Shown in pieces: positions 1-64,000 of a stretch of 64,000 bases of DNA. The DNA comes from Patescibacteria group bacterium. GTDB taxonomy: Bacteria > Patescibacteriota > Microgenomatia > UBA12405. Every line of letters begins with the position of its first letter. Within the stretch, counting starts at the first letter, position 1. A program made the translations under genes and the position numbers. The stretch covers positions 18,766 to 82,765 of the forward strand of contig JAHIPV010000013.1 of assembly GCA_018902845.1 (NCBI GenBank). The letters are read 5' to 3'. The notes beneath the pieces are model-generated. The model was not told the DNA's origin. It made no database searches and saw nothing but the letters and a program-made list of their open reading frames with translations.

Positions 1-2
1 AA

Positions 3-281
3 TCTTTTGCCGTTAATGTTTCCCCAGAAAGCTTTGAAGCTGGTGCCATGTGTCTTCGTGCCACTCAGCCACCGCCAGCCACAGTTCAACCAACAGCCAC
101 AGTTCCGGCCCAAATGCCTGTTACCGCCCAACCGACGGCTACAATTCCGGCCCAAATGCCAGTTCAGACACCGGCACCTGTTGTTAACCAAACTCCAATT
201 AGCGCAGTTGAAAAAACCGGTAGTTTTGCCCCAGGCACCAAACCCGGCCAAAACAAACCCAATCCGGTAGGAATGAGTTAA
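3..281 (+). CDS. 3' end of a gene for a Pro/Thr/Ala/Gln-rich low-complexity protein (5' end outside window)
   Basis: Frame of ORF 48..281 stays open back to base 3. It encodes an imperfect tandem repeat (PTATVPAQMPV x2, mirrored by nucleotide direct repeats near 60-180). Stop at 279-281. Confidence 0.3.
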   Translation, partial: SFAVNVSPESFEAGAMCLRATQPPPATVQPTATVPAQMPVTAQPTATIPAQMPVQTPAPVVNQTPISAVEKTGSFAPGTKPGQNKPNPVGMS

Positions 282-385
282 TAAATTAATTTTTTTCTGT
301 GTTATACTACTCCCATACTATTAAGTCAGTTTTTGTGGGCGCCACCCCACAGCCTTATGTCATTCTGAACGAAGTGAAGAATCTA

Positions 386-407
386 GGCACGAAGTGCCGT
401 TTTTTTT
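386..407 (+). terminator. Candidate intrinsic terminator (hairpin ggcac-gaa-gtgcc followed by T8)
   Basis: 5-bp GC stem with a 3-nt loop at 386-398, directly followed by gtttttttt (400-408). A second hairpin tgtggg-cgccac-cccaca lies at 334-351. Confidence 0.4.
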
Positions 408-469
408 ACATTAAGTTCTAAATAACATATACATTTTATTATTTTTTAACTGATAAATAGTTGTAAACT

Positions 470-739
470 ATGGCACTAAGCACAGAAGAAAAACAAGAAA
501 TAATTGTAAAATTCGCCCAAGTTAAAGGTGATACCGGTTCTCCCGAAATCCAGATTGCGCTCTTATCTTTTGAGATTGAAAAACTACAAAAGCATTTGGG
601 AGAAAACAAACATGATTATCCCGGTAAAAGAGGGTTATTAACCAAAATTGCCAAAAGACGCAGACTACTCCGTTACTTAACCAAGCACGAAGTGGAAAGA
701 TACAAAAAACTAATCAAGAAATTAGGTTTAAAGAAATAA
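470..739 (+). CDS. rpsO: 30S ribosomal protein S15
   Basis: 89 aa with typical S15 sequence (GDTGSPEIQIALLSFEIEKLQKHL..RRRLLRYL). Confidence 0.95.
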   Translation: MALSTEEKQEIIVKFAQVKGDTGSPEIQIALLSFEIEKLQKHLGENKHDYPGKRGLLTKIAKRRRLLRYLTKHEVERYKKLIKKLGLKK

Positions 740-846
740 TTTCAGTACTAACTTGGTTCTGATTTACGCCAACACCAGATTCTTCGTTTACACTTAGGAT
801 GACGCTATAATCTAAACAGTCATTAAAAAATATAATTTAAAAAACA

Positions 847-3102
847 ATGAAAACACACAAGAAAGAAATAAAAATAGAAAACAAAACAATTACCATTGAA
901 AGCGGTAAACTAGCTCCTCAAGCCAACGCCTCTGTCACGGCCACTATGGGCAAAACAGTTGTTTTGGCCACGGTTGTTATGGGTTCGGTTGACGAGCACA
1001 AAGATTATTTTCCCCTTTCTGTTCAACTAGTAAACAGACTTTATGCCGGAGGCGTGGTAAAAGGCAGTCGTTGGATCAAAAGAGACATGTATGCTTCAGA
1101 TAATGACACTTTATCAGCCAGGATTATAGACAGAAGCATCAGACCTCTTTTTCCCCAAGGCTTCAAAAACGATATTCAAGTCGTTGTAACCGTTTTAAGC
1201 AATGACAAGGAAACTGATTTTGTTATTCCCGCTTTTATGGCAGTTTCTACTGCTCTTTTGATATCAGATATTCCATTCAACGGTCCGGTTTCAGCCATAA
1301 GAATTTTTAAAGACAAAGATAAGCTTCTCTCTTGTCCGTCTGTAATTCAACTAGACCAGTCGGATTTGGATCTAATAGTTTGTACTGGCCCCGCCGGTGT
1401 TAACATGATCGAGGCCGGTGCCAAAATTGTTGATAACAAAACCATGCTTGGCGCCATTAAACTTGCCAAAAATCTTGGTGAAAATATAAACAAGCAATTA
1501 GTAGAATTCGCCCAACCAATTGCCAAGAAAAAAGCCGAATTCATCCCAGTCTTACCTTCAGAAGACTTAATTAAGCAAATCACTCCTATTCTAAAAAAAG
1601 ATATAAATGATTTCTTTGACAATGGCGGAGATATCAATTCTTTTTCAGCTAAACAAAAAATTATTGACAAGGCCAAAGAAACTTATCTGGACAAAATCAA
1701 ATCAGGAGAAGTTAATGAAAATTTGCTTGTTCATGCAGTCGAGCATCTACTTGAAAAACAGCTTAGAGTAAATGTATTTAACGGTAAACGCTTCGATTCT
1801 CGTCAAGCAGATAAAATTAGGCCATTGGAGATTGACACCTCTATTTTGCCCTGTACTCACGGTTCCGCTATGTTTAAGCGTGGTTTGACCCAGGTTGTTA
1901 CCGTCAGTACCTTAAGTCCATTGTCGGAAAAACTCCACATGGAAGATTCCGGCGGTGAAGGTACAAAACGTTACATGCACTATTATTCAGCCATGCCCTT
2001 TTCAACCGGCCAAACCGGTAGAATTGGCCGTCCTGGTCGCAGAGAAGTTGGTCATGGAGCCTTGGCCGAAAAAGCTTTACTACCAGTCATACCCTCTGAG
2101 GAAGAATTTCCTTATACCATAATCTTAACCTCAGAAATAATGTCACAAAACGGATCTTCTTCTATGGCTTCCACCTGTGGCTCTACCATGTCATTGATGG
2201 ATGCTGGTGTTCCAATAAAAGATAAAGTTGCTGGAATTTCTATTGGAATGATTAGTAATGGAGATAAAAAATTCACTCTTTTAACAGACATTGCCGGAAT
2301 TGAAGACCATTTTGGTGATATGGATTTTAAGATTACCGGTACAAAAACAGGCATTACCGCTATTCAGCTTGATATCAAAAGACAAGGCTTAACAATGGAA
2401 ATGATCGAAAAAACCTTTGAAGCCAGTACAAAAGCCAGGCTTGAAATTCTAAAACAAATGGAAGCAGTTTTGTCAGAACCAAGAAAGGAGTTGTCTGTTT
2501 ATGCTCCCAAGGTTGCCATGCTCAAAATTCCAGAAGACAAAATTGGAGATGTTATTGGTTCAGCCGGTAAAACAATCAAAGGCTTAATGAAAAAATATGG
2601 CGTTCAAGTGGATATAGATGATGATGGTATTGCCTCTGTTTCTTCTGATTCTTTCGACAAAACCAACCAATGTATTAAGGAAATCGAGGCCATGATTAAA
2701 GAAGTTGAGATTGGCGAAGAATACGATGGCATAGTTACTCGAATAGAGGATTATGGTGCTTTTGTTGAATTTTTACCCGGAAGAGAAGCCTTATTGCATG
2801 TTTCTGAATTGAGCCAAGGTTTTGTTTCTGATCCAAACGCTTTAGTAAAAATTGGAGATAAAATTCATATTAAAATAAGCGGGTTTAATGATAATCATCA
2901 GATTAAACTATCAGCTCCCCAGTTTAAAGCAGCTCACCCAGGATCCAGCCAGGGATTAAGTCAGCCTCACGGCCGTTTTAGTGGAAGAACTATTCCTGAT
3001 CAACAATCAAAATTTTTTCCACCAACCAATAAATCCAATTTTAGGAAACCGCCCCTTCGGTCCAACACCAACCGCATTCAATACAAAAATAATAAGTATT
3101 AA
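847..3102 (+). CDS. pnp: Polynucleotide phosphorylase / polyribonucleotide nucleotidyltransferase
   Basis: 751 aa with two RNase PH-like domains, FGDMDFK-type motif, KH and S1 domains at the C-terminus. Conserved rpsO-pnp synteny. Confidence 0.95.
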   Translation: MKTHKKEIKIENKTITIESGKLAPQANASVTATMGKTVVLATVVMGSVDEHKDYFPLSVQLVNRLYAGGVVKGSRWIKRDMYASDNDTLSARIIDRSIRPLFPQGFKNDIQVVVTVLSNDKETDFVIPAFMAVSTALLISDIPFNGPVSAIRIFKDKDKLLSCPSVIQLDQSDLDLIVCTGPAGVNMIEAGAKIVDNKTMLGAIKLAKNLGENINKQLVEFAQPIAKKKAEFIPVLPSEDLIKQITPILKKDINDFFDNGGDINSFSAKQKIIDKAKETYLDKIKSGEVNENLLVHAVEHLLEKQLRVNVFNGKRFDSRQADKIRPLEIDTSILPCTHGSAMFKRGLTQVVTVSTLSPLSEKLHMEDSGGEGTKRYMHYYSAMPFSTGQTGRIGRPGRREVGHGALAEKALLPVIPSEEEFPYTIILTSEIMSQNGSSSMASTCGSTMSLMDAGVPIKDKVAGISIGMISNGDKKFTLLTDIAGIEDHFGDMDFKITGTKTGITAIQLDIKRQGLTMEMIEKTFEASTKARLEILKQMEAVLSEPRKELSVYAPKVAMLKIPEDKIGDVIGSAGKTIKGLMKKYGVQVDIDDDGIASVSSDSFDKTNQCIKEIEAMIKEVEIGEEYDGIVTRIEDYGAFVEFLPGREALLHVSELSQGFVSDPNALVKIGDKIHIKISGFNDNHQIKLSAPQFKAAHPGSSQGLSQPHGRFSGRTIPDQQSKFFPPTNKSNFRKPPLRSNTNRIQYKNNKY

Positions 3103-3103
3103 T

Positions 3104-3154
3104 GTCATCCCGAGCGTAGTCCTTTTGTCATCCCGAGCGTAGCCGAGGGATCTC
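3104..3154. repeat. Dispersed repeat family A, two tandem copies (gtcatcccgagcgtag.. x2) plus hairpin ctcgc-gaat-gcgag
   Basis: gtcatcccgagcgtagtccttttgtcatcccgagcgtagccgagggatctc; same core as copies at 359, 42227, 46392, 49318, 50457, 53293, 54450. Confidence 0.7.
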
Positions 3155-3182
3155 TCGCGAATGCGAGGTATCCGCCTCGTCT

Positions 3183-3210
3183 TTGACAAATCTATCCTGT
3201 AGTATATAAT
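3183..3210 (+). promoter_or_regulatory. Near-consensus sigma70 promoter TTGACA-N16-TATAAT, 6 nt upstream of ATG 3217 (leaderless arrangement)
   Basis: TTGACA 3183-3188, TATAAT 3205-3210, ATG at 3217. Confidence 0.5.
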
Positions 3211-3216
3211 ATTCCT

Positions 3217-3705
3217 ATGCCTACTGGAAAATTTAATGAAGGAAACTGTGTTTTTAGAGCCTTGGAAAATATTTATGAAAATGCGGGACACAACATGGAG
3301 CCAAGAAGTAGTATGCGAACTATCTTAATTCAGGTTTGTCAAAGAAATGTAGGCCCAAATGGCGGTGTCTCAGCGGGGAACGTTACAGTAGAACTTTCAG
3401 AACAAGGATTGACGGTTGGGCCGGTATATGTTCGAGAGTATAAACCCGAAAAACGAAAATGCAAAAAAACAATAGCCCTACAATTACGCCAAGATTTAGC
3501 CAAAGGAGCTCACTTGATGATTACACTAGTACACCCCAAAGGTCCAGTGGGACACGCAGAGCCATTATTTCCATCTGGTGGTCTACTGCCTAGAGATAAA
3601 AGAGAAACAATAAGAATGGCGGCCATGTCACTTAGAAAATATGGAGGTGAAGCACTTTCTTTTCGTCCAATCCAACCCGAAAAAGGAGAAAAGAAGAAAA
3701 GATAA
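3217..3705 (+). CDS. Hypothetical protein (162 aa, Gly/Pro/Arg/Lys-rich), slightly higher GC than surroundings
   Basis: Intact ORF preceded by a consensus promoter. No family recognised. Composition differs from flanking genes. Confidence 0.4.
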   Translation: MPTGKFNEGNCVFRALENIYENAGHNMEPRSSMRTILIQVCQRNVGPNGGVSAGNVTVELSEQGLTVGPVYVREYKPEKRKCKKTIALQLRQDLAKGAHLMITLVHPKGPVGHAEPLFPSGGLLPRDKRETIRMAAMSLRKYGGEALSFRPIQPEKGEKKKR

Positions 3706-3726
3706 AAATAAGCTATACTTTTCTTA

Positions 3727-4788
3727 ATGCCTACTACTAACTCCGAAATAACTCAAGCCATAGAAACACTAGTTGCCAAAACAAAAAGCATCAGGCTCCC
3801 CGACGAGTTACAGAACAAATTAAACGAAATTTTTTCTCACTTAAAAATTTCTTCCAAATCAGAAGACACTTTTTGGCAAAATTATCAAAAAACCTCCAAA
3901 TACATTGAGTGGATTATTGGCCTCCCTTGGTTTAAAGAATCTCAGGATATATTGGATCTTGATTATGCCAGAGAAAAACTTGATGAAAGCCATTACGGCC
4001 TTTCTGAAGTCAAAGAAAGAATACTGGAGCATATTTCTGTTTTGGCTTTGCAAAAAAACCGCCATCCCGATCAAAATCTTCGAGCCCCAATTTTACTTTT
4101 TGTCGGTTTGGTCGGTACAGGCAAAACCACCATGGCTAAGTCCATCGCCACTGTTTTTAACAGAAAATTAATCCGTATTCCCTTTGGAGGCCTTGGAGAT
4201 CCCCTTTACTTAAGGGGCCAATCGCGAGTTCATCCAGAAGCAGAACCAGGCCAAATCATAAAAGGATTAAGAAACGTTGGTGTCAAAAATCCGGTTATTC
4301 TTTTAGACGAAATCGACCGTGTTGCCGACGACGCCTTAAATACCATCATGGGGGTTTTGGTTGAGTTGTTGGATCCTGAACAAAATAGCCGTTTTTCAGA
4401 TCATTTTATTGAATATCCCTTTGATTTATCTCAGGTCTTTTTTGTTGCCACTTGCAATAACACAAAAAGAATTGCCACTGCCGTTTTGGACAGATTAGAA
4501 GTAATTCAAATGCCTTCTTACACTGATGAAGAAAAAATTGCCATTGGTCGCGATTATCTCTTCCCATCTGCCCTTAAAGAATCTGGTCTGAGTAATGATG
4601 AATTGCAAATAAAAGATGCTATCTGGCCTCAAGTGGTTCGCCCTCTTGGCTTTGATGCCGGAGTCAGAACCCTAAAAAGAAACATAGAACGCCTTTGCCA
4701 AAAAACCGCTCGTCTTATATTTGAAGGTAAAATTAAGTCGTTGGTAGTAGATGAATCTAATGTCAAGGAATTCCTACCCAAATGGTAA
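3727..4788 (+). CDS. Lon-family AAA+ ATPase module only (no N-terminal LAN domain, no C-terminal S16 peptidase domain)
   Basis: Matches Lon from the ILDEDHYGL(E/S)xVKERILE segment through Walker A (GLVGTGKTT), Walker B (ILLDEIDR), VLELLDPEQNSRFSDHF, sensor-1 (VATCNN), LDRLEVIQMPSYTDEEK and the GVR sensor-2. ORF ends at the Lon ATPase/protease boundary. Confidence 0.8.
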   Translation: MPTTNSEITQAIETLVAKTKSIRLPDELQNKLNEIFSHLKISSKSEDTFWQNYQKTSKYIEWIIGLPWFKESQDILDLDYAREKLDESHYGLSEVKERILEHISVLALQKNRHPDQNLRAPILLFVGLVGTGKTTMAKSIATVFNRKLIRIPFGGLGDPLYLRGQSRVHPEAEPGQIIKGLRNVGVKNPVILLDEIDRVADDALNTIMGVLVELLDPEQNSRFSDHFIEYPFDLSQVFFVATCNNTKRIATAVLDRLEVIQMPSYTDEEKIAIGRDYLFPSALKESGLSNDELQIKDAIWPQVVRPLGFDAGVRTLKRNIERLCQKTARLIFEGKIKSLVVDESNVKEFLPKW

Positions 4789-4795
4789 AAAATCT

Positions 4796-5368
4796 ATGTC
4801 CGCCAAAGCTCAAAAACTAAAATATATAGAAAAGCTGATTTCACAATGCCAAAAATGCCAGCTTTACAAAACTGCCACCAACCACGTTCCCGGGTTTGGC
4901 AATCCGGAAGCTGAAATAGTTTTTATTGGTGAAGCTCCTGGCTATCACGAGGATCAGCAGGGTTTGCCTTTTGTTGGCAATTCGGGAAAACTTCTAGATA
5001 AATTATTAGCCAAAATCGGTTTAGTCAGACAAGATGTTTTTGTTTGTAACATTTTAAAACATCGACCGCCCAACAATCGCGATCCGCAACCGCTGGAAAT
5101 TAAAACTTGCACTCCTTTTTTAAAAGCTCAACTGCAAATTATCCGGCCAAAGGTTATAATAACTCTAGGCAGATTTGCCATGAATTACTTTTTTCCGGGC
5201 GAATATATCAGTAAAATAAAAGGCCAGATTAAAAAAATTGATTGGAATAAACTCAAATTAACCATTATTCCTGTTTATCATCCATCAGCCGGTCTCAGAA
5301 ACGGTGCCATGCTCCAGGCCTTAGAGCAGGATTTTCAAACCATTGGCAAATTTTTAGGAAAAATATAA
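4796..5368 (+). CDS. Uracil-DNA glycosylase, family 4
   Basis: CQKCQLY.. N-terminal Cys cluster, GEAPGYHEDQQGLPFVGNSGKLLDKLL, HRPPNNRDP and VYHPSAGL motifs typical of family-4 UDG. Start taken at ATG 4796 to avoid overlap with the upstream gene. Confidence 0.85.
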   Translation: MSAKAQKLKYIEKLISQCQKCQLYKTATNHVPGFGNPEAEIVFIGEAPGYHEDQQGLPFVGNSGKLLDKLLAKIGLVRQDVFVCNILKHRPPNNRDPQPLEIKTCTPFLKAQLQIIRPKVIITLGRFAMNYFFPGEYISKIKGQIKKIDWNKLKLTIIPVYHPSAGLRNGAMLQALEQDFQTIGKFLGKI

Positions 5369-5381
5369 TATTATTAATCAT

Positions 5382-7160
5382 ATGCAAAATATAAAAAATA
5401 CAATAAACACAAATACACAGCCTAATCAAAGGCCACAAACCAAATTTACTCAAACTTTTAGACCAAAAACAGTTCAGAACTCTGATGCACTCAGAATTAC
5501 TTCTCTGGGTGGTTTTGGCGATGTCACTCAAAATATGTTTGTCTACGAATACGCCCCCAGGGGCGATTTTAAAAAAAGTCAAATAATTATCGTTGATTGT
5601 GGAGTTGGTTTCCCCGAAGAAGACGAGTTTGGTGTAGATCTCCAAATTCCTGATACCAAATATCTGGAAGATAAAAAAAACAGGATACTTGGTATTTTTA
5701 TTACTCACGGTCACGAAGATCATATTGGCGCTCTCCGTTTTATTCTTCCCGTCCTTGGAAAAAACATCCCTATTTACGCTCCAAGATTGGCAACCGCGTT
5801 TATACAGGCTAGATTACAAGAACATGAAATTAGGGCCAAAATACAAATCTATCAAGACAATATGCCCATGAAAGCTGGCCCCTTTTTAGTCGATCCGATT
5901 AGAGTTACTCACTCGATTCCCGATACTTTTCATTTTGCCATTAGTACTCCCATCGGTCTCATTTACCATGGATCCGATTTTAAATTCGACCTTTTTCCGC
6001 TAGATGGCAAGTATTCCGATCTTCGTCATATCGCCCGTGTTGGCAACAACAGCAACGTTCTGTGTCTTTTGTCGGATTGTCTTGGTGCTGATCACCCGGG
6101 TTATTCGCCATCCGAAAGAACCATAGCACAAAACTTTGAAAATGAGATCAAGACCGCCAAGGGTAGGGTATTTGTCACTGCTATCTCAAGCAACATTGTT
6201 CGTTGGGGTCAAGCTATAGAATATGGCAAAAGAGCCGGTCGTAAAATAGTTACCGTTGGTTTTTCTGTTGATAGGGCCATTAGTGTGGCACAAGAGCTTG
6301 GTTATATCAAACTTAACAAGTCAGATATTGTCCCCATAAACAGAATCAAAAATTTTCCCGAGAATCAACTAATCTTTTTGGCTGCTGGATTCGCTGGTCA
6401 ATCCAATTCTGCCTTAAGTAAGATGGTTATGGGAAAGCACAGAATAAAAATTAAATCCAGTGACAAAATTATTTTTTCTGCCCCTGATTATATCCCTGGC
6501 ACCTCCAGTGCTATTTTAAAGATAGTTGACCACCTTTCTAAAATGGGAGCAGAAGTAGTTTATGGGGAGGGAGAAAATATGCATGTTTCTGGTCACGGCT
6601 ATCAAAAAGAATATGCCCTGTTAGCAACCCTTCTCAACTCTAGATACTTGCTTCCAATTGGTGGAAATTACCGCCATGTCAGGGCCTATCAAGGCATGGC
6701 TCTAGATATCGGTTATTCCGCCGATCAATTTATTTCGCCAGATTCAGATGCATCGGTCACTTTTTACGCCAACGGAAAATACGATACCAACCATCACATT
6801 TCTTCAAGAAAAATACTCATCGACGGATTCGGCGTCGGCGATGTTGGAACTACAGTTCTTCGGGATAGACGGCTTTTGGCAGAAGACGGCATGCTTTCTG
6901 TGGTGCTTCTAGTTGATACAAAATCAGCCAGAATGATCAAAGAGCCTTTAGTTTTAAGCAAAGGCTTTGTCTTTATGAAAGAAAACACTCCTCTTATAAA
7001 TCAGCTTAAGCAGGAAGTAAAAAAGAAATTCTCGCAGGTAGCTGGCGATCCCATCAATCTGGATTATGTTCGCGAACAAATCCAAGGCCATTTGGAACAA
7101 ATTGTCTACAAAAAAACCGGCCGTCAGCCCATGATCCTGCCCTTGCTAGTTGAGGTATAA
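5382..7160 (+). CDS. rnj: Ribonuclease J (metallo-beta-lactamase / beta-CASP RNase)
   Basis: ITHGHEDHIGAL motif, beta-CASP region and C-terminal domain. 592 aa. Confidence 0.9.
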   Translation: MQNIKNTINTNTQPNQRPQTKFTQTFRPKTVQNSDALRITSLGGFGDVTQNMFVYEYAPRGDFKKSQIIIVDCGVGFPEEDEFGVDLQIPDTKYLEDKKNRILGIFITHGHEDHIGALRFILPVLGKNIPIYAPRLATAFIQARLQEHEIRAKIQIYQDNMPMKAGPFLVDPIRVTHSIPDTFHFAISTPIGLIYHGSDFKFDLFPLDGKYSDLRHIARVGNNSNVLCLLSDCLGADHPGYSPSERTIAQNFENEIKTAKGRVFVTAISSNIVRWGQAIEYGKRAGRKIVTVGFSVDRAISVAQELGYIKLNKSDIVPINRIKNFPENQLIFLAAGFAGQSNSALSKMVMGKHRIKIKSSDKIIFSAPDYIPGTSSAILKIVDHLSKMGAEVVYGEGENMHVSGHGYQKEYALLATLLNSRYLLPIGGNYRHVRAYQGMALDIGYSADQFISPDSDASVTFYANGKYDTNHHISSRKILIDGFGVGDVGTTVLRDRRLLAEDGMLSVVLLVDTKSARMIKEPLVLSKGFVFMKENTPLINQLKQEVKKKFSQVAGDPINLDYVREQIQGHLEQIVYKKTGRQPMILPLLVEV

Positions 7161-7175
7161 AATTCCCAAAAAGTA

Positions 7176-7204
7176 TTGACAATGTTATCTAAACACACTA
7201 CAAT
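7176..7204 (+). promoter_or_regulatory. Consensus sigma70 promoter TTGACA-N17-TACAAT, 6 nt upstream of the antitoxin ATG
   Basis: TTGACA 7176-7181, 17-nt spacer, TACAAT 7199-7204, ATG at 7211. Confidence 0.6.
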
Positions 7205-7210
7205 ATATAC

Positions 7211-7528
7211 ATGCTGTCAACACAAAGTACCAAAAAACAAACAGATTACCTGCAAGTTCGTCTTGATTCTAAGTTAAAACATGAAGTTACTGATATCCTT
7301 TACCAGCTCGGCATGACACCTTCTCAAGCGGTAAAAATTTTGTTTAGCCAAATTAGCATGCAAAAAGCCCTCCCTCTTGATATTTCAATCCCAACTGAAA
7401 GAATAGAAATACTTTCAGACAAAACAGTAAAAGAAGTGGGGCAAGCTTTAAAAGAAATAGGAGAAGGCGAATATACAGAGATTGACATGAGTGATAAGAA
7501 ACAAGTTAAGAAATTTTTTGGTCTTTAA
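7211..7528 (+). CDS. Type II antitoxin, RelB/DinJ family
   Basis: 105 aa. LQVRLDSKLKHEVTDILYQLGMTPSQAVKILFSQISMQKALPLDISIP matches the DinJ/RelB ribbon-helix-helix antitoxin pattern. 1-nt overlap with the downstream toxin. Confidence 0.7.
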   Translation: MLSTQSTKKQTDYLQVRLDSKLKHEVTDILYQLGMTPSQAVKILFSQISMQKALPLDISIPTERIEILSDKTVKEVGQALKEIGEGEYTEIDMSDKKQVKKFFGL

Positions 7529-7830
7529 TGTTGACATTAAAACATAATCTTCGATTTACAAAGACCTATATCAGGAAATACAAAAAACTAACTAAAAACA
7601 ATAAAAAACTCAAGAAACAAATTTCTAAAACCTTAGAATTACTGTCCTCTGATCCCCGAAATCCAAGCCTAAAATCACACAAAGTATATGCAAAAGAATT
7701 TGGTTTAAGATTGAGTTCTTCGGTCTCAGCAGATCTAAGAGTAATCTGGGATTATGATCAAAACAGTCAATTGATTATTTTGATACTAACCATCGGTACT
7801 CACTCAGGCAAAAATAGGGTCTACAATTAG
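7528..7830 (+). CDS. Type II toxin, RelE/YafQ family mRNA interferase
   Basis: 100 aa with a basic N-terminus. C-terminal ..LRVIWDYDQNSQLIILILTIGTHS resembles the RelE/YafQ ..wrliY..d....l.l.rtGtHs signature. Confidence 0.7.
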   Translation: MLTLKHNLRFTKTYIRKYKKLTKNNKKLKKQISKTLELLSSDPRNPSLKSHKVYAKEFGLRLSSSVSADLRVIWDYDQNSQLIILILTIGTHSGKNRVYN

Positions 7831-7851
7831 TAATTGAGGTATAATTACTCC

Positions 7852-9564
7852 ATGCGTTATTCCAACTTATTTGGCAAAACAAAAAAAGAAACTGCTAAAC
7901 AAGCCAAATTAAAAAGTCACCAGTTTTTACTTCGCGCTGGTTTTATAAATCAAACTGCCGCCGGATTATATAGTTTTTTGCCCCTAGGTTTCAAGGTACT
8001 CAGCAAAATAGATGCAATCGTAAAACAGGAATTAGCCAAAGAAAACGTTCAGCATCTGCTAATGCCCTATGTTTCACCAGCCAGCTTGTGGCAGGAAACA
8101 GGTCGTTACGACAAGATGGATTCAGTTTTGGCCAAATTTACTTCCAAAAGAGGTCAGGATCTTGTTTTGTCTCCTACTCATGAAGAAATTATCACTGATT
8201 TAGTCAGAAAATACGTTCAATCATACAAAGATTTACCTCTCATATTAAACCACAATCAACTGAAATTTAGAGACGAAATTAGAGCTTTTGGGGGACTGGT
8301 TCGCACCAGGGAGTTTCTTATGCAAGATGCTTATACTTTTGACACCAGCGCAAAGGGACTTTCAAAAAGCTTTGACGCCGTAGTCAGAGCCTACAAAAAC
8401 ATTTTCAAACAACTTGAAATTGAGGCCGTTGAAATAGAAGCAGATAGTGGAACAATGGGTGGGTCCGATTCACACGAGTTTGTGATCATTGCTAATGTTG
8501 GCGAAGATCTGGTTTTACAATGTTCCGATTGTAACTATAAGGCCAATGTTGAAAAAGCGGAGTTTGAAAGAGAAAAAATTAATTTAGATGAAAAAATAGA
8601 AGTTTTTAAAATAATTGATCAGCCGGAGTGGGTTTGTACTATGCAAGATAATGTTAAGCATTACAGGAAACCTTTATGGCGTTATCTAAAAAACGTAGTT
8701 TACAAAGACCAAGATGAAAATATTATTATAGCTTCTATTCGCGGCGACCAAGAAGTAAATGAAGCCAAGCTAATGCAAGCTACGGGCGTTCAAAGCATAG
8801 AACCTGCCACTGATAATGACCTAAAAAATATGGGAACTAGACCCGGTTGGGTTCATTCTTGGGGACACAAAAATGTAATTTATATTGGTGATTATGGCTT
8901 AAAAATGGTCCGTAATTTTATTGGCGGTCAAAAAGAAAAAGACACTGATTCTGTCAATGTTAATTATGGTCGGGATTTTGAGTACAAATTATTGGCAGAC
9001 ATTGTCAATGCCAAGGAAAACGATTTGTGTGCTAAGTGTAAAAAAGGCAAATTAAAAGAAAAAAGAGGAATAGAAATAGCTCACGCTTTTAAATTGGGAA
9101 CTTGTTATTCAAATTCAATGAACGCAAAGTATTTGGATAAAAACGGAAAACTCCAATTAATCCACATGGGGAGTTATGGCTTTGGTGTTTCAAGAGCGGT
9201 AGCAGTTGTGGCAGAGGTACACAACGATGATAATGGTATAGTCTGGCCCAAAACTGTTACTCCTTATCATGTTCACTTGATAGTCTTGGATACATCAGAC
9301 GGAAAAATCTTTAAACAGGCCCAAAAGCTTTATGAAGATCTAAAATCACAAAACATCGACGTCTTGTTTGACGAAAGAAAAGATGTCTCTGCTGGTTCAA
9401 AATTTGCCGATGCAGATTTAATTGGTATTCCAATCAGGTTAGTTGTCAGCAAAAAAAGCCTAAAAAACGGCGGAATTGAATTTAAATTGAGAAATTCAGG
9501 AAAAATTGAAATTATAAAAATTTCAGAATTAGAAAAAAGAATCAAAGATTTTTACAAAATCTAA
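7852..9564 (+). CDS. proS: Prolyl-tRNA synthetase (bacterial type with INS editing domain)
   Basis: Class II aaRS motifs and ProRS-specific segments (FLLRAGFINQ.., SPTHEEI, RTREFLMQDAYTF). ATG 7852 chosen, preceded by GAGG; a TTG at 7834 is possible. Confidence 0.9.
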   Translation: MRYSNLFGKTKKETAKQAKLKSHQFLLRAGFINQTAAGLYSFLPLGFKVLSKIDAIVKQELAKENVQHLLMPYVSPASLWQETGRYDKMDSVLAKFTSKRGQDLVLSPTHEEIITDLVRKYVQSYKDLPLILNHNQLKFRDEIRAFGGLVRTREFLMQDAYTFDTSAKGLSKSFDAVVRAYKNIFKQLEIEAVEIEADSGTMGGSDSHEFVIIANVGEDLVLQCSDCNYKANVEKAEFEREKINLDEKIEVFKIIDQPEWVCTMQDNVKHYRKPLWRYLKNVVYKDQDENIIIASIRGDQEVNEAKLMQATGVQSIEPATDNDLKNMGTRPGWVHSWGHKNVIYIGDYGLKMVRNFIGGQKEKDTDSVNVNYGRDFEYKLLADIVNAKENDLCAKCKKGKLKEKRGIEIAHAFKLGTCYSNSMNAKYLDKNGKLQLIHMGSYGFGVSRAVAVVAEVHNDDNGIVWPKTVTPYHVHLIVLDTSDGKIFKQAQKLYEDLKSQNIDVLFDERKDVSAGSKFADADLIGIPIRLVVSKKSLKNGGIEFKLRNSGKIEIIKISELEKRIKDFYKI

Positions 9565-9620
9565 ACAGAGATCATCAACCTCCATATTTCTTATGACCAC
9601 ATCTGTTATATACTCTTTAT

Positions 9621-11711
9621 ATGGCAAAGCGACGCCGTGGGCGAAAAAAAATCAAAAATACACTGGGAATTAGGTTAAAACCTAAAACCGTCAAGTCTGT
9701 TTTTTTTATTTTCTTTTTACTTTTAACCATCATATCAATCTTTTCCTTTCTTCAGTCAACCCCTTCTTTGATTATGATTAATAAGTCTCTTATTTCCTAT
9801 TTTGGTCTTGTCTCTCTCATGCTTCCTTTTCTTTTTTTACTTTTAGCCTTTTCTTTTATCAAGGTTAAAACTCCACTTAAAGAGCCAAGCGTTTTTTTTG
9901 GTTTCCTTATTGTTTTCATCTCAATTCTGGCACTTACAAAACAAGGACTTTTTGGTAAATTTTTGTGGGAACAAGTATCTTTTCTCTTCACTCAATTTCC
10001 CGCTTTTTTAATTTTTCTAGCCACCCTTGTTGTCGGTTTTGTCGTACTTTTTGATACTTCCATTGCTCAGATCATCAAAAATGTTGGTGAAATTTTATTT
10101 CTTATCAAAAAATATACCCTTGGCCAGACTAAAAAAACAAAAAGCAAAAAAAGCAAAACGGGAGAAACCGTATATATTCAAGAAGAACCAAAAGAAGAAA
10201 AGAAAACAACCGAAGAAAACGTTCCTGTTTCAACAAAACCCGTAGAACTGATTAATCCTGCTTCTAGCAAACCACTTAGTTCCTCTTCAAATCAAATTTG
10301 GGAATATCCATCAATAGATGTTTTTGATGATAATCCTGGCAAAAAAGCGGACAGGGGAGACGTTCGCAAAAATGCCGAGATTATAGAACAAACTCTTGAT
10401 TCTTTTGGAATTACAGCTAGGGTTGCAGAAGTAAACAACAGTCCTTCGGTTACTCAGTATGCGCTGCAAGTTGCGCTAGGAACAAAATTGGCCAAAATCG
10501 TTAACCTGGGCAACGATTTAGCCATGGCATTAGCAGCTCCGGGAGGTCAAATAAGAATAGAAGCGCCAATTCCGGGTCGTTCGCTTGTCGGTATTGAGGT
10601 GCCAAACAGATCTCTTCAAATCGTTCCTGTTAGAAAAATATTGGAAGATGATGAGATCAAAAATGCTAAATCAAAAATTATAGTACCACTTGGTCTTAGT
10701 GTTTCCGGTAAGGTCCAGTTTGCTGACATTGCTCAAATGCCACACGTTCTTATAGCAGGTCAAACAGGTTCAGGGAAATCTATTTGTATTAATTCTTGGA
10801 TCAGTACTCTTTTATTTAGGGCTTCCCCTGATGAACTCAGGCTTATAATGGTTGACCCCAAAAGAGTTGAGCTCACTCCATATAATGGAATACCACATTT
10901 ACTCACTCCGGTTATCGTCGATCCCGACAAGGTCGTCTCAGCATTAAAATGGGCTGTCACCGAGATGGAAAATCGCTACAAAGTATTTGCTGAAGTTGGA
11001 GCAAAAAATATTAGCTCTTACAACGATATGGCAGGCTTCCAAAGCCTCCCCTATGTTTTAATCATTATCGACGAATTGGCAGATATAATGCTTTTTTCTC
11101 CGGCCGAAGTAGAAGATTGTATTTGTCGTATCGCTCAAATGGCCCGAGCTGTCGGCATCCATTTGATTTTGGCTACTCAAAGACCGTCTGTCGACATTTT
11201 AACCGGTCTTATTAAGGCCAATATTCCAACCCGTGTTGCATTTGCCGTTTCCTCTATGACAGACTCCAGGGTCATCTTAGACACTCCTGGGGCAGAAAAA
11301 CTTCTTGGCAGAGGAGACATGCTCTATATTCCTCCCGAGTTAGCCAAGCCACTTCGTATTCAAGGGTGTTTTGTATCAGATAAAGAAATAAAAAAACTAA
11401 TAGACCATCTCCAATCTCAAAAAAATGTTGATTACGATGACCAAATTATAAACCAGCCAATTTCTGCTGGAAGCTCAAGCAAAAATTTAGTTTCCGTAAG
11501 CGGAGAAGAAAAAGACGTAAAATTTGACGATGCCATCGCTATAATCAAAAGTAGTGGCAAGGCCTCGGCCTCTTTACTCCAAAGGCAACTCAAACTTGGC
11601 TATGCCCGTGCTGCCAGAATACTTGATCAATTGGAAGTCGCCGGTATTGTTGGTCCTGTCAATGGTTCTAAACCTCGTGAAATATTTGCGAGTAAATTGT
11701 CGGATCAGTAA
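9621..11711 (+). CDS. ftsK: DNA translocase FtsK/SpoIIIE
   Basis: N-terminal TM segments, HVLIAGQTGSGKS Walker A, IIIDELAD Walker B and C-terminal gamma wHTH domain (LLQRQLKLGYARAARILDQLEVAGIVGP). Confidence 0.9.
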   Translation: MAKRRRGRKKIKNTLGIRLKPKTVKSVFFIFFLLLTIISIFSFLQSTPSLIMINKSLISYFGLVSLMLPFLFLLLAFSFIKVKTPLKEPSVFFGFLIVFISILALTKQGLFGKFLWEQVSFLFTQFPAFLIFLATLVVGFVVLFDTSIAQIIKNVGEILFLIKKYTLGQTKKTKSKKSKTGETVYIQEEPKEEKKTTEENVPVSTKPVELINPASSKPLSSSSNQIWEYPSIDVFDDNPGKKADRGDVRKNAEIIEQTLDSFGITARVAEVNNSPSVTQYALQVALGTKLAKIVNLGNDLAMALAAPGGQIRIEAPIPGRSLVGIEVPNRSLQIVPVRKILEDDEIKNAKSKIIVPLGLSVSGKVQFADIAQMPHVLIAGQTGSGKSICINSWISTLLFRASPDELRLIMVDPKRVELTPYNGIPHLLTPVIVDPDKVVSALKWAVTEMENRYKVFAEVGAKNISSYNDMAGFQSLPYVLIIIDELADIMLFSPAEVEDCICRIAQMARAVGIHLILATQRPSVDILTGLIKANIPTRVAFAVSSMTDSRVILDTPGAEKLLGRGDMLYIPPELAKPLRIQGCFVSDKEIKKLIDHLQSQKNVDYDDQIINQPISAGSSSKNLVSVSGEEKDVKFDDAIAIIKSSGKASASLLQRQLKLGYARAARILDQLEVAGIVGPVNGSKPREIFASKLSDQ

Positions 11712-11769
11712 GAGACTATAGGTACATTTGCTTGTTGTCCTAATTTGTTTAAAAATTTTTATAAATTTC

Positions 11770-12378
11770 ATGTTTCAAGCCTCATCAATTCTCAAAAACG
11801 CCAGGGAAGACAGAGAATTAAGTTTAAAAGAAGTTTCTGAGAAGCTAAAAATTCCGGAAAAATACCTAAAAGCAATAGAAGAAGCTGATTTCAAAAATTA
11901 TCCCAAACAACCATATTGCTCTCTTTTTGTTAAAGAATACGCCGATCTTTTTGGTTTAAACAGCAAAAATATATTGTCTTTTTTTAGAAGGGATTCTTAT
12001 CAACCACAAACCAAAACAAATGTTTCCAAAAATCAAAATCCAAAATTTTTTATTACTCCCCAAAAAGTATTTTCTTTCTCTGCTATTTTTGTTGTTATTT
12101 TTCTGTCTTTATACTTAGTTGTCCAGTATCTTAGTTTTAATCGCCCTCCTAAACTTTCAGTAAATTGGCCCGACAAAGAATCCATCCGGTCCAACCAAAC
12201 GATTATAACCGGCCAAACTGATCCGGAAGCAACAGTCCGTATCAACGATGACTTGATAATAACCGACGACATGGGAAACTTTTCAAAAAAAGTTGACTTA
12301 ACCGACAACCAGGACAAAATTACAATTACTTCCACCTCTCATTCGGGAAAGAGCAACACAAAAGAAATGATTTACTAA
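11770..12378 (+). CDS. HTH (XRE-type) membrane protein, RodZ-like
   Basis: N-terminal HTH (SILKNAREDRELSLKEVSEKLKIPEKYLKAIEE), one TM, then an extracellular C-terminal region. Start placed at the internal ATG. Confidence 0.55.
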   Translation: MFQASSILKNAREDRELSLKEVSEKLKIPEKYLKAIEEADFKNYPKQPYCSLFVKEYADLFGLNSKNILSFFRRDSYQPQTKTNVSKNQNPKFFITPQKVFSFSAIFVVIFLSLYLVVQYLSFNRPPKLSVNWPDKESIRSNQTIITGQTDPEATVRINDDLIITDDMGNFSKKVDLTDNQDKITITSTSHSGKSNTKEMIY

Positions 12379-12420
12379 ACTCACTTGCTTTTTTATTTTT
12401 TTTTACTTTATACTAATTTA

Positions 12421-12666
12421 ATGGATCCAACTCAACTTGTACTGACAATCAGTATTGCAATCATAACAATCATTCTTGCAACCATTGGCATCTATTTGAT
12501 AAAAATTCTTAAAGAAATCAAGATCACTATATCCAAAACAAATCTAATACTTGACGACACCCAAATTATAACTTCTTCTATAGCCCAGCCGGTTTCTACT
12601 TTTGCCGAATTTTTTTCTGGACTTCGTGACGGTGTCCAGGCTTTAAGTAATTTGTTCAATAAATAA
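12421..12666 (+). CDS. DUF948-family small membrane protein (YtxG-like)
   Basis: TM helix followed by a coiled-coil-like region, similar to DUF948. Adjacent to a YtxH-like gene as in the Bacillus ytxGH operon. Confidence 0.45.
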   Translation: MDPTQLVLTISIAIITIILATIGIYLIKILKEIKITISKTNLILDDTQIITSSIAQPVSTFAEFFSGLRDGVQALSNLFNK

Positions 12667-12956
12667 TGCATCGCGACAACAATCAACAGTCCCACTCTTC
12701 TGGTTTTCTTTTAGGGTTGGTTTTTGGCCTTATCATTGCCGCCATACTAGCCATAATTATTTACAAAAAAGACAAAGATAAAACTCTAAGGCAACTCAAA
12801 AAAGAATTAGAAAAATATTTCAAAAAATATATCAAATTGCCAAATTCTTTCAACAAGCCTAATTCTAAATCCAAACCCAAGAAATCAATTTCCGCCACCA
12901 CCACAACCCGCCGTTCTCGTTCTCGTCCCAAAAAATTCAAAGGCCTAAAAAAGTAA
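12666..12956 (+). CDS. YtxH-like small membrane protein
   Basis: SGFLLGLVFGLIIAAILAIIIY motif typical of the YtxH family, with a basic C-terminal tail. Confidence 0.5.
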   Translation: MHRDNNQQSHSSGFLLGLVFGLIIAAILAIIIYKKDKDKTLRQLKKELEKYFKKYIKLPNSFNKPNSKSKPKKSISATTTTRRSRSRPKKFKGLKK

Positions 12957-13002
12957 CCACTCAAAATCTAACCAATCTCGTCTTTTGTAATATAATACCT
13001 TC

Positions 13003-14790
13003 ATGACGCCACGAAAACTAAAAGACAAATTTATCGAGTTTTTTCTTTCAAAAAATCACCAAGAAATCCCATCAAGTAGCTTAGTTCCCGAAAACGACCC
13101 AACTACTCTTTTTGTTTCAGCCGGTATTCAGCCGTTAGCTCCATATTTTTTAGGCAAAAAACATCCGGTAGGCTCAAGGTTAGTTAATGTGCAGAAATGT
13201 GTTCGTACCTGTGATATTGACTTAGTAGGGGACGCTTTTCATCACACCTTTTTTGAAATGCTGGGTAACTGGTCTTTGGGAGATTATTTCAAAAAAGAGA
13301 TGATTCCCTGGAGTTTTGAATTTTTAACCAAAGAGTTAAACATCAACGCCGACCATTTATACGCTACCTGTTTTGCCGGCGACAAAGATGCGCCAAAAGA
13401 TAATGTCAGCGCAAATTTTTGGCAAAAACTTGGTATTCCCAAAAAAAGAATTCACTTTTTACCCAAAAAAGAAAACTGGTGGGGTCCTGCTGGTACTACT
13501 GGTCCTTGTGGTCCAGATAGCGAAATGTTTGTTGATATTAGTCCCAACTCTCCGCCAATAGATTTCAAAAAAGGTTGTGATTCCGGTCGTTTTAGAGAAA
13601 TTTGGAACGACGTATTTATCCAATATCTAAAAAACGAAAAAGGAAAATTTGAAAAACTTGTTCAAAACAACATTGATACGGGTATGGGAGTGGAAAGGAA
13701 CATTGCTATATTAAATAGTTTTACTGATCACTACTTAACCGTTATCTGGCAACCAATTATCAAAAAAATAGAAGAAATCTCTGGGGAAAAATATACAACT
13801 GACAATATCCGTCCAATGCGCATTATTGCCGATCATCTTCGTTCTGCCGTTTTTATTATTGCAGATGGTATGCAGCCATCGAACAAAGAAGCTGGTTATG
13901 TTTTACGACGCCTTATCAGAAGGGCAGTCAGACAAGCAAAACTAATTGGCATTGAAAATAATTTTACAGAAAAAATCGGACAAACTGTACTGAATAATCA
14001 GAACAATTATGCCGGCATTTATCCGGAATTAAATCAAAACGCAGATTTAATTTTAGCTACTTTAGAAAATGAAGAAAACAAATTTAGAAAAACACTAAAC
14101 AAAGGCTTGCGTCAAATTCAAAAAATGATATCTTCTGATAAAAAGATAACCGGAAAAGATGCTTTTGATTTATATCAAAACTATGGCTTCCCCTGTGAGA
14201 TGACCAAAGAAGAACTGGAAAAACATGGACTAAAATTTAGTTCAAAAGAATACAAAGAATTTTGTTCGTGTAATTCAGACCACCAAGCAAAGTCTCGCAC
14301 TTTATCAGTAGGAAAATTTAAAAGCGGCTTAGCAGATAATTCAGAAATTATCACTAAATATCACACAACTACTCATCTTCTTAATTCAGCCTTGCGCCAG
14401 GTATTGGGTGATCATGTTTGGCAAGCTGGGTCAAACATCACAAAAGAAAGACTACGTTTTGATTTCGTTCACCAAGACAAATTAACTGACAAAGAAAAAC
14501 AACAAACAGAAGATCTGGTTAATGAAAAAATAAAGAAAGCCCTTCCTGTTTCCTGTCAGACAATGAATATTACTGACGTCAAAAATAACAGTTCAATTGT
14601 TGCAATTTTTGGAGCTAAATATCCTGACAAAGTAACTGTTTATACAATCGGAAATCTCAAAAAATCTTTTTCTAAAGAAGTTTGTACCGGTCCTCATGTA
14701 AAAAATACTTCAGAATTGGGCAGTTTTTGTATTCTTAAAGAAGAATCATGCGGTTCCGGCCGTCGCCGCATCTACGCCAAGCTAATGTAA
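13003..14790 (+). CDS. alaS: Alanyl-tRNA synthetase, shortened form (595 aa; lacks C-Ala domain and beta-barrel linker)
   Basis: Catalytic motifs (FVSAGIQP.., HHTFFEMLGNWSLGDYFK, GPCGPDSEMF) and editing motifs (HTTTHLL at about 454-458, CTGPHV at about 567). About 280 aa shorter than canonical AlaRS. Confidence 0.9.
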   Translation: MTPRKLKDKFIEFFLSKNHQEIPSSSLVPENDPTTLFVSAGIQPLAPYFLGKKHPVGSRLVNVQKCVRTCDIDLVGDAFHHTFFEMLGNWSLGDYFKKEMIPWSFEFLTKELNINADHLYATCFAGDKDAPKDNVSANFWQKLGIPKKRIHFLPKKENWWGPAGTTGPCGPDSEMFVDISPNSPPIDFKKGCDSGRFREIWNDVFIQYLKNEKGKFEKLVQNNIDTGMGVERNIAILNSFTDHYLTVIWQPIIKKIEEISGEKYTTDNIRPMRIIADHLRSAVFIIADGMQPSNKEAGYVLRRLIRRAVRQAKLIGIENNFTEKIGQTVLNNQNNYAGIYPELNQNADLILATLENEENKFRKTLNKGLRQIQKMISSDKKITGKDAFDLYQNYGFPCEMTKEELEKHGLKFSSKEYKEFCSCNSDHQAKSRTLSVGKFKSGLADNSEIITKYHTTTHLLNSALRQVLGDHVWQAGSNITKERLRFDFVHQDKLTDKEKQQTEDLVNEKIKKALPVSCQTMNITDVKNNSSIVAIFGAKYPDKVTVYTIGNLKKSFSKEVCTGPHVKNTSELGSFCILKEESCGSGRRRIYAKLM

Positions 14791-14796
14791 CCAATC

Positions 14797-15033
14797 TTAA
14801 TCACTATCAGAAGCAACTTCATCCCGCACTATTTCCACTCGAACTCCAGTTCCTTGACCTATTGTAATCCCCCTGCCGGGAACATCGGTGACGATCTCAA
14901 GCGACAGAAGGTCCTCTCTCGCCTCTTTCGCTCTGTGGACCCTGATTGTTACAGTCTCTCCTCTGGTAATACCCTGAACACTCATATAAACATCTCTGGC
15001 AACCTCTTTAGCTGTTTGGTTATCTACTTTCAT
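14797..15033 (-). CDS. Small hypothetical protein (78 aa), GC-rich relative to surroundings, antisense to neighbours
   Basis: Start MKVDNQ.. lies 12 nt downstream of a TATAAT -10 (minus strand, + coords 15046-15051). Gene sequence about 50% GC. No family recognised. Confidence 0.4.
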   Translation of the reverse strand: MKVDNQTAKEVARDVYMSVQGITRGETVTIRVHRAKEAREDLLSLEIVTDVPGRGITIGQGTGVRVEIVRDEVASDSD

Positions 15034-15194
15034 ACCTATAACATCATTATAATACAAATCGAACAGCAGCTCAAGCACTGGCTAGATTTGTTTTGTTTTA
15101 GATACTTTTTTGTCTCTCGTAATAATATAGCAGGATTATTTGGAAGTTTAGATATTAGATTTCAAATCTACTTACAATGTTGTATTCTTAATTA

Positions 15195-17249
15195 ATGAAA
15201 CAAAAGAATACAAACAGGTTTTGGCTTCTTAATATCAAAGATACACATCTCTCGGTTTCTTTAGTTTTTGTTTCAGAAGTCATGTCCGATGGAATTCTCT
15301 CAAGCCATAAGCAGGAGTGGAAAGAAGAAGATTTCATAAATTCTGTCGATATTTGCGTTTCTGATTGTTTAAGGCAGGATTCTTCCCCAGAAATTGACCA
15401 AACAGACTCGATCGCCTTTATTCTTCCACCTGACTGGGTCGCCAGCGACGGAAAGATAATCGATGATAAACAAAAATTAATCAAATCTCTTTGTAAAAAG
15501 ATGGACCTTAAACCAATGGGTTTTCTGGCAAGCAACGAGGCTATAGTTGAAGAATTAAATCATAAAGAAGGATCTCCTGTTAGCCTAATTTTAATCAACA
15601 TAGAAAACAATATTGCTGACTTTTCTATAGTTTATTCGGGAAAAATAAAAAACAATTTTAAAAAAACAATTTTAGAAAAATCATCTTTGCCTGCTTTGAT
15701 TGAAAATAGCCTTAGAGAATTAAATTTTGATTTTGTTCTGCCACCACAAATTCTGCTTTGGGGAGATAAGGATTTTGATTTTAGCCAAGATCTCAAAAAT
15801 TATGCCTGGACAGATAAAGAAGGAAAAAATATCTTTACCCATTTTCCCAAAATTGATTTTTACGACACTGAACAAATAAATCAATTTTTTATAAAAATCA
15901 TTACAAAACAAATTGGGTTAGACCTAGAAACCGTCAAAACCCCAAAAAACGACACTTTAAGCCAGCCTCGTTTTTCCGATTTAAAAGAAGTTGATCCCCT
16001 AAGCCTAGGTTTTGACAAAGACCACCATTCTTTACCTCCAACAAAAGAATTTTCTGAAAAAATCAAAAAACCAAAGTTTAAGTTAAAACTTTGGTTTCCT
16101 ACTTTTCCAAAATTAAAATTTCCAAAAATTTTCTCACGTTTTTCCGTTTTATTATTATTTTTCTTTTTTACAACAATTTTTCTTTTTTGGCTTTTTTCTT
16201 ATAAAAGTGTCTTGACCGTTTTTGTTACACCATATAAGTTTGATCAAAAATTGCCGTCTACTCTTGACACCTCGGCAAAAGATTTTGATCCAAATGAAAA
16301 AATTATCCCTGCCCAAGAAATAGAGATAAAATTTTCCACTTCTGCCACCGTAAAAACCACTGGACAGAAATTAGTAGGGGAAAGGGCTAGGGGGGAATTG
16401 CTTGTTTTTAACAAAACCGATCAGGACAAAACTCTACCGGCAGGTTCTATTTTAGTGGACGCCAATCAGCTGGAATTTAAACTATTAGATGATGTCAAAG
16501 TATCGTCCAGCAGTCCGGACCTCGATCAGGGAATAATAACTCTTGGTCAGGGCAAAGTAATGGCCTCTGCCGTTGATATCGGTCCGGCTGGTAATTTAAA
16601 CAAAGATACTCTTTTAACATTCAAAGAATTTCCTTCAAGCGATTTAGTTGTCAAGACAAATCAAGTTTTTGCCGGAGGAAGTAGTCGGCAGGTTAGTAGT
16701 GTTGGCAGTGAAGATAGAAAAGAGGTAAAGCAAAAAATAGACGAAAAAGTTCAAGAAATTTTACAACAAAAGAAAGACGAAAGCATCGATAAGCTTAACA
16801 ATTTACTGCCCGGAACCACATTTATAGATCAAGAAAGGATAAGTTACGATCGTGAAATAGGCGAAGAGACCGACGAACTATCGGCCTCGGTTGATATCAC
16901 CATGCATATTTTTTCAATAAATGCAAAAGTAAAAAACGACATTATAAAATACATGCTTCAGTCAAATACCGATCCGTCTACCCTTGATCTGGAAAATAGC
17001 CAATTTCAATTTGATTACAAAGATAAAAATCTTTTATTGACTGGGACATCACTGCCTAAAATAAACACTACAAACTTAGCAAAAAAATTAGTTTTAAAAA
17101 ATCCAAATAAAATTACAGAAACACTTAAGTCAGAATCCACTCGTGTATATGATTTTAATCTGCAATCCAAGCCAGCCATTTTTAAAAATTTTCCTATATT
17201 ACCAGCAAGATCAGATATGATCTATTTAGAAATTAAAACCGAAGAATAA
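15195..17249 (+). CDS. Hypothetical bitopic membrane protein (684 aa: cytoplasmic N-domain, TM at about aa 320-345, large extracytoplasmic C-domain)
   Basis: One strongly hydrophobic segment (LLLFFFFTTIFLFWLF). N-domain is weakly reminiscent of the FtsA/PilM fold. Immediately followed by a sortase gene. Confidence 0.6.
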   Translation: MKQKNTNRFWLLNIKDTHLSVSLVFVSEVMSDGILSSHKQEWKEEDFINSVDICVSDCLRQDSSPEIDQTDSIAFILPPDWVASDGKIIDDKQKLIKSLCKKMDLKPMGFLASNEAIVEELNHKEGSPVSLILINIENNIADFSIVYSGKIKNNFKKTILEKSSLPALIENSLRELNFDFVLPPQILLWGDKDFDFSQDLKNYAWTDKEGKNIFTHFPKIDFYDTEQINQFFIKIITKQIGLDLETVKTPKNDTLSQPRFSDLKEVDPLSLGFDKDHHSLPPTKEFSEKIKKPKFKLKLWFPTFPKLKFPKIFSRFSVLLLFFFFTTIFLFWLFSYKSVLTVFVTPYKFDQKLPSTLDTSAKDFDPNEKIIPAQEIEIKFSTSATVKTTGQKLVGERARGELLVFNKTDQDKTLPAGSILVDANQLEFKLLDDVKVSSSSPDLDQGIITLGQGKVMASAVDIGPAGNLNKDTLLTFKEFPSSDLVVKTNQVFAGGSSRQVSSVGSEDRKEVKQKIDEKVQEILQQKKDESIDKLNNLLPGTTFIDQERISYDREIGEETDELSASVDITMHIFSINAKVKNDIIKYMLQSNTDPSTLDLENSQFQFDYKDKNLLLTGTSLPKINTTNLAKKLVLKNPNKITETLKSESTRVYDFNLQSKPAIFKNFPILPARSDMIYLEIKTEE

Positions 17250-17250
17250 C

Positions 17251-17994
17251 TTGTCATATCTATACGTTAAGAAAATTACTCCCAAGAGTCAAAAACGGAA
17301 AAAAAAACATCACCCCAAAATAACAAAAAAAATGTTATTAGCTATTTCTTTTTTTATTTTTGGTTCTTTATTGCTTTTTTCAGTTATATTTCCAATACTT
17401 AATTTTCAGTTAAAATACTCCTCTCGTTTTAACCCGATTAGTTCCCCTCTTTCGGCAAAATTTTATAACAAAAGTTCTAGCATTTTGGGAGAGGTAAACA
17501 CTGATTACACTCAACTTAATAATTGGTTCACAAAAAATTCCAACAGCAAAGATATTGATTCCGCACCTGAACATGGTAATCCTAGCTCTTATGAACTTTC
17601 TATACCAATCCTTAAAATTGAAAATGCTAATGTGGTTGTTGGTGGAACTGACTTGAAAAAAAGTCTAATACAGTATCCACAAACAGCCTTACCCGGTCAA
17701 ATCGGTAATGCCGTAATTTTTGGCCATTCGGTCTTACCTCAATTTTTTAATCCAAAATCATATGTAACCATTTTTTCAACTCTTTTTAAGCTAAAGCAGG
17801 GAGACGAAATTTATGCTACTTTTGATAACATAAAATACAAATATTTAGTTGAAGAAATGTTTGAAATTCTACCGACAGATCTTTCCATATTAGAACAAAG
17901 ATTTGACGGTCGTTATCTAACTATTGTGACTTGTAGTCCGCCAGGAACCTATATTCGTCGCTTAATAATCAAGGCCAAAATAGTAGATATTTAA
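17251..17994 (+). CDS. Sortase-family transpeptidase
   Basis: N-terminal TM anchor, catalytic His region (IGNAVIFGHS) and TLxTC motif (LTIVTCSPPG). Confidence 0.8.
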   Translation: MSYLYVKKITPKSQKRKKKHHPKITKKMLLAISFFIFGSLLLFSVIFPILNFQLKYSSRFNPISSPLSAKFYNKSSSILGEVNTDYTQLNNWFTKNSNSKDIDSAPEHGNPSSYELSIPILKIENANVVVGGTDLKKSLIQYPQTALPGQIGNAVIFGHSVLPQFFNPKSYVTIFSTLFKLKQGDEIYATFDNIKYKYLVEEMFEILPTDLSILEQRFDGRYLTIVTCSPPGTYIRRLIIKAKIVDI

Positions 17995-18001
17995 TTATCC
18001 A

Positions 18002-18373
18002 ATGAATTATCTAGCAATTGATTATGGAACAAAAAGAATTGGCACTGCCATTTCGATTATGGGAGTTATTAGTCCACTAAAAACTTTCCCTAACAATACT
18101 GTTTTTTTTAATTCTCTTGAAAAAATCACCAACCAGAATGAAATAAAAAAAATTTTTGTTGGTATTTGCCAGGGCTCCTTTGCCGTGCAAACCAAATCCT
18201 TTGTTGCCAAACTAAAACTTATGCTAAAATTACCAGTAGAGCTAGTGGAGGAATCAGTTTCAACTATCGAAGCAGATGAACTTTATAAACAGCTTAATAA
18301 AAAAAGGAAAAATTATAAAGAAAAAATAGATTCCATAAGCGCAGCAATAATATTAAGACGAGCAATTAATTAA
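18002..18373 (+). CDS. ruvX: Holliday-junction resolvase-like RuvX/YqgF
   Basis: MNYLAIDYGTKRIGTAIS.. RNase H-fold YqgF signature. Classic neighbour of alaS and mltG. Confidence 0.85.
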   Translation: MNYLAIDYGTKRIGTAISIMGVISPLKTFPNNTVFFNSLEKITNQNEIKKIFVGICQGSFAVQTKSFVAKLKLMLKLPVELVEESVSTIEADELYKQLNKKRKNYKEKIDSISAAIILRRAIN

Positions 18374-18407
18374 TAATTCGTTAGTCCCCCGAGGGGGAAA
18401 AATTCTT

Positions 18408-18605
18408 ATGTTTAAAAATCTAATCTCTCCAGTTCAAGCTTGGTTACTTTCACAGGGTCGTTGTGTTGGTTGTAGCATGCCACTTTCCAAGGGGAAAGAA
18501 AAAAAGGTTCGTGGCAAAATCACAACTACATGTAAGTGTGGGCGTATTTTTATTCACGATAAAAAGAACAACAAATACCGACGCGCTCTTTTCAGTGAAA
18601 TATAA
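18408..18605 (+). CDS. Small zinc-ribbon protein (65 aa)
   Basis: C-x2-C ... C-x-C arrangement (CVGC..TCKCG). Sits where the small yrzB-like gene occurs in the alaS-ruvX-mltG cluster of other bacteria. Confidence 0.45.
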   Translation: MFKNLISPVQAWLLSQGRCVGCSMPLSKGKEKKVRGKITTTCKCGRIFIHDKKNNKYRRALFSEI

Positions 18606-18614
18606 AAAGCTTTA

Positions 18615-19577
18615 ATGAAAAAAATTTTTCTTTTTCTACTGGTTTTTTTACTTGTATCATTTTTTTGTGTTTTACTGTATTTTTATGTCGCTTCTCAATC
18701 GCATTCTTCCGATGATTCAAAAATTCCTTTTGTTATCAACAGGGGAGACGGTTTGAAATCTATCAGCCAAAGGTTAAAAGATAACAACCTGATTAAAGAT
18801 CGGTTAGTGTTTATTGTCAGTGCTCATGTATTAGGATTAAATGACAAGCTTCAGGCTGGCAACTTTCAGCTTTCTTCCAATATGACTTCAAATCAAATAA
18901 TTTATCGCTTATCAAGTGGTGGTAATAACGATTATTGGGTTAAACTGGTAGAAGGTTGGAGAAATGAAGAAATAGCCACCTATTTTCAACAAAAAAATAT
19001 TTTTGATCCAAAATATTTTCTTATTCAGAACGATCTTCAGCAAGGATATATTTTTCCCGACAGTTATTTAGTCCCAATAGAGACAAATACGGATGATTTT
19101 TTACAAATAGTTTCAAAGAATTTTAATAAAAAATTGCAACAAGCCTCACAGGACCCAACCATCAGTCTTTCACCCCAAGAAAGTATAATTCTTGCCTCTA
19201 TTTTGGAACGTGAAGCTAGAACTTTAAAATCCAAACAGGAAATTGCCGGGATTTTATTAAATCGACTTAGTATTAACATGGCTCTTCAGGTTGACGCCAC
19301 CGTTCAGTATGCCAGAGATTCTGGCCTACCCAAACCAGAAGAATATTGGAAACCGATTAAAAAAACAGATTTACAGGTCAACTCCCCATACAACACTTAT
19401 ATATATACCAACCTACCACCCTCTCCCATTTGCAACCCAGGCTATGACTCTCTGTACGCCTCTTTTCATCCGATCGAATCGGATTATCTTTATTACATCA
19501 CAGGAAAAGACGGAAACATGTACTACGCCAAAACACTGGAAGAACATAACATCAACATCGCCAACTATCTCAGATAA
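18615..19577 (+). CDS. mltG: Endolytic murein transglycosylase MltG (YceG family)
   Basis: N-terminal TM, LysM-like region and YceG catalytic region (..LASILEREAR.., QVDATVQYA, NSPYNTYIYTNLPPSPICNPG). Confidence 0.85.
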   Translation: MKKIFLFLLVFLLVSFFCVLLYFYVASQSHSSDDSKIPFVINRGDGLKSISQRLKDNNLIKDRLVFIVSAHVLGLNDKLQAGNFQLSSNMTSNQIIYRLSSGGNNDYWVKLVEGWRNEEIATYFQQKNIFDPKYFLIQNDLQQGYIFPDSYLVPIETNTDDFLQIVSKNFNKKLQQASQDPTISLSPQESIILASILEREARTLKSKQEIAGILLNRLSINMALQVDATVQYARDSGLPKPEEYWKPIKKTDLQVNSPYNTYIYTNLPPSPICNPGYDSLYASFHPIESDYLYYITGKDGNMYYAKTLEEHNINIANYLR

Positions 19578-19578
19578 G

Positions 19579-20613
19579 TTAATTTTTTTTATTTATCAAC
19601 TTTTCCAATACCTTCCATCTTTTCTTTTTTATTTTCATCGGCACATTATCCTCATATAATTTTGCTGCCAAAGTTCCCCTTCTGGGCGAATATTTGTTCA
19701 AGTAAGCTATTTCAAAACCTACTTTTTTACAAAGTTCTACTGTATTTTTAAAAGCTTTCTTGGTTTCTCCCGGAAATCCGACGATAATATCAGTACTAAA
19801 TCTAACCCCTTTTATTCTTTTCCTAATTTTTCTAACTAAACTCAAATATTCTTTTGAGGTATAAGGTCTCTTCATTTTTTTTAAAATTTCATCATCTCCG
19901 GATTGCAAAGGCAAATGAATTAATCGGTCAATATTTTTATATTTTGATATCACTTCGATTAATTCATCGGAAAAATCCCACGGATTACTGCTGATAAAAG
20001 AAATATTTTTTAATTTTTTTTTGGCTATTTTTTCCAGTAATTTAAAAAAGGAACTTGTCTTATCAAAATCAGCTCCGTATGAGTTCACGTTTTGTCCCAC
20101 CAGCAAAATTTTTTCTACCCCTTCCTTGATATGTCTATCTACTTCTTTAATTATTTTTTTAAAATTTTTTGATTTTTCTCTACCTCGACAGAAAGGTACA
20201 ATGCAATAAGAACAAAAATTATTGCAACCATTACTAATTGATATCAAGGCCCTATCGTCTTCTTGGGCAGAAAAACCTTCAAAAACCTTAATTCTGCTAA
20301 TTTCTGGAAAATTATTTTTAATTTTTCCTAGTTTCTTTTTATTTTGCAAAAGCAGGCGGGCTAAACATCCGCTCAATAATACCTTAGGCCTATTTTTCCC
20401 TAATTTTCTTATATTATTAATCAATCCGTAAACTCTGTTTTCTGCAGTTTCACGAACGATACAACTGTTTATAATTACCAAATCCGATTTTCTATAATCA
20501 TAAACTTCTATAAACCCTTTTTTTAAAAAATCATTTCTAATTTTTTCCGAATCAATCACATTTTGGATACAACCAAAGGTTTTTATATAAAATTTTTTCT
20601 TTTTACCAAGCAT
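19579..20613 (-). CDS. Radical-SAM methylthiotransferase, MiaB/RimO family, apparently without the C-terminal TRAM domain
   Basis: MTTase N-domain (KFYIKTFGCIQN), CSYCIVP radical-SAM cluster motif, ..NKYSPRRGTLAAK. Start at the ATG corresponding to MLGKKKK (20613); the 74 upstream codons of the ORF track are read through the neighbouring promoter region. Confidence 0.8.
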   Translation of the reverse strand: MLGKKKKFYIKTFGCIQNVIDSEKIRNDFLKKGFIEVYDYRKSDLVIINSCIVRETAENRVYGLINNIRKLGKNRPKVLLSGCLARLLLQNKKKLGKIKNNFPEISRIKVFEGFSAQEDDRALISISNGCNNFCSYCIVPFCRGREKSKNFKKIIKEVDRHIKEGVEKILLVGQNVNSYGADFDKTSSFFKLLEKIAKKKLKNISFISSNPWDFSDELIEVISKYKNIDRLIHLPLQSGDDEILKKMKRPYTSKEYLSLVRKIRKRIKGVRFSTDIIVGFPGETKKAFKNTVELCKKVGFEIAYLNKYSPRRGTLAAKLYEDNVPMKIKKKRWKVLEKLINKKN

Positions 20614-20684
20614 ACAAGCCAATTCTATCAAAACAAAAACAATTCTCGATTGACACAGTTTCCAAAAAATGGCAATATTAAAAC

Positions 20685-21245
20685 ATGGCATCCATATCTG
20701 ATAGTGATAAAAAATACCAAGAAATTCTTGATAAATACGCAAGACAAATGAAACCTGAGAGTCAAGTTCTCGTAGAACCCCAAACGGAACCCGTATCGGA
20801 AGTTCCAACATCATCGCCGATTTTAAGCCAAACACACGAGCTCCCTAACCCTTCTTTGCCCCCAATTCCGCCCCAACCACCACCAATCTCAAGTAAAGCT
20901 CTAAACATCCCAATTGATCAAAATCAGCCGGGTATTAACGTACCACCAAAAGACAATCTATCCAATTTTTTTAAATTTCTTTTTTATATATCTGTTTTGA
21001 TCTTTCTTTTTATAGTTATTGTCATTGTTCGTGATTACTTCAAGCTCCAGGCTTTAAGTTCAGTCAAAATTACAGAACCGGTCCCAGAAACAAAAAATAT
21101 TGTTCCGGAAACAGAAAAGGAAGGCTGTGTGGTAAATGATAATTTATACAAAGTAGGGGAAACTTTTGATGCGGCAGATGGTTGCAATCAATGCGAGTGT
21201 GGACCCGAATTTACAATTCTTTGTTCAGAAAAAGAGTGTCCCTGA
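20685..21245 (+). CDS. Membrane-anchored protein with Pro-rich N-region and C-terminal 6-Cys module
   Basis: One TM (FFKFLFYISVLIFLFIVIVIV) and C-terminal CVVNDN..DGCNQCECGPEFTILCSEKEC (C-x17-C-x2-C-x-C-x8-C-x4-C). Confidence 0.55.
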   Translation: MASISDSDKKYQEILDKYARQMKPESQVLVEPQTEPVSEVPTSSPILSQTHELPNPSLPPIPPQPPPISSKALNIPIDQNQPGINVPPKDNLSNFFKFLFYISVLIFLFIVIVIVRDYFKLQALSSVKITEPVPETKNIVPETEKEGCVVNDNLYKVGETFDAADGCNQCECGPEFTILCSEKECP

Positions 21246-21255
21246 AACCAGCTTG

Positions 21256-21284
21256 TTGACCGCCTTTATTAAGGAGGCTATAAT
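21256..21284 (+). promoter_or_regulatory. Candidate rpoB promoter TTGACC-N17-TATAAT
   Basis: TTGACC 21256-21261, TATAAT 21279-21284, about 63 nt upstream of rpoB ATG. Confidence 0.5.
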
Positions 21285-21295
21285 ACCAAGATCTT

Positions 21296-21323
21296 TCAGC
21301 TAGCGTAAGCTCAGCTTTTTTTT
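21296..21323 (+). terminator. Weak hairpin plus T8 run in the rpoB leader (terminator or attenuator candidate)
   Basis: cagctagcgtaagctcagc followed by tttttttt (21316-21323). Stem is imperfect. Confidence 0.3.
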
Positions 21324-21347
21324 GTTATCAACCACATCCATAAAAAC

Positions 21348-24300
21348 TTGATGAGTCAAAAGAAACGAACCAATTGGGGAGTAAAATATCAAAATTTACC
21401 CAAATTGAATTTAATCCATGTACAAAAGAGTTCCTGGTTTGAGTTTTTGGAAAAAGGTTTAAAAAAAACGATTCAGTCCGTCTCTTCTATAACCGATTAC
21501 ACCGGAAACAACTGGATTCTTGAAATTAATGACGTATTTTTTGATCCAATTACGACGACTCCGGCGTTTGCCAAGGCAAAGGGATTGAATTTTTCCATTC
21601 CTGTCAAAATTAAAACAAAATTAACCAACAAAAGGACCAGCCAAACAAAAGAAGAAAATGTTTTTCTATTAAACCTTCCTACCATGACTCCAGAAGGTAC
21701 CTTTATTATAAATGGTATTGAGAGAGGGGTGATTAATCAGCTGGTCAGATCTCCGGGGGTTTACTTCACCAAAGAAACAGACAAGTCCACGGGTAAAACC
21801 TTATTTAACGCCGAAATTAGGCCGATTAGGGGTTCTTGGTTGGAATTTTTTGTTGGCAAAAAAAATGTTATCTTTGCCAGAATTGACCGTAAACGAAAAC
21901 TTCCTGCCACTACGCTTTTAAGGGCCGTTGGTGGATTCTCGGATAAAGAACTTATAAAAGAATTCTCTGATTTTATATCTACAACCATACAAGCTGATCC
22001 TTCTAAAACCAGAGAAGAAGGCCTTGTAGAGTTTTACAAGAAACTTAGACCAGGCGAACCAATTGTTTTAGAAAATGCGGAAAGGTTTTTTAAAGATAGA
22101 TTTTTTGATTTAAGGAGTTATGAGCTTGGTAGAGTTGGACGTTACAAGATCAATCAAAAATTCAATTTTAGCTTAAACGACAAAGACCAAGATAATTGGA
22201 TTATAAAAAAAGAAGATTTAATAGCAACAATCAAATATTTAATCCAACTTCAAAAAGGTGAAGTTGGGGAAGTTGACGACATTGACAGCCTTGCCAACCG
22301 AAGATTAAGAAGAGCGGGCGAAATTGTTTCTCAGATTGCCTTAAAACCAGCTCTTGCTAGATTCGAAAGAATGATAAAAGAAAGAATGAGTTTGATTAGT
22401 ACAAAGGAAATGCCTTCTCCTTCTCAGATGATTAATCCCCAGCCATTGGTTTCTTCTCTTAATACATTTTTCAGATCTAATCAACTTTCTTCAATTTTGG
22501 ATCAAACCAATCCGTTGGCGGAAATAGATCTTCTGAGAAGAGTTACCGTAATTGGTGTCGGAGGTCTGACCCGCGAAAGAGCTGCTTTTTCTATCAGAGA
22601 TGTTCACGCCACTCAATATGGTCGTATCTGTACCGTAAGAACACCGGAAGGCCCCAATATTGGTTTGGTAACTTATCTGGCTATCTATAGTCAAATTGAC
22701 GAATATGGTTTTATTCAAGCGCCATATAGAAAAGTAACCAAAGATAAAAAAGGTTATAAAATTTCCGACAAACACGTTTATCTTGATGCTGCACAGGAAT
22801 ATAATTTCCATATTTCCCATCTCAATATAGGCATTGATAAAAATAACTACATAACACAAAAATGGATCCCTTTAAGGTTTCGTGGAGAATTTGTAGAGGG
22901 GCCGATCGATCAGTTGGATTATATTGATTTGGTCCCTAATCAAATCGTTGGTACATCAGCTTCTCTAATACCTTTTATTTCCCACGACGATGCCACAAGA
23001 TCTTTGATGGGTTCCCACATGCAATGTCAAGCTGTACCCCTAGTCAAAACCGAAGCTCCTATTGTTGGCACCGGGATGGAAATAGCTATTGCAACCGCAC
23101 TTCACCGAAGTGTAAGAGCCAACAACGATGGTAAGGTCACAAAAGCAGATAGTGACAAAATCATTGTTAAACTGAAAAAGAAATTAAATGATGCCAAGGC
23201 AGCTAACTTTCCAAGCCAAATCAGTCAAGACGGTAAATATGAAACCTACACCCTTGATAAATTCAACAGAACCAGTCCTTATGGCACCTGTTACAATCAA
23301 AAAATTACCGTTAATGTCGGCGATTCTATTAAAAAAGGTGATCTATTGATCGACGGTCCATCTACTGATGATGGCTATTTGGCAATCGGGAAAAACCTTT
23401 TGGTGGCATACACGTCTATAGATGGACTTACCTTTGAAGATTCTTTTGTCATTTCTGATCGTCTCGTTAAGGGGGATGTTCTCACTTCTATTCAGATATA
23501 TCAGTATGTTGCTCAGGTGGTGGAGACAAAACTGGGTTCGGAAGAACTAACAAAGGATATTCCGAATGTTTCAGAAAATGAATTAGCCAAGTTAACCGAA
23601 GATGGCATAGTTATGACGGGAGCCACTGTTAGTTCCAACCACATCCTGGTTGGTAAGGTAGAACCTAGAGGAGAAAAAGAACTTACGGCAGAAGAAAGAC
23701 TTTTAAGGGCTATTTTTGGTGAAAAAGCAAAAGATGTTAAAGACACAAGTCTTAGAGTTCCTCACGGAGAGGGCGGTGTCGTAATAAAAGTAGACATTTT
23801 AGATAAAGAAAACGGTGATGAACTGGGGCCGGGTATTAACAAAATAGTCAAAATTTATGTAGCCCAGATGAGACGCATTGAAGAAGGCGATAAGATTTCT
23901 GGTAGACATGGAAACAAAGGGGTTATTTGCCGTATTATGCCGGAATCAGACATGCCCTATTTAGATGATGGCACTCCTGTTGATTTATTAATCTCCCCGC
24001 TATCCGTCATATCCAGAATGAATCTAGGTCAAATTCTTGAAACTAATCTTGGCTATGCCGGACATGAACTAGGTAAAAATTATTCTGTTCCGGTTTTTGA
24101 AAAATATTCAGAAGAAAAAATTGTTAACGAATTAAAAAAAGCTGGTCTTCCGGCAGATGGCAAAATCCAGCTTTTTGATGGAAGGACAGGCTTACCTTTT
24201 GATCAAAAAACAGTAACCGGTTTTGGTTATATTCTAAAACTCGTTCACATGGTCGATGACAAAGTCCATGCGCGATCTACAGGTCCATATTCCTTGGTCA

Positions 24301-24653
24301 CACAACAGCCTCTGGGTGGTAAGGCTAGAATGGGTGGACAGCGTCTTGGAGAAATGGAGGTTTGGGCCCTAGAAGCTCATCGCGCTGCTCATACCCTACA
24401 AGAGATGTTGACTATCAAGTCAGACGACATTGAAGGAAGATCGCAGGCGTTTCAGGCAATCATTAAGGGTCTTGCTATTCCGGAACCATCGGTCCCGGAA
24501 TCTTTTAAAGTTTTAACCAAAGAATTAGCCGGTTTGGGAATAAATATAACACCAGTAAACCCTATGGAAGAAGACGATTCAGATGATAAAGAAGAGATTA
24601 AAAACGATACAAAAAATAAACCCAAAAAAGTTAAAAAATCGGAGGCAACATAA
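21348..24653 (+). CDS. rpoB: DNA-directed RNA polymerase subunit beta
   Basis: 1101 aa with unmistakable RpoB blocks (..GPNIGL.., NMQRQAVPL-like region, C-terminal clamp). Confidence 0.97.
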   Translation: MMSQKKRTNWGVKYQNLPKLNLIHVQKSSWFEFLEKGLKKTIQSVSSITDYTGNNWILEINDVFFDPITTTPAFAKAKGLNFSIPVKIKTKLTNKRTSQTKEENVFLLNLPTMTPEGTFIINGIERGVINQLVRSPGVYFTKETDKSTGKTLFNAEIRPIRGSWLEFFVGKKNVIFARIDRKRKLPATTLLRAVGGFSDKELIKEFSDFISTTIQADPSKTREEGLVEFYKKLRPGEPIVLENAERFFKDRFFDLRSYELGRVGRYKINQKFNFSLNDKDQDNWIIKKEDLIATIKYLIQLQKGEVGEVDDIDSLANRRLRRAGEIVSQIALKPALARFERMIKERMSLISTKEMPSPSQMINPQPLVSSLNTFFRSNQLSSILDQTNPLAEIDLLRRVTVIGVGGLTRERAAFSIRDVHATQYGRICTVRTPEGPNIGLVTYLAIYSQIDEYGFIQAPYRKVTKDKKGYKISDKHVYLDAAQEYNFHISHLNIGIDKNNYITQKWIPLRFRGEFVEGPIDQLDYIDLVPNQIVGTSASLIPFISHDDATRSLMGSHMQCQAVPLVKTEAPIVGTGMEIAIATALHRSVRANNDGKVTKADSDKIIVKLKKKLNDAKAANFPSQISQDGKYETYTLDKFNRTSPYGTCYNQKITVNVGDSIKKGDLLIDGPSTDDGYLAIGKNLLVAYTSIDGLTFEDSFVISDRLVKGDVLTSIQIYQYVAQVVETKLGSEELTKDIPNVSENELAKLTEDGIVMTGATVSSNHILVGKVEPRGEKELTAEERLLRAIFGEKAKDVKDTSLRVPHGEGGVVIKVDILDKENGDELGPGINKIVKIYVAQMRRIEEGDKISGRHGNKGVICRIMPESDMPYLDDGTPVDLLISPLSVISRMNLGQILETNLGYAGHELGKNYSVPVFEKYSEEKIVNELKKAGLPADGKIQLFDGRTGLPFDQKTVTGFGYILKLVHMVDDKVHARSTGPYSLVTQQPLGGKARMGGQRLGEMEVWALEAHRAAHTLQEMLTIKSDDIEGRSQAFQAIIKGLAIPEPSVPESFKVLTKELAGLGINITPVNPMEEDDSDDKEEIKNDTKNKPKKVKKSEAT

Positions 24654-27600
24654 ATGAACAAATTTAAAAATATTAGTAATTTTTCTGGGCTAAAGATACA
24701 ACTGGCCTCCCCTAAGCAAATTCTTCAGTGGTCTAGCGGTGAAGTTACTAAACCGGAAACAATAAATTATCGTACATGGAAGCCAGAAAAAGATGGGCTA
24801 TTTTGTGAAAAAATTTTTGGTCCCAGCAAGGATTACGAATGTTACTGCGGAAAATACAAGAAAATCCGATTTAAAGGAGTTATTTGCGATAAATGTGGTG
24901 TTCAGGTGACAACATCTAAAGTCAGAAGGGAACGCATGGGTCATATTGATGTCGCCACCCCCGTTGCCCATCTTTGGTTTTTGAAGAACGCTCCGTCACC
25001 CCTTTCTCTTATACTGGATGTTCCGCAAAAAGATCTCGAAGCGGTCGTTTATTTTACCAAATATTTAGTTATTAGTATTGAATCCGGTAAAAGAAAAGAG
25101 GCCATCAACAATCTTAAGGATAATTCCAAAAAACGTTGTTTAGATATAGATAAACAAACAAAAGACACTATCGAAAAACAAAAAGATTTGTCAAAAAAAG
25201 AAAAAGAAAAACTCAGTAAAAAAATAAAAAATAAAGATCAACTGACAATTGCCATTGAAGAAATTGAAATAAAATTAAGCCAGGAAATTCAAAAAATAAA
25301 AAACAAAGCCAAAGCGGAAAAAGACAAAACTCAAAATCTAGTCGAATTTTTGGAGGATAAAATCAAATCCATATCCATTTTAAGCATTCTTACCGACGAT
25401 GAAGTTTTTTACCTATCTCAATTCAAGGCCGATATATTTTTCAAAATCGCCATGGGAGCTGGTGCTCTTTTGGATATTTTGAAAAACATTGATGTTAGTA
25501 AAACTGTCAAAAATCTTAAAAAAGAATTGTCCAAAACTAACAGTAAAATGAAAAAAAAGAAATTGATGCGCAAAATCAGAATCCTAAACGGAATGCTCAA
25601 AAGCCAAACGGATCCATCTTGGATGATTTTGACCAGGATTCCGATTATACCGCCAGATTTGAGACCAATGGTGCAACTGACAGGAGGTAGGTTTGCAACC
25701 TCAGATCTTAACGATTTATATAGAAGGCTTATTAACAGAAACAACCGTCTTAAGAAATTGCTTAGATTAGGTGCTCCGGAAATTATTTTAAGAAATGAGA
25801 AGAGAATGCTTCAAGAATCGGTTGATAGTTTGATCGATTCTCAAAAAACAGCTAAAAATAAAAGGAGAACCTACAAACGCATCCCCAGATCACTTTCAGA
25901 TTTACTGCGGGGCAAAAAGGGCCGTTTTAGAAGGAATCTACTAGGAAAGAGGGTTGATTATTCCGGTCGATCGGTTATCGTAGTAGGTCCAGAGTTAAAA
26001 CTAGACGAGGTTGGATTACCAAAAAAAATAGCATTGGAAATGTATCGCCCTTTTGTTATTAGGGAATTAATGGCCCTTGGTCTTGCACCTAATATAAAGA
26101 GTGCAAAAAATCTAATTGATCATGAAGTTAACGAAGTTTACGATATTCTTGAGCTCGTAACCAAAAAAAGCTATGTACTTTTGAATCGTGCTCCTACTCT
26201 TCACAAATTATCGATTCAATCTTTTAAACCAAAATTAATTGACGGATTAGCCATCCGATTGCATCCATGTGTCTGTGCTGGTTTTAATGCTGACTTTGAT
26301 GGAGACCAGATGGGTGTTCACTTGCCTTTATCCAAAAAAGCCATTAAAGAAGCCAAAAAACTAATGCTTCCCTCAAAAAATATACTTAAACCATCTGATG
26401 GTAATCCGGTCCTTGTTCCCACTCAAGAAATGGCTGTTGGCTGTTACTATATTACCTCCATAAGACAACAAGATATGGATAAGGTAGGGGGAGAAGGAAT
26501 AAAAGATATTCCGATTTTTTCTGATAAAAACGAAGCTGAACTAGCTTATCAAACCCAAAAAATAAACTTAAGACAACTAATTGCCGTCAGGATAAACAAC
26601 AAAATTATAAAAACTTCACTAGGAAGAATAAAATTTAATGATACTCTTCCCAAGGAATTTAATTTTATAAATACTCCGGTACCAGGCGGAAAATTCATAA
26701 AAGATGTTTTAATCAAATCATTAAAAATAGCCGGTAGAAAAAAAACAGTCAAGCTAATAGATGCTCTAAAAGATATTGGTTTCTTTGGTTTTGGACTATC
26801 AGGTATTTCTTTGTCTGTTAGGGATTGTGGATTTTTACCCAAAAAAGATAAACTTCTTTCTCAAGCCGAAGAAAAAATACACGAAATCGAGAATAATTTT
26901 AATCTCGGTTTAATTACCTCAGAAGAAAAAAAGAGATTAGCTCAATCGGTTTGGATGGATGTTACAGAGGATATAGCCCAAAAAACTTGGGCCACTCTGA
27001 GTCCCGACTCGCCGATAAAAATTGTTTCTGCCGCAGGAATTAAACGCGCTTCAAAGGATCAAATTAAACAGCTATCTGGTATTAGAGGTCTTATGGTTGA
27101 CCCAACCGGACGTATCGTTCCTTTGCCGACAAAATCAAATTTCAGAGAAGGCCTATCTCCTTTTGAGTACGTTACGGGAACCAGGGGGACAAGAAAAGGT
27201 TTGGCTGATACAGCCCTAAAAACTGCTGACGCTGGTTATCTTACCAGGCGTTTAGTTGATGCATCTCATGCTTGCTTGGTGAGAGAAGAAGACTGTAAAA
27301 CTAAAGATTTCCTTACTATCAGTAGTGATGATAAAAACAGAGAAAGATTCTTCTTGAAAAGAATTATTGGTCGTACTTTAGCTACGGATATTATCGATCC
27401 AAAAACTAAAAAAACTTTAATCAAGAAAGGGGTTTTAATCGACGATGAACTGCTAAGTCTGATCGAGGAAAAACAAATACGATCAGTTGATGTCCGATCT
27501 CCCATAAAATGTAAATCAATCAACAGTATTTGCCAGAAATGCTATGGTTGGGATTTGTCTACAAGAAAAATGGTTGATTTAGGTGTCCCGGTCGGAGTTA

Positions 27601-28379
27601 TCGCCGCTCAATCAATTGGCGAGCCGGGGACACAATTAACACTCAGAACCAAGCATACTGGCGGTGTTCTTGGTGTCGACGTTACCCAGGGTTTACCCCG
27701 TGTACAAGAGCTTTTTGAAATAAGAACACCCAAATTACCGTCTCCTTTGGCAGAAATATCTGGTAAGGTACACATTAAAGAGGGTACAGATGCCTACGAA
27801 ATTAGACTAGTTGGCAAAGACGATAAAAATGTTAAAAAAACTATAAATTATTTATTGCCATTAAATGTCAACCTTTCTGTTTCTGATGGTGATTTGGTTG
27901 CAAAAGGATTGCAATTTTGTTCTGGGAGTTTAGATGTTAGAGAAATTTTGGCAGTTAAGGGTATTGGAGCGGCTCAAAAATATTTGATTGATAACATACA
28001 GGGAGTATACGAATCACAGGGAATTTCGGTTCACGATAAACATTTTGAAATTTTGGTTAAAGAAATGAGTGATAAAGTTAAGGTAGAAAACCCAGGAGAT
28101 TCGATTTTTCTATATGGTCAATTTATCACCAGATCGGTCTATAATTCCACTAATGATGAGTTAAAGAAAACAAGAGGTAAACCAGTTCGTGGCAGAAAAG
28201 TCTTACTTGGGTTGATACAATCATCTTTGACTACCGATTCGTGGTTATCGGCTGCTTCTTTCCAGCAAACCACTAACATTCTTACCGAAGCATCTTTGTT
28301 AGGAGAAGTTGATAATTTGATAGGATTAAAAGAAAATGTTATCATCGGACGCTTAATACCAACAAAAGTTATACAATAA
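24654..28379 (+). CDS. rpoC: DNA-directed RNA polymerase subunit beta'
   Basis: 1241 aa with zinc-binding CxxC..CxxC, NADFDGD catalytic motif, and trigger-loop and bridge-helix regions. GGAGG RBS upstream. Confidence 0.97.
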
Positions 28380-28392
28380 AAAATTAATAAAT

Positions 28393-28872
28393 ATGCCAAC
28401 ATTTAACCAACTAACAAAAAAAGCTCGAAAAAAGCCGAAGAAAAAAATCAAAGCTAAGGCTCTAAGAAATAACTTTAATAGTATAAAAAACAAACTAGTC
28501 CAGACTTATAATCCCCAAAAAAAGGGAGTTGTAATTGTTGTCAAGACCATGACTCCAAAAAAGCCACACTCGGCTTTACGGAAAGTAGTCAAGGTGAGAC
28601 TTTCCAATCGAACAATAGTCACAGCTTATATACCAGGCGAAGGCCATAATTTGGCAGAACATGGAATAGTAGCTATTCGAGGAGGCAGAGTTAGAGATTT
28701 ACCGGGTGTCCGCTATCGTATTATCAGAGGTCGTCTTGATGCCGGATCAGTCGCTGATCGTAGACAATCCAGGAGTAAATATGGGACCAAGAAACCATCA
28801 ACTGGCCAAAATCAAACTACAGCCAAGCCAGTTAGTCAGCCAGTTGCAGATACCGCCACTGCCACAACTTAA
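28393..28872 (+). CDS. rpsL: 30S ribosomal protein S12 (with short internal insertion and a 24-aa Thr/Ala/Gln C-terminal tail)
   Basis: [18 protein letters not shown].., [17 protein letters not shown]. 159 aa versus about 124 canonical. Confidence 0.95.
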
Positions 28873-28891
28873 TTTTTTATATTTTAATATT

Positions 28892-29371
28892 ATGTCACGA
28901 AAAGGACCAACAAAACCAAGAAAAACAGAGCCAGACGCCATTTGCAATAGTGAGTTATTGGGTAAAATAATAAATTTTTCAATGAAAAATGGTAAAAAGC
29001 TTGCTACCCAAAAACAGGTTTATTCGGCTCTCGATCTGCTTTCAAAGAAAGGGAAAAAAGAAGCACTTGCTTTAGTTGAACAAGCCATAGAAAACATAAA
29101 ACCAAAGGTAGAAGTACGCCCCAGGCGGATAGGAGGCGCGGTTTATCAAGTTCCAAGGCCGGTTTCTAGCAGAAGACAGCTTTCATTAAGTATTCGCTGG
29201 TTAGTGAATTCAGCCAGGGCCAGGCCTAACAAACAATATCGCACCTTTGGAGAAAAATTAGCAGCCGAAATCACATCGGCTCTAGAAAATGAAGGCTCTG
29301 CCATAAACAAAAAACTAGAAGTCGAAAAAATGGCAGAAGCCAACAAGGCCTTCTCTCACTTGCGCTGGTAA
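28892..29371 (+). CDS. rpsG: 30S ribosomal protein S7
   Basis: MSRKGPTKPRK..LLGKIINFSMKNGKK... S7 pattern. Start at ATG 28892, not the upstream overlapping one. Confidence 0.93.
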   Translation: MSRKGPTKPRKTEPDAICNSELLGKIINFSMKNGKKLATQKQVYSALDLLSKKGKKEALALVEQAIENIKPKVEVRPRRIGGAVYQVPRPVSSRRQLSLSIRWLVNSARARPNKQYRTFGEKLAAEITSALENEGSAINKKLEVEKMAEANKAFSHLRW

Positions 29372-29395
29372 ACATTTTCCTACATACTAAGCTAA

Positions 29396-30838
29396 ATGTC
29401 CCTTTTTACAAAGCCCAAAACAGTTTTCTGGCCTAAAAAGAATTCTCTGGAAATTTATTTTGACAAAAAAGAACAAAATCATTTCACTTTTGATATTAAT
29501 CTTTGGGAAGAAATTTCAGAATCAAACTTAACTGTCCTTAAAAACTTTTTCAATCAAAACAAAATCAAACAAGTCGATTTGCTCGTACCAAACAGGGTCG
29601 CTGTCAACAAATCTTTTATTTATGATTCCAAAATAGACAGCATTGACAAAAATGAACTAGTTGCTTTAGCCAAAGATACGGTTGAATTCAAGATTTATCC
29701 TGATTTTTTAACATCAAAACTCTTTAATCGTGGTGAAAAAACCATTATACAAACAACAATTTATGACAAAAGCAAACTATTGGTATTGAGAAATAATTTA
29801 TCTAGACTTCAATTAAAACTAAAAAAGATTATTTCTATTTCTTCTGCTATCTCATCGTTAATTTCTTCATTTTATCAAAAGAAATATTTTTTAATTTACC
29901 AGACCGACATTTCAGAATTTCTTTGCTTATTGGCAAAAAATAAGTCAGTTTACCTTAGTGTTTCAATAAAAAATATTTCAGCTGAAATACAAAAAAACAT
30001 TAATTATTCCAAGCTTTATTTTTCCTCAACGGTCGATAAGCTGTTTTTACCAAAAAACCTAGACACCAAAGACACACCTCTGGATAATTTTGAAAAAACA
30101 ATCTTACAAGAATCAAAAATAAGTCAAGATTTCAAAAAAGCATCTAATTTTCCACTACCCATCGTCCCGTTCTTTGTAAAAAAATTTACTTTTGACAAAA
30201 CTGGTATAATAAAACATATGCTAGAAGACAACCCCACCATCCAAACAGTTAATGATAGTCCTAAAAAAAACACCACGTCGATCATTTTAGTTTTTATCGC
30301 CACCATTTCCATTGTATCTGCTATTTTGTGGATTCTTCTAAACAAAAATAGTGAGAAAAATTCCGAATCTCTATCTCCAAATCAAGAGGATGAAAATAGG
30401 CTTTCACCGTCTCCCACCTTACTTATCACTCCAACACCGGAAACCAAACAGGTCGAAGTAGACAAAGAAAGTAAAATACAGGTTCTGAATGCCACCGAAA
30501 TTAACGGTCAAGCTGCCACCCTCAAAAAAGACCTGGTCGAACTCGGTTTTGATAACATTGCGGTTGGAAATAGCAACGATGAATTAACTGTCAATACGGT
30601 AAACTACAAAAAATCCCTCGGAGAAATATCAAATTATTTCATTAGTAATTTGGTATCTTTTTCGACGGCGGATTTTAATGATAGCCTAGACGAAGACAGC
30701 ACCTACGATATGGTTTTTATAATTGCTACTGACTTATCAAAATCAAATCAAGACATTGATGAAGATATAACAGAGACAGAAACAGAAACGGAAACCCCAA
30801 TTTTAACTCCAACAGAATCGGCAGACTTGATTGAGTAA
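29396..30838 (+). CDS. Bitopic membrane protein: cytoplasmic N-domain (FtsA/PilM-like?), TM, extracytoplasmic LytR_C-type domain, acidic TETETE tail
   Basis: TM at about aa 295-318. C-terminal KIQVLNATEINGQAATLKKDLVELGFDNIAVGN..VNYKK..DMVFIIATD matches the LytR C-terminal (cell-envelope-related) domain. Inserted between rpsG and fusA. Confidence 0.6.
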   Translation: MSLFTKPKTVFWPKKNSLEIYFDKKEQNHFTFDINLWEEISESNLTVLKNFFNQNKIKQVDLLVPNRVAVNKSFIYDSKIDSIDKNELVALAKDTVEFKIYPDFLTSKLFNRGEKTIIQTTIYDKSKLLVLRNNLSRLQLKLKKIISISSAISSLISSFYQKKYFLIYQTDISEFLCLLAKNKSVYLSVSIKNISAEIQKNINYSKLYFSSTVDKLFLPKNLDTKDTPLDNFEKTILQESKISQDFKKASNFPLPIVPFFVKKFTFDKTGIIKHMLEDNPTIQTVNDSPKKNTTSIILVFIATISIVSAILWILLNKNSEKNSESLSPNQEDENRLSPSPTLLITPTPETKQVEVDKESKIQVLNATEINGQAATLKKDLVELGFDNIAVGNSNDELTVNTVNYKKSLGEISNYFISNLVSFSTADFNDSLDEDSTYDMVFIIATDLSKSNQDIDEDITETETETETPILTPTESADLIE

Positions 30839-30841
30839 TTT

Positions 30842-32131
30842 TTACTCCAATACTTCAATCGCCTTGTTTCCCTCTTTTACTGCATAATTTAATCCGCGGT
30901 CTTCCGGATAAATTTGAGAAAAATTAAACAAAAATACATTATCTAGTTGAGTTTTATAAGCAGGTATCTTTTTTTCATAATCACAATTGACCAAATGTTG
31001 CGCCTTTTCTAATCTAAATAAATATTTTTTCTCTATCTTTTTTGCTTCAAAAGCAGGAAATATCTTTTTTAAGTAAGCCAAAAACAAGCTATAAATCTTT
31101 TCATCTTCCATTTTCCACATATTATTATCTGCCGAAAGATATGTTCCCATATAGTAAACATGTCTGTTTCCATACATTTTTTTGTCAATCAAGTTAGTAT
31201 GTTGGATAAAAGCCAAAAAGGGAGATTCTGAGTCATTTATGTTGTGCCAATAATAATTGCTTAAGTTTTGCTTTGTCGTAAAAACCAGATTTAAGGCTCC
31301 AAGATACTCAATGCTTTTTAGTTTTTTCAAATATTTTTTATTTATTTTTTTATTATCTTCAATTAATTTAGCGAAATTATTCGAATCTATACAGCAAATT
31401 ATTTTTTCAAATTTTCTACTTTTTCCTTTAATCCAAATTTTATTATCAATAATTTTATCAACCTCACTTTTACAAAAAATTTTACCTCCATCATCATCAA
31501 TCCTCTTTATCAATTTGTTTGTAATTAGTTGAAAACCACCTTCCAAATACCCCAATTTTTCTTTTCCAAAAGCATTACTCGATTTTCCTCTAATGTGTAT
31601 TCTTGCCCATAGCCAAGCCATTGATACATCTTTATAAAAATGATGGAATTTACCAATAAGTAAGGGTTTCCAAACGGATTCATAGGCTTTTTTCCCACAC
31701 ATTTTTTTCATCCATTGATCAGCGGAAACCCCTTCAAACTTTTTCCAATTTGTTGTTTTTTGTAAATACAATCCAACCATTCCCATTCTTAACCGATCAA
31801 TCAAGGGAAGGGCCTCAAACTTTAAAAGATCAATAGCTGACACAAAAGCATAGGTTTTTTTATTAAGGTAAAGACCAATCGAACTGTCTTTCCAAACCAG
31901 CTTATTTTCTAATTCCAGTTCCTTAATTAAGTTAATAATTTCTTTATCAGTTTTAAAAATATGATGATATGTCTTTTCCAAATATGTTTTTTCAAGCTTA
32001 AAGCTACTCAGTAAACCACCTAGCTTGTCTGCTTTTTCAAACAAAGATACTCTATATCCCCTTTGTCCCAATCTATAAGCAATCACCAAGCCTGTCAATC
32101 CACCACCCACAACCGCTATTTTTTTCTTCAT
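30842..32131 (-). CDS. FAD/NAD(P)-binding oxidoreductase (amine-oxidase / PPOX / CrtI-like fold)
   Basis: N-terminal dinucleotide-binding motif IAVVGGGLTGLVIAYRL..G..V.LFEK...GG. 429 aa. Confidence 0.7.
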   Translation of the reverse strand: MKKKIAVVGGGLTGLVIAYRLGQRGYRVSLFEKADKLGGLLSSFKLEKTYLEKTYHHIFKTDKEIINLIKELELENKLVWKDSSIGLYLNKKTYAFVSAIDLLKFEALPLIDRLRMGMVGLYLQKTTNWKKFEGVSADQWMKKMCGKKAYESVWKPLLIGKFHHFYKDVSMAWLWARIHIRGKSSNAFGKEKLGYLEGGFQLITNKLIKRIDDDGGKIFCKSEVDKIIDNKIWIKGKSRKFEKIICCIDSNNFAKLIEDNKKINKKYLKKLKSIEYLGALNLVFTTKQNLSNYYWHNINDSESPFLAFIQHTNLIDKKMYGNRHVYYMGTYLSADNNMWKMEDEKIYSLFLAYLKKIFPAFEAKKIEKKYLFRLEKAQHLVNCDYEKKIPAYKTQLDNVFLFNFSQIYPEDRGLNYAVKEGNKAIEVLE

Positions 32132-32163
32132 ATATTTAAATTACTCAATTATTACATTAATTC

Positions 32164-32191
32164 TTGTAAATAAACTGCATCGTGTTAATAT
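32164..32191 (+). promoter_or_regulatory. Candidate fusA promoter TTGTAA-N16-TAATAT
   Basis: TTGTAA 32164-32169, TAATAT 32186-32191. Confidence 0.4.
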
Positions 32192-32199
32192 AGAAAATA

Positions 32200-32226
32200 C
32201 TGCTGTCGCTAACATAGCAACAGCAG
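32200..32226 (+). promoter_or_regulatory. Imperfect palindrome / 5'-UTR stem-loop ctgctgtcgct-aacat-agcaacagcag at the start of the fusA leader
   Basis: 11-bp arms with one mismatch and a 5-nt loop, about 8 nt after the predicted -10 and 10 nt before the fusA ORF. Confidence 0.4.
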
Positions 32227-32236
32227 ATTTTAATTC

Positions 32237-34354
32237 ATGACTGACACAAATAACAAAATTACTACCAAAGACGTAAATATGGCTAAAGTCCGAAATATCG
32301 GAATCATTGCTCATATTGATGCAGGCAAAACCACCAGTACAGAAAGAATACTCTTTTATACGGGGAAAATCCACAAAATGGGTGTTATTGATGAAGGAAC
32401 TACAACTACGGACACTATGATACAAGAAAGAGAAAGGGGAATAACAATTCAATCGGCCTGTATCACCACTTTTTGGAAAGATAATCGTTTTAATATTATC
32501 GATACCCCAGGACATGTAGATTTTACTGCAGAAGTCGAAAGATCTTTGCGTGTCCTTGATGGGGCCATTATGATTTTTGACGGTAATGCTGGAGTTCAGG
32601 CCCAGTCAGAAACGGTTTGGCGCCAAGCCGATAAATACGGCGTACCTAGAATTGTGTTTGTAAACAAAATGGATAAAGTTGGCTCCAGTTTTAATATGTG
32701 CTTGGAAAGCATAAGAACAAAACTAAGAGCCCCCGTTATTCCCATGGTTATTCCAATAGGTGAAGAACATGAGCATATGGGTGTGGTTGATCTGATGGAA
32801 ATGAAAATGATTATTTGGGACAAAGACGAAAAAGGGACAGAATACAGCGTCAAGAAGATTGACAACGAATATAAAGATAGAGCCCAAGAGGCTAGGGACA
32901 AAATGATAGAACAAATTGCCGCAGAAGACGAAAAACTTATGGGAAAATTTTTAAATGATCAAGAAATTTCAGTAGAAGAACTCAAAAAAGTTTTAAGAAA
33001 AGCCACCATAGAAAGAAAATTGTTTCCAATTTACTGTGGTTCTGCATGGAGAAATAAGGGTATACAGCCACTTCTTGATGCCATTGTTGACTATTTACCG
33101 TCTCCATTGGATCTTCCGCCAATAAAAGGCTTTGGTCCACAAACAGAAAAAGAAATTATTAGGAAACCATCAGACGATGAATTTTTATCAGCCCTCCTTT
33201 TTAAAGTTCAGACTGATCCTCATGTGGGTACGCTTTCTTATGTAAGAATTTATTCCGGAATTCTTAAAGCTGGATCAGAAGTCTATAATCCCAACAAACA
33301 AAGTAAAGAAAGAATAGGTCGGCTATTGCTTATGCACGCTGATAAACGGGAAAGTATTCAACTGGGTCATGCAGGAGAAATAGTCGCTTGTATAGGATTA
33401 AAAGAATCAACTACTGGAGACACCCTTTGTGATAAGGATATGCAGATTTCTCTGTCTCCGATTAATTTTACTGACCCGGTTATCTCACTAGCTATTGAAC
33501 CGGCTTCTGCCGATGACCAGGAAAAAATGGGCACAGCTCTCAACAAGCTAGCATCTGAAGACCCAACCTTTAGAGTAGGATTTGACCATGAAACCGGTCA
33601 AACTATTATATCCGGCATGGGAGAACTATATTTAGATATTATAATAGATCGTCTCAAAAGAGAATTTAAGGTAAATGTTAAAACAGGTCAACCTCAAGTT
33701 GCTTACAAAGAAACAATTACCTCCGTTACCAAAGCCGAGGGTAAATATATCCACCAAAGTGGCGGTCATGGGCAATACGGTCATTGTAATATTGAAGTTG
33801 AACCAAAAGACAGAGGCACGGGTTTTGAATTCGTCAATGCGGTAAAGGGCGGTGCTATTCCAAGCAATTTCATTCCATCTATAGAAAAAGGTGTAAAGGA
33901 AGCCTTGATAAATGGCATCATCGCTGGATATCCGGTGGTGGATTTAAAAGTAACGGTCTATGATGGTAGCTATCATGACGTTGACTCTTCTGACAATGCT
34001 TTCAAATTAGCAGGATCCTTTGCCATAAAAGAAGGCGTAAAAAACGCCAAACCCATAATCCTAGAACCAATAATGAAACTTGAAGTAAGTGTTCCTAGCG
34101 AATACTTAGGAACTGTTATTGGAGATCTTTCTTCCAGGCGTGGCCAAATAGAAAGCACGGAAGAATTATTGGGTTTTACCACTATTAATTCCAAAATTCC
34201 TCTAGAAGCTGTTCGTGGTTATGCTACCGTTATTCGAAGTCTAACCCAAGGTAGGGGAAGCTTTTACATGGAGTTTTCCTGTTACGAACCAGTACCAAAA
34301 AATATTCAAGAAGAATTGATTATAGCCAAAAATCCAACTCAAGACAAAAAATAA
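32237..34354 (+). CDS. fusA: Elongation factor G
   Basis: NIGIIAHIDAGKTT G1 motif, DTPGHVDF, and all five EF-G domains. Alternative start at ATG 32279 (MAKVRNIG). Confidence 0.95.
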   Translation: MTDTNNKITTKDVNMAKVRNIGIIAHIDAGKTTSTERILFYTGKIHKMGVIDEGTTTTDTMIQERERGITIQSACITTFWKDNRFNIIDTPGHVDFTAEVERSLRVLDGAIMIFDGNAGVQAQSETVWRQADKYGVPRIVFVNKMDKVGSSFNMCLESIRTKLRAPVIPMVIPIGEEHEHMGVVDLMEMKMIIWDKDEKGTEYSVKKIDNEYKDRAQEARDKMIEQIAAEDEKLMGKFLNDQEISVEELKKVLRKATIERKLFPIYCGSAWRNKGIQPLLDAIVDYLPSPLDLPPIKGFGPQTEKEIIRKPSDDEFLSALLFKVQTDPHVGTLSYVRIYSGILKAGSEVYNPNKQSKERIGRLLLMHADKRESIQLGHAGEIVACIGLKESTTGDTLCDKDMQISLSPINFTDPVISLAIEPASADDQEKMGTALNKLASEDPTFRVGFDHETGQTIISGMGELYLDIIIDRLKREFKVNVKTGQPQVAYKETITSVTKAEGKYIHQSGGHGQYGHCNIEVEPKDRGTGFEFVNAVKGGAIPSNFIPSIEKGVKEALINGIIAGYPVVDLKVTVYDGSYHDVDSSDNAFKLAGSFAIKEGVKNAKPIILEPIMKLEVSVPSEYLGTVIGDLSSRRGQIESTEELLGFTTINSKIPLEAVRGYATVIRSLTQGRGSFYMEFSCYEPVPKNIQEELIIAKNPTQDKK

Positions 34355-34364
34355 TTTGTTAGCC

Positions 34365-34393
34365 TTGCAAACAGTTGTTACAGTTGGTAAAAT
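34365..34393 (+). promoter_or_regulatory. Candidate tuf promoter TTGCAA-N17-TAAAAT
   Basis: TTGCAA 34365-34370, TAAAAT 34388-34393. AGGAG RBS at about 34457. Confidence 0.4.
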
Positions 34394-34466
34394 CATAAAG
34401 CTGTTTTTATGCCAAAATTAGTATAAAATCAATTATTATTAAGATTCTAAAAAAAAAGGAGAAAAA

Positions 34467-35645
34467 ATGTCAGATAGTAAAAAATTTATTCGAAACAAGC
34501 CTCATATTAATGTTGGTACCATTGGACACGTAGATCATGGGAAAACCACCTTAAGTGCCGCTATGGCAAAGGTAGCCGGTAACCCAAAAAGTTATGCTGA
34601 TATCGCCAAGGGTGGTACGGTTCGGGATGAAAACAAAATCGTTACTATTGCTATCGCTCATTTGGAATACGAAACAGAAAAAAGGCACTATGCTCACATC
34701 GATTGTCCCGGACACGCTGATTATGTCAAAAACATGATTACAGGTGCAGCCCAAATGGACGGCGCTATTCTTGTTGTTTCCGCGCCGGATGGTCCCATGC
34801 CTCAAACCAGGGAACATGTTCTTTTGGCCCAACAGGTAAACGTACCAGCCTTAGTAGTTTTCTTAAACAAAGTAGATTTAGTTGAAGACCCCGAATTCCT
34901 TGATCTTGTTGAGATGGAAATAAGAGAACTTCTTAATAAATACAAATTTGATGGCGATAAAGTACCAATTATTCGGGGTTCAGCATTAAAAGCGTTAGAG
35001 GGTGACGAGAAATCAATTGAATCAATCAAGGAATTGATGAACACTCTCGACACTTACATTCCAGAACCAAAAAGAGAACTGGATAAGCCATTTTTGATGC
35101 CGATAGAAGATGTCTTCTCTATAAAAGGCAGGGGAACGGTAGCTACGGGGAGGATCGAGAGAGGCCTTGTTAAGATCAACGACGAAGTTGAAATAGTTGG
35201 TCTAAAAGATACCAAGAAAGTAGTAGTTACGGGAGTAGAAATGTTTCACAAAATGCTCGACCAGGGCCAGGCTGGAGACAATGTTGGTATTTTGCTCCGT
35301 GGTATAGAGAAAAATGAAATTGAAAGAGGTCAAGTTCTTGCCAAGATAGGAACAATCTCTCCACACACCAAATTTAAGGCTGAAATATATCTTCTCAAAA
35401 AAGAAGAGGGCGGAAGACACACACCAATTTTTGCTGGATACAGGCCTCAAATTTTTATTAGAACTACCGATGTTACCGGAAATGTCCTTCTAGAAGAAGG
35501 CGTAGAAATGGTTATGCCGGGAGATAACGCCAACGTTATTATCGAGCTGATCAAACCAATTGCCATGGAAAAAGGTCAACGCTTTGCCATCAGGGAAGGT
35601 GGATTAACAGTAGGGGCGGGAGCCATTACCGAAATTATCCAATAA
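34467..35645 (+). CDS. tuf: Elongation factor Tu
   Basis: [22 protein letters not shown]. 392 aa. Confidence 0.97.
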
Positions 35646-35648
35646 AAG

Positions 35649-35960
35649 ATGACAAAAGGTAGCCGCATACGAGTCAGATTAAAATCTTTTGATCATCGGG
35701 TTATCGATGAAGCGGCTTTAAAGATAGTTGAAGCTGCGGTTACCGCTGGCGCTAAAATTATCGGCCCTGTCCCTTTGCCAACCCAAAAAAAACTATTTGT
35801 TGTTCTAACTAGTCCACATACAGACAAAGATGCCAGAGAACATTTTGAAGTTCTGATACATAAAAGGCTTATCGATATCGTTAGCACCAGCCTAAGAACA
35901 ATAGATCGTCTTCAGCATTTGGACTTGCCGTCTGGGGTTGAGGTAGAAATTAAAATGTAA
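35649..35960 (+). CDS. rpsJ: 30S ribosomal protein S10
   Basis: 103 aa, S10 pattern ([16 protein letters not shown].., [13 protein letters not shown]). Confidence 0.93.
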
Positions 35961-35964
35961 AACT

Positions 35965-36624
35965 ATGATTTCAGGTTTCATAATAAAAAAAGGGGACATG
36001 ACTCGGAATTTTCGAGAAGATGGTACCTGTATTCCTATCACCAAGTGTCAGGCACTACCTATTGTCGTTACTCAGGTTAAAACCAGTCATACTAAGCCAA
36101 ACTCAGTTCAATTTGGCTATGGACACAAAAAGAAATTAAGCAACGCGATTTTATCAAAACTTAAGAAGCTCAAAATCAAAAAGACCCCGTCAAGATTTAT
36201 CGAATTCAAGCTTATTTCTGACGATTTACCCCAAATCGGATCAGAAATTAATTTTGAATCTGTATTTTCCTTGGGAGAATTGGTAGACGTTACAGGAAAA
36301 TCAAAGGGAAGAGGTTTTTCCGGTGTTATAAAAAGACATGGTTTTCATCGCCAGCCTGTTACCAGGGGTCAATCGGATCGTACCAGGGCTCCAGGCTCTA
36401 TAGGCGCTCAAACTCCCGGAAAAGTTATTAAAGGTAAAAAAATGCCAGGCCATTTTGGTAATAAGCAAATTACAGTTCAAAATTTGGAAATTATTGCTTT
36501 TGACAAAGATAACAATCAAGTTAGTATCAAAGGTGACTTGCCGGGACACAAAAATTCATGGTTGATAGTTAAAAAGCAAGCGTCAGCTAAGTCTGCGCTA
36601 GAAGTAAAAGGAGTAACAAAGTGA
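35965..36624 (+). CDS. rplC: 50S ribosomal protein L3
   Basis: GKSKGRGFSGVIKRHGF.. L3 signature. Confidence 0.9.
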   Translation: MISGFIIKKGDMTRNFREDGTCIPITKCQALPIVVTQVKTSHTKPNSVQFGYGHKKKLSNAILSKLKKLKIKKTPSRFIEFKLISDDLPQIGSEINFESVFSLGELVDVTGKSKGRGFSGVIKRHGFHRQPVTRGQSDRTRAPGSIGAQTPGKVIKGKKMPGHFGNKQITVQNLEIIAFDKDNNQVSIKGDLPGHKNSWLIVKKQASAKSALEVKGVTK

Positions 36625-37295
36625 AAAAAGTAAAAAAAAGCCCAGACAAAATTTCTTTTAAAATTCCAGTTTACGATCTAGAAGCCAAAAAAACAGGTAG
36701 TTTAGACTTAAACCAGTCTATTTTTGGCCTTAAGCCTAATCCCCAATTATTGGCTCAATCAGCAAGGGTTTATTTATCCAACCAAAGAAAAGCTAGGGCC
36801 AAAACCAAAAATCGGTCCGAAGTCAGGGGTTCAACCAAAAAAATTTGGGCCCAAAAGGGAACTGGTCGTGCCAGACATGGAGATATGAGAGCCCCAATCT
36901 TTGTCGGTGGAGGTATAGCCCATGGTCCCCGAGGCGAACAGAATTATAAACTGAGATTAACTAAAAAAATGAGAAAACTGGCCACAAAAACTATTTTATC
37001 TCTCTTCTTAACTAATAAATCAATTTTAGCTGTCAAGGATTTTGACAAAATTATTCCAAAAACAAAGAAAGCCTTAGGTCTTATTACTGGACTAAAAGCC
37101 AAAGATAAAGTATTATCAAAAAGCAAAAAAATAGGGATTATAATATCTGACTCAAGTCAAAATATTAAACGCGCTTTCAAGAATTTACCCTTTATTTCCG
37201 TATTTTCGTCTAAATCTTTAAGTACTTATCAACTAAGTAGACAGGGCTTTTTGATTTTCAGCAAAAAATCCTTAGACGAATTAAACAAAACATAA
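36621..37295 (+). CDS. rplD: 50S ribosomal protein L4
   Basis: ..KKIWAQKGTGRARHGDMRAPIFVGGGIAHGP.. L4 signature. Confidence 0.9.
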   Translation: MKKVKKSPDKISFKIPVYDLEAKKTGSLDLNQSIFGLKPNPQLLAQSARVYLSNQRKARAKTKNRSEVRGSTKKIWAQKGTGRARHGDMRAPIFVGGGIAHGPRGEQNYKLRLTKKMRKLATKTILSLFLTNKSILAVKDFDKIIPKTKKALGLITGLKAKDKVLSKSKKIGIIISDSSQNIKRAFKNLPFISVFSSKSLSTYQLSRQGFLIFSKKSLDELNKT

Positions 37296-37296
37296 A

Positions 37297-37629
37297 ATGA
37301 TTGCACCAGATAAAATAATATTAAAACCAATAAATACCGAAAAATCACTTATTGATCGTTCCAAGGGTAAATATCATTTTTGGGTTGCGGCAAAATCTAC
37401 CAAAGGGCAAATCTTCCAAGCTTTTGTTTTACTTTTTTCCATTAAGCCTTTAAAAATCAACACTATCAAACTTAAGGGAAAAACAAAAACAAATTGGAAA
37501 AACAGAAAAACATATACCAAGATTAATAGAAAAAAAGCTATCATAACATTAAAAACGGGAACCGAGCTTGATCTTTTTTCTTCAAAAAAGAAAAAAACAA
37601 AGTCTGTCTCTGGCAGAAATAAAAAATAA
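37297..37629 (+). CDS. rplW: 50S ribosomal protein L23 (with Lys-rich C-terminal tail)
   Basis: Position between L4 and L2. KYHFWV.. L23 core. Confidence 0.8.
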   Translation: MIAPDKIILKPINTEKSLIDRSKGKYHFWVAAKSTKGQIFQAFVLLFSIKPLKINTIKLKGKTKTNWKNRKTYTKINRKKAIITLKTGTELDLFSSKKKKTKSVSGRNKK

Positions 37630-38384
37630 TGACAAAAAACAAAAGAATCAAATCACTATTAAAAATTAAAAAAAAGAAAAGCGGCCGGGATTCTTCCGGA
37701 CAAATTTCAGTACGGCACCAGGGCGGAGAACACAAAAGATTTTTAAGAAAAATTGATTGGAAAAGAAATAAGATAGGAATAAAAGCAAAGGTAGTTGCTA
37801 TTGAATATGACCCTAACAGAACCGCAAATATTGCCTTACTCAGTTATGCCGATGGCAGTAAAAGCTATATATTAGCATCTCAAAAACTAAAAATTAATGA
37901 TTATGTTGTTTCTTCACCAGACGCTGATATCAAAGAAGGAAACTGTTTACCGATAAGCAAAATCCCGGCCGGAGTTCCATTCCATTGTTTAGAAATTCAA
38001 CCAGGCAAGGGTGCTCAGTTTGTCAAAAGTGCAGGTTCTGCCGCTTATATCCAAAGCATCGACGGTCAAAAAGCCATTATTAAACTTCCCTCAGGGGAAC
38101 TAAGATTATTTAATATAGATTGCAAAGCCACCATTGGTCAATTAAGTCGTGCAGATTTGGCCAACATCAAACTTAAAAAAGCAGGGGACAAAAGAAACCG
38201 CGGTATTCGTCCTACGGTTAGGGGAGTAGTTCAACATCCCGATTCCCATCCACATGGCGGAGGCGAAGGTAAGAGCAGTATAGGTATGCATCCAAAAACT
38301 CCATGGGGGAAACCAGCTTTAGGTAAAAAAACCAGAAAAAAGAAAAAATATTCAAACAAGTTAATAATTAAGAGAATAAATTAA
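37629..38384 (+). CDS. rplB: 50S ribosomal protein L2
   Basis: ..[19 protein letters not shown].., [15 protein letters not shown] signature. Confidence 0.95.
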
Positions 38385-38389
38385 AAAAT

Positions 38390-38668
38390 ATGTCTAGAAG
38401 TTCAAAAAAGGGACCATACATAGACCAGAACTTAAGCAAAAAAGTTGCTAAGCAAAAAGCCGGCGACGGTGCTATTAAGACATGGGCCAGGTCTAGTCAG
38501 ATACCACCAGAATTTATTGCTTATACTTTTCTGGTTCACAATGGAAAAAAATTCATTGAAGTTTATATTACAGAAGATATGGTTGGTCACAGATTAGGTG
38601 AATTTGCCCCAACCAGAACCTTTAGAGGCCATGGACGTGTTGTAAAAAGAACTCTTGAAAAAACTTAA
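38390..38668 (+). CDS. rpsS: 30S ribosomal protein S19
   Basis: [11 protein letters not shown].., [34 protein letters not shown]. Confidence 0.95.
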
Positions 38669-38674
38669 ACCTAT

Positions 38675-39097
38675 ATGCCAAAACTTATCAAAAAACAACC
38701 AGTTAAATCTTCACCAATATCAAAGCCTGTTGATAAAGAAAAAAAGATATTTCAGGTTAGTCATACTAACAAAAATATCAAAGCCTCCCCTCGCAAGCTT
38801 AGAATTCTTGCCAACACAATCAAAAAACTCAAGCCGGAAGAAGCATTAATTAGACTAAAGTTAACCAATTCTAAATCAGCCAGACTTCTTTACAAGAATG
38901 TCAAAGCCGTCATAGCTAACGTAAAAAATAATCCAAACTTAGATTTAAATACAATGTCTTTTCATTCAGTCCAAGTGGACGACTCTATTAAATTCAAACG
39001 TATGGATAAATCACACAGTTCTCGTTTTGCTCGGGGACTGATTCAAAAAAGACATAGTCGTCTAAAAATTATTATTTCTGCTAAAATACGCAATTAG
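38675..39097 (+). CDS. rplV: 50S ribosomal protein L22
   Basis: Position and L22-like sequence (..ASPRKLRILANTIK.., KRMDKSHSSRFARG). Confidence 0.85.
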   Translation: MPKLIKKQPVKSSPISKPVDKEKKIFQVSHTNKNIKASPRKLRILANTIKKLKPEEALIRLKLTNSKSARLLYKNVKAVIANVKNNPNLDLNTMSFHSVQVDDSIKFKRMDKSHSSRFARGLIQKRHSRLKIIISAKIRN

Positions 39098-39117
39098 CAA
39101 TTATTTATAAATTATTT

Positions 39118-39149
39118 GGAAATTTAGATTTTAAATTTTAGATTTAATT
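39118..39149. repeat. Dispersed repeat family B copy 1 (ggaaatttagattttaaattttagatttaatt), ends 3 nt before rpsC ATG
   Basis: Near-identical copies at 41999, 49410, 59613. Confidence 0.7.
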
Positions 39150-39152
39150 AAT

Positions 39153-39791
39153 ATGGGACAAAAAGTTAATCCTATCGGTTTTAGAATGGGAAAAATCGAC
39201 AATGCACCGCCTTGTCAGTCTTCCTGGTTTGCTTCTCTAAAAAATTATGCATCCTTTCTTTTAGAAGACAAAAAAATCAGAGATTATGTTCAAAAAAAAT
39301 GCTACACCGCCGGTTTGGTTTCTACCAAAATACAAAGATTTAACAAACGCATAAAAATTACACTTGTTGTTAGTCGTCCCGGCATAGTCATTGGTCGCGG
39401 AGGTAGTGAACTGGAGCAAACCAAAAAAGAATTAATACAAATCACCAAGCTTCCGTCTGACAAGAATTTGGATATACAGGTAGAGGAATTTAAAATTCCA
39501 GAATTATCATCGAAGTTAGTAGCAGAAAAAATTGCTTATCAGTTAACAAAAAGAATGCCTTATCGACGCATAGTTTTATCTGCAATCGAAAGGGCCATGA
39601 GTTCAGGAGCACAGGGAGTTAAAATCGTTCTTTCGGGCAGAATAAACGGTGCCGAAATTAGCCGTCGGGAAAAGTTTTCTCAAGGTAAAGTTCCCTTAAG
39701 TACCCTAAGATCAAGAATTGATTATTATGAATGTCCCTCCCTTACTCGTTCCGGCTATATTGGAGTTAAGGTTTTTATTTGTCTGGGATAA
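39153..39791 (+). CDS. rpsC: 30S ribosomal protein S3
   Basis: MGQKVNPIGFR.., KH domain, ..GVKVFICLG C-terminus. Confidence 0.93.
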   Translation: MGQKVNPIGFRMGKIDNAPPCQSSWFASLKNYASFLLEDKKIRDYVQKKCYTAGLVSTKIQRFNKRIKITLVVSRPGIVIGRGGSELEQTKKELIQITKLPSDKNLDIQVEEFKIPELSSKLVAEKIAYQLTKRMPYRRIVLSAIERAMSSGAQGVKIVLSGRINGAEISRREKFSQGKVPLSTLRSRIDYYECPSLTRSGYIGVKVFICLG

Positions 39792-39801
39792 AAAATTTAA
39801 T

Positions 39802-40206
39802 ATGTTACAACCAAAAAAAAGTAAATTTAGGAAACAGTTTAGAGGTAAAATGCGTGGTAATTCCAAGGGTGCTATAATGAATTTCGGTGAATATGGGCTA
39901 AAAGCCATTGGTAGATCTTGGCTTACTCCAAACCAAATAGAAGCAGCCCGTAAAGCAATAACCAACTACACCAAAAGAAAAGCCAAAGTTTGGATAAGAA
40001 TTTTTCCAGACAAACCTATTACACAAAAAGGAGCAGGTGCTCCGCTTGGGGCAGGGAAAGGAGATGTTTGTGGTTACGTTTGTGTCGTCAAACCCGGCAG
40101 AATAATTTTTGAAATTTCCGGTGTGTCGGAAGAAATTTCCCTAGAAGCCTTAAAAAGAGCTTCTTCTAAGTTACCAGTAGTTACCAAAATTGTGAGAAAA
40201 AAATAA
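39802..40206 (+). CDS. rplP: 50S ribosomal protein L16
   Basis: MLQPKKSKFRKQFRGKMRG.. canonical L16 N-terminus; start at ATG 39802. Confidence 0.93.
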   Translation: MLQPKKSKFRKQFRGKMRGNSKGAIMNFGEYGLKAIGRSWLTPNQIEAARKAITNYTKRKAKVWIRIFPDKPITQKGAGAPLGAGKGDVCGYVCVVKPGRIIFEISGVSEEISLEALKRASSKLPVVTKIVRKK

Positions 40207-40208
40207 AA

Positions 40209-40460
40209 ATGATCAAAAAAACGGATAAAATCGCTTACCGACAAAAAAGCATCGAACAACTAAAAGCCGAATTGCTGTTAATTAGAAAAAAATTAGCCCA
40301 AGACTGTTTCAAACTTTCCATGGGGCAAATAAAAGACACTTCGGTCATAAAAAAATCAAAATATATGATATCTTTCATTTCAACATTAATTAATGAAAGC
40401 AAGCCAAAGCGCAGTCCGCCTCTGGAGGAGGAATCTACAAAAAACAATGACAACAAATAA
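40209..40460 (+). CDS. rpmC: 50S ribosomal protein L29
   Basis: Position and L29-like helical sequence (SIEQLKAELLLIRKKLAQDCFKLSMGQ). Confidence 0.8.
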   Translation: MIKKTDKIAYRQKSIEQLKAELLLIRKKLAQDCFKLSMGQIKDTSVIKKSKYMISFISTLINESKPKRSPPLEEESTKNNDNK

Positions 40461-40722
40461 TAAACAAAGCAACCAGTCTCAAAACGGTAAAATTTTTACT
40501 GGAACAGTTGTTTCTGACAAAATGCAGGGTACTCTTGTGGTCACTTTTGATTACAAACGTAAACACCCAATTTACAAAAAAATCATTAAGAAAAAACATA
40601 AAATATATGTTGACAACAATTTAAATGCCAAAAAAGGGGATATTGTTAGAGTCAGGGAATCTCGTCCTTTAAGTAAAACCAAAAAATTTACTACCTTAAA
40701 AATCATTAAATCAGTTAAATAA
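40447..40722 (+). CDS. rpsQ: 30S ribosomal protein S17
   Basis: ..FTGTVVSDKMQGTLVVTFDYKRKHPIYKK.. S17 core. Start at ATG 40447, overlapping the rpmC end by 14 nt. Confidence 0.88.
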   Translation: MTTNNKQSNQSQNGKIFTGTVVSDKMQGTLVVTFDYKRKHPIYKKIIKKKHKIYVDNNLNAKKGDIVRVRESRPLSKTKKFTTLKIIKSVK

Positions 40723-40735
40723 TTAGGATAAATTT

Positions 40736-41104
40736 ATGTTGCAACTAAGAAGTATTATTAAAGCGGCAGATAATTGTGGAGCCAAAAAACTTCAGGTTAT
40801 CCATATCTATACCGGTCATCATCACAAAAGCGGTACAATAGGAGATATTGTCTTGGCAGTAGTAAAAGAAGCCATTCCTTCTGGTATTGTTAAGAAAAAA
40901 GAAAAAGTAAAACTGGTCATTGTCAGGACAAAAAAAGAAATAGGCAGAAAAGACGGTTCGTTTATTCGTTTTAGTGATAATGCTGGTGTTATAATAGACA
41001 ACCAAAATAATCCCAGAGGAACAAGAATTTTTGGACCAATCGCTCGCGAGATCAAAGATTTAGGTTTTAGTAAAATTGCTTCCATGGCCAAAGAGGTTTA
41101 TTAA
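40736..41104 (+). CDS. rplN: 50S ribosomal protein L14
   Basis: MLQLRSIIKAADNCGAKK.., RFSDNAGVIIDNQNNPRGTRIFGPIAREI. Confidence 0.95.
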   Translation: MLQLRSIIKAADNCGAKKLQVIHIYTGHHHKSGTIGDIVLAVVKEAIPSGIVKKKEKVKLVIVRTKKEIGRKDGSFIRFSDNAGVIIDNQNNPRGTRIFGPIAREIKDLGFSKIASMAKEVY

Positions 41105-41105
41105 T

Positions 41106-41432
41106 ATGAAAATAAAAAAAGGAGACAAAATACAAGTTTTAAGCGGTAAGGATAAGGGGCGTAAAGGTGAGGTAATTCGTTGTCTACCTAAGAAACTAAA
41201 AGTTTTAATAAAGGGTTTAAACATTTACAAAAAACACGTCAAGGCTCAATCTAATCAGCCGGGGGGAATCATAGAGATAGAAAAACCTCTTTATGTTTCC
41301 AAGGTTCAATTAATATGTCCCAATTGTCAGAAAAAAACAAAGGTTGGCTATCAGCTGGATAAAACAAATAAAAAATTCAGAGTTTGTAAAAAATGCAAAA
41401 ATATTATTGATAAGGAAATAAGTAAAAAATAA
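41106..41432 (+). CDS. rplX: 50S ribosomal protein L24, with C-terminal C4 zinc-ribbon-like motif
   Basis: MKIKKGDKIQVLSGKDKGRKGEV KOW region, then CPNC ... CKKC near the C-terminus. Confidence 0.88.
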   Translation: MKIKKGDKIQVLSGKDKGRKGEVIRCLPKKLKVLIKGLNIYKKHVKAQSNQPGGIIEIEKPLYVSKVQLICPNCQKKTKVGYQLDKTNKKFRVCKKCKNIIDKEISKK

Positions 41433-41438
41433 AACAAT

Positions 41439-41990
41439 ATGCTAAAACAACAATTTAAACAAAAAATTCAAAAAGAACTTTGGCAAAAGTTAAACAAAGG
41501 CAATATTAATGCCGTACCCATGCTTCAAAAAGTAGTCATTAATTGTCGAGTACAGGGAGCCAAAGAAAATAAAGAAATTCTTGAGCTGGCGGGAGTCGAA
41601 TTAATGGCCCTAACAGGGCAAAAACCAAAACTTTGTTGTGCCAAAAAATCAGAGGCCAGTTTCAAATTAAGAGAGGGCGACCCCTTAGCACTCAAAATTA
41701 CATTGCGAAGTGGCAAAATGTATGATTTTGTCGAAAAATTATTCAACCTGGTTTTACCAAGATTAAGGGATTTTCGTGGCTTATCGGCCAATTCATTTGA
41801 CAATGGGGCCAATTACAATCTTGTTATAAAAGATCAAACATATTTTCCTGAAATTAACCTTGACAAAGTTAAGCAAATTAGATCGGTTCAGGTGACCCTC
41901 GTTACCAGCACCTCTTCAAAAGAGGAGGCAAAAATGTTATTATCCGCCCTAGGCTTACCATTTAAAAAAGAAGACAAAGAAAGTAATTAA
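41439..41990 (+). CDS. rplE: 50S ribosomal protein L5
   Basis: ..RLRDFRGLSANSFDNGANYNLVIKDQTYFPEI.. L5 signature. Confidence 0.93.
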   Translation: MLKQQFKQKIQKELWQKLNKGNINAVPMLQKVVINCRVQGAKENKEILELAGVELMALTGQKPKLCCAKKSEASFKLREGDPLALKITLRSGKMYDFVEKLFNLVLPRLRDFRGLSANSFDNGANYNLVIKDQTYFPEINLDKVKQIRSVQVTLVTSTSSKEEAKMLLSALGLPFKKEDKESN

Positions 41991-41998
41991 TTTTATTT

Positions 41999-42029
41999 GG
42001 AAATTTAGATTTTAAATTTGTGATTTATC
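41999..42029. repeat. Dispersed repeat family B copy 2, ends 3 nt before rpsN ATG
   Basis: ggaaatttagattttaaatttgtgatttatc. Confidence 0.7.
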
Positions 42030-42032
42030 AAT

Positions 42033-42218
42033 ATGGCCAATAAAGCAAAAATAGCAAGAGAAAATAAAAAACTAAGGTTTAAAACCCGTTACCATAACAG
42101 ATGTTCCTTGTGTGGCAGACCTCGTGGTTTTATCAGATTTTTTGGTCTTTGTAGACTATGTTTTCGTGAATTAGTTCACAAGAGCTTATTACCTGGAGTC
42201 AAAAAATCCAGCTGGTAA
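42033..42218 (+). CDS. rpsN: 30S ribosomal protein S14 type Z (zinc-binding)
   Basis: 61 aa, CSLCGR...CRLCFRE C4 motif. Confidence 0.93.
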
Positions 42219-42226
42219 CAAAATCC

Positions 42227-42262
42227 GTCATCCTGAGCTTGCCGAAGGATCCCGTCGGAATT
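42227..42262. repeat. Dispersed repeat family A copy (cgtcatcctgagcttgccgaaggatcccgtcggaatt), followed by an (AAAAATT)n tract at 42262-42300
   Basis: Nearly identical to the copy embedded in the 3' end of rplM (50457-50484). Confidence 0.7.
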
Positions 42263-42305
42263 ATAAAAAAATTAAAAAATTAAAAAATTAAAAATTAAAT
42301 AAAAT

Positions 42306-42695
42306 ATGCACAGTAGTCCAATATTAGATTTTTTGGTTAGAATAAAAAATGCCTATGCAGTAGGCAAAAAAACTATTAAATCTCCTTCGTCTAAAACCAG
42401 AGAATCGATTGCAAAGTTGATGGTCAAACACTCTTATCTGGATAATTTTAGTGTCGAAGGTAAAACCAAAAAAATCATTACTCTAAAACTTTCTTATAAC
42501 GACAAAGAACCAAGTTTTACTAATTTAAAAATTTTTTCTAAACCTGGTCGAAGAATTTATTCGCCGGTCAGTTCCCTGCCTTGGGGAAAAACTAAAAATT
42601 CATTAATTATAGTTTCTACTTCAACAGGGATTATCTCTCACAAGGAAGCAAAGAAACAAAACGTCGGTGGTGAAATTATCGCCGAAATCTGGTAA
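42306..42695 (+). CDS. rpsH: 30S ribosomal protein S8
   Basis: Position and S8-like sequence (..LDFLVRIKNAYAVGKK.., GGEIIAEIW end). Confidence 0.9.
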   Translation: MHSSPILDFLVRIKNAYAVGKKTIKSPSSKTRESIAKLMVKHSYLDNFSVEGKTKKIITLKLSYNDKEPSFTNLKIFSKPGRRIYSPVSSLPWGKTKNSLIIVSTSTGIISHKEAKKQNVGGEIIAEIW

Positions 42696-42700
42696 AAAAT

Positions 42701-43240
42701 ATGTCAAAAATTGGAAAACAGCCAATACTAATACCAAAAGAAGTCACCGTTTCTATTGGTAAAACTTCGGTTACAGTTAAAGGCCCCAAAGGGGAGCTTT
42801 TTTTGGATATTCCTCATAAAATAAAAATAAAATTAGTTGATGACCAAATAATTGTTGAACGTTTGTCCGAAGAGAAAAAAGTAAAATCGCTTCACGGCAC
42901 CATCCGCTCTTTGATAAAAAATATGGTCAAGGGAGTCACTGAACTTTGGAAAAAAGAATTAGAAATTCGTGGCACTGGTTACAGAGCTACGGTTTCCGGT
43001 TCGAAGCTTATCGTAAATGCCGGTTTCATCAATCCCGTAGAAGTTGATATACCCACAGGTATCAATATTGATGTCCAGAAAGAAACAGAAATCACAATTT
43101 CTGGTTATGATAAAATACTGGTCGGACAAATTGCCAGCAATATTAGAAAAATAAGAAAACCAGAACCATACAAAGGCAAAGGTATTCGATACAAGGATGA
43201 ATATATCAAACTTAAACCAGGCAAAACCGCCAAAGCATAA
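42701..43240 (+). CDS. rplF: 50S ribosomal protein L6
   Basis: MSKIGKQPI.IPK.V.V... two-domain L6 pattern. Confidence 0.92.
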   Translation: MSKIGKQPILIPKEVTVSIGKTSVTVKGPKGELFLDIPHKIKIKLVDDQIIVERLSEEKKVKSLHGTIRSLIKNMVKGVTELWKKELEIRGTGYRATVSGSKLIVNAGFINPVEVDIPTGINIDVQKETEITISGYDKILVGQIASNIRKIRKPEPYKGKGIRYKDEYIKLKPGKTAKA

Positions 43241-43243
43241 AAA

Positions 43244-43591
43244 ATGATTAAAAAAAACCCAAAATATCAAAGGCAAAAAAGAGTCAGAAATAAACTTCTC
43301 TCTGTTGGCAAGGGGCTATTCCGACTTTCTGTTTTTAGATCAAACAAACATATATTGGCCCAAATAATTGACGATAAACACGGTAAAACTCTTGTTTTTT
43401 TCAGTTCACAAAAACTTAAAAACAGCAAAATTAACAAAATTGAACAGGCTAAATTGGTTGGAGAAAAAATTGCTCTACTTGCACTCAAAAAAAATATCAA
43501 AAAAATCAAATTTGACCGTGGTTGTTACAAATATCACGGTCGTGTTAAAGCATTGGCAGATGCCACCAGGCAGGGTGGTTTAATTTTTTAA
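43244..43591 (+). CDS. rplR: 50S ribosomal protein L18
   Basis: ..[18 protein letters not shown].., C-terminal ..[15 protein letters not shown]. Confidence 0.9.
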
Positions 43592-43592
43592 T

Positions 43593-44048
43593 ATGAATAA
43601 TCGGTATCAAAACAAAAAAGACTCAGAATTTCAAGAAAAAGTAGTCCAAATTAAAAGAGTCTCAAAAAAAACCAAAGGGGGAAACCAAATTTCCTTTACG
43701 GCTCTGGTAGTTTCTGGCGATAAAAAATCCAGAGTAGGAGTTGCTCTTGGCAAAGCAAAAAATGTGGCCGACGCAATCAAAAAAGGAGTTCAAAAAGCCC
43801 AAAAAAACCTAATCAACGTAGAAATTGTCGATGGAACCATTCCTCATCAGATCAAATTTAAATTTAAATCCGCAGTGGTTTTGATCAAGCCGGGTAGAAA
43901 AGGAGGCGGTCTTATTGCTGGCGGTCCTGTCAGAGCCGTACTTGAATTAGCCGGCATCAAGGATGTTGCTTCAAAAATAATCCGTTCCAAAAACAAATCT
44001 GTTAACGTTTGGGCCGTTTTCAAAGCCTTATCCAAATTAAAATCATGA
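43593..44048 (+). CDS. rpsE: 30S ribosomal protein S5
   Basis: ..VVQIKRVSKKTKGGNQISFTALVVSGD.., ..GGGLIAGGPVRAVLELAGIKDV. Confidence 0.93.
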   Translation: MNNRYQNKKDSEFQEKVVQIKRVSKKTKGGNQISFTALVVSGDKKSRVGVALGKAKNVADAIKKGVQKAQKNLINVEIVDGTIPHQIKFKFKSAVVLIKPGRKGGGLIAGGPVRAVLELAGIKDVASKIIRSKNKSVNVWAVFKALSKLKS

Positions 44049-44506
44049 AAAGTATATTAAGCAAATTATCAAAAACCACTACCAAATCAAAAAAAAGAAT
44101 TGGCCGCGGTTATGGTTCAAAAAAAGGGGGCCACACTACTATCCGTGGTGCCAAAGGTCGCAAAGCCAGGGGAAAGGTCAAGTTAACTTTTGATGGTACC
44201 AAAATCAAAAAAGGCTGGATAAAAAGATTACCATTTTTAAGAGGCAAAGGTAGATTAAAGGGCTTACAGAAAAGGACAACCATTTTTAGTCTAGAGCAAT
44301 TACACAAATGGTTTAAAGACGGAGACTTAATTGATATCAAAGCCCTAAGTCAGGCTTCAAAAATCCCGGAATCAATATTAAGAAAAACCGGCGTTAAGAT
44401 TCTTTCTTCAAAAGAAAAAATCACCAAATCTTTTGTCTTTAAGGAGATTTCTTTTTCCAAAACAGCCAAAGATCAATTGGTAAAAACTGGTGCTAAGATA
44501 AATTAA
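44045..44506 (+). CDS. rplO: 50S ribosomal protein L15
   Basis: ..[23 protein letters not shown].. Start ATG 44045 overlaps the rpsE stop (ATGA). No rpmD (L30) gene between rpsE and rplO. Confidence 0.9.
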
Positions 44507-45786
44507 TGAAAAAAAAGAATAAACTTCTATCTCTTTATTTACAAAGTTTTCAGGTTCCTAACTTACGAAACAGGTTGCTAATTACCATCGTCCTCCTTAT
44601 ACTTTTCCGATTTATAGCCCACATTCCGGTTCCGGGTATAAATCTGGAACTTTTAAAAAGTTTTTTCTCATCTAACCAACTGCTTTCTCTGTTAGATATT
44701 TTTTCCGGCGGTACCCTGGCAAATTTTTCTATTGTTGCTCTTGGTTTAGGACCTTACATAAACGCTTCGGTCATGTTCCAGCTCTTTGCCCTAGTTATTC
44801 CAAAAATAGAAGAGTTAAGCAAAGAAGGGGAATATGGACGGGCCAAAATTAACCAATACACCCGCATTATCACTATTCCTTTGGCCATAGTTCAGGCTAT
44901 TGGTATGTATGGTATCTTGCGTTCGCAAAACATAATAGGCACCTTGTCCCCTCTCCTTTTAGTTGCTCTCATTGCCAGCATGCTTTGCGGTACCATGATT
45001 ATGATTTTTTTGGGTGAATTGATTGATACCTACGGTGTCGGCAATGGCACTTCTATGATTATTTTTGCCGGTATTATCGCTCGTTTGCCGATTAATTTCT
45101 TTCAAACGGCCAATATTACGGATTTTTCTAACCCCCAAAATATTTTAAATTTATCAATTTTTCTCTTATTGATCACGGTTTTAGTGGGAGGGGTGGTTTT
45201 TGTAGAGGAAGCTGTTTTACGCATTCCGGTTCATTATGCCAGAAGAGCCCAATCTACTTTTCTGCCCATAAAAATAAATAGTACCGGAGTCATGCCCATA
45301 ATTTTTGCCATGTCCCTAGCCTCAGCTCCTTCCTTAATCGGTCAATTTTTAAGCAAAGCTCCTCAGCCACAGCTTGCTTCTTTTGCCTCCAGTTTTTCCT
45401 CATTTTTTAATCCAAATAGCATTCCTTATTCTCTACTTTATTTTATATTTGTCATGTTTTTTACTTTTTTTTATTCATCAGTCGTTTTTAAGCCAAAAGA
45501 TATTGCCGAGGATCTCAGAAAATCTGGGGCTTTCATTCCGGGTATCCGTCCCGGTTCAGCCACTGAAAAAAGATTAACTTACCTTGTCAACCGCATAATG
45601 GTTGTAGGGGCTCTTTTTTTGGGATTGGTGGCTATTTTTCCGTCAATTCTCCAAAACATAACAAATATCAACACTCTAAATATAGGTGGAACCAGTATTT
45701 TAATTGTAGTTTCGGTTTTAATTGAGTTAACCAAAAAAATGGAAAACGCCGTCCAAACCTACAATTACGACAAATTTGTATTCTAA
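44506..45786 (+). CDS. secY: Preprotein translocase subunit SecY
   Basis: 426 aa, 10 TM segments, conserved SecY blocks. Confidence 0.93.
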
Positions 45787-45787
45787 T

Positions 45788-46384
45788 ATGCCACTAAATC
45801 TATTCATAATCGGTCCATCAGGCTGTGGAAAATCCACCCAGGCCCAAAAAATCGCCCAAAAATACAAACTAACCCATTTATCAATGGGTCAACTGTTGCG
45901 CGACGAAATAGCCAGCAACACAAAACTTGGTTTAGAAGCAAAAAAAACAGTTGATAATGGCGTTTGGACCCCGGCAGAAATTCTTTATCCAGTTTTAATT
46001 AATGCTTTAAACAAAATTAATAATCAAAACTTTATTTTAGACGGTTTTCCGCGAATAGTTGATCAAGCTGTTTTTGTCGATGCCCACCTAGACTCTCTTG
46101 GAAAATCATCGGATCTTTTGATCCATCTTAATGTTTCAATTGAAGAAATAATCAAAAGACGAAAATATTATGGTAAAAAATTCCAAAAGGCCGATAGAAA
46201 TGATAATACCGCAGAAGCTGTTATCCAAAGGCAAAAATCATATAACCAAACTATAAATCCAATACTTGAATATTTTCAACAGCAAAACAAGCTTTTTGAT
46301 ATCAACGGCAATCGCCCGGTAGATCCTATTTTTGCCGATATTTGCCAAAAAATCGATTTACTAATTAAAAAAAGTATTAAATAA
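45788..46384 (+). CDS. adk: Adenylate kinase (short LID, no zinc cysteines)
   Basis: IIGPSGCGKSTQAQKIA P-loop, ..GFPRIVDQA... ATG 45788 chosen; a TTG at 45776 is possible. Confidence 0.9.
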   Translation: MPLNLFIIGPSGCGKSTQAQKIAQKYKLTHLSMGQLLRDEIASNTKLGLEAKKTVDNGVWTPAEILYPVLINALNKINNQNFILDGFPRIVDQAVFVDAHLDSLGKSSDLLIHLNVSIEEIIKRRKYYGKKFQKADRNDNTAEAVIQRQKSYNQTINPILEYFQQQNKLFDINGNRPVDPIFADICQKIDLLIKKSIK

Positions 46385-46391
46385 CTATCTC

Positions 46392-46461
46392 GTCATTCTG
46401 AACAAAGTGAAGAATCCCAACGGGATCCTTCGTCCAATTGATCGGACTCAGGATGACGACA
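46392..46461. repeat. Dispersed repeat family A copy with inverted terminal half (gtcattctgaacaaagtgaagaatcccaacgggatccttcgtcc ... ggactcaggatgacgac)
   Basis: 5' half nearly identical to copy at 359-383. 3' end carries the reverse complement of the GTCATCCTGAG core. Confidence 0.7.
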
Positions 46462-46502
46462 TAAAAATAATCAAAAACAACTTATTAATAATTTATAAAA
46501 AT

Positions 46503-46715
46503 ATGACCAAAACAAAAGAACCACCTGTTACCGGAGTAGTTACAGAATGTTTACCCAGTACTCTTTTTAGGGTAAAATTAGAAGACGGCAAAGAGATTAT
46601 AGGTCATCTTGCCGGTAAATTACGAGTTCATCGTATTAGAATTATGGCCGGAGACAAGGTTTCTTTAATCATCAGTTCGGACGGTGATAAGGGTAGAATA
46701 GTCTACAGAAACTAG
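46503..46715 (+). CDS. infA: Translation initiation factor IF-1
   Basis: MTKTKEPPVTGVVTECLPSTLFRVKLEDGKEIIGHLAGKLR.. S1-like OB fold. Start at ATG 46503. Confidence 0.92.
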   Translation: MTKTKEPPVTGVVTECLPSTLFRVKLEDGKEIIGHLAGKLRVHRIRIMAGDKVSLIISSDGDKGRIVYRN

Positions 46716-46769
46716 TCCAAATTTTAATCTTTGATATTATCGCTTTTTTAGGGTACAATACTCAAGTCT

Positions 46770-46883
46770 ATGAAAGCTTCTTCAAGCGTTAAACGCAGAT
46801 GTCCTAAGTGTAAAATCGTAAAAAGGCGAGGGGTGGTGCATGTTATTTGTGAAACCAAAAGACATAAACAAAAACAAGGATAG
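46770..46883 (+). CDS. rpmJ: 50S ribosomal protein L36
   Basis: [37 protein letters not shown] (37 aa, C-x2-C...C..H zinc ribbon). Not in the ORF track because it is shorter than 60 aa. Confidence 0.85.
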
Positions 46884-46888
46884 GTAAA

Positions 46889-47293
46889 ATGAGAATTTCC
46901 GGAATAAACATACCAGATCACGAGAGAGTAGAAATAGCCTTCACCAGGTTTTTCGGCATTGGTAAAACATTGGTCAAGCAATTATTGCAAAAAAGCAAAA
47001 TTGACCCCGACAAAAGAACAAAAGATCTTTCCCGGGAAGAAGTTAGCAATCTAATCAAAGCTCTTGAATCCTTTAAAACAGAAGGGGATTTAAGAAGGGA
47101 GATAAGAGAAGATATCAAAAGATTAAAGGCTATTAAATCTTACAGAGGTATCAGGCATATTGTCGATCTTCCTGTCCGTGGACAGCGTACAAAAACTAAT
47201 GCCAGAACCAGAAAAGGCAAGAGAAAAACTGTCGGTTCACTTAGCAAGGAAGCCTGGGCAAAGCTTGATTCAACTCAATCAAGAAAACCTTAA
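46889..47293 (+). CDS. rpsM: 30S ribosomal protein S13
   Basis: MRISGINIPDHERVEIAFTRFFGIGK.., ..YRGIRHIVDLPVRGQRTKTNARTRKG. Confidence 0.95.
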   Translation: MRISGINIPDHERVEIAFTRFFGIGKTLVKQLLQKSKIDPDKRTKDLSREEVSNLIKALESFKTEGDLRREIREDIKRLKAIKSYRGIRHIVDLPVRGQRTKTNARTRKGKRKTVGSLSKEAWAKLDSTQSRKP

Positions 47294-47309
47294 ATAATTT
47301 TTCTAAAAA

Positions 47310-47705
47310 ATGATAACCAAAAAAACTAAAAATAAAAAAAGGAAGGAATATAAAAATATTGCTCATGCCAAGCTTTATATTAAATCTTCTTTTAACAACA
47401 CCATAGTAAACATTACGGATGAAAAGGGTAACACTATTTGTTGGGCTAGTTCTGGCAGTGTTGGTTTTAGCGGGGCCCGCAAATCAACTCCATACGCTGC
47501 CACCAGGGCAATTGAATCGGTATTGTCGGAAGGACAAAAATATGGAATAAAAAAATTATCGGTTTATATTAGGGGTCCAGGTGTTGGGCGAGATGCCGCC
47601 TTGCGTCTTCTTCGAGGCAAAAGGGATCTTGACATTGACAAAATCTCAGATCTTACACCAATCCCTCACAATGGCCCCAAACCTTCTAAAAGGAGAAGAA
47701 CCTAA
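47310..47705 (+). CDS. rpsK: 30S ribosomal protein S11
   Basis: ..IAHAKLYIKSSFNNTIVNITDEKGNTICWASSG.., ..IRGPGVGRDAALRLL. Confidence 0.95.
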   Translation: MITKKTKNKKRKEYKNIAHAKLYIKSSFNNTIVNITDEKGNTICWASSGSVGFSGARKSTPYAATRAIESVLSEGQKYGIKKLSVYIRGPGVGRDAALRLLRGKRDLDIDKISDLTPIPHNGPKPSKRRRT

Positions 47706-47711
47706 CAAAAA

Positions 47712-48344
47712 ATGGCAAGAGATACATTACATATAAAATGCAAGCTATGTCGCAGGGAAGGCACTAAATTGCACCTCAAGGGTACTCGCTGTTTGTCAGC
47801 CAAGTGCCCCATTGAAAAAAAAGGTGCCGTTCCTCCGGGCATGCATGGCCTAAAAAGATCTCGTCGCCCCAGCGCTTATGGTATTCAATTACGTGCCAAA
47901 CAAAAATTAAAAAGAATTTACGGGATTCTGGAAACCCAGCTAAAAAATTATTACAAAAAAGCCAAGCGTCTAAAAGGTATTTTAGGTGATAATCTGCTTG
48001 TTCTTCTGGAAACAAGATTGGACAATATCGTCTATGTTTCCGGTTTGGCACATTCCAGATCTCACTCAAGGCAAATTATTAGCCATCGGCATGTTTTAGT
48101 TAATGGTAAGATACTAAACATCTCTTCTTATTCGGTCAAAATTGGAGACAAAATTTCCATTGACAAAAAAACCGCCAAAAAGAAAGATATAAAACCAAGG
48201 GCTGTTGAGAAAGATTTTAAATGCCCCGACTGGCTTTCGCTTGATAAAACAAAACTTGAGGTTAAATTTATTTCTAAACCAACTAGAGATCAAATTTCCC
48301 AAGATATAGATGAAAATTTAATTATTGAATATTATTCAAGATAA
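47712..48344 (+). CDS. rpsD: 30S ribosomal protein S4 (zinc-finger type N-terminus)
   Basis: CKLCRREGTKLHLKGTRCLSAKC, S4 RNA-binding domain. Confidence 0.93.
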   Translation: MARDTLHIKCKLCRREGTKLHLKGTRCLSAKCPIEKKGAVPPGMHGLKRSRRPSAYGIQLRAKQKLKRIYGILETQLKNYYKKAKRLKGILGDNLLVLLETRLDNIVYVSGLAHSRSHSRQIISHRHVLVNGKILNISSYSVKIGDKISIDKKTAKKKDIKPRAVEKDFKCPDWLSLDKTKLEVKFISKPTRDQISQDIDENLIIEYYSR

Positions 48345-48355
48345 AGGAGAAACAA

Positions 48356-49276
48356 ATGATTGATACAAGCAAATTTAATATGAAAACGGTTAAACTGGAC
48401 GCAAAGTATGGGAAATTCCAACTAAGTCCTCTCTACAAGGGTTTTGGCCACACCATAGGCAATAGCATTAGGAGAATACTTCTAATCACCATTCCCGGCA
48501 GTGCTATTACCAAAATTAAAGTCGCGGGTGCCAATCATCTTTTTACTACTCTAGATGGAATAAAAGAAGATTTGGTTGACATTTCCCTTAACCTCAAAAA
48601 AATCAAGTTCATATATAACAAAAACGAACCAACGGTACTCAAATTATCAAAAAGCGGTAAGTCTATTGTCACCGCCGCAGATATAGCTGATACTGATACT
48701 TGTAAAGTTTCCAACCCAGAACAGCATATTGCCACTCTAACAAATTCAAAAGCCAGTTTAGACATTGAGCTGACTGTTGAAAGAGGCATTGGTTTTACTC
48801 TTGCCAAAGAGCAAGAAAGTGAAATCGTAGGAGAAATTATCCTGGATGCTACCTTTACTCCGGTTTTAAGGTCCAACTATTCGGTTGAGTCAATTCGCTT
48901 AGGCAAAAAAAATGATTTTGACAAACTGACCATGGAAATATGGACTGATGGTTCTATAGACCCAAAGGAAGCGCTTAAAAGAGCCACCAAGGACCTAATC
49001 GTTTCCCTGTCTCAAATCGTTGACCCAAAAGAGTTTGAGGAAGAAGAAATTGTTACCATCGGATCTAATTTAAACATCTTCAACACTGATGTGTCGGTAG
49101 AAGAAATAGAATTACCACTAAGAGTAACTAATGCCTTGAAAAAGGCTGGTTTCCAAACCGTAGAAAGCCTAATACAAAATGGCAGTTCTGAAGTTAAAAA
49201 AGCCAAAAATGTAGGAGAAAAATCAATCAAAACCATTAATGATTGGCTCAAAGAAAAAGGAGTCGATTGGAAGTAA
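48356..49276 (+). CDS. rpoA: DNA-directed RNA polymerase subunit alpha
   Basis: N-terminal dimerisation domain and alpha-CTD (IEELELPLRVTNALKKAGFQTVESL). Confidence 0.93.
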   Translation: MIDTSKFNMKTVKLDAKYGKFQLSPLYKGFGHTIGNSIRRILLITIPGSAITKIKVAGANHLFTTLDGIKEDLVDISLNLKKIKFIYNKNEPTVLKLSKSGKSIVTAADIADTDTCKVSNPEQHIATLTNSKASLDIELTVERGIGFTLAKEQESEIVGEIILDATFTPVLRSNYSVESIRLGKKNDFDKLTMEIWTDGSIDPKEALKRATKDLIVSLSQIVDPKEFEEEEIVTIGSNLNIFNTDVSVEEIELPLRVTNALKKAGFQTVESLIQNGSSEVKKAKNVGEKSIKTINDWLKEKGVDWK

Positions 49277-49317
49277 CTTCTATAACTCATCAAAGTGAGA
49301 TTCAGTTAGAAAACACC

Positions 49318-49356
49318 CGTCATCCCGAGCGCGGTCGAGGGATCCCGTGGGGAATT
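49318..49356. repeat. Dispersed repeat family A copy (cgtcatcccgagcgcggtcgagggatcccgtggggaatt), followed by AT-heptamer tract and a family-B copy
   Basis: Composite 167-bp rpoA-rplQ spacer. Confidence 0.7.
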
Positions 49357-49409
49357 GTAAAAATTTATTAAAAATTAAAAATTAGAGATTAAAAAAGTTT
49401 AAAAATTTT

Positions 49410-49441
49410 GGAAATTTAGATTTTAAATTTTGAATTTAATT
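49410..49441. repeat. Dispersed repeat family B copy 3, ends 2 nt before rplQ ATG
   Basis: ggaaatttagattttaaattttgaatttaatt. Confidence 0.7.
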
Positions 49442-49443
49442 AT

Positions 49444-50028
49444 ATGCGTCATCGAAAATTCGGCAAAAAACTAGGAAGAAATCATCATCAACGAAAAGCT
49501 TTACTCAAAAGTTTGGTTAGGGCTGTTTTTACTCATGGTAGTATTAATACCACCATGGCAAAGGCAGAGGCAGTCTCTCCCTTAATAGAAAAAATCTGCA
49601 CTAGAATAAAAAAAGCAGACTTAAGTAGCAAAAGATATCTATATAGATATCTTCAGGACAGAAAATGGGTAAAAATAGTTGAGGAAGCTTTTTTAAAAGT
49701 TTTTCCGGACAGAAATTCAAATTTCCTAAAAATTTCTAAAGTTAAAAAAAGACAAGGAGACGATGCCACAATAGTTAACTTAGCTTTTGTCAAAACTGTT
49801 TCTTTTAATGTAGGGGAGACCCTTGCGGTCGCCCGCAAAAAAACAAAAGAAAGCTTAAGTTCAAAAAATTTATTAGGGCTCAAAAACAAGCTAAAGCGCA
49901 GTTCGTTTCAGGCAAAACAAAAGCAACAATCGTCTGTAGGAACAACTTTTGCAGTCGCTCGCAAAAATATAAAAATGAAAAAGAAAACAAGTCAGAGCGA
50001 ACTTACTCGAAGGGGAAAATCTAAATGA
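49444..50028 (+). CDS. rplQ: 50S ribosomal protein L17 with 76-aa C-terminal extension built from two copies of repeat family C
   Basis: L17 core in aa 1-118 (MRHRKFGKKLGRNHHQRKALLKSLV..). Extension contains in-frame gtaggggagacccttgcggtcgcccgcaaaaaaac (49810-49844) and gtaggaacaacttttgcagtcgctcgcaaaaatataaaaatg (49936-49977). Confidence 0.88.
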   Translation: MRHRKFGKKLGRNHHQRKALLKSLVRAVFTHGSINTTMAKAEAVSPLIEKICTRIKKADLSSKRYLYRYLQDRKWVKIVEEAFLKVFPDRNSNFLKISKVKKRQGDDATIVNLAFVKTVSFNVGETLAVARKKTKESLSSKNLLGLKNKLKRSSFQAKQKQQSSVGTTFAVARKNIKMKKKTSQSELTRRGKSK

Positions 50029-50492
50029 AAAAGATAACAACCATAAAACCAATAAAAGACATCAAAAGATATTGGCATTTCATCGACCTAGAAGGCCAAA
50101 CTCTTGGTCGCATTAGCACAAAAATTGCCAAACTTTTAACCGGAAAGGATAAGGTCCAATTTTGTTATCATCACGATTGGGGAGATTATGTCATCGCTGT
50201 TAATTCTAATAAAATAAAAACTACAGGTAAAAAGCTAAAAGACAAAATTTATTATCGTCATTCTGGTTACGCTGGCAATTTAAAAGAAATTCAATTAAAA
50301 GACTTGATGAAAAAAGATTCCAGAAAAGTTATTTATGCATCGGTTTATGGAATGGTAGCCAAAAACAAATTACGAAAACCAAGAATGCGAAGATTAAAAA
50401 TCTTTAAAACCGCAGATCATCCTTATCAAGGCAAGCTTAAAGGTTTATCTCCCAAGCGTCATCCTGAGCTTGCCGAAGGATCACAAAAATAA
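50025..50492 (+). CDS. rplM: 50S ribosomal protein L13 with C-terminal tail encoded by a repeat-A copy
   Basis: L13 core (..YWHFIDLEGQTLGRISTKIAKLL.GK..). Last 12 codons (KRHPELAEGSQK) are the in-frame repeat cgtcatcctgagcttgccgaaggatcac at 50457-50484. Confidence 0.9.
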   Translation: MKKITTIKPIKDIKRYWHFIDLEGQTLGRISTKIAKLLTGKDKVQFCYHHDWGDYVIAVNSNKIKTTGKKLKDKIYYRHSGYAGNLKEIQLKDLMKKDSRKVIYASVYGMVAKNKLRKPRMRRLKIFKTADHPYQGKLKGLSPKRHPELAEGSQK

Positions 50493-50495
50493 TTT

Positions 50496-50888
50496 ATGAA
50501 AAAATACATATACGCAATCGGCAGACGTCGTAGTGCGATTGTAACTGTCAAGCTTTTTAAAGGAAAAGAAGAATCTCTAGTTAATAATATTTCTGTATCG
50601 AAATATTTTCCATCTCCACACCAAAAGATTAAGTATCAAAAACCTTTTGTTTTAACCAGCCTTTTGGGTAAGTATTTTTTTCAAGCTAAAGCTTCTGGAG
50701 GTGGCAAGGAAGGCCAATTAGACGCCCTAGCCCTAGCCATTTCAAGGGCTTTAGAACGACAGAACCCAGATCTTCGCGATCCTTTAAAAAAAGCCAAGCT
50801 GTTAAGAGTAGATTCTCGTATCCGTCAGCGTCGTCGGGTTGGTAAAGGTGGCAAAGCTCGTCGTGGCAAACAATCCCCAAGAAGATAA
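50496..50888 (+). CDS. rpsI: 30S ribosomal protein S9
   Basis: ..YIYAIGRRRSAIVTVKL.., C-terminal ..GKGGKARRGKQSPRR. Confidence 0.93.
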   Translation: MKKYIYAIGRRRSAIVTVKLFKGKEESLVNNISVSKYFPSPHQKIKYQKPFVLTSLLGKYFFQAKASGGGKEGQLDALALAISRALERQNPDLRDPLKKAKLLRVDSRIRQRRRVGKGGKARRGKQSPRR

Positions 50889-50906
50889 AAATGTTATCCT
50901 AAGCAA

Positions 50907-51653
50907 ATGTTGTGGTATCAATCTCTTATCCTTGCCCTTATCCAGGCCATCACTGAATTTCTTCCGGTCTCCTCTTCTGGTCATCTTGCTATAGCCCAAG
51001 AGCTTTTTGGTTCTACACCTTCGCTTTCTTTCGATATTTTTCTTAACACGGCCACTCTTTTTTCTGTTATATTTTTTTTCAAAAAACAATCCAAGGATTT
51101 TTTAAACAAATTAGTTTTTATTTTTTTAAGCTCTATTCCTGCTGTTCTGGTAACTCTTATTTTCAAAGATCAGATTAGCTCTCTCTTTTCTCAAACCACA
51201 TATCTCACCGCCTCTTTTCTCGTTACAAGTCTTTTGCTTTTTTCAGTCAAATTAATCAAAAAAAGGAAACAAACTTTTCTTACTCCCCAAAAAGCCATAA
51301 TAATTGGTCTTTTTCAATCGTTGGCTATTTTTCCTGGTATTTCCCGTTCTGCTTCTACAATTTTTGCCGGTCTTCTTTGTGGACTTGGCAGTCAAAAAGC
51401 CTTTGAATATTCTTTTTACTTATTCATTCCCGCTTCGCTGGGCGCTCTTGTGTTTGGAGTTACGCAAACAGATCTTGCATCGTTGTCTTTTTCCTCCTAC
51501 CTTCCTTACGCCATAATTTGCTTTCTGGTTGGTTTAATTTCCCTCAAACTCTTAAAAAAAACAATTCAATCCAAAAAACTTTGGTATTTTAGCTTTTATA
51601 CCTTAGCACTCTCCTGTCTTACCATCTATTTTTCCTACCACCAATCTTTTTAA
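50907..51653 (+). CDS. uppP: Undecaprenyl-diphosphate phosphatase (UppP/BacA)
   Basis: ..ALIQAITEFLPVSSSGHL.. N-terminal motif, 8 TM segments, ..PGISRSASTI.. second motif. Confidence 0.9.
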   Translation: MLWYQSLILALIQAITEFLPVSSSGHLAIAQELFGSTPSLSFDIFLNTATLFSVIFFFKKQSKDFLNKLVFIFLSSIPAVLVTLIFKDQISSLFSQTTYLTASFLVTSLLLFSVKLIKKRKQTFLTPQKAIIIGLFQSLAIFPGISRSASTIFAGLLCGLGSQKAFEYSFYLFIPASLGALVFGVTQTDLASLSFSSYLPYAIICFLVGLISLKLLKKTIQSKKLWYFSFYTLALSCLTIYFSYHQSF

Positions 51654-51820
51654 ATCTTCCATTGCCTCTGCAAGTATCATTCTTTCTTCAAGTTCTCTGT
51701 TTAGTTTATTCATAAAAACCACCTGCTCCACTCTCTTTATCTGCTTAATTCTGCCCAGTCCTGTATTTCTTATCATAGATAAATTATTCTACCACTTCCC
51801 ACACTAACCCTCAAATCTAT

Positions 51821-53263
51821 TTATAATGTGTTTACTGCCCTTTCCAGTCTTTTAATCGTTTTGTCTCTTCCTAAAATCGGTAAACATTCTACAATTGGCG
51901 GTGTAATTTTTTGTCCGCTCAAAGCCACTCTAAACACCATAAAATACTGTCCCGTATTCCAATTATTTTTTTTAATCAACTCCAGTAGTTTATTTTGAAT
52001 ATTGACAACATCATCCCAATTCTTAGTTTCTTTTAATAATTCTGTTGTCTTATCCATCATTTCTGTTACCAGCTCTTTTGTTGCCCCTCTTTGCAACAGC
52101 ATTTCCTTATCATATTTAATCTCTTCAAACAAAAACTTAGTTAATTCAACTGCGTCAGACAACCTAGTGATTCTTTCTTTTAGCAGGGGAGCCAGATATA
52201 ACAATATTTCATCATCAACTTTTGGTAAAAAAGTTTTCAACAATTTTGCTAATTCTTTATCGCTTTTTTTCTGAATGTAATGTTTATTAAAATAATCAAG
52301 TTTTTTTCTATCAAAAGCAGGCGCTTTTTTGTGTAATCTTTCCAAACTAAACTCTTCGATAAACTCATCCAGGCTAAAAAATTCTCTTTCGTCTCCGGGA
52401 TTCCATCCCAAAAGCATCAAAAAATTGAGCAAGGCTTCGGGTAAATATCCATCATTTAAAAAATTTCGGGCAGACCAAGATCCGTGTCTTTTAGATATTT
52501 TCCCTCTCCTTTCTGGGTCCATCAAATCAGTTAGATGCGCAAATACTGGTATATTCCAACCAAAACATTTATACAAAATTACCTGTTTCGGGGTTGAAGG
52601 TATCCAAGCCTGTCCTCTCATTATGTGGCTGATTTCCATTAAATGGTCATCAATTACCACGGCAAAATGGTAAGTGGGAATTCCATCAGATTTGATCAAC
52701 ACTTGATCATCTATATCTTTGCTTGGTACCGAAATTTTTCCTCTGATAAAATCCGTCCAAACAATTACCTCATTATCTGGAACTTTCATCCGGATTACAT
52801 ATTTTTCTCCTGCTTTTAATCTTTTTTCTACCTCACTTTTTGATAGTTGCAGGCACTTCCTGTCATATTTTGGTAATTTGCCATCGGCTTTCTGTGACTT
52901 TCTCATTTCATCCAATCTCTCTTCACTGCAAAAACAACAATAGGCAAAACCATTTTTTATCAATTGATCAGTATATTTTTTATAAATACCCAACCTCTCT
53001 GTTTGAATATAAGGACCATATTTGCCACCTTTCTTGGGTCCTTCGTCCCAGTCAAAGCCATAGTCTCTAATTACTTCAAACATTCTTTCTTGCGCTCCAG
53101 CAACAAGCCTTTTTCTGTCAGTATCCTCAATTCGAATAATAAACTGACCTTTGTTTTTTCTAGCAAAAGCATAGTTATAAAGAAGTGTTCTCATGTTCCC
53201 AATCTGATATTCTCCCGTTGGACTCGGCGCCATTCTGGTTCTGACTATTTTTTTACCACTCAT
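51821..53263 (-). CDS. gltX: Glutamyl-tRNA synthetase (class I), HIGH-box His replaced (PSPTGEYQIGN)
   Basis: RMAPSPTGEYQIGNMRTLLYNYAFARK.., KMSKS-like GKISKRHGS, C-terminal anticodon-binding helices. Confidence 0.9.
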   Translation of the reverse strand: MSGKKIVRTRMAPSPTGEYQIGNMRTLLYNYAFARKNKGQFIIRIEDTDRKRLVAGAQERMFEVIRDYGFDWDEGPKKGGKYGPYIQTERLGIYKKYTDQLIKNGFAYCCFCSEERLDEMRKSQKADGKLPKYDRKCLQLSKSEVEKRLKAGEKYVIRMKVPDNEVIVWTDFIRGKISVPSKDIDDQVLIKSDGIPTYHFAVVIDDHLMEISHIMRGQAWIPSTPKQVILYKCFGWNIPVFAHLTDLMDPERRGKISKRHGSWSARNFLNDGYLPEALLNFLMLLGWNPGDEREFFSLDEFIEEFSLERLHKKAPAFDRKKLDYFNKHYIQKKSDKELAKLLKTFLPKVDDEILLYLAPLLKERITRLSDAVELTKFLFEEIKYDKEMLLQRGATKELVTEMMDKTTELLKETKNWDDVVNIQNKLLELIKKNNWNTGQYFMVFRVALSGQKITPPIVECLPILGRDKTIKRLERAVNTL

Positions 53264-53292
53264 TTTACTATTTTATCATTATTTCTATCTAG

Positions 53293-53367
53293 CATCCTGA
53301 GTTTTCACCGTCATCCTGAGTGATCCGCCAACTGGCGGAGACCGAAGGATCCCGTCGGATTTTCCCC
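53293..53367. repeat. Repeat family A cluster (partial copy catcctgag + full copy with internal hairpin ccgcca-ac-tggcgg)
   Basis: agcatcctgagttttcaccgtcatcctgagtgatccgccaactggcggagaccgaaggatcccgtcgg. Confidence 0.7.
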
Positions 53368-53401
53368 CCAATAATCTTTTCTTTAGTTTATAATCAATTT
53401 A

Positions 53402-54442
53402 ATGTCCTTAACTCATACTGCCTACAGTACTAGAAAACTAATTAAATTTGGCGGACTAGGTATTATTCTTTTTTCTTTTGCCTGGTCTTTTCTTGTCACC
53501 GGAATCAAAGCTTATCGCAAGGCCCATCCGCCCAAGCTCCCTCCAACAGTTCGTTTTGGTAAACTGCCACCAATCACTTTTCCGTCAAAAAAAATAGAAA
53601 AGAAAGATTTTGTTTTAGAATTAGCTGATGATAAATTTTCAGAATTTCCCGATTCCGCTAAGGTTTATGTAGTCTATCGACCCACCAGTACTATCTTAGC
53701 TCTAGAAGAAGATACAAAAACAGCCAGAAGTCTTGGTTTTGTAACTCAGCCTATAAAAATTAACGACGGAGTTTACCAATTTCAAAACACTACTTTTAAA
53801 AAAACATTAACCATGAATATCTTAGATGGCAGTTTCAAGCTGGAATATCCATACAAAAAAGACCAAACCTTACAAGGTTCTGGAAAACTTCCCGACAAAA
53901 ACCAAGCCATTGATACGGCCAAAGCCTTTTTGAGAACAGCCGGAAAACTCGGTCCAGATCTTGAGACCGGAGAACAAACTATCACTTTTTGGAAAATAAG
54001 TTTTGATGGTCTTCATTCAGTTTTATCCCATTCAGAAGCCAATGCCATAAGAGTAGATTTTTTAAGAGAAAACCCAGAAAAAGATATGAAAATTTATTCC
54101 ACTAAGCCCGATAAGTCTTCAGTATCGGTCCTGGTCAGCAATTCAGCGGTTGAAAACAAAAGGATTATAGATGTTGATTACAAATATTCCCCGATTGATC
54201 GTGAATCTTTTTCTACTTACCCCATCAAATCGGCCATCCAGGCATGGGAAGAATTAAAAGCAGGTGATTATTGGCCGGCCATACAAGACTCTTCTGCCAC
54301 CGTCTCCATTCGCAATGTTAATTTGGCCTATTTTGAGCCCAGTAGTTTAACTAATTACATGCAACCAATCTTTGTATTTACTGGCGATAACGATTTTACC
54401 GCTTATGTTCCGGCTATATCTTCATCCTGGATTTCAGAATAA
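53402..54442 (+). CDS. Hypothetical membrane-anchored protein (346 aa, N-terminal TM, large extracytoplasmic region)
   Basis: Single N-terminal hydrophobic segment (LGIILFSFAWSFLV). No recognisable family. Confidence 0.55.
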   Translation: MSLTHTAYSTRKLIKFGGLGIILFSFAWSFLVTGIKAYRKAHPPKLPPTVRFGKLPPITFPSKKIEKKDFVLELADDKFSEFPDSAKVYVVYRPTSTILALEEDTKTARSLGFVTQPIKINDGVYQFQNTTFKKTLTMNILDGSFKLEYPYKKDQTLQGSGKLPDKNQAIDTAKAFLRTAGKLGPDLETGEQTITFWKISFDGLHSVLSHSEANAIRVDFLRENPEKDMKIYSTKPDKSSVSVLVSNSAVENKRIIDVDYKYSPIDRESFSTYPIKSAIQAWEELKAGDYWPAIQDSSATVSIRNVNLAYFEPSSLTNYMQPIFVFTGDNDFTAYVPAISSSWISE

Positions 54443-54449
54443 TCTATCT

Positions 54450-54588
54450 GTCATCCCGAGCGCAGTCGAGGGATCTCCCCGGAATTTAAACTTCCATTTG
54501 GGATTCTTCTCCGCCAACTGGCGGATCAGAATGACGCCTTTCTCCCACCCGTCATCCTGAGTGAGTTTTACGACCGAAGGATCCCATC
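54450..54588. repeat. Repeat family A cluster: forward copy, inverted half-copy (ggcggatcagaatgacgcc) and second forward copy, with ccgccaactggcgg hairpin
   Basis: gtcatcccgagcgcagtcgagggatctcc ... ccgccaactggcggatcagaatgacg ... cgtcatcctgagtgagttttacgaccgaaggatcccatc. Confidence 0.7.
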
Positions 54589-55501
54589 AATATTCTTCCC
54601 ACTCAATGTTCTTTTTCGCCCATTCAAGTAATTGCAAAGTATCCGCAAATCGATCCTCACTTTGCGCCACCACACTAATCAATCTGTGTCCTTCTATGTT
54701 TAACAATCCCGCAAAACATCCACCAGCCTCCGGTGTCCACCCGGTCTTCAGCCCTTCAACTTCTGGCACTGTTTCCAGTAATTCATTTGTATTAAGCAGT
54801 AAGTGTTCCGTGCCATTCCTGCTTGTTATTTTTAATTCTTTAATTTTTACTGTTTCTGTCACTGTTTTATTTTTAATTGCCAATCGTGCCACCTGAGCTA
54901 AATCATAAACAGTTGAATAGTGATTTTCGTCATGTATGCCGTCGTAATTAACAAAATTACTATCCTCTAATCCATTTTTTTTCAAAATTCCATTCATTTC
55001 TTTAACAAAACCATCCACTCCATTTTTGTGTTGTTTAGCCAAAACAAAAGCCGCATCATTGGCAGAATGAACCAACAAAGCCTTTACCAGATCTCTTATG
55101 CTTAATTTTTCTCCCACCTTAAGCTCCATTACCTTTCCATTTTCGTATTCTGTATCTATCTCTATAATTTCATCCAGGGGATAAATATTTAAAGCGGTTA
55201 GTGCTGTGATTAACTTTGTAGTGGAAGCCGGATAAATTCTTTCTTTTTCTTTTTTGCTTATCAAAATAGTATTTGTTTCTGTATCTAGGAGAATAAAAGC
55301 TTTAGCACTCAAAACAGGGGTAAAATTGGTTTTATTTTTTGTTACTGGTATTAATGGGTGTTGGTAATTGGCAAAGACGTTATTTTCTTTTCTTGTTTGT
55401 ATTGCCCTGCGGTCTAGATTAGAAACAATTAAATTAAACCACAAAAAAAATCCCAGTCCGCCTCCTAAAAAAATCAAAATCCTACTACGCTTTTTTCGCA
55501 T
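54587..55501 (-). CDS. D-alanyl-D-alanine carboxypeptidase (S11 family, PBP5/6-like)
   Basis: SxxK (ASTTK), SxN (HSANDAA), KTG (KTGWT) motifs, N-terminal TM. Confidence 0.85.
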   Translation of the reverse strand: MRKKRSRILIFLGGGLGFFLWFNLIVSNLDRRAIQTRKENNVFANYQHPLIPVTKNKTNFTPVLSAKAFILLDTETNTILISKKEKERIYPASTTKLITALTALNIYPLDEIIEIDTEYENGKVMELKVGEKLSIRDLVKALLVHSANDAAFVLAKQHKNGVDGFVKEMNGILKKNGLEDSNFVNYDGIHDENHYSTVYDLAQVARLAIKNKTVTETVKIKELKITSRNGTEHLLLNTNELLETVPEVEGLKTGWTPEAGGCFAGLLNIEGHRLISVVAQSEDRFADTLQLLEWAKKNIEWEEY

Positions 55502-57287
55502 AATTACCCTTTTTATGCTTAACCAATCTCACAAAGTCGATTAATTTCATCATTACTGATCTTGTTCGCAAACCGGCATTAAAGACAATTTTTTCGTTCT
55601 TCAAAAAGTTTTTATCCACATATACGGGCACATTAAACAAATTTCCAAACGGTGGTACAGCCCCAATTTTTACACCACTAATCTCTCCCACTTCATTTTC
55701 ACTCGCCATCCTTAAATTTTTGATCCCAAACAATTTTTTAAAAATAGTACTATCTAATTTTTCGGCTGCCGACAATACCACTAATATAGCTTTCTCGTCA
55801 GCAAACATCAGCAACGCTTTAGCACCCTGTTCTAGCTTTGTTCCTCTAGCATCCGCCGCCTCTTGTGATGTTCTTACTTCCTCATGTTTAATTTCTTCAA
55901 ACTCAACTTCTTCTTTTTTTAATAATTCAATCAAATTATCATACAAGTTTTTTTTCTTTTTTTTACGTAAATTTGATAATCTGATATCTATTCTTTCCAT
56001 GTCCCGTGGATAAAGAGTTGCTTGTCTGATATTGTCCAAGCCCAAAATATTTTGCGTAATTCTTTCTAGCCCTATACAAAATCCACCCTCTGGTGGCATA
56101 CCATATTTAAAAGCCTGTAAATAGGGGATTTCAAAATCCTTTGGATCAGCCCCCATCTTTTTAATATTCTTCACCAGTACGTCGTATTGGTGTATTCTCT
56201 GTCCTCCTGTGATCCATTCCACTCCACACCCAATCAAGTCAAAGCTTAAAGTTTCTTTGGGATTTTTAGGATTTTGATATGTATACCATGGTCTTTTTTT
56301 GGTGGGAAAATGGCTTATAAACACCATATCGCTTCCATGTTCTTCTTTAGACCATTTACAAATTCCCCTTTCTCCTTCAGGATCCATGTCCGGCTCACCT
56401 CTGATATCTCGCTTGGTTCTTTCAAAAATTATTTCTTGTGCTTCTGATAATTTTATAACCGGTGTTTTTTTGCAAGTTTCAGGAATTGTCATTCCATATT
56501 CTTCCAAAATATCGGCATGTTCTTGTTTTATTTTATTAAAAATCGCCTTAACCAGATTATCGGCCATTTCAACCACATCAAGCCAGCTGTCTATAAATCC
56601 AAACTCAACATCCAGGCCAACATATTCAGTCAAATGTCTGGTTGTTACACTTGGCTCAGCTCTGTAAGCGTGCGACAGAGTAAAAACCCTTTCAAAAATA
56701 GACACCATAATTTGTTTATAAAACTGCGGACTTTGAGCCATAAATGCTTTTTGGTCAAAATAATCAACAGCAAAAACCTGCGATCCGCCTTCTGTGGCGG
56801 TTGCTACAATAGTTGGCGCCTGAAATTCAACAAAATCATTTTTGTTCATGTATTCCCGAAAAGCCTTTACTATAGTTGCCTGTACTCTAAAAATATCAGC
56901 GGTTTTTTTATTTCTCAAAGACGCGTTTCTGTAATCAAGCATAACCGGTAGTGATACGTCCAGTTTGGGTTTATAAATGTCAAAAGGTAATTCGCCACTT
57001 TCAGACAAAACTTTAATTTTTTCCACTTCTATTTCTATTTTTCCGGTTGCTATTTTTTCATTAAAATTTTTCTCTTGTCTGTTTCTGACAGTTCCTGTGA
57101 TTTCCACTACATTTTCTCCATGCAATTTCCCCAGATCCTTACTACCAACCAATTGAATATAGCCCGACCTGTCTCTCAAATCGGCAAAAGATAATTTACC
57201 GTAACTTCTCACACTATTTATCCACCCACAAAGTCTCACTTTTTCCCCAACACACCCCAAAGTTTTAGATATAACCGTCCTCTTCAT
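55485..57287 (-). CDS. aspS: Aspartyl-tRNA synthetase (archaeal/AspRS2-like class IIb) fused to a C-terminal YbaK/ProX-type aminoacyl-tRNA deacylase domain
   Basis: N-terminal OB anticodon domain, class II motifs (FRAEPS.., GGQRIHQYDVL, YLQAFKYGMPPEGGFCIGLER, LYPRDMERI), then about 135 aa ..TSQEAADARGTKLEQGAKALLMFADEKAILVVLSAAEKLD..LRMASENEV.EISGVKIGAVPPFG matching the YbaK deacylase fold. Confidence 0.8.
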   Translation of the reverse strand: MKRTVISKTLGCVGEKVRLCGWINSVRSYGKLSFADLRDRSGYIQLVGSKDLGKLHGENVVEITGTVRNRQEKNFNEKIATGKIEIEVEKIKVLSESGELPFDIYKPKLDVSLPVMLDYRNASLRNKKTADIFRVQATIVKAFREYMNKNDFVEFQAPTIVATATEGGSQVFAVDYFDQKAFMAQSPQFYKQIMVSIFERVFTLSHAYRAEPSVTTRHLTEYVGLDVEFGFIDSWLDVVEMADNLVKAIFNKIKQEHADILEEYGMTIPETCKKTPVIKLSEAQEIIFERTKRDIRGEPDMDPEGERGICKWSKEEHGSDMVFISHFPTKKRPWYTYQNPKNPKETLSFDLIGCGVEWITGGQRIHQYDVLVKNIKKMGADPKDFEIPYLQAFKYGMPPEGGFCIGLERITQNILGLDNIRQATLYPRDMERIDIRLSNLRKKKKKNLYDNLIELLKKEEVEFEEIKHEEVRTSQEAADARGTKLEQGAKALLMFADEKAILVVLSAAEKLDSTIFKKLFGIKNLRMASENEVGEISGVKIGAVPPFGNLFNVPVYVDKNFLKNEKIVFNAGLRTRSVMMKLIDFVRLVKHKKGNYAKKA

Positions 57288-57447
57288 TTCTTCCTAGTCT
57301 ACCACAGCCACGCTCGATTTCAGACACCAACTTATTGCCCGACTCTCACCCTTGTATGTCCAGATCGTCTATCTATCAACAATGGCAAATGTCGTATTCT
57401 CTTATCCAAAACATTTTTAAAAAACATCAAAAAACCTCTCAAAATCA

Positions 57448-57810
57448 TTATCGTGCATACGGATTTTGCTTTCGTGCAGTACCTCTTTTCACTCTGACAC
57501 GCTCTCTTTTTCTAGTAAAGTATTCCACATTATCACCAACGCTACTTCTTTGGACTATTTTTTTATAGCTCTTAGCTAACAAGATGGCCCCTCTTCTTCC
57601 GGTAAACTCAGTTGGATTAGTTTCTATTGCAACCCTTGTCATTGTGGGAGATCCAAGTTCGGCATGATACTCTGTCTTCAATCTAACATCTGCTTCTGCC
57701 CAATCGTTCATTCCATGTCTTGCCATTAATTTATCGCGAACAGGAAATCCCGTCTCCGTTCTAACTCTCGATACTCTATCTCGTCCTAATTTGTAATCAT
57801 TTCTAAACAT
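57448..57810 (-). CDS. Small basic hypothetical protein (120 aa), GC-richer than surroundings, leaderless-type promoter
   Basis: Start MFRNDYKLGRD.. 8 nt downstream of an extended -10 TGcTATAAT (minus strand; + coords 57819-57827) with TTGACT -35 (57840-57845). No family recognised. Confidence 0.45.
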   Translation of the reverse strand: MFRNDYKLGRDRVSRVRTETGFPVRDKLMARHGMNDWAEADVRLKTEYHAELGSPTMTRVAIETNPTEFTGRRGAILLAKSYKKIVQRSSVGDNVEYFTRKRERVRVKRGTARKQNPYAR

Positions 57811-57818
57811 AACCCACA

Positions 57819-57845
57819 TTATAGCACACAAGTTGATAAAGTCAA
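57819..57845 (-). promoter_or_regulatory. Promoter TTGACT-N15-TGcTATAAT for the 57810 gene
   Basis: See previous feature. Confidence 0.5.
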
Positions 57846-57908
57846 TTCTTTACATAGGTCACAGACATTTTCAACATTCGGTCTTGTTCTGTTATTAATA
57901 ATTGACGT

Positions 57909-59537
57909 TTAGTGATTAGTATTTATCTCTCTTACCATCAACTGCGGTTTTTGTTTTCCTCCCCAACTATTTATTTCCATCCCAGCTACAATATCAACAC
58001 AGGCTCCGGTTTTTAATTGCTCAAACAAATATCCTTTTTTAAAAGCAATGGCATCAACAAAATTATCACCCAGCACCAATTTCAAATGACTTTTATCACC
58101 ACCCACCAGTCTTTTTTGAGCCACTTTTACATTTTTAAACCAAAACATAGGTTCTTGATTTTCCATTCCAAAAGGCAATAATTTTTCAATAGCTTTACAA
58201 TTAGAAAGCTTTACAGCCCCCATTTCCATTTCTGCTTCAACTTCAATAGCCTTTTCAATTTTCTTTTTTCCCAATTTTTTGTTAATAATTTTAATAATTT
58301 TTTTTCTAAATTCTTCAATATTTTTAGTCTCAATACTAAAACCAGCCGCGCCCTTGTGTCCCCCCACATCTATCAAAAGTTTGTCAGTTTCCCTCAAAGT
58401 CTTAATGATATCCAGCTCCTTTATCGATCTACATGATCCTTTGGAAATTTTTTTACTCTCACTTATAACAATTGCCGGCAAGCCATATTTTTCAGTCAAA
58501 TTACCGGCAATCAGTCCAATCACGCCTTCGTGATATTTCTTGTCAGAGATAAAAATAACTCGATCTTTATTCAATTCACACCCTTTCTTTGCCATTTCAA
58601 AAGATTTTTTTTGTAGTTTTTGCCGTTCTATGTTTAATTGATTTAATTTATCAGCGTATTTATCCAGCAAATTTCCATTCAGGCATAATAATCTCAAGGC
58701 ATCGGTTGCATCTCCCAGTCTGCCTACTGCATTAATTCTTGGTCCAATAACAAAACCAAGGTGATAACTGGACAAATCCTCAATTTTTACTCCTGCTGTT
58801 TTTATCAATTTTTTAATACCCAAATTAGGATTTTCTCGCAAATATTTGATTCCCCAATAAACTATATTTCTATTTATCCCCAAGAGTGGTACACAATCAG
58901 CCACCGCCCCCAAAGCCGCTAAACCCAAATCGGCTTTTTTACTGAATTCTTTTGCCAAAAGCCAAGATAAAACACTAGCCGAAGTTCCGGTCGAGTGAAT
59001 TATCCCACTTACTTTTAATTTATTTTCGTCTTTTTGGTGATGATCAATTATCACCACATCTACATCTCTTTTTTTGATTCTTTTAATTTCTTTATTGGCA
59101 ACTATTCCATTGTCCACCGTAACAAGCAAAGAAAATTTAATATTCTTTGCCTTTTCAAACTCTATAAAACTTTTATACTTGATTCCATACCCATCTTTTT
59201 CCCGATCGGGAATAAAAGGCAAAACCTTGCCCCCCTTTTCATTTAATGCCATCCACAAAATCGCCGTTGATGTAATTCCATCCACATCATAATCGCCATA
59301 AATCAAGATATTTTCTTTATTTTCAACTGCCTTTTTAATTCTTTTTACACTTTTTTCAAATCCATTTTTACCGACACCAAATTCTTTCAGATTTAATTTA
59401 TCGGGATTTTCAGGTTTCAAAAATCCCTCAACTTCCTCTTTTTTTACTCCTCTATTCTTCAACAAAATTCCCAGCAACTCTCCTGCACTAGTCTTATCCG
59501 TTACCAATAATTTACTTTTTCTTACTATACTTGCCAC
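57909..59537 (-). CDS. recJ: Single-stranded-DNA-specific exonuclease RecJ (DHH/DHHA1)
   Basis: YGDYDVDGITSTAIL (DHH motif I), VVIIDHH, GGHKGAAGF (DHHA1). Confidence 0.88.
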   Translation of the reverse strand: MASIVRKSKLLVTDKTSAGELLGILLKNRGVKKEEVEGFLKPENPDKLNLKEFGVGKNGFEKSVKRIKKAVENKENILIYGDYDVDGITSTAILWMALNEKGGKVLPFIPDREKDGYGIKYKSFIEFEKAKNIKFSLLVTVDNGIVANKEIKRIKKRDVDVVIIDHHQKDENKLKVSGIIHSTGTSASVLSWLLAKEFSKKADLGLAALGAVADCVPLLGINRNIVYWGIKYLRENPNLGIKKLIKTAGVKIEDLSSYHLGFVIGPRINAVGRLGDATDALRLLCLNGNLLDKYADKLNQLNIERQKLQKKSFEMAKKGCELNKDRVIFISDKKYHEGVIGLIAGNLTEKYGLPAIVISESKKISKGSCRSIKELDIIKTLRETDKLLIDVGGHKGAAGFSIETKNIEEFRKKIIKIINKKLGKKKIEKAIEVEAEMEMGAVKLSNCKAIEKLLPFGMENQEPMFWFKNVKVAQKRLVGGDKSHLKLVLGDNFVDAIAFKKGYLFEQLKTGACVDIVAGMEINSWGGKQKPQLMVREINTNH

Positions 59538-59612
59538 TTACTCATTCTATCAACTTATGATTTTAAAATGTTTGTCAGTAATGACAATATTAAATAATTT
59601 TGGGTTTAATTT

Positions 59613-59643
59613 GGAAATTTAGATTTTTGATTTCAGATTTATC
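59613..59643. repeat. Dispersed repeat family B copy 4 in the recJ / RRM-gene divergent spacer
   Basis: ggaaatttagatttttgatttcagatttatc. Confidence 0.6.
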
Positions 59644-59819
59644 TTCTCATTGCTTTTCCTTTTCGTTCTGTTATACTTAACCCCAGAACTCAGATACATA
59701 GTTATTTTAACTGGGTTCTGTTATAAGGATTCATTTTTAAACTGTAGTATCAAGAAATTTCCTTTTTTGTTTCTCTGTTATTTTGCGTCCTTAATTTATA
59801 AGTTCAAAAGTAAAAAAAA

Positions 59820-60287
59820 ATGGCAAAAAATCTTTTTGTAGGTAATATTTCTTACCAAAGCACAGACGACTCATTGGCTCAAGCCTTTAGTCAATACGGA
59901 ACAGTAGTTTCCGCAAAAATTATTAAAGACAAGTTCTCCGGCAGAAGCCGAGGTTTCGGTTTTATCGAAATGGGAACAGAAGAAGAGGCACAAGCCGCTA
60001 TTCAAGGTCTAAACGATCAACCACTAGATGGCCGAAATATCACAGTTCGGGAAGCTCATCCCAGATCTTCAGATTCAGGATCAGGACAATCTTATTCGCC
60101 TCCTCAGTCTTCTAGCTCCGATCCTTTTGGCGGATCATCGGCTCAAAGCGATGATTCATCTGATGATCAGCAACAGGCTGATGATGTAGTTTTCGAAGAA
60201 ACTCCTCCAGTTGAGGAACCAGAAGTAGAAGCTATTCCAGAAGTTGAAGAAACAGCAGAAGTTGAAAAACCGGCTAAAAAAGCTTAA
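59820..60287 (+). CDS. RNA-binding protein with one RRM domain and acidic/Ser-rich C-terminal tail
   Basis: RNP-2 LFVGNIS, RNP-1 RGFGFIEM. Confidence 0.85.
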   Translation: MAKNLFVGNISYQSTDDSLAQAFSQYGTVVSAKIIKDKFSGRSRGFGFIEMGTEEEAQAAIQGLNDQPLDGRNITVREAHPRSSDSGSGQSYSPPQSSSSDPFGGSSAQSDDSSDDQQQADDVVFEETPPVEEPEVEAIPEVEETAEVEKPAKKA

Positions 60288-60363
60288 AAATTCTTTTCTG
60301 TAAATTTAAACACCCCGATTCATCGGGGTGTTTTTGTTGGCCTAAATAAGCTAAAATCAAATC

Positions 60364-61725
60364 ATGTTTCCTATCAAAAAAATACCAGTCAAGGTAATCA
60401 ATCTTGTCAAAAAGTTTGTTGACAATAATGCCGAAATTTACATTGTCGGCGGTTCTGTTCGTGATCTTTTTTTAAAACGATCAGTCAAAGACTGGGATTT
60501 TACCACCAATCTTACACCCAATCAAATGAAAAAACTTTTTCCCAAAAACAGTTTTTACAATAACCAATTTGGCACTTTCAGCATTGTTGGCAAAAACAAA
60601 GAAGTTTTTGAAGTAACTACTTACAGAAGCGAACAGTCTTACTCAGACTCCCGCCACCCCGACAAAGTTAAATGGGGAAAATCAATAAAACAGGATCTAA
60701 AAAGACGCGATTTTACCATTAACGCTATTGCTTTAAATTTAAATTTTAATAAATTAGGCAAAGTTATCGATTTTGAAGTTATCGATCCCTACAACGGCCA
60801 AAAAGATTTAGGAGATAAGTTAATCAGAACTGTCGGCAATCCGGACAACAGATTTTCAGAAGATGCTCTAAGGCTCATGCGTGCTATCAGAATCTGTTGT
60901 CAAATAGGCTTTTTATTAGAAGAAAAAACCTTTTCCTCAATTCAAAAAAAATCAAAACTGTTAAAAAAAATCGCTGTCGAAAGAATCCGCGACGAATTTT
61001 TCAAAGTTCTTGTATCAGATCACCCCGCCGATGGTATCAGATTATTAAAAAACTCTAAATTATTAAATATTATTATTCCTGAATTACTGGAAGGAATTGA
61101 TTTTGAACAAAAGGGCCACCATATTTATAGCGTTTGGGAACATAATCTAAGGACCCTACAAAACTGCCAAAGCAAAGACCCGGTCACCAGGTTAGCCGCC
61201 CTCTTGCACGACGTAGCCAAGCCAAAAACAGCTCACGGGGTAGGGCAGGCTCGCACTTTTCACAATCACGAAGTAGTTGGCTCTCGTATGGCCGTCAAAA
61301 TCGGCCAAAGGCTTCGTTTGTCAAACAGTCAACTAGACCAGCTTTTTAGGCTGACTCGCTGGCACATGTTTACTTGCGAAACCAAACAAACAGACAAAGC
61401 AGTCAGAAGATTTATAAGGAATGTGACACCGCAATATTTAGACGAAATGATAGCTCTTCGTCGGGGTGATCGGATTGGTTCCGGTGCCAAAGAAAGCTCT
61501 TGGCGCTGGGAATTATTTAAAAAACGTTTAATCGAAGTTCAAAAACAGCCTTTCAGAGTCATCGATCTAAAAATTAACGGCAATGATGTTATGAAGATTC
61601 TAAATATCAAACCTGGTCCTCAAATCGGTAAAATCCTAAATGCTATATTTAAACAAGTCGACCAAGATCCAAAACTGAACCAAAGAAAAATTTTATTAAA
61701 AAAAATAGGGGAATACGCCACCTGA
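60364..61725 (+). CDS. cca: tRNA nucleotidyltransferase (CCA-adding enzyme) with HD domain
   Basis: IYIVGGSVRDLFL..DWDF head motif, RDFTINA, HD-domain His/Asp cluster (HDVAKP.., HNHE). Confidence 0.85.
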   Translation: MFPIKKIPVKVINLVKKFVDNNAEIYIVGGSVRDLFLKRSVKDWDFTTNLTPNQMKKLFPKNSFYNNQFGTFSIVGKNKEVFEVTTYRSEQSYSDSRHPDKVKWGKSIKQDLKRRDFTINAIALNLNFNKLGKVIDFEVIDPYNGQKDLGDKLIRTVGNPDNRFSEDALRLMRAIRICCQIGFLLEEKTFSSIQKKSKLLKKIAVERIRDEFFKVLVSDHPADGIRLLKNSKLLNIIIPELLEGIDFEQKGHHIYSVWEHNLRTLQNCQSKDPVTRLAALLHDVAKPKTAHGVGQARTFHNHEVVGSRMAVKIGQRLRLSNSQLDQLFRLTRWHMFTCETKQTDKAVRRFIRNVTPQYLDEMIALRRGDRIGSGAKESSWRWELFKKRLIEVQKQPFRVIDLKINGNDVMKILNIKPGPQIGKILNAIFKQVDQDPKLNQRKILLKKIGEYAT

Positions 61726-61739
61726 CTTGTAGGGGCGAC

Positions 61740-61780
61740 CCTTGCGATCGCCCGCAAAATATAAAAATGTCAAACAACAA
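61740..61780. repeat. Repeat family C copy 3, overlapping the ABC-transporter start codon
   Basis: tgtaggggcgacccttgcgatcgcccgcaaaatataaaaatg. Its 5' half matches 49810-49844 and its 3' half (caaaaatataaaaatg) matches 49962-49977, both inside rplQ. Confidence 0.7.
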
Positions 61781-63563
61781 CAACAATCAAAAAAACAAAG
61801 ATTTTTTAAAAGCTATTTTTTGGATCTCCAAACTTGTTTACGGTCTTATTCCATACCTGCTTTTGACTTTGTTTGTCATGGAAATATTAACATCCATTTT
61901 CCCTTTTATAAGACAAAGACTTTTTTCACAATTAATTGACGATGTTATTGCTTTAAGCCAAAATAAAAATAATTTTTTAATAAAAACATTTTTAGCATTA
62001 TTTGTTGTCAGGATTACAATTTCTATAGTCAGTCGTCTCCAAACAATGTTTTATCAAACATTGGGAACTAAGCTCAGACATGAATTAAACAAACTTTTTC
62101 TAAAAAGAGTTTCAAACCTTGATTATCAGCATTTCGAAAACAAAGACTCAGCCAATTTAATAGCCAAAGTAAGTGAAGAATACAAATGGCGTATGCAAGA
62201 AGTCATAATCAACATACTTCGTTTAACAAGCCAAACTATCAGCCTGATTGCTATTTTTATTATTTTAGTTCCTCACTATTGGTTTTTGGTTTTGGTTCTT
62301 TTTGTTACCGAAATACCGGCCTATTTTATTAATCAAAAATGGCAAAAAATAGATTGGAAATTTTTTAATGACAATATAGAAAAAACTAGAAGTGGTTGGG
62401 ATATAGCCTGGCAATTAACAGAAAAAAGGTTTATCTCAGAACTAAAAATATCAAATTCTGTTAATTTTCTTCTAAATAAATTTAATCAAATTTTTGACAA
62501 ATTTATCATTGGCAGAATAAAAATCAAACAAAACAAAAACACATCTCAAATCCCCCTCATTTTTATCTCAAACTTGTCTGTTGCCTTTTGTATTTGGGTT
62601 TTACTAAAAGATATTCGATCCGGAAGCATTACCATAGGGCTTTTAACTTTTTATTACAACGCCGTTGGCCAAGTTGGTCAGAATTTTTCTGGCTTACTAA
62701 GAAGTTTTATTGATATTTCAGAACAAATTCCCTATGTTTTGGATTTCAAAAAAATAATAGAACTGCCCCATATTGTCAAAAATGGACAAAAGAAAACTGG
62801 CTTAAAAAAAACTCCCTTAATAGAATTTAAAAATATATCTTTTAAATATCCAAATTCAGACGACTACATTTTCAAAAATTTAAATCTAACCATAAAAGCA
62901 AACGAGGAAATTGCCATAGTCGGTATCAATGGCGCCGGCAAAAGCACGCTAATAAAACTCTTGTGTCGTTTTTATGATCCTCAATCGGGGCAAATTTTAC
63001 TAAATGGTATTGACATAAAAAAATTCGACCTAAGTTATTGGTACAAACAACTTTCCGTCCTCTTTCAGGAATTTAATATCTATCAAAACCTGACCCTGAA
63101 AGACAATATAATAATAGGCAAACCAAATTCTATAATTACCAGGCAAAAAATCATTTCTTCACTCAAAAAATCAGAAGCCTATAATTTTATCAAGGAATAC
63201 AAAAATGGTTTAAATACCATGATGGGTCAGCGCTATGGAGGCAAAGAACCGAGTTGGGGTCAATGGCAAAAAATAGCTATTGCCAGGATTTTTTATTCTG
63301 ATACACCGGTTCTTGTTCTTGACGAACCAACCGCTTCTATAGATGCTACCTCGGAACACAAAATTTTTGATCGTCTTTACAAACAGACAAAAAACAAAAC
63401 TCTCATAATAGTTTCTCATCGCTTTTCCACTGTCAGAAACGCCCAAAGAATAATCGTTATAGACAAAGGTAAAATAATGGAGCAGGGGACTCACAAAGAA
63501 TTAATAAAACTAAAAGGACTCTACGCCAAATCTTTCAAACTCCAAGCCCAAGGCTACAATTAA
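61767..63563 (+). CDS. ABC transporter, fused permease/ATPase (exporter type) with degenerate signature motif
   Basis: 6 TM region, Walker A GINGAGKST, Walker B LVLDEPTASID, H-loop SHR. Signature LSGGQ replaced by PSWGQWQKIAIAR. Confidence 0.85.
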   Translation: MSNNNNNQKNKDFLKAIFWISKLVYGLIPYLLLTLFVMEILTSIFPFIRQRLFSQLIDDVIALSQNKNNFLIKTFLALFVVRITISIVSRLQTMFYQTLGTKLRHELNKLFLKRVSNLDYQHFENKDSANLIAKVSEEYKWRMQEVIINILRLTSQTISLIAIFIILVPHYWFLVLVLFVTEIPAYFINQKWQKIDWKFFNDNIEKTRSGWDIAWQLTEKRFISELKISNSVNFLLNKFNQIFDKFIIGRIKIKQNKNTSQIPLIFISNLSVAFCIWVLLKDIRSGSITIGLLTFYYNAVGQVGQNFSGLLRSFIDISEQIPYVLDFKKIIELPHIVKNGQKKTGLKKTPLIEFKNISFKYPNSDDYIFKNLNLTIKANEEIAIVGINGAGKSTLIKLLCRFYDPQSGQILLNGIDIKKFDLSYWYKQLSVLFQEFNIYQNLTLKDNIIIGKPNSIITRQKIISSLKKSEAYNFIKEYKNGLNTMMGQRYGGKEPSWGQWQKIAIARIFYSDTPVLVLDEPTASIDATSEHKIFDRLYKQTKNKTLIIVSHRFSTVRNAQRIIVIDKGKIMEQGTHKELIKLKGLYAKSFKLQAQGYN

Positions 63564-64000
63564 CTTTTCCTCTTAAACAACAACACCAACGGCACGGCTA
63601 CTCCCATAGACGAATAAGTTCCACTAACAGCTCCAATCAGCAACGCTACCGCAAACCATCGAGTGCTTTCCCCTCCCAGCAGAGCCAACGAAACCAGCAT
63701 TATTATTATAGTCACTGAATTATTTATCGATCTTACCAATGTTTCAGATACTGCTCTGTTGGCCAAATCTACCCAACTACTTTTATAATCACTCCTTCTA
63801 AGTTCTCTGACTCTGTCAAAAGTAACTACCGTATCATGAACCGAAGCCGACAAAGTCGTCAAAACCGCCGTTACAAACAAAGCATCCAATTCCGCTCCAA
63901 AAAAATGCCCCAAAACAGAAAATCCTCCCACCAGTATCACCGTATCATGTAACATGGCCAATATCGCCGCCATGCCAAACCCCCAATCACCAAATCTTTT
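63560..64000 (-). CDS. secF: Protein-export membrane protein SecF (or SecDF) C-terminal part, 5' end beyond window
   Basis: ..TTLSASVHDTVVTFDRVRE.., ..LIGAVSGTYSSMGVAVPLVL typical of the SecF C-terminus. Confidence 0.7.
   Translation of the reverse strand, partial: KRFGDWGFGMAAILAMLHDTVILVGGFSVLGHFFGAELDALFVTAVLTTLSASVHDTVVTFDRVRELRRSDYKSSWVDLANRAVSETLVRSINNSVTIIIMLVSLALLGGESTRWFAVALLIGAVSGTYSSMGVAVPLVLLFKRKS

Follow-up and report, generated by a model that had tools for sequence, protein, structure and literature searches.

CGTC-tagged REPs comprise families CGTC-1 to -4, and include Neisseria dRS3 and Rickettsia RPE-4 and RPE-6 (Di Nocera, De Gregorio, Rocco 2013; PMC3733652). The superfamily tag is CGTC, or TGTC/CCTC; tandem arrangements are rare; and no associated enzyme was reported (PMC3733652). 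Ssn nucleases cleave NTS/SRM hairpins in their single-stranded DNA form (Chenal et al., Nat Commun 2025; PMC11893778). In the Neisseria and Wolbachia NTS, Ssn cleaves ssDNA only, on the CGTC strand only, upstream of the hairpin. For cleavage, the three bases that precede the palindrome weigh most; for SsnA binding, the C just 3' of it is the most critical base. RNA is not bound by SsnA. The main text of that paper makes no mention of Patescibacteria, Verrucomicrobia, or Bacteroidota (PMC11893778).

Here we analyse a 64-kb stretch of Patescibacteria DNA (the window, meaning the whole stretch), for which an earlier note had reported a dispersed family of short repeats.

A family of oriented hairpins in the window

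The dispersed repeats, 25-45 bp long, form a true family of small palindromes with REP/REPIN-like geometry, and every copy listed in the earlier note is present. In the window, the sequence GTCATYCYGA is found 12 times, where 0.28 +/- 0.53 would be expected; 0 of 100 dinucleotide shuffles reached that count. A covariance model built mostly from sequences of other phyla finds 11 matches (E 2e-12 to 7e-4), and also a decayed copy at 772-807(-) (E=0.011). The window contains 11 intact hairpin units, the decayed copy, and two fragments, arranged as singlets and inverted doublets; the interval from 3.2 to 42.2 kb has no repeat copies. All five doublets of the host genome are in + then - order. The individual features are:

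359-383, +: singlet GTCATTCTGAACGAAGTGAAGAATC, stem ATTCT/AGAAT, between an upstream 77-aa ORF and rpsO (35.1 bits, E 1e-8)
778-803, -: decayed unit GTCATCCTAAGTGTAAACGAAGAATC, GA changed to AA and one stem mismatch, rpsO-pnp (15.9 bits, E 0.011)
3104-3126, +: 5' fragment GTCATCCCGAGCGTAGTCCTTTT, in tandem with the 3127 unit, beginning 2 nt past the pnp stop
3127-3152, +: full unit GTCATCCCGAGCGTAGCCGAGGGATC, stem ATCCC/GGGAT, C-GTA-G loop (46.3 bits)
42227-42251, +: singlet in the rpsN-rpsH spacer, tail CCCGTCGGAATT, then AAAAAATT tandem repeats (40.3 bits)
46392-46457, both strands: inverted doublet in the adk-infA spacer, GTCAT ends outward, covariance-model matches
46392-46416, +: first half of that doublet, stem ATTCT/AGAAT
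46424-46457, -: second half, stem ATCCT/AGGAT, TCCGATCAATTGGA insert
49319-49344, +: singlet in the rpoA-rplQ spacer, stem ATCCC/GGGAT, tail CCCGTGGGGAATT, then ATTAAAA repeats (46.1 bits)
50458-50482, +: unit in the rplM 3' end, belonging to a clean 30-nt in-frame insertion
53293-53309, +: fragment GCATCCTGAGTTTTCAC, just upstream of the 53310 unit
53310-53351, +: unit with CCGCCAACTGGCGG insert in the spacer between the divergent gltX and 346-aa genes, strain-polymorphic
54450-54535, both strands: inverted doublet between convergent genes, 54450-54475 (+) and 54502-54535 (-)
54551-54583, +: unit GTCATCCTGAGTGAGTTTTACGACCGAAGGATC, ending 4 nt before the stop of a D-Ala-D-Ala carboxypeptidase gene (- strand)

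At 389-409, 3' of the 359 unit, lies a true terminator-like hairpin (GGCACGAAGTGCC plus T8).

This catalogue revises the earlier description in places. At 46392-46461, two full hairpins form an inverted doublet; and 54450-54588 holds three full hairpins (+,-,+), its "inverted half-copy" being complete and carrying a CCGCCAGTTGGCGG insert. What had been read as terminal inverted repeats is a pair of complete hairpin units in opposite orientations. The pair at 3104-3154 is indeed tandem, but consists of a 5' fragment followed by one full unit; 53293-53309, too, is a fragment. The 359 and 46392 copies differ by 1 nt, as stated, whereas identity between 42227 and 50457 extends over 26 nt, not 27, and the ctcgc-gaat-gcgag hairpin assigned to the inside of a copy lies just 3' of the unit, at 3153-3166.

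Each unit has the same layout: a (C/T)GTC tag; a 5-bp stem, AT+NNN; tandem G.A/A.G; a short inner stem or, in its place, a larger insert; and ATC-C. Beyond the tandem G.A/A.G come a G-C pair and a C-GNA-G triloop, or else an inserted hairpin of larger size; the loop is 3-4 nt, or there is an insert of 10-26 nt. The stem starts with AT and has nine positions, of which 6-7 are G.A/A.G and not Watson-Crick. All 12 window units have G immediately 5' of TCAT, GTC ahead of the A-T/T-A stem start, and C directly 3' of the palindrome, a base that the regex did not demand. The base ahead of GTC is C in eight units (CGTC) and T in four (TGTC), never A; the counts in other phyla are C 45, T 25, G 9, and A 0. 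Tails are CCC/CTC here and CCG in other phyla.

The stem covaries strongly. Its three variable positions are complementary in all window units (ATTCT/AGAAT, ATCCT/AGGAT, and ATCCC/GGGAT), and in other genomes (at least 119 contigs) NNN is fully complementary in 249 of the 272 GTCAT-NNN-GA...GA-NNN-ATC matches, which include at least 12 stem variants. A 114-sequence alignment contains 56, 15, and 28 double changes at the three variable pairs; 95.4% of its cells are paired, compared with 84% after shuffling and 17-49% with partners slid. The earlier note had named similarity restricted to a short low-complexity core as one observation that would speak against a family. Such chance similarity is ruled out by the excess of GTCATYCYGA, by E values down to 2e-12, and by this covariation; the invariant G before TCAT, the invariant C after the palindrome, and the complementary stems are not those of a low-complexity core.

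Folding, one of the checks that had been suggested, succeeds for the adk-infA doublet (-14.4 kcal/mol as one DNA strand, z -3.1) but is weak for single units (-1 to -3 kcal/mol, z about 0) under standard DNA parameters, which may underestimate the stability of sheared G.A pairs and GNA triloops. Among "+ then -" neighbour pairs in genome loci, 77 of 133 have 5' ends 80-120 nt apart. The suggested Rfam look-up gave no family: in the window and 16 repeat-rich loci, Rfam 15 has no match at gathering threshold apart from two unrelated cobalamin riboswitches in the loci. The best sub-threshold match over a unit is DUF3800-XI (13.5 bits, E 5.3).

Tight spacers and recent turnover

The host spacers are normally tight, as the earlier note held: in relatives they measure 12 or 3 bp (rpoA-rplQ), 8 bp (rpsN-rpsH), 22 bp or overlapping (adk-infA), and 5 bp (aspS-recJ). 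Presence at orthologous spacers varies among strains. No copies were found in 32 kb of relatives at 81% and 71% RpoA identity; the 53310 copy is missing from three same-species contigs; and both the adk-infA doublet and the rplM 30-nt in-frame insertion are missing from the 85% relative. In the 85% relative, another palindrome occupies the rpsN-rpsH site; its tag and tail are those of the 42227 unit. The rplM insertion adds KRHPELAEGS ahead of the last two codons. The miaA gene also carries in-frame repeat insertions, and four copies within it or at its end are antisense to the gene.

Because the relatives are tight and copy-free, the strains differ, and in-frame insertions are present in rplM and miaA, the expansion is recent. 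These comparisons indicate a recent invasion by the repeats of tight spacers and the ends of genes in a small Patescibacteria genome. The earlier reading of an active or recent REP/MITE-like family of this genome holds for the geometry and the turnover, but not for genome specificity or for a classical MITE.

A GIY-YIG gene between inverted hairpins

The same oriented hairpin is not confined to this genome: at least 119 contigs, drawn from many phyla, contain it. Hosts among the matches listed include Verrucomicrobia, Acidobacteria, Patescibacteria, Bacteroidota, Clostridia, Chloroflexi, Gastranaerophilales, Omnitrophota, and others.

Sister-strain contigs L004 and L206 carry a 98-aa GIY-YIG gene (ssn) amid five copies in the recJ-aspS spacer, where the cassette is present or absent between strains. 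Neither the window nor a 14-kb extension of the same genome contains an ssn gene. A doublet of the 54450-54535 type, whose conserved spacer reads ATG GAA GTT TAA on the - strand, flanks ssn in L004, and the same unit as 54551-54583 adjoins the gene in the sister strain.

Metagenomic ssn homologues show the same association: a G.A half-site lies near 79 of 80, and the gene bracketed there and in the sister strain encodes 95-98 aa. Upstream, 67/79 have a + half-site within 200 bp; downstream, 70/78 have a - half-site; and 61/77 have inverted half-sites on both sides, at modal distances of 46-60 nt upstream and 29-43 nt downstream; the background frequency is 0.07 per 200 bp. The hairpin(+) - ssn - hairpin(-) element has a median length of 381 bp, and the stem type beside the gene is the dispersed type on the same contig. 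A Planktothrix plasmid has this arrangement with the window's own G.A type. Cultured Shinella, Rhizobium, Neorhizobium, and Aeromonas have it with classical CGTC REPs; Azospirillum lipoferum AZO_p3 has it between sufB and sufC, with a doublet on either side; and Neisseria gonorrhoeae has it with dRS3/NTS.

The ssn products are single-domain proteins of 94-98 aa. Identity to the N. gonorrhoeae SsnA orthologue is 45% over 93/98 aa (E 3e-32 pairwise; 2e-11 by tblastn). Ssn nucleases, of the cd10448 type of GIY-YIG, are single-domain proteins of about 95 aa, and the family is delimited by homology to N. meningitidis SsnA at E<1e-10 and >75% coverage (PMC11893778), and the protein falls within both limits with the N. 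gonorrhoeae orthologue as the comparison. It matches Pfam GIY-YIG at 1.5e-16, a profile matches PDB 1zg2, and the folds nearest its AF2 model (pLDDT 94.8) are 1zg2, then Slx1, then UvrC. Invariant residues are the GIY and YIG tyrosines, R30, H34, E67, and N86. By homology, then, the bracketed gene is a relative of Neisseria SsnA and a predicted GIY-YIG ssDNA nuclease.

Probably, these repeats belong to the Ssn-related motifs, within the CGTC-tagged REP superfamily, and are hairpins that Ssn, a very small GIY-YIG endonuclease, binds and cleaves in single-stranded DNA. The "autonomous" element would consist of an ssn gene between a + hairpin and a - hairpin, some 380 bp in all. In the window there are gene-less forms only, singlets and REPIN-like inverted doublets; the sister strain carries the ssn cassette at recJ-aspS. 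By analogy with NTS, Patescibacteria Ssn would recognise G.A-type hairpins, which may multiply via a single-strand intermediate, helped by Ssn and host repair. To our knowledge, GIY-YIG nucleases form no covalent intermediate, and a transposase-like role of Ssn is therefore not established. The invariant positions of the window units correspond exactly to the NTS positions critical for Ssn cutting and binding.

Those positions also bear on whether the hairpins act mainly as RNA (terminators, 3'-end stabilisers, or processing sites in ribosomal-protein operons) and are selected for that, not for a nuclease. Most window copies do lie between co-directional or convergent genes in sense orientation, singlets in viral contigs are co-oriented 38:1, the 359 unit precedes the T8 hairpin, and Di Nocera et al. 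(PMC3733652) argued the same for REPs in general. Nevertheless, an RNA role is unlikely: no unit is followed by a T-run and a terminator scan calls none; Rfam offers no family; the four miaA copies are antisense; and close relatives run the same operons without repeats. Moreover, SsnA does not bind RNA, and the invariant positions are those required for ssDNA binding and cutting in NTS (PMC11893778). The hairpins may have a side effect on mRNA. Slightly less probable again is that the inverted doublets are homing sites, with ssn a free-standing homing-endonuclease gene entering doublet centres by break repair and the hairpins spreading otherwise. Gene-less doublets resemble precise ORF-less elements (spacer ATG-GGA/GAA-GTT-TAA), the L207/L210 doublet is the gene-bearing element minus the ORF, and strains differ in whether one locus carries the cassette. 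However, Ssn, unlike known homing enzymes, cuts ssDNA upstream of the hairpin and not dsDNA (PMC11893778); P0003 sits at one stable locus in 10/10 places listed, of 17 contigs carrying it; and homing would not account for inserted singlets, for example the 30-nt insertion in rplM.

Doublets with outward conserved ends also resemble REPINs and MITEs, but mobilisation in trans by a DDE transposase or a RAYT/IS200-type tyrosine transposase is very improbable. The units lack the GTAG tag; no transposase, RAYT, or Y1 transposase was found among the ORFs scanned in the 64-kb window; Di Nocera et al. (PMC3733652) report no transposase beside CGTC REPs; and the bracketed gene is GIY-YIG. A classical MITE, which has terminal inverted repeats and a target-site duplication and derives from a transposase-bearing IS, is rejected, since its cognate gene here would be a nuclease and not a transposase, and the target-site duplication that the earlier note proposed to define is not definable in two filled/empty comparisons (rplM; gltX/346-aa).

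Relation to described repeat systems

REP/REPIN-RAYT systems (REPtrons) share with the Ssn-site reading small hairpins as singlets and inverted doublets, one small nuclease gene between inverted copies, and an enzyme that recognises the ssDNA hairpin, which for the G.A type would hold by analogy. They differ in their GTAG tag and HUH tyrosine transposase with a covalent intermediate, as against the GTC tag and hydrolytic GIY-YIG nuclease here. Rickettsia palindromic elements likewise occur as in-frame insertions in conserved protein-coding genes of a reduced genome, but most families are 100-150 bp, and only RPE-4/-6 are CGTC hairpins.

CGTC REPs are closer. They share the unpaired CGTC/TGTC tag; a stem of nine positions that opens with AT; a short tail rich in C; a predominance of inverted dimers with conserved spacers; and in-frame intragenic copies (VIPAKAGI and SFLRKQES in R. 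conorii, RHPELAEGS here). Their stems, in contrast, are perfect over 8-9 bp, their loops are 4-5 nt, and their tails are mostly CCA.

With SRM/NTS the repeats share an oriented hairpin with unpaired (C)GTC 5' of the palindrome and C directly 3'; a stem starting A-T, T-A; copy numbers that in some lineages reach the hundreds per genome; the hairpin - ssn - inverted hairpin architecture; and a single-domain partner of 94-98 aa, 45% identical to the Neisseria orthologue. Here, however, the stem is broken by tandem G.A/A.G, the loop is a GNA triloop or long insert, the host is a Patescibacterium, many copies are intragenic and in frame (2% of NTS are intragenic in N. meningitidis), and the G.A-type variant is known from sequence. 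The published SRM search sequence, HGTCWYN(0-2)YYVSBRHN(0-5)WNVSBRGN(0-2)RNCYNB, matches the positive controls (NTS, Azospirillum, Shinella), but has 0 matches in the window, L252, and L254 and in 0/247 G.A-type hairpins; it occurs near 1/80 ssn homologues, against 79/80 for the G.A half-site. Because this pattern misses G.A-type hairpins, strict SRM membership by that definition fails. The window repeats are thus a distinct G.A-type stem variant outside the published search pattern, and their shared features place them in the published CGTC-REP / Ssn-related-motif class, which is bacteria-wide.

Hairpin units in the window and beyond

Each repeat unit is an oriented hairpin with the layout (C/T)GTC-AT-NNN-GA-[inner part]-GA-N'N'N'-AT-C-C/T-C. 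The NNN trinucleotides are complementary in every unit of the window (TCT/AGA, CCT/AGG, or CCC/GGG), and the inner part takes two forms: a short one, G/A-C-(GNA)-G-(T/C)-C/T, which is a triloop closed by one or two pairs; and a long one, in which an insert of 10-26 nt forms a hairpin of its own (CCGCCAACTGGCGG, TCCGATCAATTGGA). Units are arranged as singlets and as inverted doublets.

The regular expression TCATYCYGA...GARGRAT has 12 full matches in the window, ten on the plus strand and two on the minus strand; because two of the 12 use a common 3' arm, they amount to 11 complete units plus a 5' fragment at 3104. Shuffles predict 0.28 occurrences of the 10-mer GTCATYCYGA; the window has 12. 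A covariance model, most of whose source copies come from other phyla, finds 11 window units (E 2e-12 to 7e-4) and adds one decayed copy. Window positions 3.2-42.2 kb are free of copies. The doublets, fragments, and decayed copy are:

46392-46457, inverted doublet, GTCAT ends outward
54450-54535, inverted doublet, GTCAT ends outward
3104-3126, fragment
53293-53309, fragment
772-807, minus strand, decayed copy

Folded as single-stranded DNA, the doublet at 46388-46465 reaches -14.4 kcal/mol (z -3.1); for single units folding is weak, and the available DNA parameters lend them little thermodynamic support. In DNA, GNA triloops of the d(GCGAAGC) type have unusual stability, as do tandem sheared G.A pairs; this fits a hairpin that needs to form in single-stranded DNA.

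Directly after the unit at 359 lies a terminator-like hairpin (389-409, GGCACGAAGTGCC, followed by T8), whose C-GAA-G loop is identical to that of the repeat units. Tandem repeats rich in A/T and with a period of 7-8 (AAAAAATT, ATTAAAA, AAATTTT) sit directly 3' of the rpsN-rpsH and rpoA-rplQ singlets, at 42266-42299 and 49367-49437, respectively, and may belong to the inserted DNA. A similar run follows a doublet in a relative at 85% RpoA identity; none is present in a relative at 81%.

Known RNA motifs were also considered. Hammerhead ribozyme and kink-turn readings of the CUGA...GA core were rejected on inspection: paired bases flank the GA steps, and both a bulge and the CUGANGA core are missing. 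No intrinsic terminators were called, and no T-runs lie 3' of the units. Rfam gave no significant match at gathering or permissive thresholds; DUF3800-XI RNA, over one unit at 54500-54551 on the minus strand, scored 13.5 bits (E 5.3; gathering score 37.8).

The earlier note had described a dispersed REP/MITE-like family belonging to this genome. All of the copies it lists are present, so its observation stands, and its interpretation is right in part. The family is not private to this genome: a pattern scan with one genome per species matched at least 119 contigs from many phyla. The matches listed include Verrucomicrobia, Acidobacteria, Patescibacteria, Bacteroidota (Hymenobacter), Clostridia, Chloroflexi, Gastranaerophilales, Omnitrophota, Binatia, Planctomycetes, and others. 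Among the GTCAT-NNN-GA...GA-NNN-ATC matches listed from the loci of these contigs, NNN is perfectly complementary in 249 of 272, with at least 12 stem variants. An alignment of 114 sequences contains 56, 15, and 28 double substitutions at the three variable pairs; paired cells reach 95.4%, against 84% for shuffled sequences and 17-49% with slid partners; and each of the four bases occurs at N in the G-N-A loops. Inverted doublets whose 5' ends are 80-120 nt apart predominate.

The motif is rare in viral contigs (30 stretches among 2.9 million). Several IMG/VR contigs (L230, L233, L240, L246, and L249; GC about 0.59) carry 3-5 singlets with long inner hairpins, all on one strand. Viral singlets form 38 concordant pairs and one discordant pair, a concordance not found at chromosomal loci.

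A nuclease gene between hairpins

Same-species contigs from other samples differ from the window in hairpin content. Three of them (L003, L004, and L005) are without the unit at 53310. In the sister-strain contigs L004 and L206, the recJ-aspS spacer holds a cassette in which five hairpins surround the gene for a 98-residue GIY-YIG protein, here termed ssn. Presence or absence of the cassette varies between strains at this one locus, and tblastn for ssn found no match in the window or in either extension of the same genome. The window's spacer (57310-57922) has in place of the cassette an orphan 127-residue ORF (57448-57831, minus strand), without a match in Pfam, NCBIfam, or PHROG. The spacer seems to be an insertion hotspot (it is only 5 bp in the 81% relative).

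The 98-residue protein matches Pfam GIY-YIG (1.5e-16) and belongs to a family of at least 7,982 homologue clusters at E<=1e-10; nearly all of the best 120 are 93-102 residues long. Invariant in 40 homologues are the GIY and YIG tyrosines, R30, H34, E67, and N86. A single-sequence search of the PDB returned marginal matches only; a profile search reached 1zg2 (UPF0213 protein BH0048). The AlphaFold model (pLDDT 94.8) has as its nearest folds, in order, 1zg2, Slx1 nuclease domains, and UvrC. The Neisseria gonorrhoeae SsnA orthologue is 45% identical over 93 residues (E 3e-32).

The association with hairpins was examined at 80 metagenomic loci retrieved with this protein; they comprise homologues of 57-71% identity and the L004 gene itself (100%). 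In the 200 bp upstream of the gene, 67 of 79 loci have a plus-oriented half-site (GTCATNNNGA), and in the 200 bp downstream, 70 of 78 have a minus-oriented one; both sides are occupied in 61 of 77, at modal distances of 46-60 nt upstream and 29-43 nt downstream. The background, more than 500 bp from the gene, is 0.07 per 200 bp. Measured from one outer GTCAT end to the other, the median element is 381 bp long. Most of these loci use a TGC/GCA stem (GTCATTGCGAGG...CGAAGCAATC), and the gene-adjacent stem type is the dispersed type on the same contig. In contigs L207-L216, an identical ssn homologue (P0003), upstream of rimP-nusA, occupies one and the same locus at all 10 places listed among the 17 contigs with this gene; samples differ in how many gene-less doublets accompany it, one 95-nt unit being variably present.

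Cultured bacteria have the same hairpin-ssn-hairpin arrangement, with classical perfect-stem hairpins or, in one case, with the window's own variant (G.A type), which has a tandem G.A/A.G step in its stem:

Azospirillum lipoferum AZO_p3: annotated GIY-YIG nuclease family protein between sufB and sufC, flanked on either side by a CGTC-1 doublet
Neisseria gonorrhoeae, Shinella, Rhizobium, Neorhizobium, and Aeromonas: classical hairpins
Planktothrix plasmid: G.A type

For the 648-kb AZO_p3 replicon, the published table gives only two HH dimers (PMC3733652).

The Neisseria form of the hairpin (NTS, CGTCATTCCCGCGMAVGCGGGAATCYRG) and the related Ssn-related motifs (SRMs) flank ssnA, a GIY-YIG gene with a 94-residue product. 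According to PMC11893778, SsnA binds this hairpin, and its cut falls upstream; it acts only on the tagged strand of single-stranded DNA and not on dsDNA or RNA. Cutting depends most on the trinucleotide 5' of the palindrome, and binding on the C directly 3' of it. The ssnA/NTS pair modulates natural transformation in N. meningitidis (PMC11893778).

With high confidence, the window's units are hairpins that partner a nuclease of the Ssn family. On the strength of homology and of the conserved critical bases, the Patescibacteria Ssn is predicted, with somewhat better than even confidence, to cut the G.A-type hairpin as single-stranded DNA upstream of the GTC tag.

Recent expansion and its possible route

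The window organism is a Patescibacterium near Ca. Shapirobacteria/Woesebacteria. Its relatives, by RpoA identity, compare as follows:

85%, rpoA-rplQ (L217, 2546-2618): TGC/GCA doublet, versus a CCC-type singlet at window 49319-49344
85%, rpsN-rpsH (L218, 231-262): TGTCACCCCGCCAGGGCGGGGTCCCGCCGGAATT palindrome, versus window 42227-42251; tag and tail identical
85%, gltX spacer: doublet
81% (L219, 11 kb): no hairpins; rpoA-rplQ 12 bp, aspS-recJ 5 bp
71% (L221, 21 kb): no hairpins; rpoA-rplQ 3 bp, other spacers tight

The 85% relative has no hairpin in adk-infA and none at the rplM end; against it, window rplM carries a clean 30-nt in-frame insertion encoding KRHPELAEGS. At these orthologous spacers the stem variant differs and the tag and tail stay the same, which suggests in-place replacement or conversion rather than point-mutational drift. 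Extending the genome through contigs 100% identical to the window brings three doublets and four singlets, for a total of about 24 units in 78 kb. The four singlets lie in or at the end of miaA, antisense and in frame, and encode RFLRFGRNDA (twice), GSFDRLRMTA, and a new C-terminus, GDPSASSG*. Together, these comparisons indicate that the hairpins expanded recently into the ribosomal-operon spacers, rplM, and miaA of an ultra-small Patescibacteria genome. The insertions in rplM and miaA, with the spacer copies, provide clean filled/empty pairs for studying hairpin insertion; no target-site duplication was definable in two such comparisons.

The miaA gene (384 codons; L254, 18596-19750, some 6.5 kb beyond the right-hand end of the window) also has a 60-nt tandem duplication among its hairpin units (FDVGILKRVQRFLRFGRNDA twice). 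Elsewhere in the window (7211-7830), the RNase J gene and proS are separated by an inserted toxin-antitoxin pair, with a RelB-type antitoxin and a toxin of YafQ/ParE type; the 85% relative has a YafQ-like gene at another site, between secY and adk.

Across the roughly 24 units in 78 kb, ten singlets are on the plus strand and one, decayed, is on the minus strand, whatever the gene direction; GC skew over 64 kb is uninformative for assigning leading and lagging strands. In a proposed mechanism, units would insert as single 30-nt hairpins in this Patescibacteria genome, and the 10:1 bias would point to Ssn-dependent, "peel-and-paste"-like single-strand copying, acting on the DNA strand exposed at the replication fork. 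However, no such bias is seen in other genomes (17 concordant versus 22 discordant pairs in 8-kb loci), and that in this genome may be local or due to chance. A hydrolytic GIY-YIG enzyme alone cannot rejoin DNA. Multiplication through a single-strand intermediate with Ssn involvement is speculative, and we consider it rather doubtful.

Homing-type spread of the ssn gene into gene-less doublets is possible, though unlikely; the doublet spacers resemble exact ORF-less versions of the ssn element. Effects on operons at the RNA level may occur as a by-product, without explaining the family; against a primary role stand the absence of an Rfam family or terminator call and the antisense orientation of the miaA copies.

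Comparison with published systems

CGTC-tagged REPs have a CGTC/TGTC tag, an 8-9 bp stem starting with AT, a 4-5 nt loop, and a 3-nt tail; they are mostly HH dimers, with intragenic copies in frame, and include Neisseria dRS3 and Rickettsia RPE-4/-6. Di Nocera et al. found them to lack a dedicated transposase (PMC3733652). Chenal et al. describe an IS-like NTS-ssnA-NTS architecture, draw the parallel with REP/RAYT, and leave the origin of expansion open (PMC11893778). The gene-hairpin association, reached independently here, is thereby confirmed rather than new.

The repeats are of this known kind (CGTC-REP or SRM), in a variant form missed by current search patterns. Because the kind is known, the main value of the analysis lies in correct filing: as the cognate hairpins of Ssn, a group of ssDNA nucleases characterised only recently, not as a private MITE of one genome. 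Beyond PMC3733652 and the main text of PMC11893778, it adds the structural variant, a recent expansion with in-frame insertions, and a strain-variable ssn cassette. The main text of PMC11893778 does not mention Patescibacteria, Verrucomicrobia, or Bacteroidota, and a literature search by sequence strings gave chance primer matches only.

Like the published hairpins, window units have the tag, a stem geometry of nine positions that starts with AT, the C on the 3' side, doublets, and the association with ssn. They differ in having a tandem G.A/A.G at stem positions 6-7 and, as loop, either a GNA triloop or a long insert. The published degenerate SRM pattern matches the positive controls (NTS, Azospirillum, and Shinella) and none of 247 G.A-type hairpins, with no match in the window or its extensions. 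It lies within 200 bp of one of 80 ssn homologues, versus 79 of 80 for the G.A half-site, so surveys using it undercount the system.

The G.A hairpin (GTCAT-NNN-GAG...CGA-NNN-ATC, including GTCATTGCGAGG...CGAAGCAATC) may be a separate Ssn specificity class, perhaps the most widespread, dominant outside the Proteobacteria and invisible to the SRM pattern. That it is such a class and also that Ssn-dependent single-strand copying operates here is, as a joint proposition, unlikely. The variant offers new enzyme/site pairs for ssDNA tools; and if the separate class is real, Ssn/hairpin pairs reach much further than reported.

Follow-up and report, generated by a model that had tools for sequence, protein, structure and literature searches.

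Three short open reading frames, which we call ORFs A, B and C, in a 64-kb stretch of DNA (the window; 36.2% G+C) from a Patescibacteria/CPR metagenome-assembled genome are likely to be genuine orphan protein genes, with A and C, and possibly B, being lineage-specific accessory genes that are expressed from leaderless or near-leaderless mRNAs. They belong to known kinds, namely orphan accessory genes and leaderless gene starts, and the result is correspondingly modest: on present evidence they code for proteins and are not RNA genes, their composition is no sign of a foreign origin, and they define neither a family nor a new system.

The window contains the housekeeping genes rpsO-pnp, an rpoB/rpoC-sized pair, several aminoacyl-tRNA synthetase genes and what is tentatively identified as a ribosomal-protein cluster. 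In public records, all three ORFs are entered as 'hypothetical protein', under the locus tags KKC08_01065 (ORF A), KKC08_01000 and KKC08_04395. A first-pass annotation of this DNA had placed the three ORFs and their promoter hexamers at the positions that we confirm here (Table 1), and had described two of them as antisense to all their neighbours. ORF A lies on the same strand as pnp and the AAA gene, and ORF C on the same strand as recJ and aspS; only ORF B opposes its neighbours, running towards alaS and away from the gene at 15195, and the claim of two antisense genes was therefore wrong.

Table 1. Coordinates of the three ORFs, their promoters, neighbouring genes and variable segments in the window
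Feature	Coordinates	Strand	Description
ORF A promoter	3183..3210	+	-35 TTGACA 3183-3188, N16, -10 TATAAT 3205-3210; 12/12 consensus
ORF A	3217..3705	+	162 aa, pI 9.9 (basic), ATG 6 nt after -10, KKC08_01065
ORF B promoter	15046..15074	-	-35 TTGAGC 15074-15069, N17, -10 TATAAT 15051-15046; 10/12 match
ORF B	14797..15033	-	78 aa, pI 5.1 (mildly acidic), valine-rich, ATG 12 nt after -10
ORF C promoter	57818..57845	-	-35 TTGACT 57845-57840, N16, -10 TATAAT 57823-57818; 11/12 match
ORF C	57448..57810	-	120 aa, pI 10.8 (very basic), 16% Arg, ATG 7 nt after -10
Variable segment, pnp/AAA spacer	3104..3707		contains REP-like repeats, promoter and ORF A
Variable segment, recJ/aspS spacer	57311..57914		contains ORF C and its promoter
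pnp	847-3102	+	upstream neighbour of ORF A
Lon-like AAA+ ATPase gene	3727-4788	+	downstream neighbour of ORF A
alaS	13003-14790	+	neighbour of ORF B
684-aa gene	15195-17249	+	other neighbour of ORF B
recJ	59537-57909	-	neighbour of ORF C
aspS	57287-55485	-	other neighbour of ORF C
relBE toxin-antitoxin insertion	7150..7844	+	operon 7211-7830; Pfam RelB and ParE/YafQ matches

Promoters and translation starts

Each of the three ORFs would be transcribed from its own promoter of the sigma-70 type. The layout first reported for ORF A, TTGACA-N16-TATAAT-N6-ATG, is exact to the nucleotide. For ORF C, the TTGACT and TATAAT hexamers and a TG at positions -15 and -14 of the spacer are all present as described, the distance to the ATG being 7 nt rather than the 8 nt given originally, while for ORF B the arrangement TATAAT-N12-ATG is correct and its -35 hexamer, TTGAGC at 17-nt spacing, had been overlooked. 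The pattern TTGACW-N15-18-TATAAT occurs twice in the 64 kb, at A and C only, against an expectation of 0.14, and a single one of 100 shuffles reached two matches. Four intergenic promoters agree with the consensus at 11 or more of the 12 positions, those upstream of A, relB, C and rpoB; at A, relBE and C the -10 box lies 6–7 nt before the ATG, and at rpoB the promoter is followed by a 63-nt leader. The near-perfect -35 and -10 hexamers of A and C thus predict strong constitutive expression, as they do for relBE, and both ORFs are probably highly expressed.

Transcription in bacteria usually starts approximately 7 nt downstream of the -10 hexamer, so that the mRNAs of A and C are expected to begin at the AUG or no more than 1 nt from it. 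Judged by promoter geometry alone, these mRNAs would be leaderless, and translation would start by the ribosome directly recognising the 5'-terminal AUG. The 12-nt gap upstream of ORF B would leave a leader of some 5–6 nt without a usable Shine-Dalgarno sequence, and this mRNA is therefore not strictly leaderless; the proposal that the start codon coincides with the transcription start in all three genes suits the geometry of A and C but not that of B. Between positions -18 and -4, none of the three ORFs has a GGAG, GAGG, AGGA or AAGG, in keeping with the earlier statement that the three lack a Shine-Dalgarno sequence.

This arrangement is widespread in the window. We scanned for -10 hexamers matching at 5 or more of 6 positions in front of genes with an upstream spacer of at least 40 nt, which we term operon-first genes (n = 33). 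The boxes peak at 6 nt (seven genes) and 7 nt (two genes) before the start, with three or fewer at any other distance, giving 9 of 33 operon-first genes with a box at 6–7 nt compared with 3.8% of all ATGs; before intergenic ATGs that are not starts the figure is 6 of 81. The genes concerned include relB (7211), ftsK (9621), alaS, recJ and those at 51821 (minus strand), 53402 and 60364, and analysis of the relBE junction adds proS as a tenth case, its start codon, ATG 7852, standing behind TATAAT-N6. There are thus at least ten such operon-first genes, housekeeping genes among them. Further genes, at 39153 and 49444, stand behind a conserved 43-nt module, TTGGAA-N17-TAGATT-N8-ATG, and 5-mers resembling a Shine-Dalgarno sequence are barely enriched, being present at 10% of starts and in 4% of random 15-mers. 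As the leaderless-type layout is common to many genes in the window, it marks no special gene set: the 'shared architecture' by which the first-pass annotation had grouped the three ORFs is equally that of ftsK, alaS, proS, recJ and relB, in a window where Shine-Dalgarno motifs are near chance. A and C differ from most of their neighbours only in the additional near-perfect -35 hexamer.

The same pattern defines the 'group C' genomes of GeneMarkS-2, in which a Pribnow box lies 6–8 nt before operon-first starts, Shine-Dalgarno sequences are missing and leaderless transcription is frequent, a class typified by Actinobacteria and Deinococcus-Thermus (PMC6028130). The window resembles group C in its sharp -10 peak at 6–7 nt without Shine-Dalgarno sequences; it differs in its host, a member of the Patescibacteria/CPR, and the class assignment comes from sequence geometry alone. 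The 6–8 nt spacing of this class is found at A (6 nt) and C (7 nt), with ORF B, at 12 nt, falling outside it. In the literature that we searched, a limited search that is not proof of novelty, we came across no account of leaderless starts being widespread in CPR/Patescibacteria. Initiation in this Patescibacteria genome seems to be largely leaderless or Shine-Dalgarno-independent, core genes such as ftsK, alaS, proS and recJ included.

Variable slots between conserved genes

ORFs A and C occupy lineage-variable slots between conserved housekeeping genes, and in sister lineages the same slots hold nothing coding or unrelated small genes. Contigs of related lineages were obtained by a metagenome scan anchored on RecJ, together with variants in the 90% clusters of the flanking proteins, and were compared with the window by blastn; a contig scan anchored on ProRS yielded distant organisms only (Finegoldia, Apilactobacillus and others). 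At the first slot, three contigs (L014, L015 and L016) align with pnp up to position 3103 (84.8%) and with the AAA gene from 3708 (84.3%), the gap between the two being unaligned. At the second, contig L009 aligns with recJ down to 57915 (88.3%) and with aspS from 57310 (82.5%), with nothing in between. Across lineages the flanks retain 82–90% nucleotide identity right to the edges of the slots, so that presence and absence are seen at a conserved syntenic site for A (against L014, L015 and L016) and for C (against L009). The two contigs that cover the ORF B locus, L001 and L018, are the same strain (99.8–99.99% identical) and are therefore uninformative on its variability.

The occupants of these slots are varied. 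In L009, the recJ/aspS slot houses an XRE-type helix-turn-helix (HTH) gene and an unrelated 90-aa ORF behind TATAAT-N7-ATG, with coding scores of 0.28 and 0.31, respectively. In L014, the REP-like repeat and promoter are homologous to those of locus A in the window (62% identity, z = 6.3), and the sequence behind the promoter is unrelated to that in the window (z = -1.0); the 63-aa ORF that it contains scores 0.015 bits/codon, which is no coding signal, and carries no NCBI gene call. Apparent N-terminal similarities of ORF C to the ORF in the L009 slot (RDRV...FPV), and of ORF A to the L014 ORF, were dropped, as their permutation z-scores (0.10 and 0.03) equalled those of negative controls. 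In the spacer separating the AAA gene from udg, L016 carries a DUF5678 and aspartyl-protease gene pair that is missing from the window.

The relBE module provides a comparator for such turnover. It has the promoter TTGACA-N17-TACAAT-N6-ATG (7176–7204) and is flanked by an 11-nt direct repeat, TTGAGGTATAA, at 7150–7160 and 7834–7844. The module is absent in L016, where TTGAGGTATAA is present as a single copy at the empty site, and from these sequences the repeat is a target-site duplication; the target sequence includes the rnj stop codon and the -10 box of proS. A 9-nt repeat, ATGCCTACT, found at both start codons at locus A was considered as a possible target duplication. It is not established as such, because repeats of 9 nt or more are present in 19% of comparable flank pairs and because the AAA promoter predates the split of the two lineages.

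Since the segments of A and C are absent in relatives, the two ORFs fall into a flexible layer of small promoter-bearing genes between core genes, and they are presumably in the variable, exchanged part of the genome. Of the suggestion that the three ORFs are horizontally acquired or highly expressed, the strong promoters and the absence of the A and C segments in relatives speak for it, with composition, discussed below, lending it no support.

Homology, predicted structure and coding potential

None of the three proteins is recognisable as a member of a known family, as had been stated at the outset. Searches of Pfam (relaxed to E<=10), NCBIfam, PHROGs and PADLOC returned no match for A, B or C, and thus no toxin, antitoxin or defence family; tblastn against phage records was equally empty. 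Against 5.8 billion clusters, each protein matched only its own cluster of at least 90% identity. When 1.84 billion representatives were searched exhaustively with HMMER, ORF A gave two matches, both rejected as short, weak matches inflated by tandem repeats in the targets. Nothing significant was found among PDB sequences for any of the three, the best match being eS28 for ORF B (E = 0.48). AlphaFold models made without an alignment have pLDDT values of 33 for A and 57 for B, with no confident fold, and a Foldseek search with the latter gave matches at E>1 only; models of such low pLDDT are compatible with disordered or non-functional products. The three proteins are also unrelated to one another, which runs against treating them as one set.

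Protein-level coding capacity was assessed with a codon log-likelihood model that was trained on 60 genes of the window and evaluated by leave-one-out. In their own frame these genes score 0.253 +/- 0.061 bits/codon, compared with -0.39 in other frames, and for all 60 of them the true frame outscores the remaining five. ORFs A, B and C score 0.239, 0.351 and 0.197 bits/codon, respectively, each in the best of its six frames, with the other five far below. By this measure they are genuine protein-coding genes with native codon usage. Every plus-strand frame is negative over ORF B, and the overlapping plus-strand ORF at 14854–15195 is therefore spurious. An antisense ORF in the window that is known to be spurious scores as high as 0.214 bits/codon, so that for ORF C, at 0.197, the codon score alone is not decisive.

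This last value also bears on a reading in which the ORFs are transcribed but non-functional open frames, arisen by chance or decaying, within long leaders or inserted junk; for ORF A, this would be the leader of the AAA-udg-rnj operon, transcribed from a conserved upstream promoter. ORF A does have the AAA operon downstream and, upstream, a promoter that both lineages share; in L014 this promoter is kept in front of a 63-aa frame that has no coding signal and no gene call, and the proteins are without homologues or a confident predicted fold. We nevertheless regard this reading as unlikely. The in-frame codon scores fall among those of real genes and far exceed those of the other five frames, and the AUGs stand at the exact leaderless distance seen in housekeeping genes. 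ORF A, moreover, spans its variable segment nearly exactly from AUG to stop, at a length that chance would rarely produce (an estimated ~0.07 open frames of 162 codons in 64 kb of such composition), and identical copies of it are present on 16 contigs from several samples.

A related possibility is that the genes arose de novo, or diverged past recognition, where a strong promoter and a 5' AUG were already in place: if ribosomes need no more than a 5'-terminal AUG to initiate, any sequence behind such a promoter would be translated and so become selectable. The conserved promoter at locus A, followed by unrelated sequence that is non-coding in one lineage, would be expected under this scheme, as would the lack of relatives despite exhaustive search, and translation free of Shine-Dalgarno sequences is the norm here. 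Very young genes are, however, not expected to have codon scores equal to those of established genes. At locus C the entire spacer is replaced, promoter included, relBE demonstrates the wholesale insertion of promoter-bearing modules, and no ancestral non-coding homologue of A or C was found; we consider this scheme quite improbable.

Base composition and origin

The first-pass annotation described all three genes as visibly higher in G+C than their surroundings. This is true of ORF B, at 46.4% (z = 2.08; 98th percentile, or top 2%, of windows of the same length), whereas ORF A at 41.1% (z = 1.33, 90th percentile) and ORF C at 40.2% (z = 0.97, 82nd percentile) are unremarkable. The G+C surplus of A and C is located at codon positions 1 and 2. 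Their third-position values (GC3 of 0.276 and 0.289) compare with a mean of 0.307 +/- 0.039 for genes in the window, and G+C drops from positions 1 and 2 to position 3 as in native genes; ORF B, with a GC3 of 0.380 (about +1.9 sd), is borderline. At the protein level, Gly, Ala, Arg and Pro (GARP) make up 0.27–0.33 of residues in A, B and C, compared with 0.20 in housekeeping proteins, and FYMINK residues are scarce in all three. As A and C have a GC3 no higher than the mean, their extra G+C reflects amino-acid content and not foreign codon usage. The windowed G+C and codon-usage check that had been proposed, here run against the window, therefore singles out ORF B alone for raised G+C and finds codon scores within the native range throughout; no atypical synonymous composition or codon usage of the kind taken to indicate horizontal acquisition was found, and the use of composition as a sign of foreign origin fails for A and C, with the GC3 of B borderline.

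These values make it very unlikely that the genes were recently acquired from a compositionally different, G+C-richer donor. Such an acquisition would account for the segments of A and C being missing in related lineages, for the GARP-rich proteins and for the GC3 of ORF B, but the GC3 of A and C is that of the host or lower, the codon usage of the ORFs fits the native model as well as that of housekeeping genes does, the overall G+C of A and C deviates by z-scores of only 1.3 and 1.0, and no donor homologue emerged from the 5.8 billion clusters or the phage records. The data do not fit a G+C-rich donor; they would allow exchange inside this low-G+C lineage or its mobile elements.

Stable RNAs are frequently driven by the strongest promoters of a genome, and the first-pass annotation had allowed that the ORFs could be spurious readings of structured-RNA genes. 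Promoter strength, the somewhat raised G+C and the lack of protein homologues would all suit a gene for RNase P RNA, tmRNA, SRP RNA, 6S RNA or a novel RNA. The Rfam scan proposed for this case, however, found no family at gathering score anywhere in the 64-kb window, and at E<=1 the three loci gave a single junk lncRNA match of 20.9 bits against a threshold of 50 bits; ARAGORN detected no tmRNA and no tRNA. The putative transcripts also fold less stably than dinucleotide shuffles (z-scores of +1.24, +0.88 and +0.65 for A, B and C), 76–93 of every 100 shuffles being at least as stable as the native loci. With the frame-specific codon signal at native GC3, and an open frame as long as that of ORF A so rarely expected by chance, RNA genes are an exceedingly improbable explanation. 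A divergent cysteine protease of the OTU or papain-like type was also considered for ORF A, on the resemblance of an EGNCVFRAL motif, with a downstream GHAEP, to the OTU catalytic-cysteine motif. This idea was rejected as having next to no probability, the protein finding no profile or sequence match in Pfam or among PDB sequences at E<=10 and the AlphaFold model (pLDDT 33) being unusable.

Likely roles and wider significance

As genuine protein genes, A, B and C are closest to two known kinds of gene. The first is the lineage-specific ORFan: like ORFans, the three are short, hypothetical and without homologues beyond near-identical strains, A and C lie in variable regions between core genes, and nothing essential sets them apart from ordinary ORFans, except that A and C carry the best promoters in the 64 kb. 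The second is the type II toxin-antitoxin module, as represented by relBE, which shares with A and C small size, an own strong promoter, variability between lineages and a location between housekeeping genes. In contrast to relBE, a two-gene operon, A, B and C are single genes without a partner, they match no toxin, antitoxin or defence family, and they are without a demonstrable target duplication.

The other occupants of the slots, namely relBE, the XRE-type HTH gene and the DUF5678/protease pair, have addiction, defence or regulatory roles, which makes a similar role for A, B and C plausible. Our guess is that all three encode small accessory proteins of a mobile, addiction or defence-type flexible gene pool, and proteins C and A, both basic, might bind nucleic acid.

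A more speculative idea, and one that we think has little chance of being right, is that conserved, very strong leaderless promoters in CPR spacers act as fixed 'expression docks' in an organism for whose translation a 5'-terminal AUG is enough. Were this so, unrelated orphan coding sequences could be swapped in or born de novo behind them and be expressed at once, which would provide a simple engine for new small proteins in genomes under strong reduction.

Comparison of strains reveals an exchange of small promoter-bearing genes in the narrow spaces that separate housekeeping genes, in one case with a clear target-site duplication, and this offers a tractable view of flexible gene turnover in very small genomes. 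Leaderless or Shine-Dalgarno-independent initiation, for its part, affects both the calling of start codons and the prediction of expression in CPR metagenome-assembled genomes. The start of proS is a case in point: because of starts of this type, the first-start ORF call at TTG 7834 was wrong, and was replaced by the ATG behind TATAAT-N6.

Insertions, direct repeats and predicted leaderless starts

The relBE toxin-antitoxin operon lying between rnj and proS (window 7150-7844) is an insertion with respect to the related lineage L016, and is bordered on both sides by an 11-nt target duplication, TTGAGGTATAA, within which fall both the rnj stop codon and the -10 box of proS. For proS, the earliest in-frame start codon, a TTG at 7834, is almost certainly not the true one; TATAAT-N6 precedes the ATG at 7852 (window 7834-7854), and the protein collection lacks any version that starts at 7834. 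Taking the first possible start of each ORF can therefore misplace leaderless starts in this genome. Among the genes of the window (1-64000), upstream Shine-Dalgarno motifs scarcely exceed chance, and searches of the same 64 kb found neither a tRNA nor a tmRNA, nor did any Rfam family reach its gathering score.

Direct repeats also occur around two orphan genes. ORF A, a 162-aa gene following pnp, opens with ATGCCTACT (3217-3225), as does the downstream gene for a Lon-like AAA+ ATPase (3727-3735), the two copies being preceded by -10-like boxes arranged as TATAAT-N6 and TATACT-N7, respectively. This shared opening could be a trace left when ORF A arrived at this site, or it could be chance. 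Among controls, 19% have flank repeats of 9 nt or longer. The region of ORF B, a 78-aa gene on the minus strand, has a 12-nt direct repeat, TTGTATTCTTAA, on both sides, one copy within the alaS 3' end (14727-14738) and the other just upstream of the ATG at 15195 (15180-15191); the pair is a candidate insertion mark. Another variable intergenic slot is the spacer that precedes the gene at 60364 (window about 60344-60386), in which the 98%-identical strain L010 carries approximately 400 nt (L010 464-863) that are missing from the window.

Dispersed repeats and a shared A+T-rich module

Positions of repeat families and the conserved module
Feature	Form	Window positions	Other positions
Conserved 43-nt A+T-rich module	TTTGGAAATTTAGATTTTAAATTT.AGATTTA.TTA	15132-15174, 39108-39150, 41989-42031, 49400-49442, 59603-59645	
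REP-like repeat, intergenic	GTCATCCCGAGCG...GAGGGATC; variant CGTCATCCTGAGC...GAAGGATC	3104-3152, 49319-49344, 54450-54475	
Related copies, REP-like family		42223-42262, 46388-46427, 50454-50493, 53323-53362	
G+C-rich hairpin repeat	TGTAGGGGCGACCCTTGCGGTCGCCCGC	49809-49848, 49935-49974, 61728-61767	L014 4110-4141

Three copies of the 43-nt module have an ATG no more than about 10 nt downstream (39153, ~42034 and 49444), giving the layout TTGGAA-N17-TAGATT-N8-ATG; the module may serve these genes as a common promoter of leaderless type, or as an operator. The REP-like repeats, at least three of which lie immediately 3' of stop codons (those of pnp and of the genes ending at 49276 and 54442), might be terminators or recombination sites.

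The gene at 61767 has one copy of the hairpin repeat immediately ahead of it, two copies are contained in ORF 49444-50028, and the copy in the related lineage L014 follows pnp. Several of the public contigs bearing ORF A start some 55-95 nt upstream of it, close to the REP-like repeat.

Protein-coding features

The AspRS-type class II synthetase (55485-57287, minus strand) includes a YbaK/ProX-type aminoacyl-tRNA editing domain in its C-terminal part (PF04073, residues 468-587, E=1.2e-27), a fusion that looks unusual for an Asp/Asn-type enzyme and is also kept in the related lineage L009. The 684-aa protein (window 15195-17994 region) matches Baseplate_J-like below threshold (E=5e-4, 19.9 bits where the cutoff is 21.1), and a sortase gene lies directly 3' of its own in this region. 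The protein may be one that sortase anchors at the cell surface.

Follow-up and report, generated by a model that had tools for sequence, protein, structure and literature searches.

The ORF at positions 3727 to 4788 of the window (the whole 64-kb stretch of DNA that was analyzed) encodes a LonA-type AAA+ module, composed of a three-helix bundle, an alpha/beta domain and a lid, in which both ends of Lon are missing. The preliminary description of this DNA had already taken the 353 amino acid product for a Lon-type AAA+ module alone, and Pfam, PDB and AF2/Foldseek analyses agree. On balance, and with somewhat better than even confidence, we favor the view that this protein is an ATP-driven, non-proteolytic ring ATPase (remodeler or chaperone-like) whose substrate channel has been rebuilt. 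The usual view of Lon is that of a universal enzyme joining ATPase and protease in one chain, and in a recent classification all Lons hold both domains (PMC9569914), whereas the CPR radiation keeps, under strong selection, the motor alone, with its gripping residues dismantled. Full-text searching of the literature found no account of a protease-less Lon, in CPR or elsewhere, and this protease-less CPR family is apparently undescribed.

Domain content, fold and ATPase motifs

The Pfam scan of the 353-aa ATPase identified an AAA domain (PF00004, E 4e-17) and a Lon_lid domain (PF22667, E 4e-10) and nothing else; neither PF02190 (LON_substr_bdg) nor PF05362 (Lon_C, the S16 Ser-Lys dyad domain) was matched, and the long coiled-coil helix of Lon is likewise absent. 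The endopeptidase La model TIGR00763 (NCBIfam) is matched over model positions 252-568 of 795 with 325 bits, under its cutoff of 608 and below LonA family membership, and NF008053 scores 245 against a cutoff of 891, again below membership. A search of the PDB returned B. subtilis LonA 3m6a (E 2e-78) and M. taiwanensis LonA as top structures, a similarity to Lon that is far beyond chance. The aligned span, Lon residues ~247-578 of 793, opens with the N-terminal three-helix bundle and closes at the ATPase/protease junction, with the start of the protein equivalent to Lon residue ~247; the earlier claim that the ORF stops at this junction is thus confirmed by the PDB LonA alignment.

The AlphaFold2 monomer model (pLDDT 85.5, pTM 0.79) was compared with known structures by Foldseek, and gave full-length superpositions on LonA and LONP1 AAA+ modules (3m6a, M. 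taiwanensis 7fd4, E. coli Lon and LONP1) with TM 0.80-0.86 and 33-38% structure-based identity. The E. coli Lon AAA+ domain of PDB 6n2i (344 aa) has nearly the same boundaries, aligning to residues 13-350 of the query (TM 0.82/0.86). The gene and the features of its product are as follows:

3727..4788, + strand: protease-less LonA-type AAA+ ATPase gene, 353 aa, with ATG start and TAA stop at 4786-4788 (ORF listing, Pfam, PDB matches, AF2)
3739..3921, + strand: N-terminal three-helix bundle (aa 5-65), equal to the LonA NTD-3H (AF2 helices 5-20, 26-42 and 46-65; aligns with Lon ~247-310)
4105..4131, + strand: Walker A / P-loop GLVGTGKTT (aa 127-135), with K133 and T134 invariant
4294..4317, + strand: Walker B VILLDEID (aa 190-197), with D194 and E195 invariant
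4447..4500, + strand: sensor-1 ATCNN (N244/N245) and trans-acting arginine finger R256 in LDRLE, all invariant
4642..4674, + strand: clade-specific P-L-G-F-D turn (aa 306-310) followed by sensor-2 AGVRTL, with R314 invariant

The sequence holds the elements of a ring-forming AAA+ ATPase, namely a Walker A GxxGxGK[ST], a Walker B hhhhDE, sensor-1, the arginine finger and sensor-2. According to the alignment, K133, T134, D194, E195, N244, R256 and R314 never vary within the family and are common to LonA, which is identical to the CPR protein in its Walker B, sensor-1, arginine finger and sensor-2 residues. The 60 residues between the Walker A Lys (K133) and the Walker B Asp (D194) are LonA-like, since the same spacing has been described in LonA (PMC9569914). 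The three-helix bundle includes F49, W50 and Q54, which are invariant in the clade, and the Lon-type Y59..P67-W68, while the pre-sensor-1 hairpin motif DH..(D/E)xPxDLS is kept in the family as in LonA. Two stretches differ: the P-loop lead-in of the CPR clade reads GL(V/A/Q)G where LonA has GPPG, and the turn before sensor-2, flanked by AF2 helices 297-307 and 312-332, reads P-L-G-(F/Y)-(D/E) where LonA has x-Y-T-R-E.

Conservation of the family and search for the missing Lon domains

The identical 353 amino acid protein recurs, amid the same neighbors, on 16 contigs that come from different samples. Microgenomates, Dojkabacteria and Parcubacteria together yielded more than 240 homologues (~340-400 aa, 39-92% identity), none with a protease domain, and the gene is carried by 80 genome loci from six Microgenomates lineages. 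More than 120 homologues with 70-92% identity are 348-358 aa long. All of the best 120 matches to the 353-aa ATPase are 338-363 aa long and contain AAA and Lon_lid only; likewise, the best 120 matches to a 39%-identical member, whose named representatives are from Dojkabacteria and Nomurabacteria, all lack the protease domain and measure 342-507 aa. In the longer clade members (453-669 aa) no extra Pfam domain was detected, only low-complexity extensions. Across 121 sequences, 134 of the 353 columns are at least 98% conserved, and judged from this alignment the family is under strong purifying selection.

These data bear on the possibility that the ORF is an artefact or a decaying remnant, that is, a frameshifted, misassembled or pseudogenized full-length lon. 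The one argument for it is that Lon would be expected beforehand to form one chain together with its protease domain, and it is opposed by the occurrence of the same sequence in independent assemblies, by a constant length (348-358 aa) across hundreds of homologues with 50-92% identity, by the 134 near-invariant columns, by a uracil-DNA glycosylase gene that begins 7 nt past the stop codon, and by the lack of protease-like or N-domain-like sequence in any frame on either side. We consider this explanation extremely improbable; the hidden full-length lon that the preliminary description had named as the case against its own finding is excluded by the 16 identical contigs and the hundreds of homologues of the same length.

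The missing domains were searched for in the window and beyond it. The Ser/Lys catalytic motifs of S16 are absent from all six frames of the 64 kb, and HMMs that represent the protease domain and the N domain of 55 full-length Lons had no match among the stop-to-stop ORFs of the window, although both recovered the full-length Lon loci L096-L098 used as positive control. The flanks were inspected to a distance of at most 10 kb to either side of the AAA gene, and in ~160 related loci (~2.1 Mb of flanks) no S16 or Lon-N domain was found within ~6-10 kb of it. The motif and HMM scans of the window and of these loci concur with the earlier statement that no S16 domain lies near the gene. In addition, neither ClpP nor HslV was found among the 37 window ORFs scanned against Pfam.

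In a neighbor-joining tree of AAA modules, the CPR clade is monophyletic (146 of 200 bootstraps). The family would be an old, vertically inherited CPR lineage descended from LonA that lost the globular substrate-binding domain and the long helix at its N-end and the S16 Ser-Lys protease at its C-end, so as to retain the NTD three-helix bundle and the AAA+ alpha/beta and lid domains. Loss of the domains in place was also considered; the nearest full-length LonA representatives (P0176 and P0169) sit in unrelated contexts, and therefore synteny does not show it.

JGI labels these CPR proteins K01338, "ATP-dependent Lon protease". Since the family is widespread in CPR and has lost both the protease and the gripping residues, these bacteria are probably devoid of a working Lon protease, and CPR genomes annotated with K01338 probably lack Lon proteolysis. 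A published CPR survey places the Lon-family members (of any length) of 911 CPR genomes in one family together with full-length Lon, and only 56% of the family holding the Lon members has the full domain architecture.

Remodeled pore loops and comparison with other AAA+ rings

The two axial pore loops were located by alignment with LonA:

4210..4251, + strand: pore-loop-1 segment LRGQSRVHPEAEPG (aa 162-175), from a gap-free alignment to B. subtilis and M. taiwanensis LonA with RG...PG anchors
4318..4353, + strand: pore-loop-2 segment RVADDALNTIMG (aa 198-209), from the alignment; helical from residue 201 in the AF2 prediction

A role of LonA pore-loop residues with substrate has been described for Y397/I398 (pore-loop-1) and W431 of MtaLonA (PMC8519571). 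Relative to the LonA sequence RGHRRTY(I/V)GAMPG, the 353-aa ATPase has H169 in place of Tyr, P170 in place of Ile/Val, E171 in place of Gly and E173 in place of Met. In pore-loop-2, A203 stands at the aromatic position (W431 in MtaLonA), and the Gly and Pro of LonA are gone. Among 68 LonA representatives, the pore-loop-1 Tyr is present in 100%, and the adjacent Gly and the pore-loop-2 Gly/Pro are conserved alike; in the alignment with these representatives, the LonA-invariant H165, R166, T168, Y169, G171, G205 and P207 are lost in the CPR clade. The aromatic position of pore-loop-1 is hypervariable among 29 non-redundant members (N/S/T/Y/H/E), and in the clade the hydrophobic partner is Pro, the Gly position is E/D/N (giving a variable-P-(E/D/N) motif against the Y-(I/V)-G of LonA) and the pore-loop-2 aromatic is Ala. 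By this comparison of sequences, the classical substrate-gripping residues of LonA are specifically lost in the CPR family. About half of the close Microgenomates relatives keep Tyr at the pore-loop-1 position, and some threading ability is possible.

The loops weigh on the main reading of the preliminary description, a conventional stand-alone unfoldase or disaggregase-like chaperone that threads substrates and then releases them. The intact ATPase machinery and Lon-like fold, the Tyr kept in part of the Microgenomates subfamily and the groESL genes next door in Roizmanbacteria are all compatible with such activity, and a protease-independent chaperone activity has been reported for Lon itself. 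However, the hypervariable pore-loop-1 aromatic with its Pro partner and replaced Gly, the Ala at the pore-loop-2 aromatic, and the absence of the N-terminal substrate-recognition domain and gate helix argue against it. We therefore consider a conventional unfoldase unlikely, and the earlier proposal that the ring must act as one is weakened, as the gripping residues are unconserved in the clade.

Other members of the Lon AAA+ lineage, namely LonB, LonBA and LonC, are also devoid of the LonA N-terminal globular domain (PMC9569914). In contrast to the CPR family, which also differs from LonA by the missing LON_substr_bdg N domain, long helix and S16 Ser-Lys domain, all three keep the protease domain. 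LonB has a membrane anchor inserted in its AAA+ module, and in LonBA the distance from Walker A to Walker B is 82 residues against the 60 of the CPR protein. The ATPase of LonC is degenerate, and the CPR family is LonC in reverse, its ATPase being intact and its protease missing. Engineered LonA AAA+ fragments, which are laboratory truncations with wild-type pore loops, differ from the CPR protein, which is natural and selected, with its loops remodeled. Isolated LonA AAA+ fragments are generally poor oligomers, as the protease ring aids assembly, and this speaks against a ring of the CPR module.

Like the putative CPR ring, ClpX and HslU are AAA+ rings encoded apart from any peptidase, so that delivery to a protease, or action without one, is possible. 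A second alternative is a split Lon, in which the AAA+ ring docks on a separate peptidase ring in trans (an S16-only protein or ClpP). This would agree with the end of the 353-aa ATPase exactly at the Lon ATPase/protease linker, with the clade-specific P-L-G-[F/Y], which bears a superficial likeness to the [LIV]-G-[FL] motif by which ClpX/ClpA/ClpC dock on ClpP, and with a published survey in which ClpP is found in 1327 CPR genomes and ClpX, nearly absent from CPR, in 33, while no CPR genome has HslV (Meheust 2019, Supplementary Data 1). However, ClpC/ClpB-type partners are present in 1355 CPR genomes of the same survey (Meheust 2019), and therefore ClpP is not orphaned in CPR. ClpX and HslU carry docking elements for ClpP/HslV (an IGF loop, a C-terminal tail), whereas none that is convincing, and no linked peptidase, was identified for the CPR protein in the ~160 loci or the 37 window ORFs. 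The [LIV]-G-[FL] docking motif of the ClpX type lies in a surface loop; L307-G308-F309 of the 353-aa ATPase is predicted to form a turn of 4 residues rather than a long docking loop, and its position directly before the sensor-2 helix would place it beside the nucleotide pocket. ClpX and HslU also keep an aromatic-hydrophobic-Gly pore loop, while the CPR pore motif, including the translocating residues for feeding a protease, is unconserved, and Lon_C occurs in just one of the CPR protein families tabulated in the literature. Taken with these objections, a split protease seems rather unlikely.

Under the non-proteolytic ring ATPase that we favor, the 353-aa protein would assemble into a Lon-like hexameric ring, because the invariant trans arginine finger makes sense only in an oligomer. 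The ring would burn ATP to remodel a protein client without degrading it, as a natural "chaperone-only" Lon. The client may be contacted through the acidic, Pro-containing axial loop S-R-x-x-P-[E/D/N]-A-E-P-G and the three-helix crown and not by the classical aromatic paddle; therefore, the protein would be no Lon protease and would probably lack processive unfolding of the Lon type. The CPR family would thereby supply a variant from nature for the protease-independent role that has long been discussed for Lon, and raises the question of what a Lon AAA+ ring does without aromatic pore loops. As the protein is ~350 aa long, soluble-looking and highly conserved, its expression and testing should be easy.

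Gene neighborhood

The AAA gene lies among the following features of the window:

470-739: rpsO, near pnp in a conserved order
847..3102, + strand: pnp (polynucleotide phosphorylase), upstream neighbor, with its Pfam domains in related loci
3183..3210, + strand: sigma-70 consensus promoter, 12/12 (TTGACA, 16 nt, TATAAT), by consensus match alone
3217..3705, + strand: orf162, a 162-aa ORFan (pI 9.9) in the slot between pnp and the AAA gene
4796..5368, + strand: udg, family-4 uracil-DNA glycosylase (TIGR00758, 208 bits against a cutoff of 125); its ATG at 4796 follows the AAA stop by 7 nt, and an alternative ATG at 4751 gives a 38 nt overlap
5382..7160, + strand: rnj (RNase J), with Pfam RNase_J_b_CASP and RNase_J_C

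The preliminary description had called the UDG unrelated, which does not hold: it recurs beside the AAA gene across distant CPR lineages, because CPR genomes conserve the order rpsO-pnp-[variable slot]-AAA-udg-rnj-ftsK, in which the genes are tightly spaced (median gaps of 38 and 18 nt). Within three ORFs upstream of the AAA gene, pnp is found in 52 of 65 Microgenomates and 38 of 43 Parcubacteria-type loci, and rnj lies within three ORFs downstream in 62 of 82 and 48 of 57, respectively. The udg gene is adjacent in 43 of the 57 Parcubacteria-type loci and within three ORFs in 22 of the 82 Microgenomates loci, being missing from the other ~73%. Adjacency was also found in L011, L092-L094 and L099, and in the rearranged contexts of L099 and L011 the pair survives with overlapping stop/start codons. 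When neighbors within three ORFs were clustered, the recurrent ones were limited to pnp, rpsO, rnj, udg, ftsK, proS and an HTH protein. The context differs wholly in L100 and in Roizmanbacteria, where the AAA gene stands divergent beside groES-groEL. The conserved neighbors are all nucleic-acid enzymes, and the client may be something other than misfolded protein.

This gene order raises the possibility that the ATPase works with UDG, PNPase and RNase J as a nucleic-acid accessory, for example in enzyme stripping or as an RNA-decay organizer. The retention of rpsO-pnp-AAA-udg-rnj-ftsK with operon-like gaps from Microgenomates to Parcubacteria and Dojkabacteria and the persistence of the AAA-UDG pair, both in rearranged contexts and in most Parcubacteria-type loci, are in its favor. 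Nevertheless, nusA-infB-rpsO-pnp and rnj-ftsK are ancient housekeeping orders, from which shared function need not follow in slowly rearranging genomes; UDG is missing from most Microgenomates loci, and Roizmanbacteria and L100 differ in context; and a mildly acidic protein (pI 6.15) with an acidic axial loop is unfavorable for nucleic acid threading. We find this role improbable, and hold the related proposal of a CPR "mini-Lon", a Lon-derived motor repurposed as a partner of UDG, PNPase and RNase J, to be equally so. One task of such a motor might be to free glycosylase that stays bound to its product at abasic sites; another, to remodel a complex of RNA decay. CPR would then be without any Lon proteolysis and, with HslV absent and ClpX nearly so, would depend on FtsH and ClpC-ClpP for ATP-dependent protein degradation in the cytosol.

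The upstream orf162 had been suggested as a partner of the ATPase, an idea that is contradicted by its confinement to one strain. This ORF, whose codon usage is coding-like, matches only itself among 5.8 billion proteins, has no Pfam, NCBIfam or PADLOC match, and is limited to loci L001-L006, which are the same strain. It is absent from ~80 other Microgenomates loci, where the upstream ORFs vary and pnp usually abuts the AAA gene directly. A remnant of the Lon N domain was not detected in it, the Lon-N HMM having no match even at E<=10. In this strain, the consensus promoter at 3183..3210 could drive orf162-AAA-udg-rnj.

A structured RNA in the 624-nt pnp-AAA spacer was considered and rejected, as Rfam gathering thresholds gave 0 matches over the window, a relaxed search (E<=1) over 3000-3800 gave one spurious lncRNA match only, and ARAGORN found no tRNA/tmRNA in the 64 kb. 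No CIRCE element (TTAGCACTC-N9-GAGTGCTAA, up to 3 mismatches) was detected in the window, so the idea of heat-shock control was also rejected. A role in defense was considered as well: PADLOC gave partial matches only, at the level of the P-loop (DolB with 33 bits over residues 81-153, IetA and TRIP13), with no match to a full-length defense ATPase model, and the context of the AAA gene is one of core housekeeping genes and not a defense island. Finally, a zinc-ribbon membrane protein of ~310 aa is conserved upstream of the AAA gene, only in the Parcubacteria-type subclade.

Identity and spread of the AAA+ protein

The analysis concerns the following features of the window:

3183-3210: sigma-70 promoter, perfect consensus match (TTGACA, 16 nt, TATAAT; 12/12)
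3217-3705, + strand: orf162, 162 aa, basic, pI 9.9
3727-4788, + strand: AAA gene, 353 aa, stop codon TAA at 4786-4788
4796: ATG of a family-4 uracil-DNA glycosylase gene (udg), 7 nt past the AAA stop; an alternative ATG at 4751 would give a 38-nt overlap

Our analysis identified AAA (residues 123-261) and the Lon-specific lid (284-337) as the sole Pfam domains of the 353-aa protein, which covers positions 252-568 of the 795 in the NCBIfam endopeptidase La equivalog model (325 bits; cutoff 608). The closest solved structures are LonA proteases (top match B. subtilis 3m6a, E 2e-78), with further matches to M. taiwanensis, E. coli and Y. pestis LonA and human LONP1; alignment to these structures spans Lon residues ~247-578, beginning with the N-terminal three-helix bundle and ending where the ATPase and protease domains meet. 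The AlphaFold2 model (pLDDT 85.5, pTM 0.79) superposes over its full length on LonA/LONP1 AAA+ modules with TM 0.80-0.86. The AAA+ chassis is thus LonA-type, whereas the protein differs from a Lon protease in its score under the family cutoff and in having no S16 domain, N domain or canonical pore loops, which agrees with the preliminary description of a Lon-type AAA+ protein devoid of N-terminal and protease domains.

That description also reported no S16 peptidase domain nearby, and each of our searches supports this. None of the six reading frames of the 64-kb window contains the Lon Ser/Lys catalytic motifs, and HMMs for the Lon protease and N domains, made from 55 full-length Lon representatives, had no match in the stop-to-stop ORFs of the window and 91 related loci (1.39 Mb). 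In 72 more loci, matches were confined to three loci fetched on purpose around full-length Lon genes, which served as positive controls; inspection reached up to 10 kb around each AAA gene. Neither ClpP, HslV nor an S16 peptidase was found among the 37 window ORFs scanned against Pfam, which encode housekeeping proteins (rpoBC, ribosomal proteins, EF-G/Tu, SecY, aminoacyl-tRNA synthetases).

The identical protein, with the same neighbours, is present on 16 contigs from independent samples. The best 120 database matches are 338-363 aa long (69-92% identity), carry AAA and Lon_lid only, and have Shapirobacteria, Woesebacteria, Microgenomates and Patescibacteria as named sources. When one genome was scanned for each species, 80 loci were retrieved from Shapiro-, Woese-, Gottesman-, Beckwith-, Roizman- and Levybacteria, with identities of 51-81%, and a search of 50%-identity cluster representatives yielded more short forms at 39-55% identity. 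With one of these as query (P0170, 39% identical to the window protein), all of the best 120 matches were 342-507 aa long and none had a protease domain; named matches came from Dojkabacteria and Nomurabacteria, and the extensions of longer members are low-complexity only. The short forms grouped as one clade in 146/200 bootstraps of a quick neighbour-joining tree of Lon AAA+ modules, built without an outgroup, and in the Microgenomates set (121 sequences) conservation reaches 98% or more in 134 of the 353 alignment columns.

The ORF is therefore a member of a selected gene family and not a broken lon. The alternative of a broken or misassembled lon, including the error hiding a full-length gene that had earlier been considered, is refuted by the 16 identical contigs, the constant length of the homologues and the column conservation. 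It should be noted that the records of many contigs with this CPR cluster (e.g., L012, L018, L024-L027, L045, L063) bear titles such as "uncultured Gammaproteobacteria", "Candidatus Methanoperedens" and "Clostridia bacterium", which looks like placeholder or mis-assigned MAG taxonomy.

Conserved ATPase and altered pore loops

We set 29 non-redundant members of the clade against 68 full-length representatives of LonA. Every ATPase residue is invariant in both sets: Walker A K133/T134, Walker B D194/E195, sensor-1 N244, arginine finger R256 and sensor-2 R314. The window protein also keeps the 60-residue distance that separates Walker A Lys from Walker B Asp in LonA. The LonA invariants missing from the clade are concentrated in both pore loops, whose alignments contain no gaps and are flanked at each end by anchoring motifs (RG...PG and DEID...LDPEQN). 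In pore-loop-1, the clade has G-x-S-(R/K)-x-x-P-(D/E/N) where LonA has G-H-R-R-T-Y-(I/V)-G; the Tyr, present in 100% of LonA, is N/S/T/Y/H/E in the clade, and the window protein has H169-P170-E171 at the Tyr-(I/V)-Gly position. In pore-loop-2, A203 replaces the LonA aromatic, the loop-shaping Gly and Pro are replaced, and the AlphaFold prediction is helical from residue 201 onward. It is the residues at these altered positions, Y397, I398 and W431, that hold the translocating substrate in M. taiwanensis LonA (PMC8519571). Clade-specific gains include E173 (creating an A-E-P-G motif), K179, M208, Y230 and W300; the turn directly before sensor-2 reads P-L-G-(F/Y)-(D/E) versus x-Y-T-R-E in LonA, and the P-loop lead-in GL(V/A/Q)G versus GPPG.

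The ATPase is thus preserved, and the classical polypeptide-gripping apparatus, the N-terminal recognition domain and the protease have been lost. From the observed domain content, motif conservation and gene context we infer, as the best-supported reading, a Lon-like ring ATPase that would hydrolyse ATP and remodel, but not degrade, a client. An oligomer is implied by the invariance of the trans arginine finger, and the client would be touched by the three-helix crown and by a rebuilt axial loop that is acidic and contains proline. The stand-alone unfoldase or chaperone proposed earlier fits the intact ATPase module, but a conventional unfoldase threading substrates through the pore is weakened by the changed gripping residues across the clade. 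It is also possible that a protease encoded elsewhere in the genome, such as ClpP, is the partner: ClpP is common in CPR, ClpX nearly absent and HslV absent; however, ClpC-type partners are as common as ClpP (Meheust 2019, Supplementary Data 1), and the L-G-F turn of the AAA protein adjoins the nucleotide pocket.

Gene neighbourhood

The conserved order is rpsO-pnp-[variable slot]-AAA-[udg]-rnj-[proS]-ftsK, where rnj encodes RNase J.

Neighbours of the AAA gene (loci with neighbour/total), in Microgenomates and in Parcubacteria-type metagenome loci
pnp within three ORFs upstream: 52/65; 38/43
rnj within three ORFs downstream: 62/82; 48/57
UDG within three ORFs downstream: 22/82; 47/57
UDG directly adjacent: 12/82; 43/57

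In Microgenomates, a median of 38 nt separates pnp from AAA, and a median of 18 nt separates AAA from the following rnj or udg. Dojkabacteria have the same rpsO-pnp-AAA-udg-rnj-ftsK-type order, common to Microgenomates and Parcubacteria-type loci, and the window thus shows the ancestral arrangement of CPR. The UDG gene, initially considered unrelated, is instead a recurrent neighbour, and the AAA-UDG pair, with overlapping stop and start codons, is kept in otherwise rearranged contexts. In three Roizmanbacteria loci (L084, L086, L091) the AAA gene lies outside the pnp-rnj cluster, divergent from groES-groEL. All conserved neighbours act on nucleic acids, and the gene order is what hints that the AAA protein might work with UDG, PNPase or RNase J; possibly, though, this order is no more than long-standing housekeeping synteny.

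The slot product orf162 had been put forward as a partner, a role its distribution does not support: a search of 5.8 billion proteins retrieved nothing but the protein itself (hypothetical protein KKC08_01065, Patescibacteria group bacterium), it is restricted to same-strain loci among those compared, and other genomes carry unrelated small genes in the slot. It is a true ORFan, although its codon usage is coding-like. The promoter stops 6 nt short of its ATG, so its mRNA may be leaderless or nearly so, and the transcript may run on into the AAA-udg-rnj genes.

Directly after the pnp stop codon, the 16-mer GTCATCCCGAGCGTAG occurs in two tandem copies (23-nt period; 3104-3142), with near-copies at 49319-49334 and 54450-54465 (at up to 2 mismatches, 4 matches in the window where 0 are expected), and it has the appearance of a small intergenic repeat of REP-like type. 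In the Parcubacteria-type subclade (L102-L165), the pnp-AAA interval encodes a ~295-345-aa protein that is absent from the window (e.g., L102 2549-3463, L107 5055-5981), its gene often overlapping the AAA start (gaps -23 to +12 nt). This protein has an N-terminal CxxC...CxxC zinc ribbon and a transmembrane helix, and may act as a membrane adaptor specific to the lineage. Between rnj and proS, this strain only has a RelB/YafQ-type toxin-antitoxin pair (7211-7830); in related genomes proS or ftsK directly follows rnj, without the pair.

Relation to known Lon families and additional observations

LonC has a degenerate ATPase and keeps its protease, the opposite case to the CPR short form, which keeps the ATPase. 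According to the recent classification into subfamilies A, B, C and BA, every Lon has both an ATPase and a protease domain (PMC9569914), and a naturally occurring Lon devoid of the protease was not described in any text retrieved by our full-text literature search. Thousands of short-form sequences are already in databases, named "AAA family ATPase" (NCBI) or "ATP-dependent Lon protease" (JGI). In a published survey of CPR protein families, Lon forms one family (K01338; 911 CPR genomes, rated "equally distributed"), with the full architecture in only 56% of members. The protease-less CPR relative has thus been sequenced already, but apparently neither recognised nor characterised.

About 35 of the best 150 cluster representatives (P0121-P0134 and others) have two or three Lon-type AAA+ modules in tandem, then a single S16 protease domain, and lack a Lon N domain (889-1675 aa; the two named sources are Dependentiae and Babeliales). 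To our knowledge, such multi-ring Lon proteases have not been described.

Elsewhere in the window, an aspartyl/asparaginyl-type class II tRNA synthetase (55485-57287, - strand; tRNA-synt_2 and anticodon OB fold) has an unusual C-terminal fusion to a YbaK/ProX-type tRNA_edit domain (residues 468-587). Finally, at 15195-17994 a sortase lies 1 nt downstream of a 684-aa ORF that has no match in Pfam; the two may be a pair of the kind typical of CPR, with a sortase substrate or surface protein.
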